Shown piece by piece: positions 1 to 26,582 of a stretch of 26,582 bases of DNA. This DNA is from an uncultured Oscillospiraceae bacterium. Lineage in GTDB: Bacteria > Bacillota > Clostridia > Oscillospirales > Oscillospiraceae. Numbering within the stretch: the stretch's first letter is position 1; each line of letters starts with the position of its first letter. A model generated the notes under the pieces. That model worked only from the letters and a program-made list of their open reading frames with translations. It did no database searches and was not told the DNA's origin. The position numbers were made by a program, and so were the translations under genes. The stretch is taken from positions 122,390 through 148,971 of the forward strand of contig CALWOP010000177.1 in NCBI GenBank assembly GCA_944383195.1, in the 5' to 3' direction.

Positions 1-64
1 CCTCAACGGCAACCAATGAAACATATCAGAAAGCTATTTACTTTCTTAAATGAGGAGGAAGCGC

Positions 65-1603
65 ATGAAGAGTAATTATGTAGATACAGCAGCTATTACT
101 CAAGTAATTGGATGCGTGCTTAATAATGCCTCTATTCTTGATGATACAGATAGATATATAATCCACGAAGATGATTTCCAAGAAGATTTTCATAAGATAG
201 TCTTTGGTAGTATATATAACATACATTTAACTGGCAGTCAAGTTAATATAGATGCAATTATAGACTATTTAGCAAATAGACCAAAGTTTGATGCAATATT
301 TAAGCAAAATAAAGGAGTCGAATATCTTCTTGAGGCTTCATAGAAGGCAAGGCAAGATACATTTAATTATTATTATAATAGATTAAAGAAGTTTACCTTG
401 CTAAGAGCGTATGATAATTTTGGTCTTGATGTTACTTATCTTTATGATCCAAATAATATTCTTGATACTCAGAAGCGACAAAAACAAGAAGATTGGTTAG
501 ATAATACAAGTTTAATAGAAATAGCTCATGCCATTGATATAAAAATAGATGAAATCAAGAGCAAATATATAGAGGATGATTTAGGGTTGGGGTATCAAGC
601 TGGCGATGGAATTGATGAGCTTATTAGCGATTTAGAGCAACATCCAGAAGTTGGTATTCCATTATATGGTCCCCTTATTAATACTGTAACAAGAGGAGCA
701 AGATTGCGAAAGTTTTATTTGCGGTCGGCCGCCACAGGAACGGGTAAGACGAGATCTATGATTGCAGATGCGTGCAATTTTGCGTGCAATGAAATCTACC
801 ATGAACAGTTTGGATGGATTAGAAACGGAACTTCTCAACCAACTTTATTTATAGCGACAGAGCAAGATAAGGGAGAAGTTCAAACAATGATGCTTGCTTT
901 TCTTTCTGCTGTAAATGAAGAGCATATCTTAAATGGTCAATATTTAGAGGGAGAAAAAGATCGGGTACTCAAGGCCGCAGACATAATTAAAAGAAGTCCA
1001 ATCTGGATTGAAGAATTACCAGACTTTTCTCTACAAGATGTAGAAAACAAGATTAAAAAGAATATTCGTGAGCATGAAGTGAAATACGTCTTATTTGATT
1101 ATCTTCAAACCTCTCTTAAAATCCTTGAAGAAATCAGTAAGAAATCTGGCGGAGTAAAGTTAAGAGAAGATAATATCTTGTTTATGTTATCCGCAAGACT
1201 TAAAGATTTAGCTAATAAATATGGTATTTTTATTATGTCTGCTACTCAATTAAATGCTGATTATCAAAATAGTGAAACTCCAGATCAAAATCTGTTGCGC
1301 GGCGCAAAAAGTATTGCAGATAGAATTGACGTTGGTATGATTCTACTTAGTGTTACAGATGAAGATTTAGTAAAGCTTGATCCTATATTAGATAGTAACA
1401 AGAATTTACTAAGACCAAATCTTAAATTATCAGTTTACAAAAATCGCCGTGGTTCATATAAAGGAGTATATTTATGGTGTTCAGCAGATCTCGGAACTTG
1501 TCGTATTTTACCACAGTTCTGTACTAATTGGAGACACGAGATGGTAAGTATTGAAGATATAAGAGTTATAGTTGATGAAGGTCCAGCTGCATGGGAGAAA
1601 TAA
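65..1603 (+). CDS. dnaB: DnaB-like replicative DNA helicase. One in-frame TAG at 341-343 is read through.
   Basis: The two track ORFs 50..343 and 398..1603 are in the same frame, separated only by a TAG. The N-terminal region resembles the DnaB N-domain (TAAITQVIGCVLNNASILDD...IDAIIDYL). Walker A motif is RSAATGTGKTR. The ATG at 65 is preceded by GGAGGA. Stop codon is TAA. Confidence 0.8.
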
Positions 1604-1729
1604 GCACAAATCTTGAAAAAGTAGATTAGGCTTTAAAGGAATTAGATATATCTCTCAAAAACCTAGATGGAACTTTTAAGCATATTAGTGATATTTTTAA
1701 TGAAATATCTAATAAATGGAGGAATCTTT

Positions 1730-1906
1730 ATGAAGAGCAATAACACACTTGAATATCGTATGAGTAAGAAAATGTTTAACTCTATTCTTTCTGGAAGAAG
1801 CGAAGAAGAGAAGAAACAAAACCCTAAAGATTATGTGGCTGGAGTAGTTAATGAACAGTTTGGACTTAAAGGAACTGTAACTAATATTTCTGTATATGAT
1901 GTTTAA
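1730..1906 (+). CDS. Hypothetical small protein (58 aa).
   Basis: ATG at 1730 is preceded by AATGGAGGAA. The ATG at 1667 is rejected because that N-terminus would be encoded across the RBS. Stop codon is TAA, abutting the primase start. Confidence 0.4.
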   Translation: MKSNNTLEYRMSKKMFNSILSGRSEEEKKQNPKDYVAGVVNEQFGLKGTVTNISVYDV

Positions 1907-1908
1907 TT

Positions 1909-3012
1909 ATGTCAAGATATTATGATAAAGATGAACTAAAAAGCAAGTTAGAATTAGAGCAAATATATGATTTAATAGAAGCATGGGGTGGTGAGCCTGA
2001 ATATGTAGATGGAGGGCTCATCTCCCAAACAATATGTCATAATCTTCCAGGAGAAGGATCAAGAAAGTTGTATTATTATGAGAATACGAAACTTTTTAGA
2101 TGCTATACCGGATGTATAGATCCAACTTTTGACATCTTTGACTTATGTATAAAAGTTAAGAAAAAACAAGAGGATAAAAAGTGGGAACTTTATGATGCTA
2201 TGGATTACATAGCAGGATATTTTGGATTCGATGGCGTAGAATTAAAAGACGAAGAAGAAAAATTAAAAGATTGGGATGTATTTAAGCGACATAATATTCA
2301 ACTGCCCAAGCCCAAAGAAATTATCCATTTAAAAGAATATAACCCTATTATTCTTACTCGTTTTTCTTATCCTAGAATTGCGGGATGGGAGGCTGAAGGA
2401 ATTTTACCCGAGGTAAATAGAAGAAACTTTATTGGGTATTATCCTGGTGGAGGATAGATAACAATTCCGCATTTTGACATAGATAATAGATTAGTTGGAA
2501 TTAGAGGAAGAACCTTATCTACTGATGATGCAGAGAGATATGGTAAATATAGACCTCTTATGGTAAATAGGCAACTATATAATCATCCATTAAGTATGAA
2601 TTTATATAATCTCAATCACAGCAAAGAAAATATAAAAAAGGTAAAAGCCGCAATTATATTCGAATCAGAGAAGAGCTGTCTCATGTATCAATCTTATTAT
2701 GGGTATGATAATGATATATCTGTAGCTTGCTGTGGAAGTAGTATATCTAGCTATCATATAGATTTACTTAAATCATTAGGTGTTAATGAAATTATAGTGG
2801 CTTTTGATAGACAGTTTGTTGAAATAAGCGATGATGAATTTAAACGATTAAAAGCTAAATTAATTCATATATATAACAAGTATAGTAAGAATGTTCGTAT
2901 ATCTGCTATATTTGATAAACGAATGATTCTTCCGTATAAAGCAAGTCCTATAGATGAAGGACCGCAAGTTTTTGAAAAATTATTAAATGAAAGAATTATC
3001 CCATATGAATAA
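1909..3012 (+). CDS. dnaG: DnaG-like DNA primase (zinc finger plus Toprim). One in-frame TAG at 2455-2457.
   Basis: CHC2 zinc-finger motif CHNLPGEG...FRCYTGC. Toprim-like IIFESEKS and AFDRQ follow. Track ORFs 1909..2457 and 2560..3012 are in the same frame and the sequence between them has no stops other than the TAG. Stop codon is TAA. Confidence 0.8.
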
Positions 3013-3032
3013 AATAAGGAGAGTGATAAAGA

Positions 3033-4784
3033 TTGGAATATTCATTAATTAGTCCACGAAATTAGGATTATACAGCGTTAGAATAGGTATTGATAAATAG
3101 AGGTATTAAATATGAAGATATACCTCATTATCTAACTGTATCAGAAAAAGATAATTTATCTCCTTTACTTCTTAATAATATTGAACGCGCTGTTTAGCTA
3201 ATTATTAAGCATATATTAAAAGACGATTCTTATATCTATATCTAGGTAGATAGCGATTGTGATGGATATACTTCTGCGGCTTTATTGCTAAACTATCTTC
3301 ATGCACAATTCCCTTCTGCAATAAACAAGTTTATTTATGGTTTTCATCAAGGTAAAATACATGGTATAAAACCAGAATTAATCCCCGATAAAGTTTCACT
3401 TGTTATTGCACCAGATTCTAGCTCTAATGATTATCAAGAGCATGAAGAATTAGTGAAAAAGGGAATTGATGTATTAGTTATTGACCATCACTTAGCTGAT
3501 AAAGTTTCTGAATATGCCTGTGTAGTGAATAATTAGTTATGTGATTATCCTACTAAGTCGCTATCTGGAGTTGGAGTTGTCTATAAGCTATGTCAATATA
3601 TGGATACTGCTTGCGGGACCGCCTATGCGGACGATTTTCTAGATATTGTCGGCGTAGGTCTCGTTGGAGATATGATGGATATTAGAGACTTTGAGACCCA
3701 TTATCTTGTACAGTAGGGGCTATAGAGGTCACATCTCCGCAATCCATTTATAAAAGGCATGGCTGAAAAGAATGTGTATTAGTTAGGTCGAGGAGATTTA
3801 ACTCCTATTGGAGTAGCGTTCTACATTGTTCCTCTTGTTAATGCAATTACTCGCGTAGGTACTCAAGATGAAAAACAAATTTTGTTTGAAAGTATGCTTG
3901 AATGGAAGGCATATGATCTTATTCCATCTACGAAAAGAGGCTGTAAAGGACAAGAAGAAACTAGATTAGAACAAGCATTGAGAGTTTGTACTAATGTAAA
4001 AAATCGTTAGACTAGAACTAGAGATGCCGAAGTTGAATAGATAGAAACTATTATTCAAGAAAATAATTTATTAGAGCATAAACTTTTAATTATTAAATTA
4101 GAAGATATGCAAGTAGATAGAGGTATTACTGGTTTAATAGCTAATGAGTTAATGAGTGAATATAAGCGTCCTGTTGTTCTTTTATCTAAAACAGTACATG
4201 AGGGACAAGATGCATGGGAAGGTTCAGCTAGAGGATATGAAAAATCTAAGATGAATGATTTTAGATAGTTTGTAAGAAATTCTGGCTTAGTCTTTCTTGC
4301 CGAAGGGCACGCTAACGCTTTTGGTTTTGGTATTTATGATAAAGATTTTGATGATTTTATTTCTTGGTCTGATGAACAATTAAAAGAGATAGAGTTTTCA
4401 CCAAGCTATAAAGTAGATTTTATTTACTCGGCGTCAAATGTTAGCTCTAAAGATATATTAGAATTAGGAGATGCCAAATATCTTTGGGGTTAGAATATTG
4501 ACGAACCACTGATCGCAGTGGAAAATGTTGCAGTAACAAATGATATGCTTAGCCTTATGGCTAAAGATAGGAATCCTACTTTGAAGATTCAATTACCTAA
4601 TGGAGTTACTTGCATCAAGTTTAAATCAAGCGAAGAGGAGCTAGATAATTTATCTAGTGAATTAGGTTGCGTGAGTATAAATTTGATTGGTAAGCCAGAA
4701 GTAAATAGATACTTCGGTAGTGTGACACCACAAATTATTATTACAGATTACGAAATTATAAGTAGATAGAAGTATTACTTTTAA
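3033..4784 (+). CDS. recJ: RecJ-like DHH/DHHA1 phosphoesterase (ssDNA exonuclease) carrying 13 in-frame TAG codons. Start is a putative TTG.
   Basis: Frame 3 is continuous from 3033 to TAA at 4782 if TAG is sense. Motifs span the TAGs: VLINRGI, ERAVQLI...VDSDCDGYTSAALL (DHH motif I-II), VLVIDHH (DHH), and EGHANAFGF (DHHA1 GGGH-like). AAGGAGAG lies 12 nt upstream of TTG 3033. No in-frame ATG is available, so the exact start is uncertain. Confidence 0.72.
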
Positions 4785-4823
4785 TGATTGCGCAACCTCT
4801 TACTAAAGGAGGAAACAATCACG

Positions 4824-5591
4824 ATGAAACGTTTTATAAGTATTATACTAAGTTTAATCATTCTATTATCTATGGTTTGTAGTTGTAATAGTCCATTTAT
4901 TGCTATTGCTTCTGCATATTCAGTACAGTATAATGATACTACGAGTTATACCTATGATGATTTAGATATATTGATTGAGCTTATTGCGGAACAAATCTCT
5001 AATATGAACGCCGCACATCAAATGGCCGACGCTGCTAGACAGTTAGGCTATTCAGAAGACCATGATATAATTAAACTTGCTGTGGAAGAATATAATAATG
5101 CTAATGAGATAAGGCAAGATTATCAGCGAGTATACGATGAACTCATGGAACATTGGCATCAAAAGGAAGAAGAGTACCCAGTAGCTACATATATATGGAG
5201 TTATTTTAAGGAATTAGGCTATAGTAATCAAGTTTGTGCTGGAATACTTGGTAATATAATGGCTGAAGTTGGTGGTAATACGCTAGACATACAATACGAT
5301 ATATATGGTTCTTCATATTATGGTATGTGTCAATGGAATAAAGCGTATTCTGAGGTTTGGGGAGCCTCACTAGAAGAGCAATGCAATTATTTAGAAGATA
5401 CTATTGAATATGAATTCGATACATTTGGTTATGCCTATAAGAGAGGGTTTGACTATAATGATTTTCTAAATATGACAAGTATAACTGATGCTGCTCTTGC
5501 ATTTGCTAAATGCTATGAAAGATGCGCATCTGGAAGTTATACAGTAAGACAAAATAATGCTATAACCGCATATAATTATTTTGTAAGTTAA
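4824..5591 (+). CDS. Secreted peptidoglycan-hydrolase-like protein (phage tail lysozyme family-like). No TAG.
   Basis: AAAGGAGGAA lies 8 nt before the ATG. The N-terminus looks like a signal peptide (MKRFISIILSLIILLSMVCSCNSPFIAIASA|YS, an AxA cleavage site). The AGILGNIMAEVGG motif resembles the GNxxxE(S) core of phage lysozyme-like domains. Stop codon is TAA. Confidence 0.5.
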   Translation: MKRFISIILSLIILLSMVCSCNSPFIAIASAYSVQYNDTTSYTYDDLDILIELIAEQISNMNAAHQMADAARQLGYSEDHDIIKLAVEEYNNANEIRQDYQRVYDELMEHWHQKEEEYPVATYIWSYFKELGYSNQVCAGILGNIMAEVGGNTLDIQYDIYGSSYYGMCQWNKAYSEVWGASLEEQCNYLEDTIEYEFDTFGYAYKRGFDYNDFLNMTSITDAALAFAKCYERCASGSYTVRQNNAITAYNYFVS

Positions 5592-5601
5592 AGTAAAATA
5601 T

Positions 5602-5637
5602 CTGCGGGCTGCCGGAACCTAGACGACCGTCCGCAGA
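5602..5637 (+). terminator. Stem-loop downstream of the lysozyme-like gene (TCTGCGG...CCGCAGA).
   Basis: A perfect 7-bp GC-rich stem with a 21-nt loop. A T-run (CTATTTTTTGG) appears only about 20 nt later, so this is a weak terminator candidate. Confidence 0.3.
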
Positions 5638-5674
5638 AACTAAAATAGGTTTAACTATTTTTTGGGGTAAAGGT

Positions 5675-5938
5675 ATGAGGAATTTAGACTTTTATAATAG
5701 AGCTTTAAAACAAACAGAAGGATTTCTAGACTCTATTGAAATAGATAAATATATAAAGAAACATAGAGATATTAGCGATATTATGGATAAGATAGAAGAG
5801 GATTACGGGTATTTCTTGGAAGATAATCCTATTTTTGAAGGATATGTTTTTAATTGGATGAGTCAAGAGGAATTTGTCGATTACTTAACAAATAAAGGGT
5901 ATCATATACGAGAAATACATAGCTATGAGGTATGGTAA
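5675..5938 (+). CDS. Hypothetical protein (87 aa).
   Basis: GGGGTAAAGGT precedes the ATG. The ORF is clean and ends in TAA. Confidence 0.5.
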   Translation: MRNLDFYNRALKQTEGFLDSIEIDKYIKKHRDISDIMDKIEEDYGYFLEDNPIFEGYVFNWMSQEEFVDYLTNKGYHIREIHSYEVW

Positions 5939-6132
5939 TGTATATATTATATGTAGATGTAGACAACTTATCTGTTGAAGAAATTCAACAAATATAGGAG
6001 AGTGTTAAGAAGTTTTTAAGAACTCCTTTACTAACTTTACCAATGAAATATACTAAATTAATTTCAATAGATAATGAGAAAATTAGAGGATATGGAGAAG
6101 ATATATATGGACGATATTATGAAGAATATTGA
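5938..6132 (+). CDS. Possible small ORF (64 aa) with one in-frame TAG. It overlaps its neighbours.
   Basis: Its ATG overlaps the preceding TAA (TAATG). The product reads MYILYVDVDNLSVEEIQQI(Q)ESVKKFL... and ends in TGA. It overlaps the next ORF by 26 nt. Confidence 0.25.
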
Positions 6133-6319
6133 AAAGAAAATTAAGGGTTACGGATATGACAGTCTTTGTTTAAGATATAATATAGCAAGAGATGCTCAAG
6201 CTAGATATGAAATGACCAATATTTATAGACATGATCCTGAGAAAGCTATGGATATTGCTAAAAGAGACAAACTTCGTTTTTATGAAATCCTTAATGATTT
6301 GATTGGAGAACACGATTAA
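6107..6319 (+). CDS. Hypothetical protein (70 aa).
   Basis: GGAGAAG lies 7 nt before ATG 6107. Its stop overlaps the start of the next gene (TTAATGG). Confidence 0.4.
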   Translation: MDDIMKNIEKKIKGYGYDSLCLRYNIARDAQARYEMTNIYRHDPEKAMDIAKRDKLRFYEILNDLIGEHD

Positions 6320-7500
6320 TGGAATTAACGCGTAAACAAGAGGAAGGATTGCGCATAGCTATTGATAGATATAATCATAATGAACCATATACTGTAATTG
6401 CTGGGTATGCGGGGACAGGGAAGAGTACCTTAATTAACTTCATTATAGCAGCTCTTGAAGTAAATCCAGAAGATGAAGTTGCGTACATTACTTTTACAGG
6501 AAAGGCTTCTGAAGTACTTCGAGAAAAAGGGTGCCCTAATGCTATGACCGCGCATAAACTACTGTACTACAGTAAGCAAATGCCAAATGGTAAATTCTTT
6601 TATCGTCCTCGCCCAAGTCTTGAAAAGGATTACAAAGTTATTGTTGTCGATGAAGTAAGTATGCTTCCTAAAGATATGTGGGATTTATTGCTTACTCATG
6701 GTATTTATGTAATTGCTTGCGGCGACCCCTTCCAAATCCCTCCTATTGACAAGAATCAAGATAATGGCATCTTGAATAATCCTCATATTTTTCTTGATGA
6801 AGTAATGAGACAAGCTAAAGAAAGTGATATTATCTGTCTTAGCATGGATATTCGAGAGGGCAAGAAAATTAATCCTTTTAAAGGAAATGATACGCAAGTT
6901 TTTAATAAGAAAGATCTTTGCGATGGGATGTATTTTTGGGCAGATCAAATCCTTGTTTCTACAAATAAAAGCAGGCATGACATAAATTCTTATATACGAG
7001 ATGATTTAGGGAGAGGATTTGAGCCAGAAATTAATGATAAAGTTATTTGTTTGCGGAATTGCTGGGATACGCTCTCTGAAAAGCAATGTGACCCTCTGAT
7101 CAATGGCTCAATCGGTACAATTAGTGCCATGCACATGGAATCTATTGATTATATTATAATGGGACAAAAGGTAACTGCTCCTGTTTTAGTTACCGATTTA
7201 ATTACTTCCAATGATGAATATAAAAATTTACATATTGATTATACTGCATTAACAACTGGAGAAAAATTTTTTACTCCAAGGCAAGAATATGTTATTAGAA
7301 AGAATAAACAAAATCCTGAACTACCTATTGAGTTCAATTTTGGCTATGCTATTACCGGCCATAGAGCACAAGGCTCTCAATGGAATAAAGTTTTAGTATT
7401 AGAAGAGTCTTTTCCGTTTGATAAAATTGAGCACGCTAGATGGTTATATACTACTGTGACAAGAGCTGCGGAAAAACTTACGTTGATTTTAAGAAATTAA
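6319..7500 (+). CDS. dda: SF1B DNA helicase (Dda/RecD-like). No TAG.
   Basis: Walker A is AGYAGTGKST and Walker B is VIVVDEVSM. The C-terminal motif YAITGHRAQGSQW is also present. Stop codon is TAA. Confidence 0.8.
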   Translation: MELTRKQEEGLRIAIDRYNHNEPYTVIAGYAGTGKSTLINFIIAALEVNPEDEVAYITFTGKASEVLREKGCPNAMTAHKLLYYSKQMPNGKFFYRPRPSLEKDYKVIVVDEVSMLPKDMWDLLLTHGIYVIACGDPFQIPPIDKNQDNGILNNPHIFLDEVMRQAKESDIICLSMDIREGKKINPFKGNDTQVFNKKDLCDGMYFWADQILVSTNKSRHDINSYIRDDLGRGFEPEINDKVICLRNCWDTLSEKQCDPLINGSIGTISAMHMESIDYIIMGQKVTAPVLVTDLITSNDEYKNLHIDYTALTTGEKFFTPRQEYVIRKNKQNPELPIEFNFGYAITGHRAQGSQWNKVLVLEESFPFDKIEHARWLYTTVTRAAEKLTLILRN

Positions 7501-7545
7501 TATGCTATAATTATTATATAGTAAAAATAAAAGGTTGTGATTTAT

Positions 7546-8172
7546 ATGTGGACCATATATAGACACATCAATAAAATAAATGGAAAGTCATATATAGGAA
7601 AAGCAAAAGATGTGAATGATAGATGGGCAAATAATGGTAGTAAATATAAAACTTGTCCAAGATTTTGGTCAGCTATTGTTCATTATGGTTGGGACAACTT
7701 TGAGCATACTATTTTAGAAGATAATATAGATGATAAAGAGGTAGATGAACGAGAAAAGTTCTATATTAAATATTACAATTCTCTATATCCGAATGGCTAT
7801 AATTTAGCAATGGGCGGTTCTGGAGGAAATACCTGGGCAGGAAAGACATAGGAAGAAAAATAGAAATTTTCAGAAGAAAGAAGAAATGAGACTTTATCTC
7901 GTGGGGAAGATTGGCATAAAAAATTGTCTCAGGCTCAATATAATAGATGGTCAAAGGTAGAAGAAAAAGAAAAAATGTCCAATAGGGTTTCTGGTGGGAA
8001 AAATCCAATGGCTAAAAGATGCTTGTGTGTAGAGACTGGAATTATCTATAATAGCTATGCTGATGCAGCAGAAGAGTGTGGTTATCCCAGAAGTTCTGGT
8101 TCAAAAATTGGGATGGTAATACGAGGATAGAAGAAAACTTTTGCAGGATTTCATTGGAGATAGATAGATTAA
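7546..8172 (+). CDS. Free-standing GIY-YIG homing endonuclease carrying 4 in-frame TAG codons.
   Basis: GIY-YIG core: IYRHINKINGKSYIGKAKDVNDRW. The C-terminus has NUMOD-like DNA-binding repeats (GGKNPMAKRCLCVETGIIYNSYADAAEECG) that also occur in the intron HEG. Frame 1 is continuous through the TAGs at 7849, 7861, 8128 and 8161, ending in TAA at 8170. AAAGG precedes ATG 7546. Confidence 0.72.
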
Positions 8173-8190
8173 TTGTAGGAGAGTGTAAGA

Positions 8191-11100
8191 ATGGGTTATT
8201 TTAATAATCATAGCCATACTATGTATAGTAATTTAAGACTACTTGACTGTATTAATCGCCCAGAAGAATTGATAGATAAAGCAATTGAACTTGGTCTTAC
8301 TGGTATAGGGATTACCGATCATGAATCGTTAAGCGCTCACATGGCAGTTAATAAATATGCAAAGAAAATTAAAGAATCTAATCCAGATTTTGTTATTGCC
8401 CTTGGTAATGAGATTTATTTAACTGATACGAGGGATTTAGGACAAAGATATTATCACTTTATTCTTCTTGCAAAAGATGAAATTGGTTATAGAGGATTAA
8501 AAGAATTATCATCTATTGCATGGATGAATGGATATTATGATCGTAGAATGGAAAGAGTTCCTTTGCTTAAATCTGAATTAAAAGATGTAATGCAAAGATT
8601 TAAGGGACATATTATAGGAACTACAGCTTGTATTGGCGGAGAACTTGGCAGCACAATTCTTAATTTAGAAAACTGTGAGAAGGTAAATGATATTACTAAC
8701 GCGCAGCGTTATCATAAGCAGATAGTTGATTTTATGACTTTCTGTATAGATGTATTCGGTCATGATGATTTCTATATTGAGTGCGCTCCCGCCGCTTATG
8801 AAGATCAAATTATTGCTAATAAGAGAATGTTAAAAATCTCTGAGGCTTTTGATGTAAATATGTGTATTGGGACTGATGCTCATTATTTAACAAAAGAAGA
8901 TAGGTATGTTCATAAGGCATATCTTAATTCTAAAGGCGGAGAACGAGAAGTTGATAGTTTTTATGAATTTACATATCTAATGACCGAAGATGAAACTAGA
9001 GAATTACTCCGTTTGAGCTTTGAAGAAGATATTATTGATTGGATTTTTAAATGCTCAAACGAGATTAAAGATAAAATACAATTCTACTCATTGGAAAGAC
9101 ATCAATCTATTCCAGAAGTAGAAGTTACAGATTATCCTGCTATAAGTTGGTGGGGCGTAAATAATGATATTGCAGATGAAATGGCAAAATATCCAATTTT
9201 AAAATCATTATTTACTTCTGATAATATTCAAGAAAGATATTGGATTAATGAATGTTGGAAAGCATTAGAAGATAAAGGGATTGATTGGATAAATGATCCT
9301 AGATACCCAGAACGGCTCGAAGAAGAAGCAAGAGTAAAGAGAGTAATCGGCGAAAAACTACAAACCTGTATGTTTGCATATCCGAATACTCTAAAACACT
9401 ACGTTGATTTATTCTGGAATTGCGGAAGTACGGTAGGTGCGGGGCGAGGCTCGGCTTGTGCAGCTTTAAATCATTATTTGTTGGGAATTACTCAACTAGA
9501 TCCAATTGAATGGGATCTTCCTTTCTGGCGTTATATTAATGATGAAAGAACTGAATTAGGAGATATTGATCTCGATCTTGCCCCTTCAAAAATTCAGAAA
9601 ATCTTTTCTGAGATTCGCAAAGAGCGTGGAGAATTAGGATTAGTACAAGTATGTACTTTTGGTACGGAAGGAACTAAATCTGCTATTTTGACCGCTTGTA
9701 GAGGTTATCGTTCAGAAGAATATCCAGATGGAATTGACGTTGACATGGCTCAATATATGAGTTCTTTAATTCCTCAAGAACGTGGATTTTTATGGCCTAT
9801 TGAAGATGTTATTAATGGTAATCCAGAAAAAGGACGCAAGCCTGTTACAGTATTTGTAAACACTGTAAATCAATATCCTGGGCTTCTTGATATTATTACA
9901 AGGATTCAAGGTCTAGTAAATAAACGTTCAAGCCATGCTTCTGGAGTTATTTTATTTGATGAAAACATCTTTGATACAGCAGCAGTAATGAGGACTCCTA
10001 AAGGAGCTTTAATTACCCAATGGGATTTGCATGACCAAGAAGCTGCTGGTTCTGTAAAATATGATTTCCTGCTTACCGCAGTTCAAGACATTATTATTCA
10101 AACTATTTCTCTATTACAAGAAGATGGAGTTATTGAGAAAGATTTAACATTACGAGAAGTCTATAATAAATACCTCCACCCATCTGTCCTCCCGCAAAAT
10201 GATAAGAAAATGTGGGATGCTCTTGCTAATGGCGATGTTCTTGGATGTTTCCAGTTTGATTCTAGTGTTGGTGCACAAGCAGCTAAAAAGATTAAACCTC
10301 AGAATCCACACGAAATGGCGGATGCTAACGGATTAATGCGTCTAATGACTCAAGAAAAAGGTGCAGAAACTCCAATGGAGAAATATGTCCGCTTCAAGAA
10401 TAATATTTCTCTTTGGTACAAAGAAATGGATCAACAGGGTTTAACTAAAGAAGAGCAAAAAATTCTTGAACCTCATTTCTTACGTTCTTATGGCGTTCCT
10501 CCTAGTCAAGAACAAATGATGACCATGCTTCAAGACCCAAATATTTGCGGATTTACGCTCGCTGAGGCGAACGCCGCAAGAAAAATAGTTGGTAAGAAGC
10601 AAATGAATAAAATTCCAGAGTTAAGAGAAAAAGTTCTTAATTCTGCAAAATCTTCTGCTCTTGGTCATTATGTATGGAATTATGGTATCGGACCTCAAAT
10701 GGGGTATAGTTTCTCGATTATCCATGCTCTTGCTTATAGTTTTATCGGTATGCAAACCTTATATTTAGCAACACATTTTAATCCTGTTTATTGGAATACA
10801 GCATATCTGATTGTAAATAGTGGAGCTATTGATGAAGAAGAAGGAGAACAATCTGACTATACCAAGATTGCTAAAGCCATTGGAGAAATCCGTAATGCAG
10901 GTATAAAAGTATCTCTAGTAGATATTAATCACTCTGACTTTGGATTTAAGCCAGATGTGGAGAATAATCAAATCTTGTTTGGATTAAAAGGACTAGCTAA
11001 TGTTAATAACGATTTTATTAAAGATATTATTGATAATAGACCTTATGTATCTCTGCTTGATTTTCTCAATAGAGTGCATCCAAATAAGCAAGCTATGATT

Positions 11101-12099
11101 TCCCTTATTAAAGGTGGGGCCTTTGATCAATTTTCTTCTCGTATGGAAGCTATGATTGAATATATTTGGCTGACTTGCGATAAGAAAAAAAGATTAACCC
11201 TTCAAAATATGCCTGGATTAATTCGTTATGGATTATTGCCAGAAGATACAGAAGAGCAAGTTATGGCTCGTAGGATATACGAGTTTAATAGATATTTAAA
11301 AGCAGAATGTAAATGTGGTTTTAAACCAGATTATTTCATTTTAGATGAAAGGGCAATTAACTTTCTTACCGAGATAGATAAAGAATCTATGGTTGCATAT
11401 GAAAATAATAGATTCTTCCTTAATATGAAAGATTGGGATAAACAAATCTATCAACCATGGATGGATGTATTTCGAGCATGGATTTCCGCAAATAAAGAAG
11501 AAATACTTGATAATTTAAATACTGTTATCTTTATGGAAGATTGGAATAAATATGCTTCTGGGAATATTTCTTCTTGGGAAATGGAATCTTTATGTTTCTA
11601 TTACCATGACCATGAACTTGCAAATATAAACAATAGTAAGTATGGTTTTGTAGACTTCTTTAGTTTACCAGAAGAGCCTCAAGTAGAAAAGGTGTTTAAG
11701 CGTGGAGCATCTTTAATTCCTATTTATAAACTTCATAAGATTTGCGGGACCTGTATCGCAAAAAATAAGACAAAAAGTACGGTTTATCTTCTTACTACAA
11801 CAGGAGTAGTAGCAGTAAAATTCAGACAAGAATACTTTGCATTGTTTGATAAGCAGACTTTTCAAAGAAATGCTGATGGAACTAAGAAGGTTATTGAGAA
11901 GTCTTGGTTTAATCGAGGTAATATGATAGTTGTTCAAGGTATTCGCAGAGGCGATGAATTTGTTACTAAAAAGTATACAAGTTCTGGAGGACATCAACTC
12001 TATCATATTGATGAGATTGTAAACGGAACTGATTTAATTCTTCGTAGTGAGAGAAAACAAGGAGAAGAAGAAGATGAAGATAGTAGCATTGATGGGTGA
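8191..12099 (+). CDS. dnaE: DNA polymerase III alpha subunit (DnaE-type, PHP domain), 1302 aa. No TAG.
   Basis: N-terminal PHP motif HSHTMYSNLRLLD...GITDHESL. TAGGAGAG RBS. Stop codon is TGA. Confidence 0.85.
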   Translation: MGYFNNHSHTMYSNLRLLDCINRPEELIDKAIELGLTGIGITDHESLSAHMAVNKYAKKIKESNPDFVIALGNEIYLTDTRDLGQRYYHFILLAKDEIGYRGLKELSSIAWMNGYYDRRMERVPLLKSELKDVMQRFKGHIIGTTACIGGELGSTILNLENCEKVNDITNAQRYHKQIVDFMTFCIDVFGHDDFYIECAPAAYEDQIIANKRMLKISEAFDVNMCIGTDAHYLTKEDRYVHKAYLNSKGGEREVDSFYEFTYLMTEDETRELLRLSFEEDIIDWIFKCSNEIKDKIQFYSLERHQSIPEVEVTDYPAISWWGVNNDIADEMAKYPILKSLFTSDNIQERYWINECWKALEDKGIDWINDPRYPERLEEEARVKRVIGEKLQTCMFAYPNTLKHYVDLFWNCGSTVGAGRGSACAALNHYLLGITQLDPIEWDLPFWRYINDERTELGDIDLDLAPSKIQKIFSEIRKERGELGLVQVCTFGTEGTKSAILTACRGYRSEEYPDGIDVDMAQYMSSLIPQERGFLWPIEDVINGNPEKGRKPVTVFVNTVNQYPGLLDIITRIQGLVNKRSSHASGVILFDENIFDTAAVMRTPKGALITQWDLHDQEAAGSVKYDFLLTAVQDIIIQTISLLQEDGVIEKDLTLREVYNKYLHPSVLPQNDKKMWDALANGDVLGCFQFDSSVGAQAAKKIKPQNPHEMADANGLMRLMTQEKGAETPMEKYVRFKNNISLWYKEMDQQGLTKEEQKILEPHFLRSYGVPPSQEQMMTMLQDPNICGFTLAEANAARKIVGKKQMNKIPELREKVLNSAKSSALGHYVWNYGIGPQMGYSFSIIHALAYSFIGMQTLYLATHFNPVYWNTAYLIVNSGAIDEEEGEQSDYTKIAKAIGEIRNAGIKVSLVDINHSDFGFKPDVENNQILFGLKGLANVNNDFIKDIIDNRPYVSLLDFLNRVHPNKQAMISLIKGGAFDQFSSRMEAMIEYIWLTCDKKKRLTLQNMPGLIRYGLLPEDTEEQVMARRIYEFNRYLKAECKCGFKPDYFILDERAINFLTEIDKESMVAYENNRFFLNMKDWDKQIYQPWMDVFRAWISANKEEILDNLNTVIFMEDWNKYASGNISSWEMESLCFYYHDHELANINNSKYGFVDFFSLPEEPQVEKVFKRGASLIPIYKLHKICGTCIAKNKTKSTVYLLTTTGVVAVKFRQEYFALFDKQTFQRNADGTKKVIEKSWFNRGNMIVVQGIRRGDEFVTKKYTSSGGHQLYHIDEIVNGTDLILRSERKQGEEEDEDSSIDG

Positions 12100-12619
12100 A
12101 GCTGGAAGTGGAAAGGATACTATTCTCCATAAAATTATGGAGAAGTATCCTTCATATTTCCATGAAATTGTAAGTTGTACTACTCGTCCTCCTAGAGAGG
12201 GAGAAAAAGATGGTATTAATTATCATTTCTTGTCTATTGATGAATTTACAAGAAAGATTCTCAATGGAGATATGTTAGAGGCAACAGAATTTAATGATTG
12301 GCATTATGGTACAGATAGAGAAAGTTTAACAATAGACAAGATAAATATAGGAGTTTTCAATCCTGAAGGCATAAGGTGCTTACAGGAAGATGATAATATT
12401 GAACTATATGTATTTTATGTGCGGGCCGCAGGTAAGTAGAGACTACTAAGATAGCTAAATAGAGAAGAAAATCCAGATGTAGACGAAATAGTTAGAAGAT
12501 ATAAAACAGATGCTCAAGATTTTGGCTATCTTGAAGATATAAGATATTAGACTCTTGAAAACAATACCTTGGAAGATATTGATGTTGCTATTGATACTAT
12601 ATTTGGACAGTTTTATTAA
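12074..12619 (+). CDS. gmk: Guanylate-kinase-like nucleoside monophosphate kinase carrying 3 in-frame TAG codons.
   Basis: P-loop MGEAGSGKDT. GMP-kinase signature SCTTRPPREGEKDGINYHFLS. AAGGAGAAG RBS before ATG 12074. The frame continues through the TAGs at 12437, 12452 and 12548 to TAA at 12617. Confidence 0.7.
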
Positions 12620-12687
12620 ATAAATATATCTTAAATTACAATATATAGTGATTCACAAAAAATTCTTATACAAGGAGTTGTTTATAT

Positions 12688-13941
12688 ATGCTTCAAGTAA
12701 GAAAGAGAAATGGTATCTTAGTACCATTTGATAAAGAGCGTATTATTAATGCTATTAATAAGGCTTTTATTGAAGTTGATGGAGCTTTATATGAAGATGA
12801 TACTGCAAATGATATTGCAGATGAAATTAAATATGCAGTAAAAACTTCTGATGAAGTGGTTTCTGTTGAAAAAATTCAAGATATGGTAGAAGACTATCTT
12901 ATGAAATCTGAGCGCAGAGATGTTGCTAAAGAATATATAAGATATAGATATAAAAGAGAAATTGCGCGAAAAGGTTAGGATGATTTTATTAAGGCCTTTT
13001 CCGCAAAAATTCAAGGATCTGATATTGAAAACCAAAATGCTAATGTAGATGAAATGTCTTTTGGCGGTAGAGTTGGAGCTGCATCAGATCTACAAATGAA
13101 GAAGTATGCTCTTGATTATCTTGTTTCTAGTAAGTCAAGAGCTAATCATGAGAATAATGAAATCTATATTCATGATTTAAATGCTTATGCAGTAGGTATG
13201 CACAATTGTCTATCTATTCCTTTTGATGATTTGCTGGCAAAAGGATTTAATACTAGACAAACTGATGTGCGTCCTGCTGGTTCTATAAATACTGCTTTTT
13301 AGCTTGTTGCAGTTATTTTCCAGCTACAAAGCCTGCAACAATTTGGCGGGGTATCTGCTACTCACCTTGATTGGACTATGGTTCCATATGTAAGAAAGAG
13401 TTTCTATAAGCATTGGAATGATGGTATTCGTTATATTGGTCAAGAGATTATTCCAGATGAAATAACAGATATATTTAAGGGAAATAGAGAATTGCCTATT
13501 GATCAATACCCAAGAGATAATGAATACAGAAAGATATATAGATATGCTATAGAAATGACAGAAAAAGAAACTCATCAAGCTGTTGAAGGAATGTATCATA
13601 ATTTAAATACCCTTCAATCTCGTTCTGGAAATCAATTACCATTTACTTCTATTAACTACGGTACTTGCGCTCTTCCAGAAGGACGTATGGTTATTAAATC
13701 GTTGCTTGAAGTTTCCATAGAAGGATTAGGTAAATTACATAAAACTTCTATCTTCCCATGTGGCATCTTCCAATGTATGAAAGGCGTAAATAGAGCGCCG
13801 GGTGATCCAAACTATGATTTGTTTAGACTTGCTTTAAAGTCTACTGCTTTAAGATTATATCCTAACTATGCTAATGTTGATTGGACTGGTAATGCGGGAT
13901 ATGATAAAAATGACCCTAAGACTTATTTCAGTACCATGGGT
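12688..13941 (+). CDS. nrdD: Anaerobic ribonucleoside-triphosphate reductase NrdD, exon 1 (ATP-cone plus catalytic N-terminal part). Two in-frame TAG codons.
   Basis: ATP-cone N-terminus MLQVRKRNGILVPFDKERIINAI. The frame is continuous through the TAGs at 12976 and 13300. The exon ends ...YFSTMG at a U, followed by a group I intron (see the intron feature). Confidence 0.8.
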
Positions 13942-15078
13942 AAGCGTAAACTACAGCCCATGTAAAACCTTTTGAACCTCGCCCGAGGGTGTTTGCGGAA
14001 GTCCGATTAAAGATCGGTTTAGCAAAATCCGCAAGCTAACGGTTAGGTCCTATATGGATGAGACCGTGCTAAATTTCTAATAGAGTAAAAAATTTTGGTT
14101 AAAACTTTATAATGAACTTTGAATGGTTTTTATCTATAATAGAAGGTGCAGCACCTTTAATTGTTATTCAAAAGGAGAATATTCAATGTTCATCTATAAA
14201 ATTAGTAACACAGTAAATGATAAAGTGTATATTGGTTAGACGATTCGTCCAATAGAAGATCGTTTTAATAGACATATAAACGATGCTATGAACAATATTC
14301 TTGATACGCATTTTGCTAGAGCAATTAGACTTTATGGTCCAGATAAATTCTATATAGAATTATTGGATACTGCTAATAGTCAAGAAGAGCTTACTCAAAA
14401 AGAACGAGATTATATTCAATTATATAACTCTATTAAAAATGGATATAATGAAACTGATGCAATAAGCAAATGCGGAGGCAATACCTATAAGAATAAAACA
14501 AAAGAAGAAATGGACGTTATAAAAGAGAAAATTAGGTAGACCAAGCTTGGTGGGAAAAATCCCCATGCTGCTAAAGTAAAATGCAAGAATATTGAAACTG
14601 ATAAAGAATTATTTTTTGATAGTATGGCTGAATGTGCAGCATATTTTGGTAAAGATAATCATCAATTTATTTCTAGGAGATGCAGAGGAGAAGTAAAGAG
14701 TCTCTATGAAGGTAAATGGAAATTTGCATATCAAGATCAAGATTATAATATTTTTACCTCTAGACCAAACGCTAAAAGAACTAAACGTGTCGAAGTTTTA
14801 AATTTAGAAACTCAAGAAAAAGTAGTTTTTAATACAATGAAAGATGTTGATAGATATTGCGGCTTTGGCTTAGATTATACTAGTAAAAAATTTAAATCAA
14901 CTGGAGCTAAAGAGATTTACAGAAATCAATATAAACTTACTCTATTAGATTAAATGTGTATCGACTATCCCTGATGAGTGTAAGGGAGTAGGACTGGAGA
15001 TAGGCACCAGTTCGAAGCGGAAGGCTATCGAAAGATAGAATATATAGTCAGTGCTGATGGCAACATCAGATAATAATG
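13942..15078 (+). mobile_element. Group I self-splicing intron interrupting nrdD. It carries a GIY-YIG homing endonuclease ORF.
   Basis: The 5' exon ends CATGGGU at 13941. The intron's internal guide sequence GCCCAUG (13956-13962) pairs with it to form P1, with the U.G wobble at the splice site. The adjacent CUACA (13951-13955) pairs with the 3' exon start UGUAG (15079-15083) to form P10. The intron ends in G at 15078. The spliced junction reads ...STMG|CRTANG..., restoring a continuous NrdD frame. Structured GC-richer RNA flanks the HEG ORF on both sides. Confidence 0.75.
14186..14953 (+). CDS. Intron-encoded GIY-YIG homing endonuclease (I-TevI/II-like) carrying 2 in-frame TAG codons.
   Basis: AAAGGAGAA RBS. 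The GIY-YIG core reads FIYKISNTVNDKVYIG(TAG)T...RFNRH, which restores the canonical YIGQT if TAG is Gln. The C-terminal NUMOD-like region reads GGKNPHAAKVKCKNIETDKELFFDSMAECAAYFG. Stop codon is TAA. Confidence 0.75.
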
Positions 15079-16086
15079 TGTAGAACCGCAAATGGATTCG
15101 ACATTAATGGCTTAGGACAACAAAAAGATGGAAGAGGAAATATCTGTCCTGTAACTATTATCATGCCAACAATAGCTATGGAAGCTGTTACTCTAAGCGA
15201 CAATGACGATTGGAATCAAATTAAAGATTTGTCTCAAGATGAAAGAATAAAGATTGGCGTAGAAAGATTTATGGAACTTTTGGATACAAAAATCTATGAA
15301 GCTAAAGATATGCTGCTTGAAAGATTTGAATATATTTGCGCGCAGCCAGCTGAATCTGCTAAATTCATGTATGAGAATGGATTAATGGCTGGATATGATG
15401 GGATTTCTACTAGAAGCGCATTACAGCATGGTACTTTAAGCCTTGGACAAATTGGGCTCGCGGAAACACTTCAGATCTTGATTGGTTGTGATCATACTAC
15501 TAAAGAAGGTATGGAATTAGCAAAGAGAATTGAGAGTTTATTCAAGCAAAGATGCGCTGAATTTAAAAATCAGTATAAGCTTAACTTCGGGGTATATTAT
15601 ACTCCGGCCGAAAATCTTTGCTACACTTCTCTTGAAAAATTCAAGAAAAAGTATGGAGTAATTCCTAACGTAAGTGATAGAGAGTACTTTACTAATTCTA
15701 TCCACGTTCCCGTATGGAAACAAATCTCTCCATTTGATAAGATTGATATTGAATCTCAATTAACAGGATATTCTTCTGCTGGTTGTATTACTTATGTAGA
15801 GCTTGATAGTGGTGTGAAGAATAATATTGATGCTCTTGAAATATTAGTAAATTATGCCATGGATAAGGACATCCCGTATTTCGCTATTAATGTCCCTAAT
15901 GATACCTGTCTTGAATGTGGATATATGAATGAATTTAATGACCATTGCCCAGAATGTGGTAGTGATCATATTCAACAACTTCGTAGAGTAACAGGCTATC
16001 TTACTGGCAATTATAAGACAGCTTTTAATAAGGGCAAGATTGCTGAAACAGACGATAGAGTTAAACATGTGGGGTATATGGAATGA
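15079..16086 (+). CDS. nrdD: NrdD exon 2 (C-terminal part with zinc-ribbon and glycyl-radical motif).
   Basis: CxxC...CxxC zinc motif: CLECGYMNEFNDHCPECG. Glycyl radical motif RVTGYL. Stop codon is TGA at 16084-16086. Confidence 0.8.
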   Translation, partial: CRTANGFDINGLGQQKDGRGNICPVTIIMPTIAMEAVTLSDNDDWNQIKDLSQDERIKIGVERFMELLDTKIYEAKDMLLERFEYICAQPAESAKFMYENGLMAGYDGISTRSALQHGTLSLGQIGLAETLQILIGCDHTTKEGMELAKRIESLFKQRCAEFKNQYKLNFGVYYTPAENLCYTSLEKFKKKYGVIPNVSDREYFTNSIHVPVWKQISPFDKIDIESQLTGYSSAGCITYVELDSGVKNNIDALEILVNYAMDKDIPYFAINVPNDTCLECGYMNEFNDHCPECGSDHIQQLRRVTGYLTGNYKTAFNKGKIAETDDRVKHVGYME

Positions 16087-16742
16087 ATAAACAGCAAAAA
16101 GTTAGAGATAGTATTCTAAAAATGAATTAGGATACTTATAAAGCTAAAGATAAATATTTTGAAAAAATAACTAAAGTAATTATTTAGTGTGTAAATAATT
16201 ATTCTGCCTTAACATGGGATAAAGGATTATAGGAAGTTTTTGAACTTTTTATAGATTCTTTAACTGAAACTTATACCATTACAATGCGTGAATTAAGAAA
16301 TATATATTCTAAATTGGAAGATTTTAATATCGACGATATTTCTTAGCTTACTTATTAGGAAGATGGAAAAACATTATATGATAGAATAAAAAAGTATTGG
16401 GATCAGGCTGAATCTGATATAAAAGGTGAATTAGACTATGATTTAGTAAAAGCTTATTTGATTGATAGATATGATATGCTTTTAGAAAATGAAACTAAAA
16501 TTATATAGAGTCAAGTAGAAAAAAATAAGATAGCCCCAGTGGCTACTTTGTTAGTAATTGAATCAGAAGGCCATGATTGTAGATGGGGATGTTCAAATTA
16601 TGAGGGAGAATATTCTCCAGAAGATCCAGTTCCTCTCCCTCCTTATCATCCTAACTGTCAATGTATTTTTTATTATGTTGAGACAGATAATGATGATGAT
16701 ATTGTAGATTTAGATTTAGAAATTGAAGATATTAAGTGGTGA
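16083..16742 (+). CDS. Hypothetical Cys/His-motif protein (about 220 aa) carrying 6 in-frame TAG codons. The C-terminus resembles the MuF-type PPxHPNC(R)C motif.
   Basis: Its ATG overlaps the nrdD stop (ATGA). Frame 3 is continuous through 6 TAGs to TGA at 16740. The C-terminus reads GHDCRWGCSNYEGEYSPEDPVPLPPYHPNCQC. Confidence 0.5.
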
Positions 16743-16747
16743 TTTAA

Positions 16748-17221
16748 TTGAAATATGCAGGTATTATTTATAATGATTTTGCGGCAGCACCAGGTGTGTC
16801 CTTGAGTTTCTTTACTCAAGGATGCCCTAACCGCTGTCCGGGATGCCATAATCAAGAAACGTGGGATTTCGATGGAGGAAAAGAATTTACACATGAGGCT
16901 TTTACCTCTCTAATAGAAGGATTAACTGCAAATGGGATTAAACGAACTTTATGTGTAATGGGCGGAGAACCTCTTTGTCCAGAAAATTCTTTTCTCACGA
17001 ACTTAGTGATTCAAACCGCAAAAGAAAAAGTTCCAGATTTAAAAGTTTATCTATGGACTGGTTACTTATATGAAGATTTAAAAAAATCAACAGATACAAC
17101 TATTTAGAATATACTCCAATTAATTGATGTTCTAATTGATGGGCCTTATATTGAAGCTGAAAGAGATATTACAGAACCTCTAAGGGGTAGCCGCAATTAG
17201 AAGATTATATATCTAAAATGA
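16748..17221 (+). CDS. nrdG: Anaerobic RNR activating enzyme NrdG (radical SAM) carrying 2 in-frame TAG codons. TTG start.
   Basis: The N-terminus (MKYAGIIYNDFAAAPGVSLSFFTQGCPNRCPGCHNQETW) matches the NrdG N-terminus with its CxxxCxxC cluster. After the TAG at 17105 the C-terminal motif reads DGPYIEAERDITEPLRGSRN(TAG), the conserved GSxNQ. Stop codon is TGA at 17219. Confidence 0.8.
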
Positions 17222-17760
17222 TATTTTTTAAAAGTATCTTTGGAGGGATAATGATAGCAATAGCCAGCTATATTTATTTATCTGTTGGAGGTATAGTTGG
17301 TGCTATCATGTTCTCTATTGGCTTATTAACTATATTAAATATGGGATTTAAATTATTTACTGGCTCGGTTGGATATATCAAGAGCAAAGATGATATTAGA
17401 GATAATATTATTATTCTTATAGGTAATATTATTGGGGCTTGCGGGATTCTAGCTTTTCCGCACGCTGCAGCATTATCCTTGGTAGCCAGTAAGCTAACAA
17501 TTCCGCTATATTTAGTTTTCTTAAAAGGAGTAGTTTGTGGAATATTTATCTATTCTGCGGTTGCCTGTTTTAAGAAAAATAAAGATTATATGGTGCCAGT
17601 ATGCGTAACAGGCTTTATACTATTCGGAGGAGAACACTGTATTGCCGATCTTTGCTACGCCCTGGCCGCAAGCACCTTTTCTATTGATATATTATTATTT
17701 CTTATAGTAGTTACGATCGGTAATTCTATAGGAGCAATTATTGTTGACAGAATACAATAA
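17218..17760 (+). CDS. Integral membrane protein with about 5 TM helices. No TAG.
   Basis: Hydrophobic segments span the protein. A KLFTGS motif is faintly reminiscent of the FNT signature. The start overlaps the nrdG stop (ATGA). Confidence 0.55.
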   Translation: MIFFKSIFGGIMIAIASYIYLSVGGIVGAIMFSIGLLTILNMGFKLFTGSVGYIKSKDDIRDNIIILIGNIIGACGILAFPHAAALSLVASKLTIPLYLVFLKGVVCGIFIYSAVACFKKNKDYMVPVCVTGFILFGGEHCIADLCYALAASTFSIDILLFLIVVTIGNSIGAIIVDRIQ

Positions 17761-17796
17761 TTATGATATTATATTAAAAGAAATGGAGGACTAGAT

Positions 17797-18141
17797 ATGA
17801 CTTTATATGAACTAAATCAAGCGGGATATGCCTCCCTCCCTAAAATGACCAAAGCTGAATTAGAGAAGGCTAAGGAGAATATAGTTACTTTCTTAGATGT
17901 TCATAATTCGAGTTATTATATGATGTTAAATCATGATAATAAATATTATACTTTATTTACTTATATAGATAAGAAAGATAAAGATAGGATGGCTCTTGAG
18001 ATTATTTCAGTTGCCAAGTCTTTAGGTGAATTAAAATCTATTGAAGTAAATGGAGATATACTTGAAATTTGGATCTTATATAATAATAAATGTGATATGT
18101 ATGCTCTATTTAATTACGAGAAAGGAGTGATACAAGTATGA
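17797..18141 (+). CDS. Hypothetical protein (114 aa).
   Basis: AATGGAGGA RBS. Clean ORF. Confidence 0.5.
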   Translation: MTLYELNQAGYASLPKMTKAELEKAKENIVTFLDVHNSSYYMMLNHDNKYYTLFTYIDKKDKDRMALEIISVAKSLGELKSIEVNGDILEIWILYNNKCDMYALFNYEKGVIQV

Positions 18142-18404
18142 CAGAAGCAATTATTGTAAATTATGACCCATTTGCTATGGAATCTGCAGTCTATATTGCT
18201 AGAGACGGACAGCAAAATCAGATGAAAGTTTGTTCCAATTTAGAGGGGCTTGCGGGAACCTTGATTGGTATCGCTTATGGTCATGATATTTATGACATTA
18301 AAATTCACGCTCCATTTGCCACTACTGGAGAAATTCAAAGACTTGTAACTAATTTAGAACAGAATATGTATTCTGAAAATAAGATTATGGTTGAGGGAAT
18401 TTAA
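18138..18404 (+). CDS. Hypothetical protein (88 aa).
   Basis: AAAGGAGTGA RBS. ATGA overlap with the upstream gene. Stop codon is TAA. Confidence 0.5.
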   Translation: MTEAIIVNYDPFAMESAVYIARDGQQNQMKVCSNLEGLAGTLIGIAYGHDIYDIKIHAPFATTGEIQRLVTNLEQNMYSENKIMVEGI

Positions 18405-18406
18405 TT

Positions 18407-19147
18407 ATGTTAAAGCCAATAGATGAAACCGGTCATGTGTATGGAAAGCTAGTAGTAATAAAACGTGGCCCTAATGACAAAAATAATAGAGCTTAGTGGT
18501 TTTGCAAATGTAGCTGTGGCAATGAAATCTTAACTTTAGGCACTTATTTACGAAATAAATCTGTAACAAGTTGCGGCTGTGGTAAATTTAGTCCAAAAGT
18601 AAAGGATGAAACTGGGAAAATCTATGGAGATTGGAAAGTAATAAGACGAGATAAAAATCGCATTGGAGAAGCTTACTGGTTATGCGAATGTTTAAAATGC
18701 GGTACAATTTCTAGTGTATTAGGAACTAATTTAAGAACTGGAAAAAGTCAATCTTGCGGATGCTTAAAATCTAAAGGAGAATAGTTAATATCTTCAATTC
18801 TTACAGAGTTGAAATATAATTTCAAAAAAGAAGTTCATTTCCTAGATTTAAAGAGCCCCTTAAGCAATAACCCCTTGCGGTTTGATTTTGGAGTCTTTAA
18901 TGACGAGGATAATCTTTTATTTTTAATTGAATATCAAGGTATATAGCATGAAAAAGATATTCCTTATTTTGGCAATTCTCTACATGATAATTTATTAAGA
19001 GACGCTGCAAAACGAAAATATTGTAAGCAAAAAGGTATTCCATTAATCTGTTTTACCCATATTAATGGAAAAATTCCTAATTATGAAGATACAAAAGCAT
19101 CTATTAAAGAAAGCTACGAGGAGATTATAAATGAAATATCTAATTGA
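18407..19147 (+). CDS. Putative free-standing homing-type endonuclease carrying 2 in-frame TAG codons. It has two N-terminal zinc-ribbon repeats and a C-terminal Vsr-like / PD-(D/E)xK (DUF559-like) domain.
   Basis: Zinc-ribbon repeats: WFCKCSCGNEILTLGTYLRNKSVTSCGC and YWLCECLKCGTISSVLGTNLRTGKSQSCGC. The C-terminus (FDFGVFNDEDNLLFLIEYQGIQH...RDAAKRKYCKQKGIPLICF) resembles Vsr/DUF559 nucleases, and its E-x-x-G-x-(TAG)-H core is restored as QH. Stop codon is TGA. Confidence 0.55.
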
Positions 19148-19367
19148 TACTACCGAAATATATAGAGTAGATTCAGAAGCTGAGGCAGACCAACTACTTG
19201 AGACAGCTAAAGTTTCTGGGGTATTAAATAAATATAGCTGCGTATACAAGGAACGAAAGCAAAAAGGCGAAATTATAGATTCTTGGTATCGAGTTACTCT
19301 CAACAAAAAATTTACCGACGAAAAAGACCCAACTACCCAAATTACTATATCTTATACGGAGGAATAA
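19131..19367 (+). CDS. Hypothetical protein (78 aa).
   Basis: Clean ORF that overlaps the previous gene by 17 nt. Stop codon is TAA. Confidence 0.45.
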   Translation: MKYLIDTTEIYRVDSEAEADQLLETAKVSGVLNKYSCVYKERKQKGEIIDSWYRVTLNKKFTDEKDPTTQITISYTEE

Positions 19368-19370
19368 CAT

Positions 19371-19934
19371 ATGATAAAGTTTGAAAAAGTCTCTCGTTTT
19401 AATGACATTGATCTACCCCTGCCAACACGAGCAACCGCCAATTCCGCGGGCTATGATTTCGTTGTTGCAGAAGATATTGTTCTTCCTCCCATGAGTTTTC
19501 TTACTTCCAAAGTTCAAGATCATGTATTTGAAGAAAATAAAGATTTAGACTTTTATGGCTTTACCAATCCATTTACTCTTGATGAAATGGCCAAGCTTAC
19601 GAAAAGTTTAAAGTCAAAGGTAACTCTTGTATCAACAGGAATGAAGTGCCATCTTAATCCTGGTCAATATCTTGAATTAAGCGTGCGGAGTTCCACTCCT
19701 CTAAAACACTGGATTATTTGTGGTAATAGTGTAGGTATTATTGACGCAGACTATTGTGATAATCCCGATAACGAGGGAGAGATTTTCTTCCAATTAATTA
19801 ACTTGTCTCCTTTTGCCATTAAACTTAATAGAGGAGATAAGATTGGTCAAGGTATTATTAAAACTTATGGAATTACCGACGACGACTCTGCTACAGGAGA
19901 GCGTTTAGGTGGATTTGGAAGTACAAGTAAGTGA
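19371..19934 (+). CDS. dut: dUTP diphosphatase (trimeric dUTPase). No TAG.
   Basis: All five dUTPase motifs are present: AGYDF, VRSS, GIIDADY, GDKIGQ and ERLGGFGSTSK. Stop codon is TGA. Confidence 0.85.
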   Translation: MIKFEKVSRFNDIDLPLPTRATANSAGYDFVVAEDIVLPPMSFLTSKVQDHVFEENKDLDFYGFTNPFTLDEMAKLTKSLKSKVTLVSTGMKCHLNPGQYLELSVRSSTPLKHWIICGNSVGIIDADYCDNPDNEGEIFFQLINLSPFAIKLNRGDKIGQGIIKTYGITDDDSATGERLGGFGSTSK

Positions 19935-20410
19935 GTAATTTACTATCTTTAGATTAGAGCTCTCGCATTACGGGATATGCTATCTTTGAAGATGGTAAAC
20001 TTAAGACTTATGGGAAATTCACTGTTGATGACGATAATACTGATATAAGATTAGTAAAGATACGATAGAAGGTTTAGGAATTAATAACTAGACATAACAT
20101 AGATGAAGTCGTATTTGAAGATATACAACAATAGAATAACGTTGCTAATAATGTGTAGACTTTTAAAATTTTAGCCGAGGTATATGGAGTAATCTCTGAA
20201 TATTTAGAAGAAAATAAAATACCTCACTCTACAATTTTATCAACCTCATGGAAATCTGCTCTTGGAATTAAAGGAAGAACAAGACCAGAATAGAAGAAAA
20301 ATGCTTAGAATTATGTATTTGAAAATTATGGAGTAAAGCCTACACAAGACGAGAGTGACGCAGTTTGTATCGGTCTCGCGCACATTAAATAGAGTTAGTG
20401 CGCTTGGTAA
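19931..20410 (+). CDS. ruvC: RuvC-like Holliday-junction resolvase carrying 9 in-frame TAG codons. GTG start.
   Basis: The N-terminus LLSLD(TAG)SSRITGYAIF resembles RuvC motif I (IDxGxxxxGxA). The C-terminus DESDAVCIGLAHI resembles RuvC's DAADALAIAICHA. The GTG start overlaps the dut TGA (GTGA). Frame 2 is continuous to TAA at 20408. Confidence 0.7.
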
Positions 20411-20427
20411 TTGGGCCAAATAAAAAA

Positions 20428-20477
20428 ATCCTCCTTTCTTAACTTTGAATTATTTTGAGAAGTTAAGAAAGGAGGAT
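20428..20477. promoter_or_regulatory. Perfect 18-bp inverted repeat with a 14-nt loop. It contains an AAAGGAGGA Shine-Dalgarno-like sequence. Read on the minus strand it is followed by a U-run, so it looks like an intrinsic terminator in that orientation.
   Basis: ATCCTCCTTTCTTAACTT-(14 nt)-AAGTTAAGAAAGGAGGAT. It is preceded by AAAAAAA on the plus strand, which becomes UUUUUUU after the stem for minus-strand RNA. Confidence 0.5.
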
Positions 20478-20496
20478 CTTACAATTGACCTTCATA

Positions 20497-20913
20497 ATGG
20501 AGCATATAGTAGAGATTATATTTGGCCTAATTTCCGCCGGCGCGCTTGCATTTTGTAGACACTTATATAAATAGCTAAAAGAGTATAAAAGTCTGCTTTA
20601 GGAGAAAAGAAATGATAATCTGATAGACCTTATAGACGAAAAGCTAAAACCTATTCTTGATGATATTGAAGAATTAAGAGCTTATATTCGCAAGATAGAA
20701 GGAAAAGAAAATCGAGATTTGACCCTTATTATTTCTTCTTATAGATTTAGATTAGTCTAGCTATGTAAGATTTATATTAAACAAGGATATATGACACAAG
20801 ATCAATATGATTAGCTTACAGAATTTTATAAGCTATATCATTCTCTAGGCGGAAATGGACAAGCTAAAGAGTATTATGAGAAAACAATGGAATTAGAGAT
20901 TAGACCAGAATAA
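20497..20913 (+). CDS. Small membrane protein of the BhlA/UviB (holin-like) type carrying 5 in-frame TAG codons.
   Basis: N-terminal TM segment IVEIIFGLISAGALAFC, followed by a charged coiled-coil and a C-terminal ...QGYMTQDQYDQLTEFYKLYHSLGGNG. The frame is continuous through the TAGs to TAA at 20911. No Shine-Dalgarno sits within normal spacing; the nearest one is inside the upstream hairpin. Confidence 0.5.
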
Positions 20914-20917
20914 TAAA

Positions 20918-20952
20918 AACGGGGAACTCAATTGAGTTCCCCGTTTCGTTTT
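20918..20952. terminator. Bidirectional rho-independent terminator between convergent genes.
   Basis: AACGGGGAACTC-AATT-GAGTTCCCCGTT, flanked by AAAAA upstream and TCGTTTT downstream. Confidence 0.7.
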
Positions 20953-21254
20953 AATCGGTTAAATATTGAATTAGTCATATTTATTATTTCTTGACCATAA
21001 GTTGCAATTAAATCCGCTAATAATTCTTCTTGTTCAAGAGATAATTCAATATTATAACTAAACATTGCAGCGTGTGTTAACTCGTGACATAAAACTTTTT
21101 TCATCATTAATGGAGATAATTCTTCATTAATATAGATTCCTTTAGTTTTATCATCACAGGCTCCTATTGTTAATTGGCCATCACTTCTAATTAACATAGG
21201 ATGAACTGGAGAGGTTAAAAATAATTTCCATTCTTCTCCATTAATATTAAGCAT
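20928..21254 (-). CDS. Small HExxH zinc-metallopeptidase-like protein (108 aa). No TAG.
   Basis: HELTH motif (VLCHELTHAAM) with a downstream Glu. Its ATG overlaps the upstream gene's stop (ATGCTTAA), suggesting translational coupling. Stop codon is TGA. Confidence 0.5.
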   Translation of the reverse strand: MLNINGEEWKLFLTSPVHPMLIRSDGQLTIGACDDKTKGIYINEELSPLMMKKVLCHELTHAAMFSYNIELSLEQEELLADLIATYGQEIINMTNSIFNRLKRNGELN

Positions 21255-21849
21255 GATTTAAAGAAGATACTTTTGTAGCAAGAGCAGAAATCTTTTTCTC
21301 TAATAGCTATTTTTCTTCTGGGCTTGCATCATCAATCATTTCTACTAAATCTTCACTTAATTCTTTCATATATTTATCTAACTCTCTAATCTTGGTATCT
21401 TTATCTTTATGAAGTTCTTTAGACTCCATATACATACGACGGCTCATTGGACTACGACCTTCTCTAGAATCTCTCAATTCCATAGGAAATTCTCTTTCAT
21501 CATAATAATAAGGTTTTTCTCTATAATTCTTGCGGCCGCCGCTATTACCCTCGGTAAATCTTCCCTAAGAATCTCTACCTTGAGGATAATACATTCTTCC
21601 CCATTCGTCTTTATCCATATCTCTATCTGGGAGATAATAAGGATAAGTCATAGGAATATAGTATTTTGTTGGTTCTTTTTCTTTTTCTTCCATAGCTTTG
21701 GTGATAGTACAATAATATATGGCTTCTTCTAAGTCTTTAATCATATCAATTACTTCACCAAGTTCGTGAGTATCTACATTATGGATGTCGCTTAGTTGAG
21801 CTTGAACGCATCCAATAAGAGTTTCCTTCATATGTTTTAATCTTTCCAT
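21247..21849 (-). CDS. Hypothetical protein (200 aa) carrying 2 in-frame TAG codons. It has a structured N-terminal region of about 60 aa followed by a Y/R/E/D-rich low-complexity region.
   Basis: The track ORF 21565..21849 ends at a TAG. The frame then continues (GRDS-Q-GRFTEGNSGGRKNYREKPYYYDEREF...) to TAA at 21247. Confidence 0.5.
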
Positions 21850-21884
21850 AATTAAGCCACCCTTTCAATAATTAAATTAGCGTT

Positions 21885-22274
21885 CTAAACATCAATAGCT
21901 TGAGTAGATAGATTCTTTACAGCTACTTCAAAGCAACATCCACGTGGGACATCTACAAAAATAGAACTAGATACGTTATTATATTCTCCAGTAGTTGCAG
22001 GAGTAGAAATCATAGTACTTGTGGCTACTCCTTCTCCATTAATAGCAATAGCTAAAGAAATTGGGTCTGCGGTCCCGCCTGTGGCGATCGCTATATTCCC
22101 GCTAAAAGTAATTCTATATCTAGCTCTGCATTGAGTTGTCGTATTTCCTTTTAAAGTTACTAGTCCACTGCCTGTACGGTGTAGTAGGCTGTTGGAACAG
22201 CCTACTACCGTATCAGTAAAAAGGACATTTTGATTAGCTTGTACGGTTTGTACAGCATTCGCAATAATTTCCAT
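21885..22274 (-). CDS. BclA C-terminal-domain-like (C1q/TNF jelly-roll-like) protein, 129 aa. No TAG.
   Basis: AAGGAGAG lies 10 nt before the ATG. The sequence has a beta-rich pattern similar to the BclA CTD (RYRITFSGNIAIATGGTADPISLAIAINGEGVATSTMISTPATTGEYNNVSSSIFVDVPRGCCFEVAV). Stop codon is TAA. Confidence 0.5.
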   Translation of the reverse strand: MEIIANAVQTVQANQNVLFTDTVVGCSNSLLHRTGSGLVTLKGNTTTQCRARYRITFSGNIAIATGGTADPISLAIAINGEGVATSTMISTPATTGEYNNVSSSIFVDVPRGCCFEVAVKNLSTQAIDV

Positions 22275-22303
22275 TGAACCAAATCTCTCCTTTATTAATT
22301 AAA

Positions 22304-23203
22304 TTAGCACCCGCAAGTGCTTACTCCATAGCAGCAATTAGGATTGGGTACTACATATGCGGGGACCGGACAATCGCGGCCCAGTCTACGGATAAGTTCT
22401 GCTTGATTTGCATCCATTGCTGCCATAAGGGTAGCGTTTTGAGTGCTTTGAGAAGCTGCAAGACGGAGTGCCTGATTCTCGTTCTGAAGATCTGTAATTT
22501 TCTCCTGGCAGAGATAATCAAGAATAGCACGAGTTCCAGCATTTTGACTATCAATAATATCACGAGTATTATTGGCCAAAGAAGTCTGGAGAGCAGAGGT
22601 GTTTGTTGCCATATTATAGTTGACATCGGCAAAGCCTCTCTCAATCTGGCGTCCGGTTTCGCAGCAACAATCTGCAATTTGACGAGAAATAGCATTTTGA
22701 TTAGTAATATTATCAAAATTAGCTTGCTAAATTGTAGATTTAGTATCGCAGCAACAATTAGAAAGCTGCGTAGCTAAAGCATTCTGTCCTTGCATTAAAG
22801 CAACGCTAGCATTATTAAATCCTTGCTGAGTCTGATAACCAAGCTGGCAAATTGCATTATCAACTCCGTGGAATCCATTAGTAAGAGAATTATTTAAGGC
22901 ATATGTGCTGTCGCAAATACCCTGTTGAATCCCTGTAATGCCGCTCTGAAGATTCTGTAATGCAAAACCTTCATTTATGTCTGCGCGAGTAGCCCAGCCT
23001 TGTCCAGAAGGAGAGCCGAGTCCTCCATTACCACTACCATATCCTCCACCAAAGCCAAAACCGTTTCCCCAACCAGAGAAACAGAAGAGGAAGAGAATAA
23101 TGATCCACCATGCGCCACCGTCGTTCCACATATTGCCGGACCCAGAATTTCCGGTCGCTGCCGCAATATCTGCTAAAGAGTATCCATTGTTAGAATTGAA
23201 CAT
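22304..23203 (-). CDS. Membrane-anchored Gly-rich, Q/N-rich protein (299 aa) with repeated CCC(D/E)T motifs and a Cys-rich C-terminus. One in-frame TAG.
   Basis: AAAGGAGGAA lies 8 nt before the ATG. TM segment AWWIIILFLFCF is followed by GWGNGFGFGGGYGSGNGG. The ORF is continuous from 23203 through a TAG at 22727 to TAA at 22304, joining the three track ORFs 22727..23203, 22351..22716 and 22304..22612. Cys motifs: NCCCDTK, DCCCETG and a terminal CPVPAYVVPNPNCCYGVSTCGC. Confidence 0.55.
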
Positions 23204-23216
23204 TTAAGTTCCTCCT

Positions 23217-23249
23217 TTAAGAAAATTTAAAGGCCGAGCATTTTCTTAA
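23217..23249. promoter_or_regulatory. Perfect 10-bp inverted repeat with a 13-nt spacer.
   Basis: TTAAGAAAAT-(13 nt)-ATTTTCTTAA. It overlaps the stop of the small upstream gene and lies about 14 nt upstream of the Shine-Dalgarno of the CCC-motif gene. Confidence 0.35.
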
Positions 23250-23460
23250 AGTTGGCAAACTCCTTATCGTAATCTAATCCTCTTTGAGACATAATATTTC
23301 TTGCTATTTGCTCAATTTCTGCTGTTTTATTCTATTTAGCCAGATCTAGCAAATTAGCTCCAAATGGATTATTCCCCATCTAGTTTTCTAACATATATAA
23401 TGCTAACTATTGAGGATTCTATCCATTCCTGATCATTTGAATTAACTCCATTGGGTTCAT
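23227..23460 (-). CDS. Hypothetical small protein (77 aa) carrying 4 in-frame TAG codons.
   Basis: AAGGAGAAG lies 7 nt before the ATG. The frame is continuous through the TAGs to TAA. Confidence 0.45.
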
Positions 23461-23472
23461 CTTATCTTCTCC

Positions 23473-23871
23473 TTAAAAATCTAATTTTGGCTTTGACTGT
23501 TGCGTCGTCTCTTGAGGCGGCGCAATTTTTTCTTTTAACTAAGCTAATGCGGTTTCAAATTCTTCCCTAGTAATATACTGAGAAGGATTGATAACTGTTT
23601 CTGTCGGGGTATTCTTTAATTCATAAATATTAAGAGTTGAAGTTCCATCAAGATTAATCTACTTTGTATATATCTTTTTATTCGCTAAGTCAGGAAAGAA
23701 AAATACTGAACCATCAAAGTCAATACTAGTCGCCTTTACTTCTTCGATTGAAGAAACTGGGCGACCTTTAATTCCAATCTAGGACTATTCCACATACTGC
23801 ATTCTCTATTGCGGCATATAAGGGGTGGCCGCAAATTGTTGTGGCATATAGTATGGATAATTGACTGCCAT
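23473..23871 (-). CDS. Hypothetical protein (132 aa) carrying 5 in-frame TAG codons.
   Basis: AAAGGAGGTAAAACT precedes the ATG. A protein-like sequence (GIKGRPVSSIEEVKATSIDFDGSVFFFPDLANKKIY...) reads through the TAGs. Stop codon is TAA. Confidence 0.5.
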
Positions 23872-23899
23872 AGTTTTACCTCCTTTAAAATATTCCCTT

Positions 23900-23984
23900 G
23901 GCCTTTCATTGATATATAAAAATTTGGCAAAGATAATTTTACTATTTTGCCAAAAATTTTGCCAATTTTATAGTAAAAAAATAT
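23900..23984 (-). promoter_or_regulatory. Candidate promoter for the minus-strand cluster. It sits among TTGGCAAA / TTTGCCAA inverted and direct repeats that look like operators.
   Basis: Minus-strand reading: TTGGCA-(18 nt)-TAAAAT. Plus-strand reading: TTGGCAAAgataattttactatTTTGCCAAaaattTTGCCAA. Confidence 0.35.
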
Positions 23985-24006
23985 AATGGGGCGTAGTAGC
24001 CCCATT
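23985..24006 (-). terminator. Rho-independent terminator directly after the LL-H holin gene (minus strand).
   Basis: AATGGGGC-GTAGTA-GCCCCATT stem-loop, followed on the minus strand by UAUAUUUUUUUACUA. Confidence 0.55.
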
Positions 24007-24009
24007 ATA

Positions 24010-24394
24010 TTATTCTCTGTTCTTATTAACTTCGGCCTCGATGAGGTTAGTTAGATAAGTATTTAAGTCACCTGTAGTTTCAATAATATACTGCTTTGCA
24101 TCTTCTGATAAGATTTCTAATACTGCATTCATAGTCTTATTAAATGCAGTTTTCTGAGCTTCCGCATCAAAAGCATTCTGCTCTTTTAGACTATTTACAT
24201 AAGTTTGATTCGTTGCTATTACGCACTTTGTAATAGTATCAAAGATCATAGTAGTATATTTTTCAGCTGTCTCATTCTCTGTTTTAGCATTTAACTCATC
24301 TCGTTTTGCATTGAGATAGTCAACAAGATATTTAGTTAAAATACCAAGCAAAGGAATGATACAAAGCTAGAAGATCTGAATAATAATTTCTGGC
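24010..24394 (-). CDS. Phage holin, LL-H family-like (one N-terminal TM), carrying one in-frame TAG.
   Basis: AAAGGAGGAA RBS. TM segment MPEIIIQIF(Q)LCIIPLLGILTKYLV. The body (ATNQTYVNSLKEQNAFDAEAQKTAFNKT...EAEVNKNRE) resembles Holin_LLH. Stop codon is TAA. Confidence 0.6.
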
Positions 24395-24548
24395 ATAGTT
24401 ATAATTCCTCCTTTATATATTATATAAAACAAGAGGAAGATGATTTAACTATTATTGGCCTTATTACACTTTACTGAACTTGGACAACTATATATAATTT
24501 ATCTACTCTTTCTTTCAAATATATTTGAAAAGAGTAAGATACTCACTT

Positions 24549-24587
24549 TTGGGAAAAGGGTTTCTTACCCTTTTCCCAATTTTTTTA
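24549..24587 (+). terminator. Strong plus-strand intrinsic terminator with no annotated plus-strand gene upstream of it.
   Basis: TTGGGAAAAGGGT-TTCTT-ACCCTTTTCCCAA (13-bp stem) followed by TTTTTTTAT. Confidence 0.65.
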
Positions 24588-24698
24588 TTATCTAGAAAGA
24601 AGAAGTATTTTTCCTGTTAAAAAGTGTACTTTTTCTCGGAAATTGTTTATAGACTTCTAAAAGACTGGAGCGAAGATCGCTTCCATCCTCGACCTTCT

Positions 24699-24745
24699 AT
24701 CTAGTAATTTAGATATATCTAGAACAATAGCTAGATAGAAGGAGG
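24699..24745. promoter_or_regulatory. Two adjacent palindromes built from TATCTAG / CTAGATA heptamers, immediately upstream of the Ig-like gene's RBS.
   Basis: cTATCTAGtaattTAGATAtaTCTAGAacaatagCTAGATAgaaGGAGG. Confidence 0.35.
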
Positions 24746-24754
24746 TAAACAACT

Positions 24755-26536
24755 TTGCCTAAATGTATTTTAACTGAATAGGGTGGAAAAGGCGGAGGAG
24801 GCGGCTCTATTTCCCTTATTAAGATTGAGGTAACAACTCCACCTAATAAAACTAGCTATCTCGCGGGCGACACCTTTAATCCTGCGGGAATGGTGATCAC
24901 CGCATCTTACGGCATGGAAGGCGTAGTTATTACAACGGCAGAAGTAACTGGCTATCAAGTTACTCCTTCTCCTCTTACTGATGGAACTCAGCAAGTAACC
25001 ATTACTTATTCTGAGCTGGGAGAGACTTGTCAAACTACTTATCCTGTAACTGTAACTCATAGACTTACAAGTATTGAAGTAACTTCTAATCCCTCTACTA
25101 TAACTTATGAGTATGGAGATACTCTTCAAACAACAGGAATAGTAGTTACTGCTCACTACTCTGACGGAGATACATCTGCGGTTTCCGGGTATCAATGCTC
25201 TCCAACCTCGCTTACTACAGTAGGTAGTCAACAGATTACAGTTAGTTATAGCGAGAATGGTGTAACTCAAACTACTACATTTAATGTAACAGTTAATCGT
25301 AAGTCTGTAGCTAAGCCAACTTGGAAGAGTAATCTCACCTATAATGGTAACTCTCAGTCTGTTAATGGAACAAGCTATTGGAATAACTTTAATACTACCT
25401 ATATGAGTATTGGTGGCACAACTTCTGCTACTAATGCAGGAACTTATACTGCTACATTTACTCCTGGTAGTAATTATCGTTGGTCTGATGGAACAACTGA
25501 TCCTATTAACGTAAATTGGACTATCAATCGTGCAGCCGGATCTTTAAGTGTGTCTCCTTAGACTGTTGAGATCAATGGTAATAACTATAGTTCTGGCGTA
25601 AATGTTACTATTACTCGCTCTGGAGATGGCGCTATTAGTTATAGTCCTACTAGTGTAAGCGGCTTAACTTTAAGTTTAAGTGGTAACACTTTAAATATTA
25701 AAGGTAATGGTTCTACTGCTATTAGCGGACAAAAAATTACTATCAATGTCGCTCAAGGAACTAACTACCTGGCTCCCGCAAGCAAACAGATTACTGTCAA
25801 TGCTACTTATTGGGAATGGGGCTCTGAAACCGCTGTAGGAGATGCCTCTTGGTGGGCTGGATTAAAAACTTGGGCTGCTAGTGCTAGCACTTCTGAAAGA
25901 AGCGCTTGTGTCGGTAAGAAAAAGAAAGTAAGTCTTTCTACTGCTGTGTTAGGTGCTAATCAAGCCTCTATGGTTTGTATTGGTGCAGACCAAGACGGAG
26001 CTGGTACTTTAACTTTCCAAACTGAAGGTACTTTACCAACTACTACTTAGTTTGGTAGTAATGCAGTATGGATTGGTTCTACTGCTAGAAGTCAATGTTA
26101 GAATTTCTACAATTATTGTAGTGCTAAAAATTCTATTAAGACTGTAAGTAAAGGTACTTGTCCTAGCACAAACGATTCAAGAAATGGCTCTGTAACTTAC
26201 AGCAACGAAACCGTATGGTTACCGTCTGAACGAGAGATGGGATTAGATAGCTATGCTCCAATTTCTACGGCCAATAGCACAACCTCTAAAGCTGAATGTA
26301 CAAAGGGTCATAATGCTGCCTATAGTTACTATACAAATAATAGCAGACGCATTAAATATCAGATGAACGCCAATGGTTCGTTGACGAGTTCAGCGTAGTG
26401 GTATTGGGAGAGGTCTCGTTATTACCGTTCGGACATCTCGACCTACGTTTGCGTTGTCGGCAGCGGTGGCTCTGCGGACTTCTACGGCTACTACATCGTC
26501 AGCCACGGGCTCGCGCCGGCTTTCGTTATCGGATAA
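24755..26536 (+). CDS. Ig-like (Big_3-type) repeat-containing protein (about 593 aa) carrying 5 in-frame TAG codons. The last roughly 45 codons are GC-rich and dominated by NNC codons, making them a candidate DGR variable region.
   Basis: GAAGGAGGTAAACAAC precedes TTG 24755. The frame is continuous through TAGs at 24776, 25559, 26047, 26098 and 26395 to TAA at 26534. Ig-like repeats include ITVSYSENGVTQTTTFNVTV and VTITYSELGETCQTTYPVTV. No signal peptide. Confidence 0.6.
26395..26536 (+). repeat. Candidate DGR variable region / GC-rich island at the 3' end of the Ig-like gene.
   Basis: About 57% GC against about 32% in the rest of the window. 22 of 36 codons are NNC (gac atc acc tac tgc gtc ggc agc ...). 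The window ends 46 nt downstream, so no template repeat (TR) or reverse transcriptase (RT) is visible. Confidence 0.35.
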
Positions 26537-26582
26537 TACAGCAAAATAATATTCAGGACAGTTAAGATTAAATTGTCCAGCA

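What the first reader, a model, noticed from the sequence alone, without database searches (positions are those of the whole stretch)
1..26582. Amber (TAG) stop-codon reassignment across the window, most likely TAG to Gln
About 70 TAG codons lie in-frame inside genes whose conserved motifs continue on both sides; the clearest cases are RecJ DHH/DHHA1, RuvC, NrdD, NrdG, Gmk, DnaB, DnaG and the GIY-YIG HEGs. All roughly 37 genes end with TAA or TGA and none ends with TAG. No frameshifts are needed to join the pieces, so these are not pseudogene fragments. At two well-conserved positions, the GIY-YIG YIG-Q-T and the NrdG C-terminal GS-x-N-Q, TAG falls where Gln is expected. Recoded phages of this kind are known from gut metagenomes (crAss-like, Lak). 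Here the signature is directly legible from the sequence and suggests a Firmicutes-type large phage.
Basis: partly seen in the sequence, partly recalled or inferred. Interest (0 to 1): 0.8.

Follow-up and report, generated by a model that had tools for sequence, protein, structure and literature searches.

The report
Amber codon read as glutamine, phage
This stretch of a roughly 150-kb gut phage genome uses the stop codon TAG as a glutamine codon in most of its genes; the call is correct, but the phenomenon is already well described in gut phages.

Summary
With TAA/TGA as the only stops, the window resolves into 32 genes (94% coding). They hold 69 in-frame TAGs in 19 genes. Pfam domains of RecJ, RuvC, Gmk, NrdD, NrdG and DnaB run across them. 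At the window's TAG sites, related contigs carry TAG (157) or Gln codons (159), and never TAA or TGA. Gln beats every other amino acid by about 50 to 350 log-likelihood units. Across 171 orthologue C-termini the stop is TAA or TGA, never TAG. The window has no tRNA. Four relatives' contigs that carry this replication module also encode a conserved tRNA(CUA) whose acceptor end resembles tRNA-Gln. It is 85% identical to a suppressor tRNA of the published code-15 phage phAss-1. The window is identical to part of a 152-kb public scaffold, where these genes are already called at full length. TAG use is very uneven: 0 of 50 Gln codons in PolIII alpha, about 50% in the nucleases, and one at holin codon 10. 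This is a new member of a known kind, so interest is modest.

The parts
50..1603 (+). DnaB-like replicative helicase (g01), 1 in-frame TAG at 341
   Evidence: Pfam DnaB and DnaB_C span the TAG. Relatives have CAA at this site. Standard-code public gene calls split it into 92 + 401 aa.
1909..3012 (+). DNA primase (g03), 1 TAG at 2455
   Evidence: PHROG 47 DNA primase, E = 8e-30. Eight relatives have CAA at the site.
3033..4784 (+). RecJ-like DHH exonuclease (g04), TTG start. 13 in-frame TAGs: 3063, 3084, 3195, 3243, 3534, 3714, 3723, 3780, 4008, 4038, 4266, 4491, 4767. TAG supplies 46% of its Gln codons.
   Evidence: DHH, DHHA1 and RecJ_OB domains span the TAGs. Start. Site-by-site TAG/CAA/CAG exchange with relatives. 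The phAss-1 orthologue has 6 TAGs.
6319..7500 (+). SF1 (RecD/Dda-like) helicase (g08), TAG-free (0 of 13 Gln codons)
7546..8172 (+). Free-standing GIY-YIG homing endonuclease (g09), 4 TAGs (7849, 7861, 8128, 8161)
   Evidence: Pfam GIY-YIG; 4 of 6 Gln positions are TAG.
8191..12099 (+). DNA polymerase III alpha (g10), 1302 aa, TAG-free: 0 of 50 Gln codons (binomial p = 2e-5)
   Evidence: 0-2 TAGs in nine representative relatives and 0 of 59 in phAss-1. Used as the unbiased anchor for finding relatives.
12074..12619 (+). Guanylate kinase (g11), 3 TAGs (12437, 12452, 12548)
   Evidence: The Pfam Guanylate_kin match covers residues 1-174 across the TAGs.
12688..13941 (+). nrdD exon 1 (anaerobic ribonucleotide reductase; the ORF runs on to 13965), 2 TAGs (12976, 13300)
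   Evidence: Pfam ATP-cone plus NRDD profile positions 2-265. Relatives have an uninterrupted gene.
13942..15078 (+). 1137-bp insert in nrdD carrying GIY-YIG gene g13 (14123-14953; TAGs at 14237, 14537). Probably a group I intron.
   Evidence: Absent from 16 of the 19 IMG/VR relatives (L008 and L012 carry a different insert; L018 aligns only in part). Joining the exons reproduces their sequence exactly. Exon 1 ends in T and the insert ends in G. No Rfam group I match.
15079..16086 (+). nrdD exon 2, TAG-free
   Evidence: Pfam NRDD profile positions 264-562 plus Gly_radical.
16083..16742 (+). Strain-specific ORF g16 of unknown function, 6 TAGs (16128, 16185, 16230, 16344, 16356, 16506)
   Evidence: No orthologue in the IMG/VR relatives, and blastn shows no counterpart in L162. 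Weak C-terminal PHROG head-morphogenesis motif.
16748..17221 (+). NrdG activase (g18), TTG start, 2 TAGs (17105, 17198)
   Evidence: The Pfam Fer4_12 match covers residues 15-154 across both TAGs. The 17198 site is CAA, CAG or TAG in all 10 aligned relatives.
18407..19147 (+). HNH-type homing endonuclease (g22), 3 TAGs (18494, 18782, 18944)
   Evidence: PHROG 374/559/9084.
19371..19934 (+). dUTPase (g24), TAG-free
19931..20410 (+). RuvC-like Holliday-junction resolvase (g25), 9 TAGs: 19955, 20066, 20075, 20132, 20156, 20291, 20306, 20390, 20396. TAG supplies 75% of its Gln codons.
   Evidence: Pfam RuvC covers residues 5-151. Binomial p = 7e-5. Orthologues stop at the same TAA, past the C-proximal TAGs.
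20497..20913 (+). Unknown ORF g26, 4 TAGs (20572, 20599, 20758, 20812)
20928..24396 (-). Minus-strand block g27-g33, 14 TAGs in all: 21307, 21565, 21885, 22727, 23332, 23380, 23407, 23419, 23539, 23659, 23779, 23785, 23806, 24367. It includes holin g33 (24010-24396), whose TAG is at codon 10.
   Evidence: PHROG 13712 holin, E = 2e-33. Holin TAG conserved in L001, L003 and L005. Coordinates.
24755..26536 (+). Big_3 (Ig-like) domain protein g36, TTG start, 5 TAGs (24779, 25559, 26048, 26099, 26396)
   Evidence: No orthologue lies within the flanks fetched, so these five sites rest on ORF continuity alone.

Best explanation
The window is part of a roughly 150-kb tailed phage of gut Clostridia-type hosts that uses genetic code 15. 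TAG is translated as glutamine, and only TAA and TGA terminate.

Shown: TAG is a sense codon in 19 of 32 genes. It stands where Gln stands in relatives. It is never used as a terminator in this clade.

Shown for close relatives and inferred for this genome: decoding is done by a phage-encoded suppressor tRNA with anticodon CUA. It sits in a conserved cassette, Ser(UGA) - CUA - Leu(CAA) - Cys(GCA), about 40-45 kb from the replication module in the two contigs where I measured the distance.

Inferred: host enzymes charge that tRNA with Gln, and it competes with release factor 1 at UAG.

Inferred from the uneven TAG distribution and from the published model: TAG acts as a translational gate. Genes free of TAG can be made in the unmodified host. 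These are PolIII alpha, the SF1 helicase, nrdD exon 2 and dUTPase. Full-length RecJ, RuvC, the homing endonucleases, the holin and many small proteins appear only once the suppressor tRNA has accumulated.
For: ORF coverage rises from 0.68 to 0.93 only when TAG is sense. Pfam domains are continuous across TAGs.

Codon tally at the window's TAG sites in 12 representative relatives: TAG 157, CAA 113, CAG 46, Lys 38, no TAA/TGA. CAA differs from TAG at two bases and still dominates, so selection on the protein explains the pattern better than mutational proximity does.

Likelihood: Gln is best by 356, 52 and 52 lnL units in the close, mid and far groups. TAG-to-Gln rates equal Gln-to-Gln rates. 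In reverse, relatives' TAGs align mainly with the window's TAG and CAA.

In 171 orthologue C-termini, TAG is never the stop.

tRNA(CUA) lies on the same contigs as L002, L003, L004 and L006 (88-89% PolIII identity). It also lies on a second contig from the sample that gave L001 (93%).

The tRNA has a canonical cloverleaf. Its stems show compensatory changes between lineages. U1 (C1 in one copy) stays unpaired opposite U72, with G73 and an encoded CCA. Its acceptor end matches the phage's own tRNA-Gln(UUG) best among tRNAs on the same contig. [quoted passage not shown]

TAG is 20% of Gln codons overall but heterogeneous (chi-square 98.8, p = 2e-11). It is 50% in nucleases and 6% in polymerase, helicase and nucleotide enzymes (Fisher p = 2e-11). 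The holin has a TAG at codon 10. PolIII is TAG-free and RecJ recoded even in phAss-1, at 36-38% identity.
Against: No tRNA lies in the window or within 10 kb of PolIII in any relative. I could not reach the cassette on the window's own 152-kb scaffold, so the suppressor tRNA is inferred for this genome.

The tRNA's Gln identity rests on resemblance. Global similarity does not discriminate between isotypes (Gln 0.71, Asn 0.70, Trp 0.70), and the acceptor-end tally was noisy.

No release factor or aminoacyl-tRNA synthetase was seen near the cassette.

The gating model is not clean. DnaB and the primase each carry one TAG, so replication itself needs some suppression. RuvC is TAG-rich only in the closest lineage. 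The nuclease grouping was made after seeing the data. There are no expression or proteomic data.
Confidence: 0.9

Rival explanations
1. TAG is a sense codon but stands for another amino acid, such as Lys, Glu, Tyr or pyrrolysine. ARAGORN labels the CUA tRNA 'tRNA-Pyl'.
For: Lys is the second most frequent residue opposite the window's TAGs (38 of 438 cells). ARAGORN's label is Pyl.
Against: Lys and Glu trail Gln by 52 to 366 lnL units in all three distance classes. The Lys seen is what ordinary Gln sites also drift to. The 'Pyl' label is only ARAGORN's default name for a CUA anticodon. The tRNA has a normal 8-nt D-loop with GG, a 5-bp anticodon stem, a 4-5-nt variable loop and a GGTTCGAATCC T-arm. 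From established knowledge, tRNA-Pyl has none of these. It is a class I tRNA, which argues against bacterial Tyr, Ser and Leu types.
Confidence: 0.03
2. The standard code applies, and the TAGs are real stops. On this view the genes are pseudogenes, assembly or sequencing errors, or naturally fragmented ORFs.
For: Some public pipelines call these genes as fragments, for example DnaB as 92 + 401 aa.
Against: Only TAG interrupts, and never TAA or TGA. 136 TAG cells are conserved in the five close relatives, which are independently assembled contigs at about 88% identity. Domains and orthologue alignments continue through the TAGs in frame. Independent assemblies are 100% identical over 22 kb. TAG is never a terminator in 171 C-termini.
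Confidence: 0.01
3. TAG is Gln, but decoding depends on the host and not on a phage tRNA. Either the host itself reads TAG as Gln or it carries a natural amber suppressor. The tRNA(CUA) seen in relatives would then be dispensable or absent from this genome.
For: No tRNA in the window, and the cassette was not reached on the window's own scaffold. Published surveys found suppressor tRNAs in only about 40% of TAG-recoded phage genomes (bioRxiv 10.1101/2021.08.26.457843).
Against: Four contigs of this clade that also carry the replication module hold the cassette, as do a contig from L001's sample and a 142-kb ENA contig (L168). The tRNA is conserved with compensatory changes. [quoted passage not shown] From general knowledge, no bacterium with TAG as Gln has been described.
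Confidence: 0.06

Closest known systems
Genetic code 15 (TAG to Gln) phages of gut microbiomes: crAss-like, Lak and the 'gemstone' clades, especially Agate (bioRxiv 10.1101/2021.08.26.457843; metaproteomic proof in PMC9523058)
   Same: In-frame TAG at Gln positions. TAA and TGA are the only stops. A phage-encoded tRNA(CUA). Standard-code hosts are presumed. Recoding is uneven, sparing some early genes and hitting a lysis gene and intron or homing endonucleases. Like Agate, the genome is about 150 kb with Firmicutes-type hosts.
   Different: In this window the heaviest recoding is in replication-module nucleases (RecJ, RuvC, homing endonucleases) and not in structural genes. Most structural genes lie outside the window. 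Membership of Agate is defined by terminase phylogeny, which I could not test. No RF2 was seen in the regions examined.
Phage phAss-1 (OQ749652) and the proposed Phassvirus group (PMC10607447); NCBI taxon 'Caudoviricetes code 15 clade'
   Same: A human-gut phage of about 136 kb with TAG as Gln. The replication and nucleotide gene set is the same (primase, RecJ, SF1 helicase, PolIII alpha, NrdD, NrdG, RuvC). Enterococcus phage EF1 is a standard-code outgroup. Its second tRNA-Sup-CTA is 85% identical to this clade's tRNA. PolIII is TAG-free and RecJ is recoded.
   Different: Only 36-42% protein identity (PolIII 38%). GC is 44.5% against 33.8%. It has 36 tRNAs and three suppressors; in this clade one suppressor was seen per contig region examined. 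There is no nucleotide-level match. It is therefore not the same genus. The paper's divergent recoded genomes with about 33% GC (BK032759, BK051641) may be closer, but they are not in the collections I could search.
SPbeta-type and Enterococcus EF1/VRE9-type phage replication module (YorH, YorI helicase, YorJ primase, YorK RecJ-like, YorL PolIII alpha)
   Same: The helicase-primase-RecJ-PolIII gene content and order match my recollection of the SPbeta yorH-yorL module, which I did not check here. Tested here: YorF- and YorH-family genes lie upstream, and PolIII is about 40% identical to SPbeta YorL.
   Different: The paper reports no stop-codon recoding in EF1, and SPbeta is taken to use the standard code from general knowledge. 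Here TAG has been captured as a sense codon.
Phage T4 nrdD (sunY) group I intron carrying a GIY-YIG homing endonuclease (recalled from the literature)
   Same: nrdD is interrupted by an insert of about 1.1 kb that encodes a GIY-YIG endonuclease. The insertion is precise relative to uninterrupted homologues. U precedes the 5' junction and G ends the insert.
   Different: No Rfam group I match. Splicing is untested. A gene truly split into two polypeptides is not excluded, because an ATG sits directly before exon 2.

Membership tests
Code-15 (TAG to Gln) recoded Caudoviricetes | In-frame TAG inside conserved genes, with homology continuing on both sides | tested here: met
   69 TAGs in 19 of 32 genes. 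Pfam and PHROG domains span them.
Code-15 (TAG to Gln) recoded Caudoviricetes | TAG is not used as a terminator; only TAA and TGA terminate | tested here: met
   24 TAA and 8 TGA in the window. 0 TAG among 171 distinct orthologue C-termini.
Code-15 (TAG to Gln) recoded Caudoviricetes | TAG positions correspond to Gln in homologues | tested here: met
   159 Gln against 38 Lys, the next most frequent. Gln is the maximum-likelihood residue in three distance classes. The same holds at conserved RecJ sites against phAss-1.
Code-15 (TAG to Gln) recoded Caudoviricetes | The genome encodes a suppressor tRNA with anticodon CUA (common but not universal in this group) | tested here: inconclusive
   Absent from the window. 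Present on four relatives' contigs that carry the module, and on L154 and L168. The window's own scaffold could not be scanned.
Code-15 (TAG to Gln) recoded Caudoviricetes | Gln detected at TAG positions in peptides | not testable with these tools
   Needs metaproteomics, as done in PMC9523058.
Proposed genus Phassvirus (phAss-1) | Genus-level nucleotide similarity and synteny with OQ749652 | tested here: not met
   No megablast match to any phage record. Protein identities are 24-42%. GC is 33.8% against 44.5%.
Agate clade (Borges et al.) | Placement in the large-terminase phylogeny | not tested
   There is no terminase gene in the window or the fetched flanks. Only genome size, host type and the recoded homing endonuclease resemble it.
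tRNA-Pyl | Atypical cloverleaf: short D-loop without GG, 6-bp anticodon stem, 3-nt variable loop, no canonical T-loop (from established knowledge) | tested here: not met
   The CUA tRNA has a canonical D-loop with GG, a 5-bp anticodon stem and a GGTTCGAATCC T-arm.
tRNA-Gln-type suppressor | tRNA-Gln acceptor identity set: U1 with a weak or open 1:72 pair, and a G73 discriminator (from established knowledge of GlnRS and GatCAB recognition) | tested here: inconclusive
   U1 (C1 in one copy) opposite U72, with G73, is conserved in the cassette-type copies and in L146, L149, L156 and L158; L155 has no encoded CCA, so its end cannot be read. The closest acceptor end among tRNAs on the same contig is tRNA-Gln(UUG). 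Global similarity is not discriminating. Charging was not tested.
Group I intron (nrdD insert 13942-15078) | Precise insertion, U before the 5' splice site, G as last intron base, conserved catalytic core | tested here: inconclusive
   The boundaries and the U and G are as expected. No Rfam Intron_gpI match, even at E of 1 or less.

The most novel reading that the evidence does not exclude
In this lineage amber recoding may act as more than a late-gene switch. It may be a gene-by-gene safety catch on DNA-cutting enzymes placed inside an otherwise standard-coded early replication operon. RecJ, RuvC, three homing endonucleases and the holin would be made at full length only after the phage's tRNA(CUA) accumulates, while the polymerase, helicase and nucleotide enzymes next to them are translated at once. 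A linked open point is how a CUA-anticodon tRNA gets charged with Gln in Clostridia-type hosts. If the host makes Gln-tRNA by the indirect GluRS/GatCAB route, an unrecognised phage factor or an unusual tolerance of the host enzymes would be needed.
Probability: 0.25. Interest if true: 0.55.

Novelty: new member of a known kind. Interest (0 to 1): 0.3.

Why it matters
In practice, annotating this genome with the standard code breaks 19 of its 32 genes, and some public gene calls on identical contigs are broken in just this way. Translation table 15 has to be used.

Biologically, the window adds a well-resolved example of TAG-to-Gln recoding in an SPbeta-like lineage of phages from gut Clostridia-type hosts. 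It comes with a graded series of relatives in which TAG and CAA/CAG can be seen swapping site by site.

The sharp contrast between neighbouring genes gives a concrete, testable case for the published idea that recoding times or restrains the expression of dangerous proteins. PolIII alpha uses TAG at 0 of 50 Gln codons, RecJ at 13 of 28 and RuvC at 9 of 12. The result does not change what is known about the genetic code.

Tried and rejected
- Megablast of the window against 50,697 phage records found no match.
- Solved-structure alignments for NrdG and Gmk were uninformative. The TAG sites fall outside the aligned core or in variable segments, so I dropped the PDB route in favour of codon-level comparison with relatives.
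- Global similarity of the CUA tRNA to 470 typed phage tRNAs did not discriminate between isotypes. A tally of positions 1, 72 and 73 by isotype was noisy because ARAGORN's 3' ends are inconsistent.
- Rfam found no group I intron in the window at gathering threshold, or in the nrdD insert at E of 1 or less. The only hit there was a chance FuFi-1 match.
- I tried several ways to reach the suppressor tRNA on the window's own genome. An exact look-up of a TAG-truncated fragment found nothing on record. A look-up of g02 returned only short contigs. A homology search with the DUF2828 gene next to the cassette, followed by cluster listing, found no member on the 152-kb scaffold.
- BK051641 is not in the collections.
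- Neither L153 (my own ORFs read by eye) nor L168 (stored Pfam hits) showed a release factor or aminoacyl-tRNA synthetase within about 10 kb of the tRNA cassette.
- Considered and rejected: pyrrolysine, pseudogenisation or sequencing error, and TGA or TAA reassignment.

Full report
**1. The observation**

The window is 26,582 bp with 33.8% GC. Stop-to-stop ORFs of at least 100 aa cover 68.3% of it under the standard code and 92.5% if TAG is sense. The control with TGA as sense gives 74.3%. TAA as sense inflates spurious ORFs on both strands, as expected in AT-rich DNA.

I called genes with TAA/TGA as stops. I corrected three starts to TTG codons preceded by AAGGAG-type Shine-Dalgarno sequences (3033, 16748, 24755) and dropped four short overlapping ORFs. 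This gives 32 genes covering 94.2% of the window. They hold 69 in-frame TAGs in 19 genes; 24 genes end in TAA and 8 in TGA.

With TAG written as X, Pfam domains run across the TAGs:
- DnaB and DnaB_C
- RecJ DHH, DHHA1 and OB
- Guanylate_kin
- NRDD
- Fer4_12 (NrdG)
- RuvC
- GIY-YIG, in two genes

PHROGs adds a primase, an HNH-type homing endonuclease and a holin.

"No gene ends in TAG" is circular once TAG is treated as sense, so I tested it another way. In 171 distinct orthologue C-termini from related contigs, the first TAA, TGA or TAG after the last aligned residue is TAA 121 times, TGA 50 times and TAG never. It is usually at the window's own stop position. This includes RecJ and RuvC, whose last TAGs lie 3-5 codons from the end.

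**2. What TAG stands for**

I used the TAG-free PolIII alpha as a neutral anchor. That gave 19 IMG/VR contigs with 93% down to 32% PolIII identity. All except the most distant gain coding density when TAG is sense.

I aligned every window protein to these loci and read the relatives' actual codons opposite each window TAG. In 12 representative loci the tally is TAG 157, CAA 113, CAG 46, Lys codons 38, and small numbers of others. TAA and TGA never appear.

I then took the substitution profile of each of the 20 amino acids from the same alignments and asked which best explains the TAG profile:

| Group | Gln lnL | Next best |
|---|---|---|
| Close relatives | -93 | -449 (Glu) |
| Mid distance | -209 | -261 (Lys) |
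| Distant | -184 | -236 (Lys) |

The TAG-to-Gln rates (0.83, 0.41, 0.36) track the Gln-to-Gln rates (0.87, 0.45, 0.41). In reverse, relatives' TAGs align mainly with the window's TAG and CAA.

CAA differs from TAG at two bases yet is the main partner. That points to selection on the protein and not to mutational neighbourhood.

Against the distant phage phAss-1, the conserved RecJ sites are again CAG.

**3. What the element is**

- There is no nucleotide-level match among 50,697 phage records.
- The best cultured relatives by PolIII are Enterococcus phages VRE9 and EF1 and Bacillus SPbeta, at about 40%.
- Genes upstream hit the SPbeta YorF and YorH families.
- An exact-protein look-up showed that window 1-22099 is 100% identical to ENA ERZ28614505 scaffold_169 (152,188 bp) and to a Logan contig.
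- A 147.8-kb contig binned in an "uncultured Eubacterium sp." MAG is 96-97% identical over most of the aligned region. More distant relatives sit in bins of Acutalibacteraceae, Lachnospiraceae and Gemmiger.

These contigs are phage-sized, so the binning suggests Clostridia hosts but does not prove it. The anaerobic RNR genes fit an anaerobic host.

Gene calls stored for scaffold_169 are full length across TAG, whereas calls on other identical short contigs are fragmented.

**4. How TAG is decoded**

Neither the window nor any 24-kb relative locus has a tRNA.

A pattern for a CUA anticodon loop plus a canonical T-arm hit two loci lying on the same contigs as L002 and L003. ARAGORN finds a cassette there: tRNA-Ser(UGA), tRNA(CUA), tRNA-Leu(CAA), tRNA-Cys(GCA).

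The exact anticodon arm recurs on 16 viral contigs. They include the contigs of L004 and L006 and a second contig from the sample that gave L001. It also occurs on a 142-kb ENA contig. On the two contigs where I measured it, the cassette lies 40-45 kb from PolIII, which is why it is outside the window.

The tRNA is a normal class I cloverleaf. Its stems show compensatory changes between lineages. U1 (or C1) is unpaired opposite U72, G73 is the discriminator, and CCA is encoded. ARAGORN's "Pyl" label is only its name for a CUA anticodon; the tRNA has none of the peculiarities of tRNA-Pyl.

- Its acceptor end is closest to the phage's own tRNA-Gln(UUG): positions 2-6, U72 and G73 are identical.
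[quoted passage not shown] PMC10607447 reports a tRNAscan-SE prediction of Gln for phAss-1's tRNA-SUP-CTA.
- Global similarity to typed tRNAs is not discriminating.

Gln charging is therefore a reasoned inference, not a result. No release factor or synthetase gene was seen within about 10 kb of the cassette.

**5. Uneven use of TAG**

TAG supplies 69 of 341 inferred Gln codons (20%), but very unevenly (chi-square 98.8, 23 d.f., p = 2e-11):

| Gene | TAG / Gln codons |
|---|---|
| PolIII alpha | 0 / 50 (p = 2e-5) |
| SF1 helicase | 0 / 13 |
| nrdD exon 2 | 0 / 14 |
| RecJ | 13 / 28 |
| RuvC | 9 / 12 |
| GIY-YIG g09 | 4 / 6 |
| HNH endonuclease | 3 / 6 |

Grouping after the fact, nucleases use TAG for 50% of Gln codons, replication and nucleotide enzymes for 6%, and the rest for 23%. 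The holin has a TAG at codon 10, conserved in close relatives.

PolIII stays at 0-2 TAGs in the nine representative relatives checked and at 0 of 59 in phAss-1. RecJ is recoded in every lineage checked, including phAss-1 (6 TAGs). RuvC is TAG-rich only in the closest lineage.

This fits the published proposal that recoded stops delay late or dangerous proteins until the suppressor is made. That paper also reports an intron homing endonuclease as preferentially recoded in Agate phages. The fit is imperfect, because DnaB and the primase each carry one TAG.

**6. Comparison with what is known, and novelty**

TAG-to-Gln recoding in gut phages is established:
- bioinformatically, in bioRxiv 10.1101/2021.08.26.457843
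- by metaproteomics, in PMC9523058
- in a related PolIII-alpha/EF1-like group, in PMC10607447

NCBI even has a taxon named "Caudoviricetes code 15 clade".

The window is not a Phassvirus: protein identity is 24-42%, the GC content differs, and there is no DNA match. It resembles the Agate description, but I could not test terminase placement.

I therefore rate it a new member of a known kind.

**7. Side observation**

nrdD is split at 13942-15078 by a 1137-bp insert carrying a GIY-YIG gene.
- 16 of the 19 IMG/VR relatives have an uninterrupted gene, and the joined exons reproduce their sequence.
- L008 and L012 carry a different insert elsewhere in nrdD; L018 aligns only in part.
- L162, the contig about 96% identical to the window, appears to share the window's insert.
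- The exon ends in T and the insert ends in G, as in group I introns, but Rfam gives no match.

Noticed in passing
window 13942-15078 (g13 at 14123-14953): nrdD is interrupted by a 1137-bp insert that encodes a GIY-YIG endonuclease. 16 of the 19 IMG/VR relatives have an intact nrdD. The junction bases (U before, G last) fit a group I intron, but Rfam finds none. L008 and L012 carry a different insert of about 970 bp at another nrdD site.
   Followed up: partly
window 17218-17760 (g19): A short (180 aa) formate/nitrite-transporter-family membrane protein is encoded directly after nrdG. From established knowledge, class III ribonucleotide reductase uses formate as its reductant, so a phage formate channel next to nrdDG may be functionally linked. 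It is conserved in close relatives, and phAss-1 has a 29%-identical homologue.
   Followed up: no
window 16083-16742 (g16): A TAG-rich ORF (6 TAGs) lies between nrdD and nrdG. It has no orthologue in any IMG/VR relative and no counterpart in the 96%-identical contig L162. Its Cys/His-rich C-terminus weakly matches phage head-morphogenesis families.
   Followed up: partly
window 7546-8172, 14123-14953, 18407-19147; L162 4448-5295 and 14439-14915: The homing-endonuclease load is heavy and variable. The window has two GIY-YIG genes and one HNH-type gene. The near-identical contig L162 has extra segments of about 850 bp and 480 bp at other intergenic sites (between primase and RecJ, and between gmk and nrdD).
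   Followed up: no
L168 7879-9757; also L049, L132, L152-L154, L157: The suppressor sits in a conserved cassette, tRNA-Ser(UGA) - tRNA(CUA) - tRNA-Leu(CAA) - tRNA-Cys(GCA). The tRNAs are separated by TAG-free ORFs of about 100 aa with unknown function. In L168, ordinary tRNA-Gln(UUG) and tRNA-Gln(CUG) lie about 8 kb upstream.
   Followed up: partly
L168 10001-14372: Just downstream of the tRNA cassette lie a DUF2828/DUF7788 protein (506 aa, very widespread, at least 7,998 database hits) and an 813-aa protein with faint vault-repeat (Vault_3) and stronger major-vault-protein shoulder (MVP_shoulder) Pfam hits. These are unusual neighbours for a tRNA block.
   Followed up: no
L020-L025 compared with L166: Public gene calls for the same DNA disagree. 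Several assemblies call fragments that end at TAG, while the calls for ERZ28614505 scaffold_169 are full length. Database proteins for this phage are therefore a mix of truncated and complete forms.
   Followed up: yes
all 69 TAG sites in the window: The base after an in-frame TAG is A in 48% of cases, against 32% after CAA and 38% after CAG. This is a mild context bias. I did not test its significance.
   Followed up: no
L017 (IMGVR_UViG_3300032167_000002) and L010: A relative with 61% PolIII identity lies on a 402-kb contig and on a 176-kb contig with identical local sequence statistics. It could be a much larger genome, a concatemer or a host-linked contig.
   Followed up: no
window 4824-5591 (g05): A protein with a tail-lysozyme domain and an N-terminal hydrophobic signal-like segment is encoded inside the replication module, between RecJ and the SF1 helicase. 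It is TAG-free.
   Followed up: no

What the first reader, a model, noticed from the sequence alone, without database searches (positions are those of the whole stretch)
3033..20410. In-frame TAG density varies widely between genes, and the largest genes are amber-free
DnaE (1302 codons), the Dda-like helicase (393), dUTPase (187), the secreted lysozyme-like protein (255) and the membrane protein (180) contain zero TAGs. The RecJ-like gene has 13 in about 583 codons. RuvC has 9 in 159 codons, and the Cys/His protein at 16083 has 6 in 220. In the amber-free genes Gln is supplied only by CAA/CAG. Under the published model, recoded stops gate late-gene translation until a suppressor tRNA is made. 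Amber-free genes would then be translatable immediately, giving a putative early set of polymerase, helicase, dUTPase and lysozyme-like protein. DnaB and primase carry one TAG each, so they do not fit a clean early/late split. The heterogeneity could instead mark different evolutionary origins of the genes.
Basis: seen in the sequence. Interest (0 to 1): 0.6.

Follow-up and report, generated by a model that had tools for sequence, protein, structure and literature searches.

The report
Uneven amber-codon use in recoded phage
This piece of a gut phage reads the stop codon TAG as glutamine, but its core replication enzymes and (in relatives) its most abundant coat and tail proteins avoid TAG almost completely while other genes use it freely; this is a clear example of a pattern already described for other recoded phages.

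Summary
The counts are right and far beyond chance (permutation p<1e-5). The window belongs to a TAG->Gln recoded, SPbeta-like phage of about 147 kb. Opposite window TAGs, close relatives have TAG (145) or Gln (115), and no gene ends in TAG.

About 80 kb stitched from each of three related genomes shows two gene classes. In one, TAG is ~4-6% of Gln codons; in the other ~48-49%. Mutation bias alone predicts 0.41-0.53. So RecJ, RuvC and the homing endonucleases are unconstrained, and DnaE, DnaB, primase, Dda and NrdD are purged of TAG.

The split is not explained by:
- gene length: a 2,899-aa tape-measure gene has 102 TAGs;
- evolutionary rate;
- foreign origin.

The early-gene reading is only partly right. 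The capsid-like and tail-like proteins are late but also TAG-free, and they carry a high-expression codon signature. The early enzymes lack that signature.

Best reading: TAG is selected against where translation happens before or without efficient suppression, and where output must be maximal. Timing is inferred. No suppressor tRNA was found in ~100 kb. The phenomenon is known (Borges et al.), so this is a new member.

The parts
50..1603 (+). DnaB-like replicative helicase; TAG-poor (1 TAG / 22 Gln-like codons)
   Evidence: Pfam DnaB and DnaB_C. Pooled close relatives 11/118 = 0.09. The window's TAG (codon 98) is Gln in all relatives.
1909..3012 (+). Primase-like protein (yorJ position); TAG-poor (1/9)
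Evidence: Synteny with SPbeta yorJ. Relatives 0/65; the window TAG at codon 183 is Gln in all relatives.
3033..4784 (+). RecJ-like ssDNA exonuclease (yorK homologue); TAG-rich (13 TAG, 14 CAA, 1 CAG)
   Evidence: Pfam DHH, DHHA1 and RecJ_OB. All close relatives have 13 TAGs, but only 8 positions are shared with the window. Pooled share 0.46.
4788..5591 (+). Secreted Phage_lysozyme2-family protein; TAG-free (0/12)
   Evidence: Pfam PF18013. 0/71 in six relatives.
6319..7500 (+). Dda/PIF1-like SF1 helicase; TAG-poor (0/13)
   Evidence: Pfam AAA_30, UvrD_C_2 and PIF1. Relatives 10/90 = 0.11.
7537..8172 (+). Free-standing GIY-YIG homing-endonuclease-like ORF; TAG-rich (4/6)
   Evidence: Pfam GIY-YIG. 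Patchy among relatives.
8191..12099 (+). DnaE-type DNA polymerase (SPbeta YorL homologue, 40% identity); TAG-free (0/50)
   Evidence: Pfam PHP, DNA_pol3_alpha, finger and HHH_6. tblastn. Relatives 10/410 = 0.02, with TAGs at scattered, mostly lineage-private positions.
12047..12619 (+). Guanylate kinase; TAG-rich (3/6)
   Evidence: Pfam Guanylate_kin. Relatives 19/40 = 0.47.
12688..13940 (+). Anaerobic ribonucleotide reductase NrdD, 5' part (the ORF runs on to 13965); TAG-poor (2/19)
   Evidence: Pfam ATP-cone and NRDD positions 2-265. Junction mapped against the intact orthologue. Relatives 6/142.
13941..15078 (+). 1,138-bp window-specific insert splitting nrdD (group-I-intron-like), carrying GIY-YIG ORF 14123-14953 (2 TAG / 10)
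   Evidence: Alignment to the intact 729-aa NrdD of a relative. The 5' exon ends in T and the insert ends in G. Pfam GIY-YIG. No Rfam hit.
15076..16086 (+). NrdD, 3' part (glycyl-radical domain); TAG-free (0/14)
   Evidence: Pfam NRDD 264-562 and Gly_radical. Relatives 4/112.
16083..16742 (+). Cys/His ORF; a window-specific exact insertion between nrdD and nrdG; TAG-rich (6/11)
   Evidence: Absent from all relatives. Weak PHROG match to the Mu-F/SPP1-gp7-type C-terminal motif.
16748..17221 (+). NrdG activase; intermediate (2/6)
   Evidence: Pfam Fer4_12 and Radical_SAM. Relatives 12/50 = 0.24.
17218..17760 (+). Formate/nitrite-transporter-family membrane protein; 0 TAG but only 1 Gln codon (uninformative)
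   Evidence: Pfam Form_Nir_trans. Orthologues 8/10 TAG.
18407..19147 (+). Third homing-endonuclease-like ORF; TAG-rich (3/6)
   Evidence: PHROG 374, 559 and 9084, HNH/homing endonuclease families. Patchy in relatives.
19371..19934 (+). dUTPase; TAG-free (0/4)
   Evidence: Pfam dUTPase. Relatives 1/46.
19931..20410 (+). RuvC-like Holliday-junction resolvase; TAG-rich (9 TAG, 3 CAA); its start overlaps the dUTPase stop by 4 bp
   Evidence: Pfam RuvC. Junctions. Relatives 61/95 = 0.64 in the close clade, but 0-1 TAG in the L008/L010 lineages.
20485..20913 (+). 142-aa protein of unknown function; TAG-rich (4/8)
   Evidence: PHROG 4105/4257, function unknown.
22304..23203 (-). Gly/Cys-rich 299-aa protein, GC 0.44; TAG-poor (1/25)
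   Evidence: phrog_16490, function unknown. Relatives 10/208 = 0.05.
23227..23871 (-). Two small TAG-rich genes missed by the standard-code ORF list (77 aa: 4 TAG/4 Gln; 132 aa: 5 TAG/8 Gln)
   Evidence: Orthologues in relatives. Window coordinates.
24010..24432 (-). Holin-family protein (1/6; relatives 14/44 = 0.32)
   Evidence: phrog_13712 holin, E = 3.6e-33..
24755..26536 (+). Big_3 Ig-like-domain surface or tail protein (5/23)
   Evidence: Pfam Big_3. Orthologues carry 6-8 TAG.

Best explanation
The window is part of the replication module of a ~147-kb SPbeta-like phage of gut Bacillota in which TAG encodes glutamine.

In this genome CAG->TAG is a synonymous transition favoured by AT-biased mutation. 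Left alone, TAG drifts to about half of all Gln codons. RecJ, RuvC, Gmk, the homing endonucleases, the Cys/His insert and most minor virion proteins sit at that level.

The real signal is purifying selection that keeps TAG out of two sets of genes.
(i) Core replication and nucleotide-supply enzymes: DnaE, DnaB, primase, Dda, NrdD and dUTPase, plus GyrA, GyrB and ligase next door in relatives. These must be translated by the host's standard-code machinery before, or without, efficient suppression.
(ii) The most abundantly made virion proteins (capsid-like, major-tail-like, neighbouring head genes). Even a small per-codon loss, or a limited supply of suppressor tRNA, is costly there.

Yield falls roughly as (read-through efficiency)^n. 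A gene with 9-13 TAGs in the same operon as TAG-free genes is therefore effectively silent until suppression is high, whereas one stray TAG (DnaB, primase) is tolerated.

Shown: the code, the two classes, selection against TAG, and independence from length, evolutionary rate and origin.
Inferred: that the cause in set (i) is timing, that suppression efficiency rises during infection, and that a phage suppressor tRNA exists.
For: Code:
- Coverage by long ORFs rises from 0.50 to 0.83 when TAG is read through.
- No gene ends in TAG.
- Opposite window TAGs, close relatives have TAG 145, Gln 115, Lys 19, Ile 2.
- Gln-like content is equal in both classes, 4.2% vs 4.0%.

Two classes:
- A binomial mixture beats a single rate by LRT 147-189 in three ~70-kb genome composites. 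p_low is 0.04-0.06 and p_high 0.48-0.49. A third class adds nothing.
- The window alone gives LRT 50.9.

Neutral expectation:
- TTG:CTG = 65:19 and CAA:CAG = 208:52 predict a TAG share of 0.41-0.53.

Selection:
- RecJ keeps 13 TAGs in the window and in relatives, with only 8 shared positions.
- DnaE TAGs in relatives are few and scattered.
- Conserved-Gln-column counts are 2:6:8:239 vs 146:60:57:162, at four-fold divergence 0.36 vs 0.32.

Not length:
- 2,899-aa gene 102 TAG/101 CAR; 1,311-aa 25/21; 929-aa 27/19; rho ~0.

Not evolutionary rate:
- rho 0.20 (p 0.22) with amino-acid divergence and 0.00 with four-fold divergence.

Late genes split by abundance:
- TerL-like 13/10 and portal-like 16/7, against MCP-like 0/13, major-tail-like 0/15-16 and p229 0/8.
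- This holds in 66-75 loci.

Two reasons for avoidance:
- Abundant virion genes use CGT for 51-55% of Arg and GGT for 46-49% of Gly.
- Early TAG-free enzymes (15-16% and 30-31%) match TAG-rich genes (14-15% and 28-30%).

Same transcripts:
- 4-bp overlaps at dUTPase/RuvC and NrdD/CysHis; primase-RecJ gap 20 bp; no terminator signal above background.

Literature:
- The early/late code-switch model, 'variable' recoding of replication genes and a recoded homing endonuclease in an early gene are all described by Borges et al. (bioRxiv 10.1101/2021.08.26.457843).
Against: - No expression data exist, so early versus late is inferred from function and from the SPbeta analogy.
- No suppressor tRNA, release factor or aaRS was found in the window or in ~100 kb of the ~147-kb genomes of close relatives. 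About 45-50 kb remain unseen. Related lineages do carry tRNA(CUA) upstream of gyrB.
- The MCP identification rests on weak tblastn matches (E ~1e-7) to annotated capsid proteins. The 'major tail protein' rests on position and on a PHROG 'virion structural protein' label. Their abundance is assumed, not measured.
- RuvC's load is lineage-specific: 6-9 TAGs in the close clade, 0-1 in two sister lineages. Its delay cannot be an ancient requirement.
- ThyX, Gmk and NrdG, which one might expect to be early, are TAG-rich or intermediate.
- Rich and poor classes were partly defined after seeing the data, although the mixture fit is class-free.
Confidence: 0.6

Rival explanations
1. Pure efficiency or dosage model with no temporal switch. 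TAG is simply a slow or leaky codon at all times, and it is avoided in proportion to how much protein is needed. The replication enzymes are TAG-free because they are highly expressed. RecJ, RuvC and the endonucleases are TAG-rich because only traces are needed, or because attenuation of nucleases is beneficial.
For: - The most abundant late proteins are TAG-free while the low-copy TerL, portal, tape-measure and baseplate proteins are TAG-rich.
- All five nuclease genes in the window fall in the TAG-bearing group.
Against: - The early TAG-free enzymes show none of the high-expression codon signature that marks the capsid and tail genes.
- The distribution is bimodal rather than graded.
- A 2,899-aa protein with 102 TAGs and a 929-aa protein with 27 must be completed. 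Late read-through therefore has to be near 99% per codon, which leaves little cost for a low-copy polymerase (inference).
Confidence: 0.2
2. Host-code state other than early lytic infection. The TAG-free replication genes are those that must work in a carrier, episomal or lysogenic state in which no suppressor is made, and TAG locks the lytic programme.
For: - The closest cultured relatives (SPbeta-like) are temperate (established knowledge).
- Borges et al. report that integrases avoid recoded stops.
Against: - The only recombinase seen near the window in relatives (a 223-aa serine recombinase) carries 5-6 TAGs.
- No integrase or repressor was identified in ~100 kb.
- This model does not explain the TAG-free capsid and tail genes.
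Confidence: 0.1
3. Non-equilibrium accumulation. TAGs have simply accumulated faster in fast-evolving genes since the code changed, and slow genes have not caught up.
For: - A study of recoded gut phages found that genes with in-frame TAG mutate more, and suggested exactly this (bioRxiv 10.1101/2023.08.07.552389).
- TAG saturation differs between lineages of this family: tape-measure share is 0.5 in one clade and 0.13 in another.
Against: - TAG share is uncorrelated with amino-acid divergence (rho 0.20, p 0.22) and with four-fold divergence (rho 0.00).
- The difference persists at conserved Gln columns.
- TAG<->CAR flips are common (27% of such columns) in rich genes and rare (5.5%) in poor genes, at equal synonymous divergence.
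- The rich class already sits at the mutational equilibrium.
Confidence: 0.05
4. Different evolutionary origins. Amber-free genes were recently acquired from standard-code phages or hosts.
For: Mosaic divergence exists: some genes are identical between relatives while neighbours differ at 50% of four-fold sites.
Against: - DnaB-primase-RecJ-DnaE is an ancestral syntenic block shared with SPbeta and with every relative.
- Codon usage and GC are the same in both classes.
- Mosaic divergence does not track TAG share.
- The demonstrably mobile genes are the TAG-rich ones.
Confidence: 0.03

Closest known systems
Stop-codon-recoded gut phages with code-dependent gene classes (Borges et al., bioRxiv 10.1101/2021.08.26.457843; crAss-like, Lak, Agate, Jade, Sapphire, Garnet and other clades)
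   Same: - TAG->Gln.
- Only a fraction of genes carries in-frame stops.
- Replication genes are standard-code compatible or 'variably' recoded.
- Most structural and lysis genes are recoded.
- A homing endonuclease inside an early gene is preferentially recoded.
- The paper proposes a translational early/late switch.
   Different: - Here the split runs gene by gene inside tightly packed, probably co-transcribed arrays.
- The upper class equals the mutational equilibrium rather than showing enrichment.
- The capsid-like and major-tail-like genes are TAG-free, whereas a tail tube family was preferentially recoded in crAss-like phages.
- No suppressor tRNA or release factor has been located.
- Whether this lineage is one of the named clades was not tested.
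SPbeta-like phages (Spbetavirus; Bacillus phage SPBc2 yorG-yorL) and large Enterococcus phages (EF1, EF5, VRE9)
   Same: - DnaE-type polymerase at ~40% identity over 99% of its length.
- Same gene order: Sak4-like, DnaB-like helicase, yorJ, RecJ-like exonuclease, polymerase.
- Genome size about 130-147 kb.
- The Enterococcus phages also match the MCP-like protein at 38% identity (SPbeta itself was not among the listed hits); the 464-aa tail-like protein matches EF5 at about 40%.
   Different: - These relatives use the standard code.
- The window lineage has extra inserts (lysozyme-like gene, Dda helicase, homing endonucleases) between RecJ and the polymerase.
phAss-1 / proposed Phassvirus (PMC10607447)
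   Same: - ~136-kb human-gut Caudoviricetes genome.
- TAG->Gln in 28% of ORFs, including TerL, portal and tape measure.
- Suppressor tRNA-CUA genes present.
   Different: - megablast of 25 kb of the window against the GenBank phage collection found nothing.
- The best DnaE protein matches there are standard-code phages at 40%.
- This is therefore not a close relative. No direct comparison was made.
Codon-usage bias from translational selection in highly expressed genes
   Same: The TAG-free capsid and tail genes also prefer CGT, GGT, NNC and AAG/GAG. TAG behaves like a disfavoured codon there.
   Different: The early enzymes avoid TAG without any such general bias, which ordinary translational selection does not predict.

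Membership tests
Genetic code 15 (TAG->Gln) recoded phage | In-frame TAGs interrupt otherwise intact conserved genes, and coding density rises when TAG is read through | tested here: met
   RecJ, RuvC, Gmk, NrdD, DnaB and others are full length only with TAG read through. Coverage by >=150-aa ORFs rises from 0.50 to 0.83. No comparable gain for TGA (0.51); reading TAA through gives a smaller rise (0.72).
Genetic code 15 (TAG->Gln) recoded phage | TAG aligns with glutamine in homologues | tested here: met
   Opposite window TAGs in close relatives: TAG 145, Gln 115, Lys 19, Ile 2. Gln is also the commonest residue in three more distant lineages.
Genetic code 15 (TAG->Gln) recoded phage | TAG is not used as a terminator | tested here: met
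   22 genes end in TAA, 8 in TGA and 0 in TAG.
Genetic code 15 (TAG->Gln) recoded phage | Phage-encoded suppressor tRNA with a CUA anticodon | tested here: inconclusive
   None in the window or in ~100 kb of ~147-kb close relatives. Present in related lineages (L105, L190-192, L199). About a third of the genome could not be fetched.
Genetic code 15 (TAG->Gln) recoded phage | Peptide-level proof that Gln is inserted at TAG | not testable with these tools
   Needs proteomics, as in PMC9523058.
Temporal code-switch regulation (Borges model) | Early or replication genes are compatible with the standard code | tested here: met
   DnaE, primase, NrdD, GyrA, GyrB, ligase, dUTPase and the lysozyme-like gene have shares of 0-0.05; DnaB and Dda are about 0.1. 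In the same arrays RecJ, RuvC, Gmk, ThyX and the homing endonucleases are at 0.4-0.6.
Temporal code-switch regulation (Borges model) | Structural and lysis genes use the alternative code | tested here: inconclusive
   True for TerL-like, portal-like, tape-measure, baseplate and fibre-like genes and the holin (shares 0.3-0.7). Not true for the MCP-like, major-tail-like, p229 and p185 genes (share ~0.01 in 66-75 loci).
Temporal code-switch regulation (Borges model) | Code-change machinery (suppressor tRNA, RF, aaRS) encoded in standard code and expressed first | tested here: inconclusive
   Not found. The motif screen for GGQ release factors and class-I aaRS was negative in the recovered sequence.
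Temporal code-switch regulation (Borges model) | TAG-rich genes are translated later than TAG-free genes | not testable with these tools
   Needs an infection time course (RNA-seq, Ribo-seq, proteomics) on a cultured host.
Translational selection on highly expressed genes | Avoidance of the disfavoured codon coincides with general codon bias in abundant proteins | tested here: met
   MCP-like, tail-like and p229 genes use CGT for 51-55% of Arg and GGT for 46-49% of Gly, against 14-16% and 28-31% elsewhere, in three genomes. Abundance itself is assumed.
SPbeta-like phage lineage | YorL-type DnaE polymerase within the yorG-yorI-yorJ-yorK-yorL gene order | tested here: met
   40% identity over 99% of DnaE. 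The same order of Sak4-like, helicase, yorJ-like, RecJ-like and polymerase genes.
SPbeta-like phage lineage | Shared virion module and taxonomic placement by whole-genome or marker phylogeny | not tested
   Only pairwise hits were obtained: the MCP-like protein matches Enterococcus phages at 38% and a Staphylococcus SPbeta-like phage at 26%. No phylogeny was built.

The most novel reading that the evidence does not exclude
In this lineage the reassigned codon works as a quantitative code, not a binary one.
- Read-through efficiency rises during infection but never reaches 100%.
- The number of TAGs in a gene therefore sets a gene-specific delay and threshold within a single operon (yield about e(t)^n).
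- The phage genome is sorted by selection into three regimes: must be made early (no TAG, no codon bias), must be made in bulk (no TAG, strong codon bias), and everything else (TAG at mutational equilibrium).

If so, TAG counts would predict both the timing and the relative abundance of proteins of uncultured recoded phages from sequence alone.
Probability: 0.3. Interest if true: 0.6.

Novelty: new member of a known kind. Interest (0 to 1): 0.4.

Why it matters
Gene-by-gene unevenness of recoded stop codons is the main evidence behind the idea that phages use a code switch to time their late genes. This lineage gives an unusually clean version of it.
- There are two sharply separated gene classes.
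- The upper class sits exactly where mutation alone would put it.
- The lower class splits into early enzymes and bulk virion proteins that avoid TAG for different reasons.

This reframes the question from 'why are late genes recoded?' to 'which genes cannot afford TAG, and why?'. It also cautions against reading 'amber-free' as 'early'.

On the practical side:
- Standard-code gene calling shatters about half the genes here.
- The family contains both standard-code and recoded members at different degrees of TAG saturation, so it could serve as a natural series for studying how a code change spreads through a genome.

Tried and rejected
- megablast of 25 kb against GenBank phages: no match.
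- Rfam at a permissive E-value over the whole window: nothing, so the nrdD insert could not be confirmed as a group I intron.
- ARAGORN on the window and on all loci fetched before the final contig look-up (L001-L415): no tRNA in the close clade.
- First rightward walk with the window's own holin sequence: it missed the close-clade contigs because of TAGs and divergence, and returned only distant relatives. Repeated with a relative's sequence.
- Walking through the search for homologous proteins plus look-up of encoding contigs: only 6.8- and 14.8-kb contigs, giving 2.7 kb of new sequence.
- Promoter and terminator consensus scans: counts equal the shuffled expectation, so they are uninformative about transcription units.
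- Regex screen for release-factor GGQ and class-I aaRS motifs: negative.
- PHROGs could not name the MCP-like or tail-like proteins beyond 'virion structural protein' or unknown.
- Gene length as an explanation: rejected (rho ~0; the largest genes are the most TAG-laden).
- 5' positional bias of TAG as a sign of selected 'gates': not found.
- Evolutionary rate and foreign origin as explanations: rejected.
- Decoding identity in the lineages that carry long-arm tRNA(CUA): too few TAGs in the fetched early regions to decide.

Full report
**What is there**

With TAG read through (only TAA and TGA as stops), the + strand of the window tiles almost without gaps from 50 to 20913. A divergent block follows.
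- DnaB helicase
- RecJ-like DHH/DHHA1/OB exonuclease
- Phage_lysozyme2 protein
- Dda/PIF1-like helicase
- DnaE-type polymerase
- guanylate kinase
- NrdD and NrdG
- a formate/nitrite-transporter-family membrane protein
- dUTPase
- RuvC

The window also holds two GIY-YIG ORFs and a third homing-endonuclease-like ORF. None of the 30 curated genes ends in TAG: 22 end in TAA and 8 in TGA.

**Is it more than chance?**

Yes. TAG was tested against CAA+CAG per gene, with 100,000 permutations, and also per codon. Homogeneity is rejected at p<1e-5. The signal comes mainly from:
- DnaE: 0 of 50 Gln-like codons, P = 1.6e-5
- RuvC: 9 of 12, P = 5.8e-5
- RecJ: 13 of 28, P = 1.3e-3

The zero counts for dUTPase and the membrane protein carry no weight alone (4 and 1 Gln codons). 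Pooled over eight close relatives, dUTPase is truly TAG-poor (1/46). The membrane protein is not (8/10).

**What TAG means**

A DnaE query retrieved 19 related IMG/VR loci at 93% to 32% identity. All but the most distant are also TAG-recoded. Opposite the window's TAGs, close relatives have TAG 145 times, Gln 115, Lys 19 and Ile 2. TAG is therefore glutamine. Gln-like codons make up the same fraction of TAG-rich and TAG-poor genes (4.2% vs 4.0%). The difference is one of codon choice, not composition.

**The pattern is heritable at gene level, not site level**

RecJ has 13 TAGs in the window and 13 in each of six close relatives, but only 8 positions are shared. RuvC has 6-9. DnaE has 0-2, at scattered, mostly lineage-private positions. 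The single TAGs in the window's DnaB and primase are Gln in every relative.

**Reframing: depletion, not enrichment**

CAG->TAG is a C->T transition. TAG cannot be reached from CAA in one step without passing through TAA. The analogous synonymous pairs give TTG:CTG = 65:19 and CAA:CAG = 208:52. These predict a neutral TAG share of 0.41-0.53 of Gln codons.
- The TAG-bearing genes pool to 46/88 = 0.52.
- The TAG-poor genes pool to 5/169 = 0.03.

**Whole-genome context**

I walked along IMG/VR contigs. This gave composites of 64-81 kb for four close-clade genomes, with zero mismatches in the overlaps. One contig of 146,360 bp closes on itself. Metagenome and MAG contigs of 147.8-148.3 kb carry the same genes.

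In three of these genomes (composites then ~67-72 kb), a two-class binomial mixture beats a single rate by LRT 147-189. The classes lie at 0.04-0.06 and 0.48-0.49, with about half the genes in each. A third class adds nothing, and gene length is uncorrelated with TAG share.

To the left of the window lie GyrB-like (0/14), GyrA-like (0/26) and ligase-like (0/4) genes and an intact NrdD (0/31). They sit beside a 303-aa gene with 8-11 TAGs and a ThyX-like gene with 1-3.

To the right lie the virion genes:

| Gene | TAG / CAR |
|---|---|
| tape-measure-like, 2,899 aa | 102 / 101 |
| 1,311 aa | 25 / 21 |
| 929 aa | 27 / 19 |
| TerL-like | 13 / 10 |
| portal-like | 16 / 7 |

So 'the largest genes are amber-free' is not a length effect.

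**The twist**

Inside the virion module several genes are completely TAG-free:
- A 350-aa protein (0/13). It matches annotated major capsid proteins of Tsamsa-like Bacillus phages at E ~1e-7.
- A 464-aa 'virion structural protein' (0/15-16), in the position of a siphovirus major tail protein.
- Neighbouring 229-aa and 185-aa proteins.

Across 66-75 related loci from many lineages these four genes have TAG shares of 0.006-0.012. Adjacent minor structural genes run at 0.2-0.5.

These abundant-protein genes also carry a strong codon-bias signature: CGT is 51-55% of Arg codons and GGT 46-49% of Gly codons, with more NNC, AAG and GAG. The early TAG-free enzymes (CGT 15-16%, GGT 30-31%) are indistinguishable from the TAG-rich genes (14-15%, 28-30%) in all three genomes. 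The two TAG-free groups therefore avoid TAG for different reasons.

**Rivals tested**

- Evolutionary rate. TAG share is uncorrelated with amino-acid divergence (rho 0.20, p 0.22) and with four-fold synonymous divergence (rho 0.00). At columns where both genomes have a Gln-like codon, the counts TAG/TAG: TAG/CAR: CAR/TAG: CAR/CAR are 2:6:8:239 in poor genes and 146:60:57:162 in rich genes, at similar synonymous divergence.
- Foreign origin. The Sak4-like, DnaB, yorJ-like, RecJ-like and DnaE genes follow the order of SPbeta yorG-yorL and are present in all relatives. The truly mobile genes are the TAG-bearing ones. These are the homing endonucleases, the 1,138-bp insert that splits nrdD, and the Cys/His ORF inserted exactly between nrdD and nrdG.
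- Selected 'gates'. TAGs show no 5' bias relative to CAA/CAG in TAG-rich genes. The first Gln-like codon is TAG in 13/28, 12/27 and 14/25 genes, against 13.5, 12.5 and 12.1 expected.

**How it most likely works**

Shown:
- the code is TAG->Gln;
- there are two gene classes;
- selection acts against TAG in the low class;
- the split is independent of length, evolutionary rate and origin.

Inferred:
- The early enzymes are translated by the host's standard-code machinery before a suppressor is effective, so any TAG is costly whatever the expression level.
- Late in infection read-through must be near-complete, otherwise a protein with 102 TAGs could not be finished. Only the highest-output genes still feel selection then.
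- TAG-rich genes embedded in the same tightly packed arrays would be held back translationally, roughly as efficiency to the power n. Examples of the packing: dUTPase/RuvC and NrdD/CysHis overlap by 4 bp, and RecJ starts 20 bp after primase.
- A single TAG is tolerated.

Whether that delay is useful or merely harmless is open. It would affect an exonuclease, a resolvase and three homing endonucleases. RuvC's load is specific to the close clade.

**What is missing**

- No suppressor tRNA, release factor or aaRS was found in the window or in about 100 kb of the ~147-kb genome.
- Related lineages carry tRNA(CUA) a few kb upstream of gyrB.
- There are no expression data.
- The host is only hinted at. 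One full-length contig was binned with an uncultured Eubacterium MAG, and the nearest cultured relatives infect Bacillus and Enterococcus.

**Comparison with what is known**

Borges et al. (bioRxiv 10.1101/2021.08.26.457843) already describe:
- partial recoding of genomes;
- recoded structural and lysis genes;
- standard-code or 'variably' recoded replication genes;
- integrases that avoid recoded stops;
- a homing endonuclease in an early gene that is preferentially recoded;
- a model in which early standard-code translation precedes a code switch.

Metaproteomics supports code 15 and an unrecoded early set in crAss-like phages (PMC9523058). A 136-kb TAG-recoded gut phage, phAss-1, has been described (PMC10607447), but it is not a close relative by the searches run here.

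I did not find three points stated in the papers read:
- the upper class sits at the mutational equilibrium;
- the most abundant virion proteins are TAG-free with a codon-bias signature;
- the early enzymes avoid TAG without that signature.

**Verdict**

This is a new member of a known kind, of moderate interest.

Noticed in passing
window 13941-15078 (GIY-YIG ORF 14123-14953): nrdD is interrupted exactly between ...TYFSTMG and CRTANG... by a 1,138-bp insert that carries a GIY-YIG endonuclease. The 5' exon ends in T and the insert ends in G, as in group I introns. Rfam finds no intron model. Relatives have an intact 729-aa NrdD.
   Followed up: partly
window 16088-16748 (ORF 16083-16742): The Cys/His ORF is an exact ~660-bp insertion between the nrdD stop and the nrdG start, and it is absent from every relative. 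Its C-terminal HxC...PPYHPNCQC motif weakly matches Mu-F/SPP1-gp7 'head morphogenesis' families. It looks like an ORF-only mobile element.
   Followed up: partly
window 23227-23460 and 23473-23871, - strand: Two small genes (77 aa with 4 TAG; 132 aa with 5 TAG) are invisible to standard-code ORF calling. They are conserved in relatives, where the orthologues carry 4-5 and 8-9 TAGs.
   Followed up: yes
window 22304-23203, - strand: A Gly-rich, Cys-rich 299-aa protein stands out by GC 0.44 (window ~0.33), by CAG outnumbering CAA (13 vs 11), and by being TAG-poor (1/25; relatives 10/208). Function unknown (phrog_16490).
   Followed up: no
composite of L173/L256 (contig IMGVR_UViG_3300045988_075249, about 94.5-103.3 kb): A 2,899-aa tape-measure-like gene carries 102 in-frame TAGs against 101 CAA/CAG. 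Orthologues in another clade of the family have only 21-32 TAGs against 163-193 CAR. The degree of TAG saturation therefore differs strongly between lineages.
   Followed up: partly
loci L254-L333: The family defined by the tape-measure and capsid module contains both fully standard-code members (0 TAG in every gene) and TAG-recoded members at several saturation levels. This is a possible natural series for how recoding spreads.
   Followed up: no
L105 13930-14023; L192 8359-8455 (also L190, L191); L199 1409-1483: The CUA-anticodon tRNAs of related lineages come in two forms. One is a normal 75-nt tRNA (L199). The other is a 94-97-nt tRNA with a long variable arm, which ARAGORN labels 'Pyl'. 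That form is unusual for a glutamine suppressor. There were too few TAGs in the fetched regions to tell what these lineages decode TAG as.
   Followed up: partly
L334 1-11000; L416; left end of composite c075249 (contig IMGVR_UViG_3300045988_075249, about 31.4-38.1 kb): The TAG-free early region upstream of gyrB encodes an RNA ligase, a Thg1-like enzyme, a KTI12/AAA_33 kinase and metallophosphatases, which looks like a tRNA repair set. It also encodes NAPRTase, NAD synthase, an isochorismatase-family protein and a phosphoribosyltransferase, which looks like NAD salvage.
   Followed up: no
L414 (CALCFD010000051.1, 147,780 bp): A contig the length of the whole phage genome is binned in an 'uncultured Eubacterium sp.' MAG. 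This may be a host hint or a binning artefact.
   Followed up: no
window 4788-5591 versus relatives' 468-aa gene (composite c075249 7662-9065): Relatives carry two Phage_lysozyme2-like genes with opposite TAG status. The secreted one next to RecJ is TAG-free (0/71 over relatives). The 468-aa one upstream of gyrB has 10 TAGs against 13 CAR.
   Followed up: no

What the first reader, a model, noticed from the sequence alone, without database searches (positions are those of the whole stretch)
13942..15078. Group I intron with an embedded GIY-YIG HEG splitting nrdD, with P1 and P10 pairings readable from the sequence
NrdD is split into 12688..13941 and 15079..16086 by 1137 nt. The 5' exon ends in U. 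The intron sequence GCCCAUG (13956-62) is complementary to the exon end CAUGGGU, forming P1 with the canonical U.G wobble at the splice site. The adjacent CUACA is complementary to the first five 3' exon bases UGUAG, forming P10. The last intron base is G. Splicing yields ...YFSTMG-CRTANG... in frame. The intron ORF is a GIY-YIG HEG whose own catalytic motif contains a recoded TAG. The mobile element has therefore co-evolved with the phage's code, or was acquired from a relative that uses the same code. This parallels the T4 nrdD intron carrying I-TevII, but in an unrelated, recoded phage.
Basis: partly seen in the sequence, partly recalled or inferred. Interest (0 to 1): 0.7.

Follow-up and report, generated by a model that had tools for sequence, protein, structure and literature searches.

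The report
Self-splicing intron in phage nrdD
The 1137-base interruption of the phage's anaerobic ribonucleotide reductase gene is a genuine self-splicing group I intron carrying a homing-endonuclease gene; it is one copy of a large, mostly unannotated gut-phage intron family related to the classic T4 nrdD intron, so it is real but of a well-known kind.

Summary
nrdD (12688-13941 and 15079-16086) is interrupted by a 1137-nt group I intron (13942-15078).

- **Junction:** the spliced protein aligns without a gap to solved NrdD across ...STMG|CRT..., the thiyl-cysteine loop. Uninterrupted phage nrdD alleles carry the same junction.
- **Family:** the intron belongs to a family of at least 120 viral contigs, all at this site. 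89 distinct copies were analysed, 32 of them ORF-less.
- **Covariation:** it supports P1, P10, P3-P9, P7.1 and P7.2. On 25 sequences 91.5% of cells pair, against 35-46% when partners are slid, and 43 pairs change on both sides.
- **Ribozyme:** it is a sister of the T4 nrdD (sunY) IA2 intron. It sits about 120 codons downstream of T4's site and carries its ORF in P6a rather than P9.1.
- **Endonuclease:** it is I-TevI-like, not I-TevII-like.
- **Rfam:** Intron_gpI misses the window because the ORF splits the core and two extra hairpins lie between P3 and P4. An ORF-less relative scores 40.8 bits.
- **Recoding:** both TAG codons in the endonuclease gene align to Gln codons in a homologue, and TAG read-through runs through the whole window.

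Recoded intron endonucleases are already published. This is a new member of a known kind, of modest interest.

The parts
12688..13941 (+). nrdD exon 1 (ATP-cone plus the N-terminal part of NrdD), with in-frame TAG codons at 12976-78 and 13300-02
   Evidence: Pfam ATP-cone and NRDD match on the spliced protein. TAG 13300 aligns to Gln in L002 and L004.
13935..13941 (+). P1, exon strand CAUGGGU; the 5' splice site follows U13941
   Evidence: Pairs with 13956-62. The outer pair shows all four Watson-Crick types in 89 introns. Helix 1 is 98.3% paired.
13942..15078 (+). Group I (IA2, sunY-like) intron, 1137 nt
13951..13962 (+). Internal guide sequence: CUACA (P10 strand, 13951-55) followed by GCCCAUG (P1 strand, 13956-62)
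   Evidence: covariation.
13968..13974 (+). P3 5' strand CCUUUUG, pairing with CGGAAGG at 15018-24
   Evidence: The first pair is UA 48 and CG 34 with no mismatch in 82 introns. Helix 3 is 100% paired.
13977..13988 (+). Extra hairpin X (CCUC-GCCC-GAGG), absent from T4 sunY. Its loop G13981-C13983 covaries with the L7.2 loop G15003-C15005.
   Evidence: Helix 4 is 100% paired, with 2 pairs changed on both sides. Loop-loop pairing. Absence in T4.
13992..14035 (+). Extra hairpin Y (13992-99 with 14028-35; inner stem 14003-07 with 14013-17). Its length varies across the family.
   Evidence: The basal pairs covary (helix 5 is 100% paired, with CG/AU/UA/GU/GC types). Length ranges from 10 to 230 nt in the family.
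14039..14067 (+). P4 (14039-44 with 14062-67), P5 (14047-50 with 14056-59) and an AG/GA internal loop (J4/5 and J5/4)
   Evidence: Helix 9 is 98.8% paired, with 4 pairs changed on both sides.
14068..14088 (+). P6 (GC 14068-69 with GU 14956-57) and the P6a 5' strand (14076-88)
   Evidence: Helix 10 is 100% paired (CG 20, GC 5). The flanks of the ORF loop form a duplex with a median of -17.8 kcal/mol in 61 introns, against -4.2 for mismatched partners.
14172..14177 (+). Shine-Dalgarno-like AAGGAG, 8 nt before the endonuclease ATG
   Evidence: Read directly from the sequence.
14186..14953 (+). GIY-YIG homing-endonuclease gene (255 codons) in the P6a loop. In-frame TAG codons at 14237-39 and 14537-39. 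Its last codons overlap the P6a 3' strand.
   Evidence: Pfam PF01541, E 6.1e-9. PHROG homing-endonuclease families. I-TevI catalytic domain 1mk0, E 1.2e-5. Both TAG positions are CAA in L002.
14937..14957 (+). P6a 3' strand (14937-49) and P6 3' strand (14956-57)
14962..14967 (+). P7 5' strand CGACUA, pairing with UAGUC at 15045-49 and G15051 (A15050 bulged). It has the same sequence as P7 of T4 sunY.
   Evidence: Helix 12 is 99.3% paired. Alignment with T4.
14968..15013 (+). P7.1 (14968-72 with 14983-87) and P7.2 (14991-97 with 15007-13; loop 14998-15006). These helices are the IA2 signature.
   Evidence: Helices 13-15. P7.1 is nearly identical to that of T4 sunY. The motif CGACTATCCC...GGGAGTAGG occurs in at least 120 viral contigs.
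15018..15024 (+). P3 3' strand CGGAAGG
15025..15038 (+). P8 (CUAUC-GAAA-GAUAG)
   Evidence: Helix 16 is 96.8% paired, with 4 pairs changed on both sides.
15045..15051 (+). P7 3' strand UAGUC(A)G
15054..15069 (+). P9 (CUGAUG-GCAA-CAUCAG) with a GNRA loop
   Evidence: Helix 17 is 100% paired, with 5 pairs changed on both sides.
15078..15078 (+). Terminal G (omega G); the 3' splice site follows it
   Evidence: Every family copy with an identifiable P7 3' strand has G immediately before the Cys codon (no 'noend' cases).
15079..16086 (+). nrdD exon 2. It starts with the thiyl-radical Cys codon (UGU); UGUAG 15079-83 is the P10 exon strand. It includes the glycyl-radical domain.

Best explanation
A mobile group I intron of subgroup IA2, sister to the T4 nrdD (sunY) intron, interrupts the phage's class III ribonucleotide reductase gene. 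It lies between the Gly and Cys codons of the ...TMG|CRT... active-site loop.

Splicing (inferred from the structure, not shown):
- The pre-mRNA folds into P1 with the U13941-G13956 wobble, the P3/P7 pseudoknot, P4-P6, P7.1/P7.2, P8 and P9.
- An exogenous guanosine bound in P7 attacks after U13941.
- The guide sequence then aligns exon 2 through P10, and the freed exon-1 3' OH attacks after G15078.
- The product is an intact nrdD mRNA.

Mobility (inferred): the intron carries an I-TevI-like GIY-YIG endonuclease gene in the P6a terminal loop. In mixed infections the enzyme would cut intron-less nrdD alleles near this site. The intron would then be copied in by recombinational repair, which is homing.

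Recoding: this phage reads TAG as a sense codon, most likely Gln. The endonuclease gene has acquired two TAG codons, so full-length enzyme can be made only while TAG is being read through. This may delay or limit endonuclease production.

Status of each step:
- Shown here: the exon junction, the structure and its covariation, homology to sunY, endonuclease family membership, and the TAG/Gln correspondence.
- Inferred: self-splicing activity, homing and its target site, and any regulatory role of TAG.
For: - Junction: there is a gap-free alignment to solved NrdD across MG|CR. An uninterrupted phage allele aligns over 600 nt with 0 gaps. At least 120 viral contigs carry the exact ligated-junction sequence.
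- Structure: on 25 family sequences 91.5% of cells pair against 35-46% when slid. 43 pairs change on both sides. The covariation score is 0.297 against 0.110 for shuffles (0 of 500 reach it).
- P1 and P3 contingency counts in 89 introns show compensatory changes.
- Homology to T4 sunY: there are long identical blocks in the P1 loop and guide sequence, in J1/3, in P7 to P7.1, and in J8/7 to P7'.
- ORF-less copies of 240-355 nt exist at the same site, including an exact ORF-less twin of an ORF-bearing ribozyme. Such copies have no reason to persist other than splicing.
- The last three intron bases are ATG in 44 copies, ACG in 42 and GTG in 3. Exon 2 therefore has no conserved start codon of its own.
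- Endonuclease: Pfam GIY-YIG is above its cut-off. The alignment to the I-TevI catalytic domain includes the IY, YIG, R..RH and NGYN motifs.
- TAG: both endonuclease TAG codons are CAA in L002, and nrdD TAG 13300 is Gln in L002 and L004. TAG read-through raises ORF coverage across the window from 6025 to 8889 codons.
- About half of 57 homologous intron ORFs carry 1-5 in-frame TAG codons.
Against: - Rfam Intron_gpI gives no hit in the window even at E<=10. None of 11 family loci reaches the gathering score for this intron. The best ORF-less relative scores 40.8 bits against a cut-off of 50.
- There is no RNA or biochemical evidence of splicing or cleavage.
- No suppressor tRNA lies in the window, so the identity of the amino acid at TAG rests on alignment only. 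One of the four TAG positions aligns to Asn, and another aligns to Ala in the second homologue.
- Two hairpins between P3 and J3/4 are atypical for group I introns.
Confidence: 0.93

Rival explanations
1. A split gene without splicing. An endonuclease cassette broke nrdD into two separately translated polypeptides that assemble, as with NrdA-a and NrdA-b of Aeromonas phage Aeh1 split by mobE.
For: The exon-1 frame runs on to a stop at 13963-65 (ORF 13378-13965). An ATG at 15076-78 opens an ORF through exon 2. The annotated relative TR-TP2 lists two CDS.
Against: - A complete group I core with covariation flanks the ORF.
- ORF-less 240-355 nt copies occupy the same site.
- The ATG at the intron end is replaced by ACG in 42 of 89 copies.
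- There is no Shine-Dalgarno sequence before 15076.
- The break would separate Gly and Cys of the catalytic loop.
Confidence: 0.03
2. A decayed intron. The ribozyme and/or the endonuclease gene in this copy is a non-functional remnant, and the TAG codons are ordinary nonsense mutations.
For: The endonuclease ORF has two in-frame TAG codons, and Rfam finds nothing in the window.
Against: - Every helix of the family consensus is intact in the window.
- The only in-frame stops are TAG. There are no TAA or TGA stops or frameshifts over 255 codons, which are 74% identical to L002.
- TAG is read through in nrdD and in most other genes of the window.
- A 93-98% identical contig (L244) keeps the same two TAG codons.
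- A dead ribozyme would inactivate nrdD at its catalytic cysteine.
Confidence: 0.04

Closest known systems
T4 nrdD (sunY) group I intron, subgroup IA2, carrying I-TevII
   Same: - Same host gene.
- The ribozyme is homologous. There is no P2. The P1-loop, guide-sequence and J1/3 blocks are near-identical (A(A/G)CGUAA...GCYCAUGUAAAA). P7 to P7.1 is near-identical (CGACUAUCCCUGAUGARUGUAAGGGAGUAGG). J8/7 to P7' (GAAGAUAUAGUC) and a GNRA-capped P9 also match.
- Both carry a GIY-YIG-class endonuclease gene in a peripheral loop.
   Different: - The insertion site differs: T4's is at ...AYE|YEVNTL..., about 120 codons upstream of MG|CR.
- The ORF is in P9.1 in T4 and in P6a here.
- The endonucleases show no detectable sequence similarity.
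- This family has two extra hairpins between P3 and J3/4 and a longer, conserved L7.2 loop.
- It lacks P9.1 and P9.2.
- Rfam scores T4 at 105 bits but this family at 41 bits or less.
T4 td intron with I-TevI
   Same: - The endonuclease gene is looped out of P6a.
- The endonuclease catalytic domain aligns to I-TevI (1mk0/1ln0, E about 1e-5).
- It has IA2 architecture with P7.1 and P7.2. The td architecture and ORF position are from my own knowledge of the td literature, not tested here.
   Different: The host gene is different (thymidylate synthase). td has a P2. No similarity to I-TevI was detected beyond residue 92 in the solved-structure search.
Recoded group I intron endonuclease of TGA-recoded 'Agate' phages (Borges et al., 10.1101/2021.08.26.457843)
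   Same: An intron-encoded homing endonuclease in an early gene of a stop-codon-recoded gut phage contains in-frame reassigned stop codons. The authors propose that this delays endonuclease production.
   Different: Here the reassigned codon is TAG (to Gln) rather than TGA (to Trp). Host gene, intron family and phage lineage are not shown to be the same.
Split nrdD genes in other phages (Lactococcus phage 949; Jug phages; Thomasclavelia phages TR-TP1 and TR-TP2)
   Same: nrdD is the RNR gene most often split in phages (PMC3653736). Gut Jug phages have intron-fragmented nrdD with metatranscriptomic evidence of splicing (PMC12880540). TR-TP1/TP2 NrdD is 68% identical to the window's and is split in the same loop.
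   Different: The TR-TP2 intron is a different ribozyme with an HNH ORF, inserted 4 nt upstream (AT|GGGTTGT). Whether the phage 949 and Jug introns use the MG|CR site was not checked.

Membership tests
Group I intron | P1 helix between the 5' exon end and an internal guide sequence, with a U-G wobble at the 5' splice site | tested here: met
   13935-41 pairs with 13956-62, with U13941 opposite G13956. The outer pair shows CG, GC, AU and UA types in 89 introns. U-G is present in 24 of 25 sequences.
Group I intron | Terminal G (omega G) at the 3' splice site, and P10 between the guide sequence and the 3' exon | tested here: met
   G15078. P10 is 13951-55 with 15079-83, 90.8% paired in 25 sequences. 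No family copy lacks G before the Cys codon.
Group I intron | Conserved core: P3/P7 pseudoknot, P4-P6 domain and P8, in the canonical order | tested here: met
   All helices are located, with 92-100% paired cells and compensatory changes. P3 covariation is UA 48 and CG 34 with no mismatch.
Group I intron | Match to Rfam RF00028 at or above the gathering score of 50 bits | tested here: not met
   There is no hit in the window. ORF-less relative L123 scores 40.8 bits, E 2.9e-9. The control, T4 sunY, scores 105.3 bits. The shortfall is explained by the ORF in P6a and the X/Y insertion.
Group I intron | Guanosine-dependent self-splicing | not testable with these tools
   This needs in-vitro transcription with GTP labelling, or RT-PCR.
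Subgroup IA2 (T4 sunY/td type) | P7.1 and P7.2 hairpins between the P7 5' strand and the P3 3' strand | tested here: met
   P7.1 is 14968-87 and P7.2 is 14991-15013. P7.1 is nearly identical to that of T4 sunY.
GIY-YIG homing endonuclease (I-TevI-like) | N-terminal GIY-YIG catalytic domain with the conserved Tyr, Tyr, Arg, Glu and Asn residues | tested here: met
   PF01541 scores 36.5 bits against a cut-off of 22.6. The alignment to I-TevI 1mk0 matches IY, YIG, R..RH and NGYN. The Glu position is inferred from that alignment.
GIY-YIG homing endonuclease (I-TevI-like) | Site-specific cleavage of the intron-less allele | not testable with these tools
   Intron-less alleles with the exact junction exist. 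Cleavage needs an enzyme assay.
TAG-to-Gln recoded phage (genetic code 15-like) | In-frame TAG at positions where homologues have Gln, across many genes | tested here: met
   Endonuclease TAG positions: 2 of 2 are CAA in L002, and 1 of 2 in L004. nrdD TAG 13300 is Gln in both homologues, while TAG 12976 is Asn in L002. 21 of 29 long ORFs in the window contain in-frame TAG.
TAG-to-Gln recoded phage (genetic code 15-like) | Phage-encoded suppressor tRNA(CUA) or release-factor manipulation | tested here: inconclusive
   No tRNA gene lies in the 26.6-kb window. The rest of the roughly 148-kb genome was not examined.

The most novel reading that the evidence does not exclude
The family to which this intron belongs may be a structurally distinct offshoot of the sunY-type IA2 introns. 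It has a two-hairpin domain inserted between P3 and J3/4. The first hairpin loop (G13981-C13983) forms a covariation-supported long-range pairing with the enlarged L7.2 loop (G15003-C15005). Such a peripheral clamp has not, to my knowledge, been described for group I introns.

In addition, the in-frame TAG codons in its endonuclease gene may act as a timing gate. They are shared by about half of the family copies and recur at the YIG-Gln position. They would restrict homing-endonuclease synthesis to the phase of infection in which TAG is decoded.
Probability: 0.4. Interest if true: 0.55.

Novelty: new member of a known kind. Interest (0 to 1): 0.35.

Why it matters
For annotation, this nrdD is one functional gene, not two fragments plus a stray ORF. 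The same applies to at least 120 viral contigs, and to cultured Thomasclavelia phages whose records list split CDS.

The result also shows a blind spot of Rfam RF00028. A whole family of sunY-like introns falls below its threshold because of an inserted peripheral domain and ORFs in P6a.

For biology, it adds a TAG-recoded example to the published TGA case of intron endonucleases that carry reassigned stop codons. The same intron and endonuclease lineage lives in contexts both with and without in-frame TAG. That makes it a convenient natural system for asking how mobile elements adapt to a host's genetic code, and whether recoding times endonuclease expression.

Tried and rejected
- **Rfam, window:** scans of the whole window, the intron region and each half found no Intron_gpI hit. 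I judged this uninformative after the T4 control and the ORF-less relative.
- **First core model:** I initially placed P4/P5 in 13991-14036, because it matches the classical P/Q consensus by eye. I rejected this because L004 has only a simple tetraloop hairpin there. That element is the variable peripheral hairpin Y.
- **Alternative P3:** UCCGC 14028-32 with GCGGA 15017-21 was rejected, because the 5' partner lies in the non-conserved hairpin Y.
- **P3 strand versus RBS:** a 9-bp pairing of the P3 5' strand region (13968-76) with the endonuclease RBS region (14168-76) appeared in the MFE fold. It is not conserved in L002 or L004 and is weaker in L244. It was not pursued as a regulatory switch.
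- **Nucleotide search:** megablast of the locus against GenBank phages found no match.
- **Promoter scan:** sigma-70 promoter-like sites around the endonuclease gene were no more frequent than in shuffles.
- **I-TevII:** a BLASTP comparison found no similarity to the window's endonuclease.
- **Intein and group II intron readings:** not pursued. The insert is not in frame with nrdD, and it has the group I core.
Full report
**Observation**

- nrdD reads 12688-13941 and 15079-16086.
- Exon 1 ends CAUGGGU (U13941).
- GCCCAUG at 13956-62 is its complement, with a U-G wobble at the splice site.
- The adjacent CUACA (13951-55) complements the first five bases of exon 2 (UGUAG).
- The last intron base is G15078.

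The spliced protein has 753 residues and carries ATP-cone, NRDD and glycine-radical domains. It aligns end to end with Prevotella copri NrdD 8p23 (E 1.6e-123), with no gap across ...STMG|CRT.... That segment is the loop holding the thiyl-radical cysteine, a role I take from established knowledge of class III RNRs. Uninterrupted phage nrdD genes with exactly the predicted ligated sequence are abundant: at least 120 viral contigs in a capped scan. The closest one, L350, aligns across the junction over 600 nt at 78.5% identity with zero gaps.

**The Rfam test**

It finds nothing in the window, neither at the gathering score nor at E<=10, on the whole region or on either half. I ran two controls.
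- The archetypal T4 nrdD (sunY) intron has a contiguous core and its ORF downstream in P9.1. It scores 105.3 bits.
- An ORF-less member of the window's own intron family, L123 (260 nt), scores 40.8 bits. That is E 2.9e-9 but below the 50-bit cut-off.

None of 11 family loci reaches the cut-off for this intron. The negative result therefore reflects the model and this intron's architecture, not the absence of a group I core.

**The family**

The endonuclease protein led to three homologous loci. Two core motifs then led to at least 120 viral contigs each, in capped scans. They also led to 25 genome contigs, mostly Firmicutes MAGs.
- One of these, L244, comes from a 147.8-kb contig binned as an uncultured Eubacterium. 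It is 93-98% identical to the window, so it is the same phage species.
- In the fetched loci I found 104 complete copies, 89 of them distinct.
- Every copy is inserted after ...ATGGGT and before TG(T/C), that is, at Met-Gly|Cys of NrdD.
- 35 of the 104 complete copies (32 distinct sequences) are ORF-less, at 240-355 nt. The rest are 742-1158 nt.
- The extra sequence is almost always in one loop, P6a.
- L104, L105 and L141 carry the exact ORF-less twin of the ribozyme that holds an ORF in L058 and L175.

**Structure**

Comparison with T4 sunY and the family alignments gives the following model.

| Element | Window coordinates |
|---|---|
| P1 | 13935-41 with 13956-62 |
| P10 | 13951-55 with 15079-83 |
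| P3 | 13968-74 with 15018-24 |
| Hairpin X | 13977-88 |
| Hairpin Y | 13992-14035 |
| P4 | 14039-44 with 14062-67 |
| P5 | 14047-50 with 14056-59 |
| P6 | 14068-69 with 14956-57 |
| P6a | 14076-88 with 14937-49 |
| P7 | 14962-67 with 15045-49 and 15051 |
| P7.1 | 14968-72 with 14983-87 |
| P7.2 | 14991-97 with 15007-13 |
| P8 | 15025-29 with 15034-38 |
| P9 | 15054-59 with 15064-69 (GCAA loop) |
| Omega G | 15078 |

I tested the model on a 25-sequence alignment (window plus ORF-trimmed and natural ORF-less members).
- 91.5% of cells form standard pairs, against 35-46% when partners are slid.
- 43 of 90 pairs change on both sides.
- The covariation score is 0.297 against 0.110 for shuffles (0 of 500 reach it).
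- The only weak helix is P6a (51% paired), and that is an alignment artefact.

I tested P6a directly. The flanks of the ORF loop form a duplex with a median of -17.8 kcal/mol in 61 introns, against -4.2 for mismatched partners. In all 89 introns the outer P1 pair involves the wobble base of the Thr codon. Its counts are CG 39, GC 22, AU 18, UA 4, GU/UG 3 and mismatch 3. The first P3 pair is UA 48 and CG 34 with no mismatch.

**Relation to T4**

The ribozyme is homologous to the T4 nrdD intron, not merely analogous.
- Both lack P2.
- Both share long, nearly identical blocks in the P1 loop and guide sequence, in J1/3, in P7 to P7.1, and in J8/7 to P7'.

The elements differ in several ways.
- T4's intron sits at ...AYE|YEVNTL..., about 120 codons upstream.
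- T4's ORF (I-TevII) is in P9.1, whereas here the ORF is in P6a.
- The two endonucleases show no similarity.
- The window's enzyme instead aligns to the I-TevI catalytic domain (1mk0, E 1.2e-5). The IY, YIG, R..RH and NGYN motifs match.
- It also hits phage homing-endonuclease PHROGs.

So a sunY-type ribozyme occupies a second site in the same gene and has been colonised independently by an I-TevI-type endonuclease gene.

**Unusual features**

Hairpins X and Y lie between the P3 5' strand and the UAA of J3/4. T4 sunY has nothing at that position. Both hairpins are supported by compensatory changes (helices 4 and 5). Y varies from 10 to 230 nt across the family.

The X loop covaries with the enlarged, sequence-conserved L7.2 loop.
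- Three pairs (G13981-C15005, C13982-G15004, C13983-G15003) are paired in all 25 sequences.
- The pair types are GC/AU/UA/GU at one position and UA/CG at another.
- Across the four pairs tested, pairing is 84%, against 10-43% when slid.
- 83 of 86 introns contain the exact 3-nt complement.

I read this as a long-range tertiary pairing that ties the inserted domain to P7.2. This is an inference from covariation. A 4-nt loop making three pairs is sterically tight, so the X stem may breathe.

**Recoding**

Reading TAG through raises ORF coverage of the window from 6025 to 8889 codons. 21 of 29 long ORFs contain in-frame TAG and none contains in-frame TAA or TGA. The DnaE-like polymerase has no TAG in 1302 codons.
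- The two endonuclease TAG codons (14237, 14537) are both CAA in L002. In L004 they are CAA and GCG.
- nrdD TAG 13300 is Gln in both relatives, while TAG 12976 is Asn in L002.
- L244 keeps both endonuclease TAG codons.
- Of 57 homologous intron ORFs, about half carry 1-5 in-frame TAG codons, eight of them at the same YIG-Gln position. The others carry none.

The endonuclease gene has therefore adapted to the recoded context. The idea is not new, however. Borges et al. (10.1101/2021.08.26.457843) reported a preferentially recoded group I intron endonuclease in TGA-recoded Agate phages. They proposed that in-frame stops delay its production. No suppressor tRNA lies in this window.

**Rival explanations**

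- A split gene translated as two polypeptides is very unlikely. The ribozyme core is conserved by covariation. ORF-less copies occupy the same site. The ATG that opens the exon-2 ORF in the window is ACG in 42 of 89 copies.
- A decayed remnant is also unlikely. All helices are intact. The only in-frame stops in the endonuclease ORF are TAG. A dead ribozyme would inactivate nrdD at its catalytic cysteine.

**Context and verdict**

Published surveys already show that nrdD is the RNR gene most often split in phages (PMC3653736). Gut jumbo phages have intron-fragmented nrdD with metatranscriptomic support for splicing (PMC12880540). The closest cultured relatives are Thomasclavelia phages TR-TP1 and TR-TP2 (NrdD 68% identical). 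Their nrdD is split in the same loop by a different intron with an HNH ORF, 4 nt upstream, and the records annotate it only as separate CDS.

The finding is correct and well supported. It is a new member of a known kind. Two modest added points are a large family that Rfam misses, and a covariation-supported peripheral pairing that may be undescribed.

Noticed in passing
window 13981-13983 and 15003-15005: The loop of the extra hairpin X covaries with the L7.2 loop. Three pairs are always paired in 25 sequences, with compensatory changes, and 83 of 86 family introns have the exact complement. This suggests a long-range tertiary pairing that is absent from T4 sunY.
   Followed up: partly
window 16083-16742: A 219-codon ORF with six in-frame TAG codons lies between nrdD and nrdG. 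It is absent from the otherwise 93-98% identical contig L244, where nrdD abuts nrdG. It has no Pfam hit. A C-terminal PPYHPNCQC motif gives weak PHROG 'head morphogenesis' matches. It looks like a recent insertion.
   Followed up: partly
L001 (Thomasclavelia phage TR-TP2, PQ571310) about 4250-5127: nrdD of the closest cultured phage is split by a different, unannotated group I intron (Rfam 27.9 bits, E 8e-5) that carries an HNH endonuclease ORF. It is inserted 4 nt upstream of the window's site (AT|GGGTTGT). The Cys loop appears to be an intron hot spot.
   Followed up: partly
L038 6369-6595: A second group I intron that Rfam does detect (85.3 bits) lies about 650-880 nt upstream of the family intron in the same locus. 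It presumably lies in nrdD exon 1, so that gene would carry at least two introns.
   Followed up: no
window 14142-14158: A terminator-like hairpin (GAAGGUG-CAG-CACCUUU followed by a U-rich tail) lies inside the intron just upstream of the endonuclease RBS. It is preceded by CTATAATA. The element is conserved, with changes, in L002 and L004. It may regulate endonuclease expression.
   Followed up: no
L104, L105, L141 versus L058, L175: The same ribozyme sequence exists with a 253-codon GIY-YIG ORF (1062 nt) and without it (330 nt). This is a natural example of gain or loss of an endonuclease gene in the P6a loop.
   Followed up: partly
L026, L155, L196 (hairpin Y): A few family members carry an additional insert of about 216-230 nt in hairpin Y, which may encode a small ORF, as well as the P6a insert.
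   Followed up: no
window 8191-12099: The DnaE-like polymerase gene (1302 codons) contains no TAG codon, while neighbouring genes contain up to eight. This fits the published idea that early replication genes of recoded phages avoid the reassigned codon.
   Followed up: no
window 13968-13976 and 14168-14176: The P3 5' strand region (CCUUUUGAA) is perfectly complementary to the endonuclease RBS region (UUCAAAAGG) and pairs with it in the MFE fold. The pairing is weaker in L244 and absent in L002 and L004, so it is probably incidental.
   Followed up: yes

What the first reader, a model, noticed from the sequence alone, without database searches (positions are those of the whole stretch)
20928..23871. 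Self-contained minus-strand cluster encoding a CCC-motif Gly-rich membrane protein, a BclA-CTD-like protein, a Y/R/E-rich disordered protein and an HExxH peptidase-like protein
The unit has its own promoter region and is bounded by terminators (23985-24006 and 20918-20952). Its six co-oriented genes are tightly coupled, with ATGCTTAA-type overlaps and strong Shine-Dalgarno sequences. The products are two small proteins (132 and 77 aa); a 299-aa protein with one TM helix, a Gly/aromatic-rich segment (GWGNGFGFGGGYGSGNGG), a Q/N-rich coiled-coil-like body punctuated by NCCCDT/DCCCET and a Cys-rich tail; a 129-aa stand-alone C1q/BclA-CTD-like domain; a 200-aa protein whose C-terminal two-thirds is Tyr/Arg/Glu/Asp low-complexity; and a 108-aa HExxH mini-zincin. 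This combination of a collagen-less BclA-type head, a cysteine-rich protein, a Tyr-rich protein and a protease echoes exosporium or spore-coat assembly proteins of Bacilli and Clostridia. That is unexpected in a phage lysis-proximal region. It could represent a host-surface or spore-modifying moron, an unusual lysis-accessory (spanin-like) set, or tail-fibre accessory proteins. I could not match the CCC-motif protein to any family I know.
Basis: partly seen in the sequence, partly recalled or inferred. Interest (0 to 1): 0.75.

Follow-up and report, generated by a model that had tools for sequence, protein, structure and literature searches.

The report
Uncharacterised late gene cassette of gut phages
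The six co-oriented genes are real and form a mobile cassette, found in thousands of gut phages just after the lysis genes, that encodes a membrane-anchored cysteine-striped rod, a BclA/TNF-fold protein, two disordered proteins and a tiny zinc protease; its function is unknown and it matches no described system.

Summary
The window is from a TAG=Gln recoded phage. Genes A–F (20928–23871, minus strand) are intact only under that code. They lie between two terminator-like hairpins, directly downstream of a holin-like gene.

Corrections: D is 140 aa, not 129. Only the E/F junction has the ATGCTTAA overlap. The promoter cannot be shown statistically.

- **C** has a W-flanked TM helix, a Gly/aromatic tether, a ~200-residue helix with 3.65-residue (hendecad) periodicity carrying a stripe of conserved Cys, and a Pro/Cys tail.
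- **D** models confidently as a TNF/C1q jelly roll closest to F-BclA, BxpB and ExsFA.
- **F** is an HExxH mini-zincin.
- **A, B, E** have no known relatives.

The order A-B-C-D-E recurs in about 80 Clostridia phage or prophage loci. It usually follows endolysin and holin genes at the end of the late genes. C plus an F-type zincin also occur in Bacteroides and crAss-like phages; crAss001 lacks the cassette at that position. This argues against a spore-specific role and against a core virion role.

My best guess, at low confidence, is a membrane-tethered complex acting at lysis or egress. A virion-associated role and an inter-phage conflict role remain open.

The parts
24010..24432 (-). G: holin-like gene immediately upstream of the cassette (context). 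It has one N-terminal TM helix followed by a long helix.
   Evidence: It matches phrog_13712, annotated holin, at 5e-33. Homologues sit just upstream of A in the closest relatives L004-L007 and L010 and in L016, L026, L034, L046 and L050.
23980..24011 (-). Terminator-like hairpin between G and the cassette.
   Evidence: The stem has 13 pairs and is followed by a T run.
23936..23965 (-). Promoter-like site, TTGGCA-18-TAAAAT.
   Evidence: It matches 10 of 12 consensus positions. Such sites are not enriched over shuffles, so this part is weak.
23473..23871 (-). A: 132 aa. It has a Q/Y/P/M-rich N-terminal tail, a small beta-rich domain, a short amphipathic helix and a basic tail.
   Evidence: It carries 5 in-frame TAG. 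It matches phrog_21718 at 2.8e-8. A is found in 80 of 89 C-containing loci, almost always two genes upstream of C. It has 5949 homologues, none named and none with a Pfam domain. There is no PDB or Pfam relative.
23227..23460 (-). B: 77 aa, a small Q/N-rich protein that looks helical.
   Evidence: It carries 4 in-frame TAG. It has no family hit. A ~70-85-aa ORF sits directly upstream of C in 66 of 89 loci, and 48 of these are recognised by the B profile.
22304..23203 (-). C: 299 aa with these segments.
- An acidic N-tail with a conserved SLxDIAAxTG motif.
- A W-flanked TM helix (about residues 31-45).
- A Gly/aromatic tether (43-72, with 14 Gly in 30 residues).
- A ~200-residue helix (78-274) with hendecad periodicity and conserved Cys, including two CCC motifs.
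- A conserved tail, CPxPAYVVPNPNCCYG...CGC.
   Evidence: - Sequence and family: translation; phrog_16490 at 4.5e-64.
- Model: AF2 gives helices 32-42 and 78-274.
- Periodicity: 3.65 residues, with a moment of 18.3 against a shuffle mean of 4.9 and maximum of 16.4.
- Conserved Cys: positions 97, 119, 150-152, 179-181, 232 and 297.
- Family size: 2950 clusters at 50% identity, and the 150 best listed are all 113-340 aa.
21852..22274 (-). D: 140 aa, a stand-alone TNF/C1q/BclA-CTD-type jelly roll with conserved Cys 26, 49, 113 and 114.
   Evidence: - phrog_20016 at 1.3e-49, matched full length.
- AF2 pLDDT 85 and pTM 0.80.
- Foldseek hits: 9h38 F-BclA CTD at 2.4e-7 (TM 0.71-0.74), 8d02 BxpB, 7r1m ExsFA, 1wck BclA.
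- Stand-alone 130-142-aa structural twins occur in sipho-, myo- and podovirus metagenome contigs.
- Invariant columns are listed.
21247..21849 (-). E: 200 aa. A helical-looking N-terminal part, a Tyr/Arg/Asp/Glu/Pro-rich middle that is probably disordered, and a K/E-rich helical-looking C-terminal part.
   Evidence: Composition is. It has no Pfam or PHROG hit itself. The E profile finds a protein at +2 from C in about 60 loci. A member from another locus matches phrog_28802 at 5e-49.
20928..21254 (-). F: 108 aa, an HExxH mini-zincin. Its start overlaps the end of E by 8 nt (ATGCTTAA).
   Evidence: It matches Peptidase_M78 at 1e-6 (29 bits against a cut-off of 22) and phrog_1233 at 3e-15. CHELTHA and a following QEE motif are conserved in the family consensus. 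F never co-occurs with the alternative papain-like 128-aa gene. The F profile hits the zincin of the Bacteroides phage cassette at 4e-5.
20916..20947 (.). Bidirectional terminator-like hairpin closing the cassette, shared with the convergent plus-strand gene 20485-20913.
   Evidence: The stem has 13-14 pairs with T runs on both strands.

Best explanation
**What it is (shown).** A-F is a mobile accessory cassette carried by many gut phages. It is co-oriented with the holin-like gene, so I take it to be late-expressed.

**Anatomy (shown or modelled).**
- C is an integral membrane protein. It has one TM helix, a flexible Gly/aromatic tether and a helix of about 29 nm with an unbroken hendecad hydrophobic stripe. 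Conserved cysteines sit about 100 degrees off that stripe. The protein ends in a conserved Pro/Cys tail.
- D is a BxpB/ExsFA/BclA-type jelly roll. This fold is trimeric in all characterised relatives.
- A and E carry sticky low-complexity segments (Q/Y/P-rich and R/Y/D/E-rich).
- F is a minimal zinc peptidase. In other phages a small papain-like enzyme takes its place.

**How it most likely works (inferred).** C oligomerises into a membrane-tethered rod whose cysteines link neighbouring helices through metal or disulfide bonds. The Pro-rich tail of C docks a D trimer, much as the Pro-rich exosporium-leader peptide docks in ExsF. A, B and E assemble on this scaffold, and the peptidase processes one of the components.

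**When and where (inferred).** The cassette follows holin and endolysin genes in unrelated phages, and only C has a membrane or export signal. I therefore place its action at the cytoplasmic membrane at the end of infection. It would be an accessory to lysis or egress, for example setting the timing or completeness of envelope breakdown or of release. I do not place it in spore-surface modification.
For: **Cassette conservation**
- The order A-B-C-D-E is fixed across 89 loci: A in 80, B-sized ORFs at -1 in 66, D or an alternative Cys-rich beta protein in about 76, and E or an IDR+DUF7841 protein in about 73.
- The zincin F (20-24 loci) and a papain-like 128-aa protein (31 loci) are mutually exclusive. 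This points to a required peptidase step supplied by non-homologous enzymes.

**Position next to lysis genes**
- This window: the holin-like G lies directly upstream.
- bajarodcaudo virus 5: holin and a C39-type lysin lie upstream.
- Butyrivibrio phage Ceridwen: a glucosaminidase lysin lies upstream.
- crAss-like cr116_1: holin and an L,D-carboxypeptidase lie upstream.
- Anaerotruncus colihominis DSM 17241: a GH25 lysin is followed by an F-like zincin (placed here before A), then A, B, C, the alternative D-type protein and the IDR+DUF7841 form of E, then host ruvB.
- Among 142 upstream neighbours the commonest recognisable families are Amidase_2 (9), GH25 (3), CHAP (2), holins (4) and small sigma-70 region-4 proteins (7).

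**Accessory nature**
- crAss001 goes straight from the endolysin gp30 to gp31. Its subfamily relative cr116_1 has about 7 extra genes there, including C.

**Membrane tether and rod**
- Supported.
- None of A, B, D, E or F has a signal peptide or lipobox (read directly).

**Fold of D and the docking analogy**
- ExsF binds a Pro-rich leader peptide in the clefts of its trimer (PMC12357932, read).

**Link to the recoded state**
- TAG codons make up 38-50% of the Gln-type codons of A, B and E.
Against: - No experiment and no homology ties any of A-E to lysis. The argument rests on position and architecture.
- The phages that carry the cassette already have ordinary holin and lysin genes. Here a terminator separates the cassette from G.
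- The slot after the lysis genes is also the classical moron slot of temperate phages, so position alone does not prove a lysis role.
- Six genes with disordered proteins and a TNF-fold head look unlike any known lysis regulator.
- The topology of C is unresolved. Its N-tail is acidic (K+R 0.97 against D+E 3.1 on average). This hints at N-out/C-in but proves nothing.
- The AF2 model of C has low confidence before residue 140.
- The C-D interaction, the oligomeric state and the cysteine chemistry are all inferred. I could not run multimer models.
- D is replaced by proteins with no detectable homology in about a third of loci and in Bacteroidota phages. The BclA-like head is therefore not universal.
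- TAG codons are also frequent in some replication-block genes of this window (RecJ-like 13, RuvC-like 9). Recoding does not by itself mark the cassette as late.
Confidence: 0.3

Rival explanations
1. The cassette is a virion-associated accessory. C and D would form a fibre or decoration, or a membrane-inserting ejection device, that travels on or in the particle. The hydrophobic Gly-rich N-terminus of C would act like a fusion or pilot peptide on infection. A, B, E and F would be assembly factors.
For: - The cassette lies at the end of the late block, next to tail-fibre or DGR-target genes. This holds in this window (H, Big_3 repeats), in cr52_1 and in vir215.
- In crAss-like phages it sits between the lysis genes and the capsid genes.
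- TNF/C1q heads are common tips of phage fibres. Foldseek hits include the short tail fibre of cyanophage A-1(L), the phi812 central spike knob and many collagen/C1q phage proteins.
- Depositors annotated C homologues as 'viral fiber' or 'spike'.
- A long hendecad rod resembles a fibre shaft.
- None of the proteins has an export signal, as expected for virion parts.
- C occurs in viruses of hosts with very different envelopes. This would fit a role aimed at the gut environment or at the cytoplasmic membrane.
Against: - A bona fide W-flanked TM helix is rare in tailed-phage virion proteins other than tape-measure and ejection proteins.
- The same cassette occurs in podo-, sipho- and myovirus-type genomes, which share no accessory virion architecture.
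- crAss001 lacks the cassette. As far as I know its virion has been solved by cryo-EM.
- The 'fiber/spike' names are unverified depositor annotations of a helical rod.
- No PHROG of the cassette carries a structural annotation.
Confidence: 0.2
2. The cassette is a conflict or moron module. It would be a membrane-based device for superinfection exclusion, anti-defence, or another function that benefits the phage or lysogen against competitors.
For: - It has its own terminators and a promoter-like site.
- It sits at the prophage end next to an integrase or host genes (L054, L039).
- It is clearly accessory and horizontally mobile.
- It often travels with its own small sigma-70 region-4 or HTH protein.
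- It has a membrane anchor with a long helical tail. The tail gave weak matches to the coiled-coil tails of ZorA from Zorya systems (E 0.002-0.02).
Against: - There is no significant PADLOC hit; the ZorA matches are to coiled-coil regions only.
- It is present in virulent crAss-like phages and in large phages that appear virulent.
- In this phage, translation of A-E (not F, which has no in-frame TAG) needs TAG suppression. This argues against expression from a silent prophage.
- Known exclusion systems have one or two genes and lack disordered or TNF-fold components.
Confidence: 0.15
3. The cassette builds a cross-linked protective or aggregating matrix. It would be a phage-made analogue of the exosporium nap or of viral occlusion bodies. 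The material would be assembled in the infected cell from the C rod, the D jelly roll and the sticky disordered proteins, and released with the virions.
For: - D resembles BxpB, ExsFA and BclA. As far as I know these are assembled in the mother-cell cytoplasm without export signals.
- C and D are rich in conserved cysteines.
- A and E have Q/Y/P-rich and R/Y/D-rich low-complexity segments typical of self-associating proteins.
- A peptidase step is needed, as in BclA attachment (PMC12357932).
- Every named or annotated homologue source seen is an anoxic gut or rumen sample. Most hits carry no environmental label, so a wider distribution was not examined.
Against: - The reasoning is purely by analogy.
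- No lattice-forming homologue (ExsY, CotY or polyhedrin) was detected.
- The TM anchor of C does not fit a free matrix.
- Nothing of the kind has been reported for tailed phages.
Confidence: 0.07
4. The cassette is a spore- or exosporium-modifying moron. Its proteins would be incorporated into the host's spore coat or exosporium.
For: - The fold of D resembles exosporium proteins.
- Most carriers are phages of Clostridia, many of which sporulate.
- The composition of the proteins echoes that of coat proteins.
Against: - C with an F-type zincin in a similar gene layout occurs in Bacteroides and crAss-like phages, and the full A-E set in a phage of non-sporulating Butyrivibrio fibrisolvens. A lone C homologue occurs in predicted Methanomassiliicoccales viruses.
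- There is no hit to coat or exosporium families or to the exosporium-leader model.
- Here the cassette is late and TAG-dependent, in a large phage that appears virulent.
Confidence: 0.03

Closest known systems
BclA / BxpB (ExsFA) / ExsF exosporium nap and F-ENA tip proteins of the Bacillus cereus group
   Same: - D has the same compact TNF/C1q jelly roll and is stand-alone like BxpB and ExsFA.
- The partner, C, is a long trimer-compatible stalk with a Pro-rich terminal peptide. This recalls the Pro-rich exosporium leader that docks in the ExsF trimer clefts (PMC12357932).
- None of these proteins has an export signal, and a proteolytic step is involved.
   Different: - There is no sequence membership.
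- There is no collagen repeat; the stalk is an alpha-helical hendecad rod with a TM anchor.
- The Pro-rich peptide is C-terminal, not N-terminal.
- The hosts include non-sporulating bacteria, and the genes are phage genes next to lysis genes.
Two-component spanins (lambda Rz/Rz1)
   Same: - C has an N-terminal TM helix, a long helical domain and conserved cysteines, as the i-spanin Rz does.
- The gene sits beside holin and endolysin genes.
   Different: - No lipoprotein partner is present.
- Most hosts are monoderm.
- C is twice the length of Rz and is built on hendecads.
- Four or five further conserved partners exist.
- No spanin profile matches it.
PBSX-type extended lysis regions of Firmicutes phages (XkdX, XepA, XhlA, XhlB, XlyA)
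   Same: - Accessory proteins of unknown mechanism, including beta-sandwich and membrane proteins, sit between tail-fibre genes and the holin and lysin genes.
- XkdX-family genes lie just upstream of the cassette in close relatives.
   Different: - No homology to XepA or XhlA was detected.
- This cassette lies downstream of the holin, not upstream.
- The comparison with XepA and XhlA rests on my own knowledge and was not tested here.
ImmA/IrrE (Peptidase_M78) and other minimal zincins
   Same: F has HExxH in a family-typical context and passes the Pfam cut-off.
   Different: - F is only 108 aa, and only about 40 residues match the model.
- There is no adjacent HTH repressor substrate.
- In other cassettes F is replaced by a papain-like enzyme.
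Hendecad (11/3) helical rods such as tetrabrachion-type right-handed coiled coils, and 11-mer amphipathic lipid-binding helices
   Same: C shows a 3.65-residue hydrophobic periodicity held in phase over about 200 residues.
   Different: This is a structural class only. No homology is implied, and the oligomeric state and any lipid binding of C are unknown.

Membership tests
TNF / C1q / BclA-CTD fold superfamily (protein D) | Compact ~130-150-residue jelly-roll beta sandwich that superposes on C1q, TNF or BclA heads | tested here: met
   AF2 gives pLDDT 85 and pTM 0.80 with 10 strands. Foldseek gives probability 1.0 and TM 0.65-0.76 to 9h38, 8d02, 7r1m, 9h3d, 1rj7 and 1wck.
TNF / C1q / BclA-CTD fold superfamily (protein D) | Sequence membership in a curated family (Pfam BclA_C or C1q) or sequence similarity to a solved member | tested here: not met
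   D has 0 Pfam families and no PDB sequence match by phmmer or by profile.
TNF / C1q / BclA-CTD fold superfamily (protein D) | Homotrimer | not testable with these tools
BclA-type exosporium glycoproteins | Collagen-like GXY stalk and N-terminal exosporium leader on the same chain | tested here: not met
   D is a stand-alone 140-aa domain. No NCBIfam hit, including the exosporium-leader model, was found for any cassette protein.
Spore coat / exosporium assembly set | Carried by phages of sporulating hosts only, with homology to coat or exosporium proteins | tested here: not met
   C and an F-type zincin occur in Bacteroides and crAss-like phages, and the full cassette occurs in Butyrivibrio phage Ceridwen. 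No coat or exosporium family was hit.
Two-component spanin | i-spanin: type II membrane protein with a periplasmic coiled coil | tested here: inconclusive
   C has the TM helix and the long helix, but its topology is unknown. The acidic N-tail hints at the opposite orientation. No spanin PHROG was hit by C.
Two-component spanin | o-spanin: small outer-membrane lipoprotein with a lipobox, encoded within or next to the i-spanin gene | tested here: not met
   None of A, B, D, E or F has a signal peptide or lipobox (sequences). The best spanin-profile hit is A at E 0.097.
Two-component spanin | Diderm host | tested here: not met
   Nearly all of the 80 genome loci are titled Clostridia or Bacilli; the few exceptions in the list are a Collinsella MAG, a 'Candidatus Onthomorpha' MAG and one unclassified bin.
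Peptidase_M78 / ImmA-IrrE zincins (protein F) | HExxH motif and a Pfam score above the gathering cut-off | tested here: met
   F carries CHELTHA and scores 29.0 bits against a cut-off of 22, though the match covers only residues 36-75. The motif is conserved in 25 family members.
Peptidase_M78 / ImmA-IrrE zincins (protein F) | Paired with a cognate HTH repressor that it cleaves | tested here: not met
   No HTH protein lies in the window's cassette. Small sigma-r4 or HTH genes occur upstream of some other cassettes, but whether those particular cassettes carry F was not checked.
Known anti-phage defence systems (PADLOC-DB 2.0) | A significant match of any component | tested here: not met
   The only hits are weak coiled-coil matches of C to ZorA tails (E 0.002-0.02). 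The other proteins gave nothing.
PHROG families 21718 (A), 16490 (C), 20016 (D), 1233 (F), all of unknown function | Profile match | tested here: met
   E-values are 2.8e-8, 4.5e-64, 1.3e-49 and 3e-15 respectively.
Holin (neighbour G, not part of the cassette) | Small membrane protein matching a holin family | tested here: met
   G matches phrog_13712, annotated holin, at 5e-33 and has one N-terminal hydrophobic helix. Its function was not tested.

The most novel reading that the evidence does not exclude
The cassette makes a structure not known from any tailed phage. It would be a membrane-tethered rod-and-head assembly cross-linked through cysteines or metal, nucleated on C and D and filled in by the sticky disordered proteins A and E. 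It would be built inside cells of gut anaerobes from different phyla and would leave with the lysate. There it would act as a phage-made analogue of the exosporium nap or of an occlusion matrix, protecting, clustering or anchoring virions in the gut.
Probability: 0.08. Interest if true: 0.9.

Novelty: categorically new. Interest (0 to 1): 0.62.

Why it matters
A and D each have about 6000 homologues. None has a name, a Pfam domain or a paper I could find. This is therefore one of the commoner unexplained gene sets of gut phages. It crosses phage morphotypes and host phyla and sits at the lysis end of the late genes.

Working out its role would annotate thousands of genes at once. It could also reveal a step of phage release, particle biology or phage-phage conflict specific to anoxic gut communities.

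The system is experimentally tractable. The full cassette is present in a cultured phage, Butyrivibrio phage Ceridwen, and its CCC protein and F-type zincin in Bacteroides phage C3_41T2LP. A cassette with A, B, C and an F-like zincin, but with the alternative D- and E-type proteins, lies in a prophage of a type strain with a complete genome, Anaerotruncus colihominis DSM 17241.

The label 'categorically new' rests on the absence of any match in the libraries and papers available here. It does not rest on a demonstrated new function.

Tried and rejected
**Library searches that gave nothing for A-E**
- Pfam, NCBIfam and PADLOC scans of all six proteins gave nothing for A-E.
- PDB sequence searches found nothing, either with single sequences (C, D) or with profiles (A, D, D').
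- Pfam on 23 A-family members found nothing.

**Homology tests that failed**
- Profile-profile tests found no homology between D and the alternative Cys-rich ~137-aa protein at the same position (D'), or between D and the Bacteroides or crAss proteins at that position.
- The A family shows no detectable homology to the 177-aa coiled-coil protein of the Bacteroides phage.
- Across phyla, only C, the F-type zincin and DUF7841 are demonstrably shared.

**Artefacts and abandoned leads**
- Apparent B-C fusions (L047, L053) would have fixed the topology of C. They turned out to be artefacts of my reading TAG as sense in standard-code genomes.
- I looked for a link between the type of C tail and the D or D' partner and found no clear correlation.
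- I did not run a fold search on the C model. It is a single low-confidence helix and the matches would be meaningless.

**RNA features**
- The window contains no tRNA, including no suppressor, and no Rfam family.

**Literature**
- Searches for DUF7841, for exosporium/BclA with prophage, for a gut-phage lysis cassette with coiled-coil and cysteine-rich terms, and for C1q/holin/Lachnospiraceae found nothing relevant.
- The Crassvirales review and the stop-codon-recoding preprint mention spanins and lysis genes only in general terms.

Full report
**1. The observation**

Read with the standard bacterial code, 20928-23871 is a patchwork of short ORFs. Reading TAG as a sense codon joins them into six back-to-back minus-strand genes:

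| Gene | Coordinates | Length | In-frame TAG |
|---|---|---|---|
| A | 23473-23871 | 132 aa | 5 |
| B | 23227-23460 | 77 aa | 4 |
| C | 22304-23203 | 299 aa | 1 |
| D | 21852-22274 | 140 aa | 1 |
| E | 21247-21849 | 200 aa | 2 |
| F | 20928-21254 | 108 aa | 0 |

- The recoding is real. No gene in the window stops at TAG. In conserved columns the TAG positions align mostly with Gln in homologues from standard-code genomes.
- D needs correcting. The 140-aa form matches phrog_20016 from end to end, and its homologues are 139-140 aa.
- The quoted motifs are all present.
- Terminator-like hairpins flank the unit at 24011-23980 and 20947-20916.
- A promoter-like site exists at 23965-23936, but such sites are no commoner here than in shuffled sequence.
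- Only the E/F junction has the ATGCTTAA overlap. The other junctions are short spacers with AGGAG-type ribosome-binding sites.
- The gene just upstream, G (24010-24432), matches a PHROG annotated as holin at 5e-33.
- The rest of the window is a plus-strand replication and nucleotide-metabolism block that converges on F.

**2. The proteins**

*C*
- C is phrog_16490 (4.5e-64). It has no Pfam, NCBIfam or PDB relative.
- AF2 gives a short helix at 32-42, which is the hydrophobic W-flanked segment. A disordered Gly/aromatic tether follows, then one helix from 78 to 274. pLDDT is 70-89 from about residue 140 and low before that. The tail is disordered.
- Family-averaged hydrophobicity along the helix has a sharp periodicity of 3.65 residues, close to 11/3. 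It stays in phase over about 200 residues, with a moment of 18.3 against 4.9 mean and 16.4 maximum in 2000 shuffles. That pattern indicates a hendecad rod rather than a heptad coiled coil.
- The conserved cysteines (97, 119, 150-152, 179-181, 232, and 203 in most homologues) fall mostly about 100 degrees from the hydrophobic stripe. At that position side chains of neighbouring helices in a bundle could meet.
- The tail CPxPAYVVPNPNCCYG...CGC is conserved as far as the Bacteroides phages.
- The N-tail is acidic and lacks the positive charges usual for a cytoplasmic N-terminus. The orientation in the membrane is therefore open.

*D*
- D models with pLDDT 85. It superposes on the F-BclA C-terminal domain, BxpB, ExsFA/ExsF, EDA, BclA and C1q.
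- Stand-alone structural twins of 130-142 aa occur in gut sipho-, myo- and podovirus contigs.
- The similarity is at the level of fold only.

*F*
- F passes the Peptidase_M78 cut-off over its HExxH region. Its family keeps CHELTHA.

*A, B and E*
- A has a Q/Y/P/M-rich N-tail, a ~60-residue beta-rich domain, a short amphipathic helix and a basic tail.
- E has helical-looking ends around a Tyr/Arg/Asp/Glu/Pro-rich middle.
- B is a small Q/N-rich protein.
- None of the three has a known relative.
- None of A, B, D, E or F has a signal peptide or lipobox.

**3. The cassette elsewhere**

*Family sizes*
It forms 2950 clusters at 50% identity, and the 150 best listed are all 113-340 aa.
- D has 6539 homologues and A has 5949.
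- None carries a name or a Pfam domain.

*Genome loci*
- A scan of one genome per species gave 80 loci. Almost all are in Clostridia and Bacilli (Oscillospiraceae, Lachnospiraceae, Acutalibacteraceae, Ruminococcus and unclassified bins).
- They include cultured Anaerotruncus colihominis DSM 17241, Lachnospira intestinalis, Muriventricola aceti and Enterocloster hominis.

*Gene content across 89 loci*
- A is present in 80.
- A B-sized ORF lies directly upstream of C in 66.
- D is present in about 50, and a different Cys-rich ~137-aa protein takes its place in 26.
- E is present in about 60, and a disordered protein ending in DUF7841 takes its place in 13.
- The order is always A-B-C-D-E.
- The zincin F (20-24 loci) and a papain-like 128-aa protein (31 loci, usually just upstream of A) never occur together. 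I read this as a required peptidase step filled by unrelated enzymes.

*Close relatives*
- Contigs of 95-176 kb from close relatives of this phage keep G-A-B-C-D-E-F in the same place, converging on the replication genes.

**4. Where it sits**
- In bajarodcaudo virus 5 the cassette follows a holin and a C39-type lysin.
- In Butyrivibrio phage Ceridwen it follows a glucosaminidase lysin, a small TM protein and a sigma-like protein.
- In A. colihominis the order is GH25 lysin, an F-like zincin, A, B, C, the alternative D-type protein and the disordered DUF7841 form of E, and then the host ruvB and a phosphoglucomutase-family gene.
- In M. aceti an integrase follows the cassette.
- Among 142 proteins three to seven genes upstream, the commonest recognisable families are Amidase_2 (9), sigma-70 region 4 (7), GH25 (3), minor capsid protein 2 (3), CHAP (2) and holins (4).
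- The cassette thus occupies the far end of the late genes, after the lysis genes. In temperate phages this is also the classical moron slot.

**5. Beyond Firmicutes**
- C homologues have the same TM-tether-rod-CCC-tail architecture in Bacteroides phage C3_41T2LP and in many crAss-like phages. Depositors named them 'spike protein/glycoprotein' or 'outer capsid protein/viral fiber'.
- In those phages C is followed by a beta-rich Cys-containing protein, a coiled-coil protein, a 74-77-aa Arg/Asp/Tyr-rich protein, DUF7841 (in C3_41T2LP) and a zincin that the F profile recognises at 4e-5.
- I could not show homology for the proteins at the D and A positions.
- In crAss-like cr116_1 the cassette lies between the endolysin and the gp31-like gene. 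crAss001 belongs to the same subfamily, passes directly from gp30 to gp31, and has no C homologue. The cassette is therefore an accessory insertion, not part of the conserved crAss-like virion plan.
- A lone C homologue, without the Pro/Cys tail or the partners, is present in two viruses assigned to Methanomassiliicoccales.

**6. What this excludes**

*Spore or exosporium role*
- It does not fit the host range. No coat or exosporium family or leader peptide is hit.

*Spanin*
- It fails on the missing lipoprotein and on the monoderm hosts.

*Known defence system*
- None matches.

*Lysogenic conversion*
- It is unlikely for this phage, because A-E cannot be translated without TAG suppression.
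- That argument is softened by the many TAG codons in some replication-block genes.

**7. Most likely mechanism**

*Shown*
- A conserved, mobile gene set co-oriented with the late genes and sited after the lysis genes.
- One membrane-anchored protein with a hendecad helix whose conserved Cys fall on one face.

*Modelled*
- One BclA/BxpB-type jelly roll (confident AF2 model and fold search).

*Read from sequence or from gene presence*
- Two proteins with low-complexity segments that are probably disordered.
- A peptidase slot filled by either of two unrelated enzymes, inferred from their mutual exclusion.

*Inferred*
- C oligomerises into a rod tethered to the cytoplasmic membrane.
- Its Pro-rich tail docks a D trimer, by analogy with the Pro-rich leader peptide lying in the clefts of the ExsF trimer (PMC12357932).
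- A, B and E assemble on this scaffold, and the peptidase matures a component.
- The complex acts at the membrane when the cell is being opened.

I give the lysis or egress reading about 0.3. The rivals are:

| Reading | Confidence |
|---|---|
| Virion-associated fibre or ejection device | 0.2 |
| Conflict or exclusion module | 0.15 |
| Released cross-linked matrix | 0.07 |
| Spore modification | 0.03 |

The remainder is 'something else'. The decisive data are virion proteomics, expression timing, deletion phenotypes, the topology of C and multimer models. All are feasible with Ceridwen, C3_41T2LP or the A. colihominis prophage.

**8. Verdict**

The finding is real and, apart from small corrections, accurately described. 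The structural guesses for D and F were right. The spore-coat interpretation is not supported.

The feature is a very widespread gene cassette of gut phages that, as far as the available libraries and literature show, has not been described. Its protein chemistry is unusual. It is worth experimental follow-up even though its function cannot yet be named.

Noticed in passing
window 12688-16086: The anaerobic ribonucleotide reductase gene nrdD is split. An N-terminal part (12688-13965) and a C-terminal part (15076-16086) are separated by about 1.1 kb holding a GIY-YIG endonuclease ORF (14123-14953, Pfam 5e-9). Relatives have a single 741-756-aa NrdD. This looks like an intron with a homing endonuclease, but no Rfam group I intron reached the gathering score.
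   Followed up: partly
window 7537-8172: A second free-standing GIY-YIG endonuclease ORF (Pfam 1e-8, 4 in-frame TAG) lies between a 393-aa gene (6319-7500), whose translation begins with a P-loop-like GYAGTGKST motif but which I did not scan, and the DNA polymerase III alpha gene (8173-12099).
   Followed up: partly
window 17218-17760: A 180-aa membrane protein of the formate/nitrite transporter family (PF01226, 9e-17) is encoded next to the probable NrdG-type radical-SAM activase gene (16748-17221). That assignment rests on Fer4_12/Radical_SAM hits to the gene at the same position in relatives, not on a scan of the window ORF. This is an unusual phage gene and is conserved in relatives.
   Followed up: partly
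window 4788-5591: A 267-aa protein has a signal-peptide or lipobox-like N-terminus (…LLSMVCSCNS…) and a Phage_lysozyme2 domain (8e-18). It sits inside the replication block, far from the holin-like gene. It is a candidate secreted endolysin for this phage.
   Followed up: no
window 24755-26536 (+), and L004 2098-3819 with L004 1-1103: The 593-aa protein H has Big_3 Ig-like repeats. Its homologues in relatives also carry DUF6273 and lie next to a reverse transcriptase (RVT_1). This suggests a diversity-generating retroelement targeting a fibre protein just beyond the window. DGRs also neighbour the C gene in cr52_1 and vir215.
   Followed up: partly
window 3033-4784 and 19931-20410: TAG recoding is not confined to late-looking genes. 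The RecJ-like gene has 13 in-frame TAG (46% of its Gln-type codons). The gene at 19931-20410, RuvC-like by its position next to the dUTPase gene as in relatives with a RuvC Pfam hit, has 9 (75%). DnaE has 1 of 51. The window contains no suppressor tRNA.
   Followed up: partly
window 20485-20913 (+): A 142-aa protein with an N-terminal TM helix and a coiled-coil body (phrog_4105 and phrog_4257, unknown function) is the last plus-strand gene. It converges on F and shares the bidirectional terminator. Homologues form a 15-locus neighbour cluster around C: nine lie on the opposite strand, six upstream on the same strand.
   Followed up: no
L001 7178-7972 (Butyrivibrio phage Ceridwen): In Ceridwen a 264-aa ORF is inserted between the D and E homologues. 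It belongs to a Cys-rich ~268-aa family scattered around these loci (cluster 11). I took it for a homing-endonuclease-like protein from its sequence alone and ran no domain search on it. If so, selfish elements also invade the cassette.
   Followed up: no
L090 5878-6759 (Caudoviricetes sp. vir215): A C homologue with the TM helix and both CCC motifs, but without the Pro/Cys tail or recognisable partners, occurs in viruses whose records give Methanomassiliicoccales (archaea) as host. It lies after a tail protein and a DGR reverse transcriptase.
   Followed up: partly

What the first reader, a model, noticed from the sequence alone, without database searches (positions are those of the whole stretch)
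26395..26536. GC-rich, NNC-codon-dominated 3' end of the Ig-like repeat gene, a candidate diversity-generating-retroelement variable region
The last roughly 140 nt of the 24755..26536 gene jump to about 57% GC in a roughly 32% GC genome. Of 36 codons, 22 end in C (gac atc acc tac tgc gtc ggc agc ggc gac ttc tac ggc tac tac atc gtc agc cac ctc ttc atc), against the strong A/T third-position preference elsewhere in the gene. The stretch is adenine-poor and ends in a GC-rich segment (CACGGGCTCGCGCCGGC) before the stop. This matches DGR targets: an Ig-like N-terminal region, a C-terminal VR whose AAC-templated positions appear as NNC codons, and a GC-rich IMH-like 3' boundary. The window ends 46 nt later, so the template repeat, the Avd-like accessory gene and the RT, if present, lie just outside. 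The alternative is a recently acquired high-GC C-terminal module.
Basis: inference. Interest (0 to 1): 0.75.

Follow-up and report, generated by a model that had tools for sequence, protein, structure and literature searches.

The report
DGR variable region in phage gene
The GC-rich, NNC-codon tail of this phage gene is the hypervariable target of a diversity-generating retroelement whose template repeat, Avd-like protein and reverse transcriptase lie just past the window end; it is a clear but ordinary example of a known system.

Summary
Window 26412-26519 is the variable region (VR) of a diversity-generating retroelement (DGR). It forms the C-terminal end of a DUF6273 / C-type-lectin-fold domain in a protein with two Big_3 Ig-like domains (gene 24755-26536, open only if TAG is read as Gln).

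A contig 100% identical to window 24560-26582, VR included, continues past the window end. It carries an Avd-like four-helix-bundle gene, a 106-nt template repeat (TR) starting 728 nt after the VR start, and a DGR-type reverse transcriptase. All 22 VR/TR substitutions fall on TR adenines.

Two other genomes are 100% identical to the window over 10.6 and 17.5 kb except for 18 substitutions and a 3-nt indel, all inside 26433-26505. Across 21 related TR/VR pairs, 404 of 406 mismatches are at TR adenines.

The NNC codons come from 13 AAC codons in the TR. The high GC comes from A-to-N replacement.

One oddity remains: the VR is one codon longer than its TR inside the AAC run, which fits RT slippage, a reported non-canonical DGR outcome.

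DGRs that target DUF6273 in gut Firmicutes phages, and DGRs in stop-codon-recoded phages, are already published, so this is a new member of a known kind.

The parts
24755..26536 (+). DGR target gene (593 codons from TTG 24755; public gene calls start at ATG 24890 and give 548 aa). It has five in-frame TAG codons at 24779, 25559, 26048, 26099 and 26396, read as Gln.
   Evidence: The frame is open only with TAG read-through. TAG columns align with Q in orthologues. AAGGAGG at 24739 lies 9 nt before the TTG. The first Big_3 match begins at residue 29, upstream of ATG 24890, which favours the TTG start. The exact 548-aa product is in public collections (P0001).
24839..25294 (+). Two Big_3 bacterial Ig-like domains (residues 29-100 and 116-180).
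   Evidence: Pfam PF07523, E = 1.1e-7 and 1.6e-11, both above the gathering score.
25802..26533 (+). C-terminal globular domain: DUF6273 with a C-type-lectin-like fold. The Pfam match covers residues 431-592, which is nt 26045-26530.
26412..26519 (+). Variable region (VR), 108 nt, homologous to the 105-nt TR core. There are 22 substitutions at 26427-26504, all opposite TR adenines, and one extra codon inside the AAC run (placement ambiguous within about 26477-26503).
   Evidence: Gapped alignment to the TR of L034. All 21 differences from the otherwise identical genomes L023 and L025 fall in 26433-26505. Eleven VR variants share this TR: 33 of 35 A positions vary, against 1 of 70 non-A positions.
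26507..26519 (+). GC-rich IMH-like 3' boundary (GGGCTCGCGCCGG). It is identical in VR and TR. After it the VR continues CTTTCG and the TR continues ATTAGA.
   Evidence: The motif pair CTCGCGCC[GC]GCTTTC (VR) and CTCGCGCC[GC]GATTAG (TR) is present once each in every related locus that has downstream DNA.
26556..26578 (+). Sequence-conserved imperfect inverted repeat (GGACAGTT / AATTGTCC, 7-nt loop) in the target-avd intergenic region. Its role is unknown; a homing-enhancing hairpin, a terminator or an operator are all possible.
   Evidence: It folds as an 8-bp stem, but the z-score is only -0.33. The sequence is conserved in divergent relatives (L002, L003, L005) without clear compensatory changes. 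No promoter or terminator consensus hit was found there.

Best explanation
Window 26412-26519 is the variable region of an active diversity-generating retroelement (DGR) in an uncultivated phage of about 150 kb that reads TAG as Gln. The sequenced relatives come from metagenomes, several of them human-associated.

The cassette order is target gene (Big_3 x2 + DUF6273/C-lectin fold, VR at the extreme C-terminus), then an Avd-like four-helix-bundle gene (164 aa), then the TR (about 106 nt), then about 360 nt of structured spacer, then the reverse transcriptase (387 aa). Only the target gene lies in the window. The other parts begin 79 nt past its end; in window-equivalent coordinates, avd is about 26615-27109, the TR about 27140-27244 and the RT about 27607-28770.

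Inferred mechanism, by analogy with Bordetella phage BPP-1: the TR-spacer RNA is reverse-transcribed by the RT/Avd complex with random misincorporation opposite template adenines. The cDNA then replaces the VR, with the invariant GC-rich IMH marking the 3' junction.

The TR carries 13 AAC codons, with its adenines almost only at codon positions 1 and 2. The VR therefore becomes a string of NNC codons that can never mutate to a stop codon, it loses adenine and it gains GC.

The result is massive variation of about 17 residues on the ligand-binding face of a C-lectin-fold domain carried on an Ig-like stalk. This is most likely a receptor-binding or adhesion protein of the virion.

Shown here: the repeat pair, the adenine specificity, variation confined to the VR between otherwise identical genomes, RT identity, the Avd-like fold and the C-lectin fold. 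Inferred: cDNA-mediated homing, the protein's location on the virion, and its ligand.
For: Continuation of the window: L034 is 100% identical to window 24560-26582 including the VR, and it carries the accessory gene, TR and RT downstream.

Adenine specificity: all 22 substitutions between the window VR and this TR are at TR adenines (A>G 11, A>T 8, A>C 3). In 21 related TR/VR pairs, 404 of 406 mismatches are at TR adenines, with two single non-A exceptions in L011 and L019. Among 11 VRs sharing this TR, 33 of 35 A positions vary against 1 of 70 non-A positions.

Confined variation: L023 and L025 equal the window over 10,582 and 17,452 bp except for 21 differing alignment columns, all within 26433-26505. 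The 90%-identity cluster of the target protein has 210 members, and all 15 sequences read differ in the VR peptide.

Reverse transcriptase: RVT_1 E = 1.7e-16 on the L002 orthologue. phrog_1423 'Reverse transcriptase' E = 1.2e-77. The best solved relative is the RT of the DGR ribonucleoprotein entry 8ub7 (E = 5.5e-14), with aligned LGSQTSQ/IGSLTSQ and YMDD motifs; this beats group II intron RTs (5.8e-7). The closest annotated phage RTs are those of the DGR phages nd12 (35%) and Roseburia phage Shimadzu (33%).

Target domain: DUF6273 with a C-lectin fold that includes TvpA among its matches.

TR composition: 13 of 34 codons are AAC, and the adenines sit at codon positions 1/2/3 as 15/19/1.
Against: The TR, Avd and RT are not in the window itself. 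They are assigned through an identical overlapping contig from another assembly (Logan, run ERR4096310), and I could not read the 148,971-bp record on which the exact protein is also listed.

The VR is 3 nt longer than the TR, which is not canonical mutagenic homing.

No read-level data were available to show within-sample heterogeneity.
Confidence: 0.96

Rival explanations
1. The segment is a recently acquired high-GC C-terminal module (horizontal transfer or recombination), not a retroelement target.
For: There is a sharp local GC jump to 56% in a 34% GC window.
Against: The same segment has a cognate repeat 728 nt downstream that differs only at adenines. The repeat is 48.6% GC and the VR is 61%, so the extra GC is produced in situ by A-to-N changes. 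Otherwise identical genomes differ only here. The rest of the DUF6273 domain is contiguous and conserved.
Confidence: 0.01
2. This is a fossil DGR: the VR was diversified in the past, the element is no longer active in this genome, and the observed variants are inherited alleles.
For: No read-level heterogeneity could be examined. L023 and L025, from two different samples, share one VR, so VRs can be stable during spread.
Against: The window differs from L023/L025 by 18 substitutions and one 3-nt indel in 73 nt, and by 0 differences in up to 17.4 kb of flank. That requires very recent VR-specific change. The RT ORF is intact with YMDD. TR, IMH and Avd are intact in every strain. Eleven strains with the same TR each have a different VR.
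Confidence: 0.03
3. The extra codon in the VR relative to the TR is an assembly artefact (a chimeric path through a mixed VR population in the repetitive NAC run), not a biological slippage product.
For: VR populations are heterogeneous, and assemblers do make errors here: P0013 is a VR-to-TR chimera. The extra codon lies in a repetitive run. Both listings of this exact VR protein may derive from the same reads.
Against: A second lineage with a different TR type also has a VR one codon longer than its TR in the same run. It is seen in both an ENA scaffold and a Logan contig (L035, L036). Apart from the extra codon, every other position still obeys the A-only rule. A survey reports that about 7% of DGRs have TR/VR length differences, mostly adjacent to AAC repeats, and attributes them to RT slippage (PMC5758913; also PMC12875486).
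Confidence: 0.25

Closest known systems
Bordetella phage BPP-1 DGR (mtd-avd-TR-brt)
   Different: The target is not Mtd-like: it has two Big_3 Ig-like domains plus DUF6273 rather than a trimeric Mtd, and no PDB sequence match. The accessory protein has no detectable sequence similarity to Avd and is longer (164 aa). The host phage is about 150 kb, about 34% GC in the window, and reads TAG as Gln. The VR here carries a one-codon insertion relative to the TR.
DUF6273-type DGR targets of gut Firmicutes phages (Faecalibacterium prophages Lelie, CP11, Roos and Pioen; phages nd4 and nd12; Toutatisvirus)
   Same: In those systems the VR maps to the C-terminus of DUF6273, which is modelled as a C-lectin fold and is often combined with Ig-like domains (PMC11792537; PMC10743442; bioRxiv 10.1101/2024.10.15.618418). 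The closest annotated RT is that of nd12 (35% identity).
   Different: No annotated phage record holds a detectable homologue of this target domain (tblastn). The domain order (Ig-like N-terminal, C-lectin C-terminal) is the reverse of the 'tentaclin' definition. Only one VR was found per locus. The genome is much larger and is code-15 recoded.
Roseburia phage Shimadzu DGR (tail fibre - Avd - RT)
   Same: The cassette order is identical and the RT is 33% identical. Its annotated Avd likewise has no Pfam match.
   Different: Profile comparison of the two accessory proteins is not significant (hhalign probability 6.7%). Shimadzu is a 45-kb phage using the standard code.
Treponema denticola TvpA (DGR variable protein, 2y3c)
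   Different: Only 12% identity. TvpA is a bacterial lipoprotein, not a phage protein, and it lacks the Ig-like stalk.

Membership tests
Diversity-generating retroelement (DGR) | A TR/VR pair of near-identical repeats of about 100 nt, with the VR inside a coding gene | tested here: met
   VR at window 26412-26519. TR at L034 2581-2685, on the contig identical to the window end. No TR copy lies inside the window itself.
Diversity-generating retroelement (DGR) | TR-to-VR differences restricted to TR adenines (A-to-N) | tested here: met
   22 of 22 substitutions in this genome. 404 of 406 mismatches in 21 related pairs. The one-codon insertion is a known non-canonical outcome (PMC5758913).
Diversity-generating retroelement (DGR) | An adjacent reverse transcriptase of the DGR clade (I/LGxxxSQ motif, YxDD) | tested here: met
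   387-aa ORF at L034 3048-4211. RVT_1 on the L002 orthologue and phrog_1423. The best PDB match is the DGR RNP reverse transcriptase 8ub7_A, with LGSQTSQ and YMDD aligned. It lies outside the window.
Diversity-generating retroelement (DGR) | An accessory variability determinant (Avd-type four-helix bundle) between target and TR | tested here: met
Diversity-generating retroelement (DGR) | IMH at the VR 3' end, with a diverged IMH* at the TR 3' end | tested here: met
   GGGCTCGCGCCGG is identical in both, followed by CTTTCG (VR) or ATTAGA (TR). This pairing is conserved in all 24 loci that have downstream DNA.
Diversity-generating retroelement (DGR) | Ongoing diversification confined to the VR | tested here: met
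   Between-sample evidence only. There are 0 differences in 10.6 and 17.5 kb of flank and 21 differing alignment columns within 26433-26505. Eleven different VRs share one TR. Within-sample read heterogeneity was not testable.
Diversity-generating retroelement (DGR) | cDNA-mediated mutagenic retrohoming demonstrated | not testable with these tools
   This requires an experiment or RNA/cDNA sequencing.
Pfam DUF6273 (PF19789), C-type-lectin-like fold | HMM match above the gathering score, and a C-lectin-like fold | tested here: met
Tentaclins (Baykov et al. 2023) | [quoted passage not shown] | tested here: not met
   The order here is reversed: Big_3 at residues 29-180 and the C-lectin/DUF6273 domain at residues 350-593. 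The definition is taken from PMC10743442.
Phage with genetic code 15 (TAG = Gln) | In-frame TAG codons in conserved genes that align with Gln, plus a suppressor tRNA | tested here: inconclusive
   In-frame TAGs occur in many window ORFs, and TAG columns align with Q. No tRNA gene lies in the window, and the rest of the genome was not examined.

The most novel reading that the evidence does not exclude
In this phage lineage the DGR may diversify the length of the binding loop as well as its sequence. The reverse transcriptase would recurrently slip by one codon on the (AAC)4-TAC-(AAC)2 run, so VRs one codon longer than the TR arise and are kept. This is seen in the window/L034 and independently in L035/L036, which have a different TR type. 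If slippage is frequent and selected, it would be a second, programmed mode of diversification, carried here by an Avd that is unrecognisable at the sequence level.
Probability: 0.3. Interest if true: 0.45.

Novelty: new member of a known kind. Interest (0 to 1): 0.3.

Why it matters
The result shows that a reader working from sequence alone can recognise a DGR target from codon and composition signatures when the TR and RT are off-window.

It also annotates an uncharacterised, widespread lineage of about 150-kb TAG-recoded phages known only from metagenome assemblies. The exact neighbouring protein is indexed in 228 blocks of the public collection, and the target's 90% cluster has 210 members. 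The hypervariable Ig-stalk/C-lectin protein is the best candidate for the host- or mucus-binding determinant of this lineage.

Biologically it adds one more example to an established class. The only mildly unusual points are the codon-length change relative to the TR and an Avd detectable only by fold.

Tried and rejected
- **TR inside the window:** direct-repeat search and a short-word BLAST of the TR found no copy other than the VR.
- **Exact 32-mer from the gene in IMG/VR:** no hit.
- **Annotated phage records:** DNA similarity of the window end gave only an irrelevant 66% hit, and the target domain has no tblastn hit.
- **A TR carrying the extra AAC codon:** this would have made the window VR canonical. 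It was absent from IMG/VR. A length-tolerant pattern in JGI metagenomes returned one locus with the normal length. The cognate contig L034 has the normal 106-nt TR.
- **Direct look-up of the Q-substituted protein as letters:** It succeeded through the id from the cluster look-up.
- **PDB sequence searches:** the target domain and the accessory protein gave no hits.
- **Rfam:** nothing at the gathering threshold on the window, and only sub-threshold chance hits on L034.
- **Second DUF6273 gene in the strain-variable island of L014/L022:** tested as a second VR, but it has no TR homology.
- **Hairpin downstream of the VR:** the fold is no better than shuffles (z = -0.33), and no promoter or terminator consensus lies there.
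- **hhalign of the accessory protein against the Roseburia phage Shimadzu Avd:** not significant.

Full report
**1. The observation**

Window 26395-26536 is 56.3% GC and 15.5% A, in a window that averages 33.8% GC. Only about 0.1% of all 142-nt windows reach this GC or fall to this A content, and all of those overlap this locus. In the last 45 codons of the frame, 23 end in C and 1 ends in A. In the preceding part of the gene 79 of 548 end in C (Fisher p = 4.7e-8). The GC-rich CACGGGCTCGCGCCGGC is at 26504-26520.

The frame contains five in-frame TAG codons (24779, 25559, 26048, 26099, 26396), so it is a gene only if TAG is read through. Many other ORFs in the window also carry in-frame TAGs. 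In an alignment of 26 orthologues the TAG columns are mostly shared with Gln (for example 15 TAG / 10 Q, 15 TAG / 11 Q, 24 Q / 1 TAG). This is therefore a TAG-to-Gln recoded phage. A strong Shine-Dalgarno sequence (AAGGAGG at 24739) precedes TTG 24755, and the first Big_3 domain starts at residue 29. Both favour the long ORF over the ATG 24890 used by public gene calls.

**2. What lies beyond the window end**

No repeat of the segment exists inside the window, so I looked for relatives.

- A peptide-pattern scan of IMG/VR with the TAG-free stretch upstream of the segment returned 13 loci from phage contigs of up to 139 kb, most of them 80-139 kb. In all 11 loci that have downstream DNA, a gapless repeat of 102-106 nt lies about 660-740 nt downstream (start to start) and is 76-85% identical. 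Every mismatch is a TR adenine opposite any base in the VR, with one exception, a C-to-T in L011.
- Look-ups of exact window proteins found much closer genomes. L023 is identical to window 16001-26582 and L025 to window 9131-26582, except for 18 substitutions and one 3-nt indel. All of these fall inside 26433-26505.
- The window's own target protein (TAG as Q, from ATG 24890) is in the public collection (P0001; sources NCBI, ENA, Logan). One contig that carries it, L034 (Logan assembly of ERR4096310, 5,336 bp), is 100% identical to window 24560-26582 including the VR, and runs 3.3 kb further.
- L034 holds a 164-aa ORF (L034 2056-2550), the TR (2581-2685, followed by ATTAG), about 360 nt of spacer, and a 387-aa RT ORF (3048-4211). 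In window-equivalent coordinates the TR would start at about 27140, 728 nt after the VR start.

**3. The DGR signature**

Aligned to this TR with one 3-nt gap, the window VR (26412-26519) has 22 substitutions. All are opposite TR adenines (A>G 11, A>T 8, A>C 3), out of 35 adenines available.

Homology ends just after the invariant GGGCTCGCGCCGG (26507-26519). After it the VR reads CTTTCG and the TR reads ATTAGA, which is an IMH/IMH*-type boundary. It is conserved in every related locus.

Across 21 TR/VR pairs, 404 of 406 mismatches are at adenines (A>G 220, A>T 102, A>C 82). Among 11 different VRs that share this exact TR, 33 of 35 adenine positions vary but only 1 of 70 non-adenine positions does.

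The TR encodes SRYYHSNNSNNVCNVNNDGSANNNNYNNSNGLAP. Thirteen of its 34 codons are AAC, and its adenines sit at codon positions 1/2/3 as 15/19/1. That is exactly why the VR appears as NNC codons. The TR is 48.6% GC and 33% A, and the VR is 61% GC and 13% A. The GC jump is therefore largely a product of A-to-N replacement, and no foreign module needs to be invoked.

**4. The proteins**

*Reverse transcriptase.* It matches RVT_1 (E = 1.7e-16 on the L002 orthologue) and phrog_1423 'Reverse transcriptase' (E = 1.2e-77). Its best solved relative is the RT of the DGR ribonucleoprotein entry 8ub7 (E = 5.5e-14), ahead of group II intron RTs. The alignment includes LGSQTSQ against IGSLTSQ and the YMDD box. 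The nearest annotated phage RTs are those of the DGR phages nd12 (35%) and Roseburia phage Shimadzu (33%). In Shimadzu the order is tail fibre, Avd, RT.

**5. The one irregularity**

The window VR has ten codons between GCG and GGG, where its cognate TR has nine (AAC AAC AAC AAC TAC AAC AAC AGC AAC). Adding one AAC on either side of the TAC restores a perfect adenine-only pattern.

No TR with the extra codon was found in IMG/VR or in JGI metagenomes, and L034 itself has the nine-codon TR. A second lineage with a different TR type shows the same one-codon excess in the same run, in both an ENA scaffold and a Logan contig.

Wu et al. 2018 report TR/VR length differences in about 7% of DGRs, mostly adjacent to AAC repeats, and attribute them to RT slippage (PMC5758913). 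A 2026 study of the reconstituted BPP-1 DGR invokes the same model (PMC12875486). I therefore read it as slippage. An assembler artefact in a heterogeneous repeat cannot be excluded without reads. One cluster member, P0013, is clearly a VR-to-TR assembly chimera.

**6. Comparison with what is known, and novelty**

DGR targets whose VR maps to the C-terminus of DUF6273, often combined with Ig-like domains, have been described in Faecalibacterium prophages (PMC11792537), in phages nd4 and nd12 (PMC10743442) and in Toutatisvirus (bioRxiv 10.1101/2024.10.15.618418). DGRs and stop-codon recoding are discussed together in several gut-phage studies.

The phage itself looks like an undescribed lineage.
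- Its DnaE-type polymerase is about 40% identical to those of SPbeta-like Bacillus phages and large Enterococcus phages.
- No annotated phage record holds the target domain.
- A 147.9-kb, 35% GC TAG-recoded contig (BK048656) mentioned in PMC10607447 is a possible relative that I could not test.

The finding is a new member of a known kind.

**7. Verdict**

My confidence that 26412-26519 is the VR of a recently active DGR is about 0.96. Interest is modest (0.3): the example is clear and well supported, and its only slightly unusual features are a one-codon length change relative to the TR and an Avd visible only by fold.

Noticed in passing
window 1-26582 (e.g. ORFs 3033-4784, 19931-20410, 16083-16742): In-frame TAG codons occur in many ORFs: 13 in 3033-4784, 9 in 19931-20410 and 6 in 16083-16742. 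These include replication and nucleotide-metabolism genes, not only late genes. No tRNA gene is present in the window, so any suppressor tRNA must lie elsewhere.
   Followed up: partly
window 13941-15078: The anaerobic ribonucleotide reductase gene (nrdD) is interrupted by a precise 1,138-bp insertion carrying a GIY-YIG endonuclease ORF (14123-14953), relative to strains with an intact 739-757-aa NrdD. It looks like a mobile intron, but no Rfam intron family matched, even at relaxed thresholds.
   Followed up: partly
window about 24461-24464 (between the 128-aa minus-strand gene and the DGR target gene): In 7 of the 10 related strains from the first look-up (L014-L023), a variable island of 2.3-2.7 kb with a serine recombinase (Resolvase) and changing cargo is inserted here. 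It is absent from the window. In L014 and L022 the cargo includes a second DUF6273 protein (316 aa) with no TR homology, so it is not a second DGR target.
   Followed up: partly
L034 about 2686-2810 (outside the window, 3' of the TR): The RNA just 3' of the TR has a conserved long stem (GAUUAGAUGGA / UCCAUCUAAUU) that encloses a GC-rich hairpin. Divergent relatives show a few compensatory changes (4 of 34 pairs). This is plausibly the structured spacer of the DGR RNA. No Rfam family matched.
   Followed up: partly
L035 about 5508-5630 and L036 about 3205-3327 (VR); P0009: A second strain lineage with a different, 100-nt TR type also has a VR one codon longer than its TR in the same (AAC)4-TAC-(AAC)2 run. 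This suggests recurrent slippage.
   Followed up: yes
P0013 (563 aa, ENA contig of 3,736 bp): This cluster member ends in the TR-encoded Asn-rich peptide followed by spacer-derived sequence. The assembler jumped from the VR to the TR. It is a caution for DGR loci in short-read assemblies.
   Followed up: no
window 18407-19147: A 246-aa ORF rich in Cys-x-Cys motifs and containing 3 TAGs was found as a full-length 246-aa gene only in the window and its closest relatives (L023, L025) among the loci examined. It is likely another mobile insertion.
   Followed up: no
window 24755-24810; L002 7701-8360 (-); L005 6993-8420 (-): The target protein starts with the motif PKCILTEQ followed by a Gly-rich linker. 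Similar N-terminal motifs (ECILTGQ, KCILQGQ) start the neighbouring fibre-like proteins in distant relatives. This could be a shared virion-attachment peptide.
   Followed up: no
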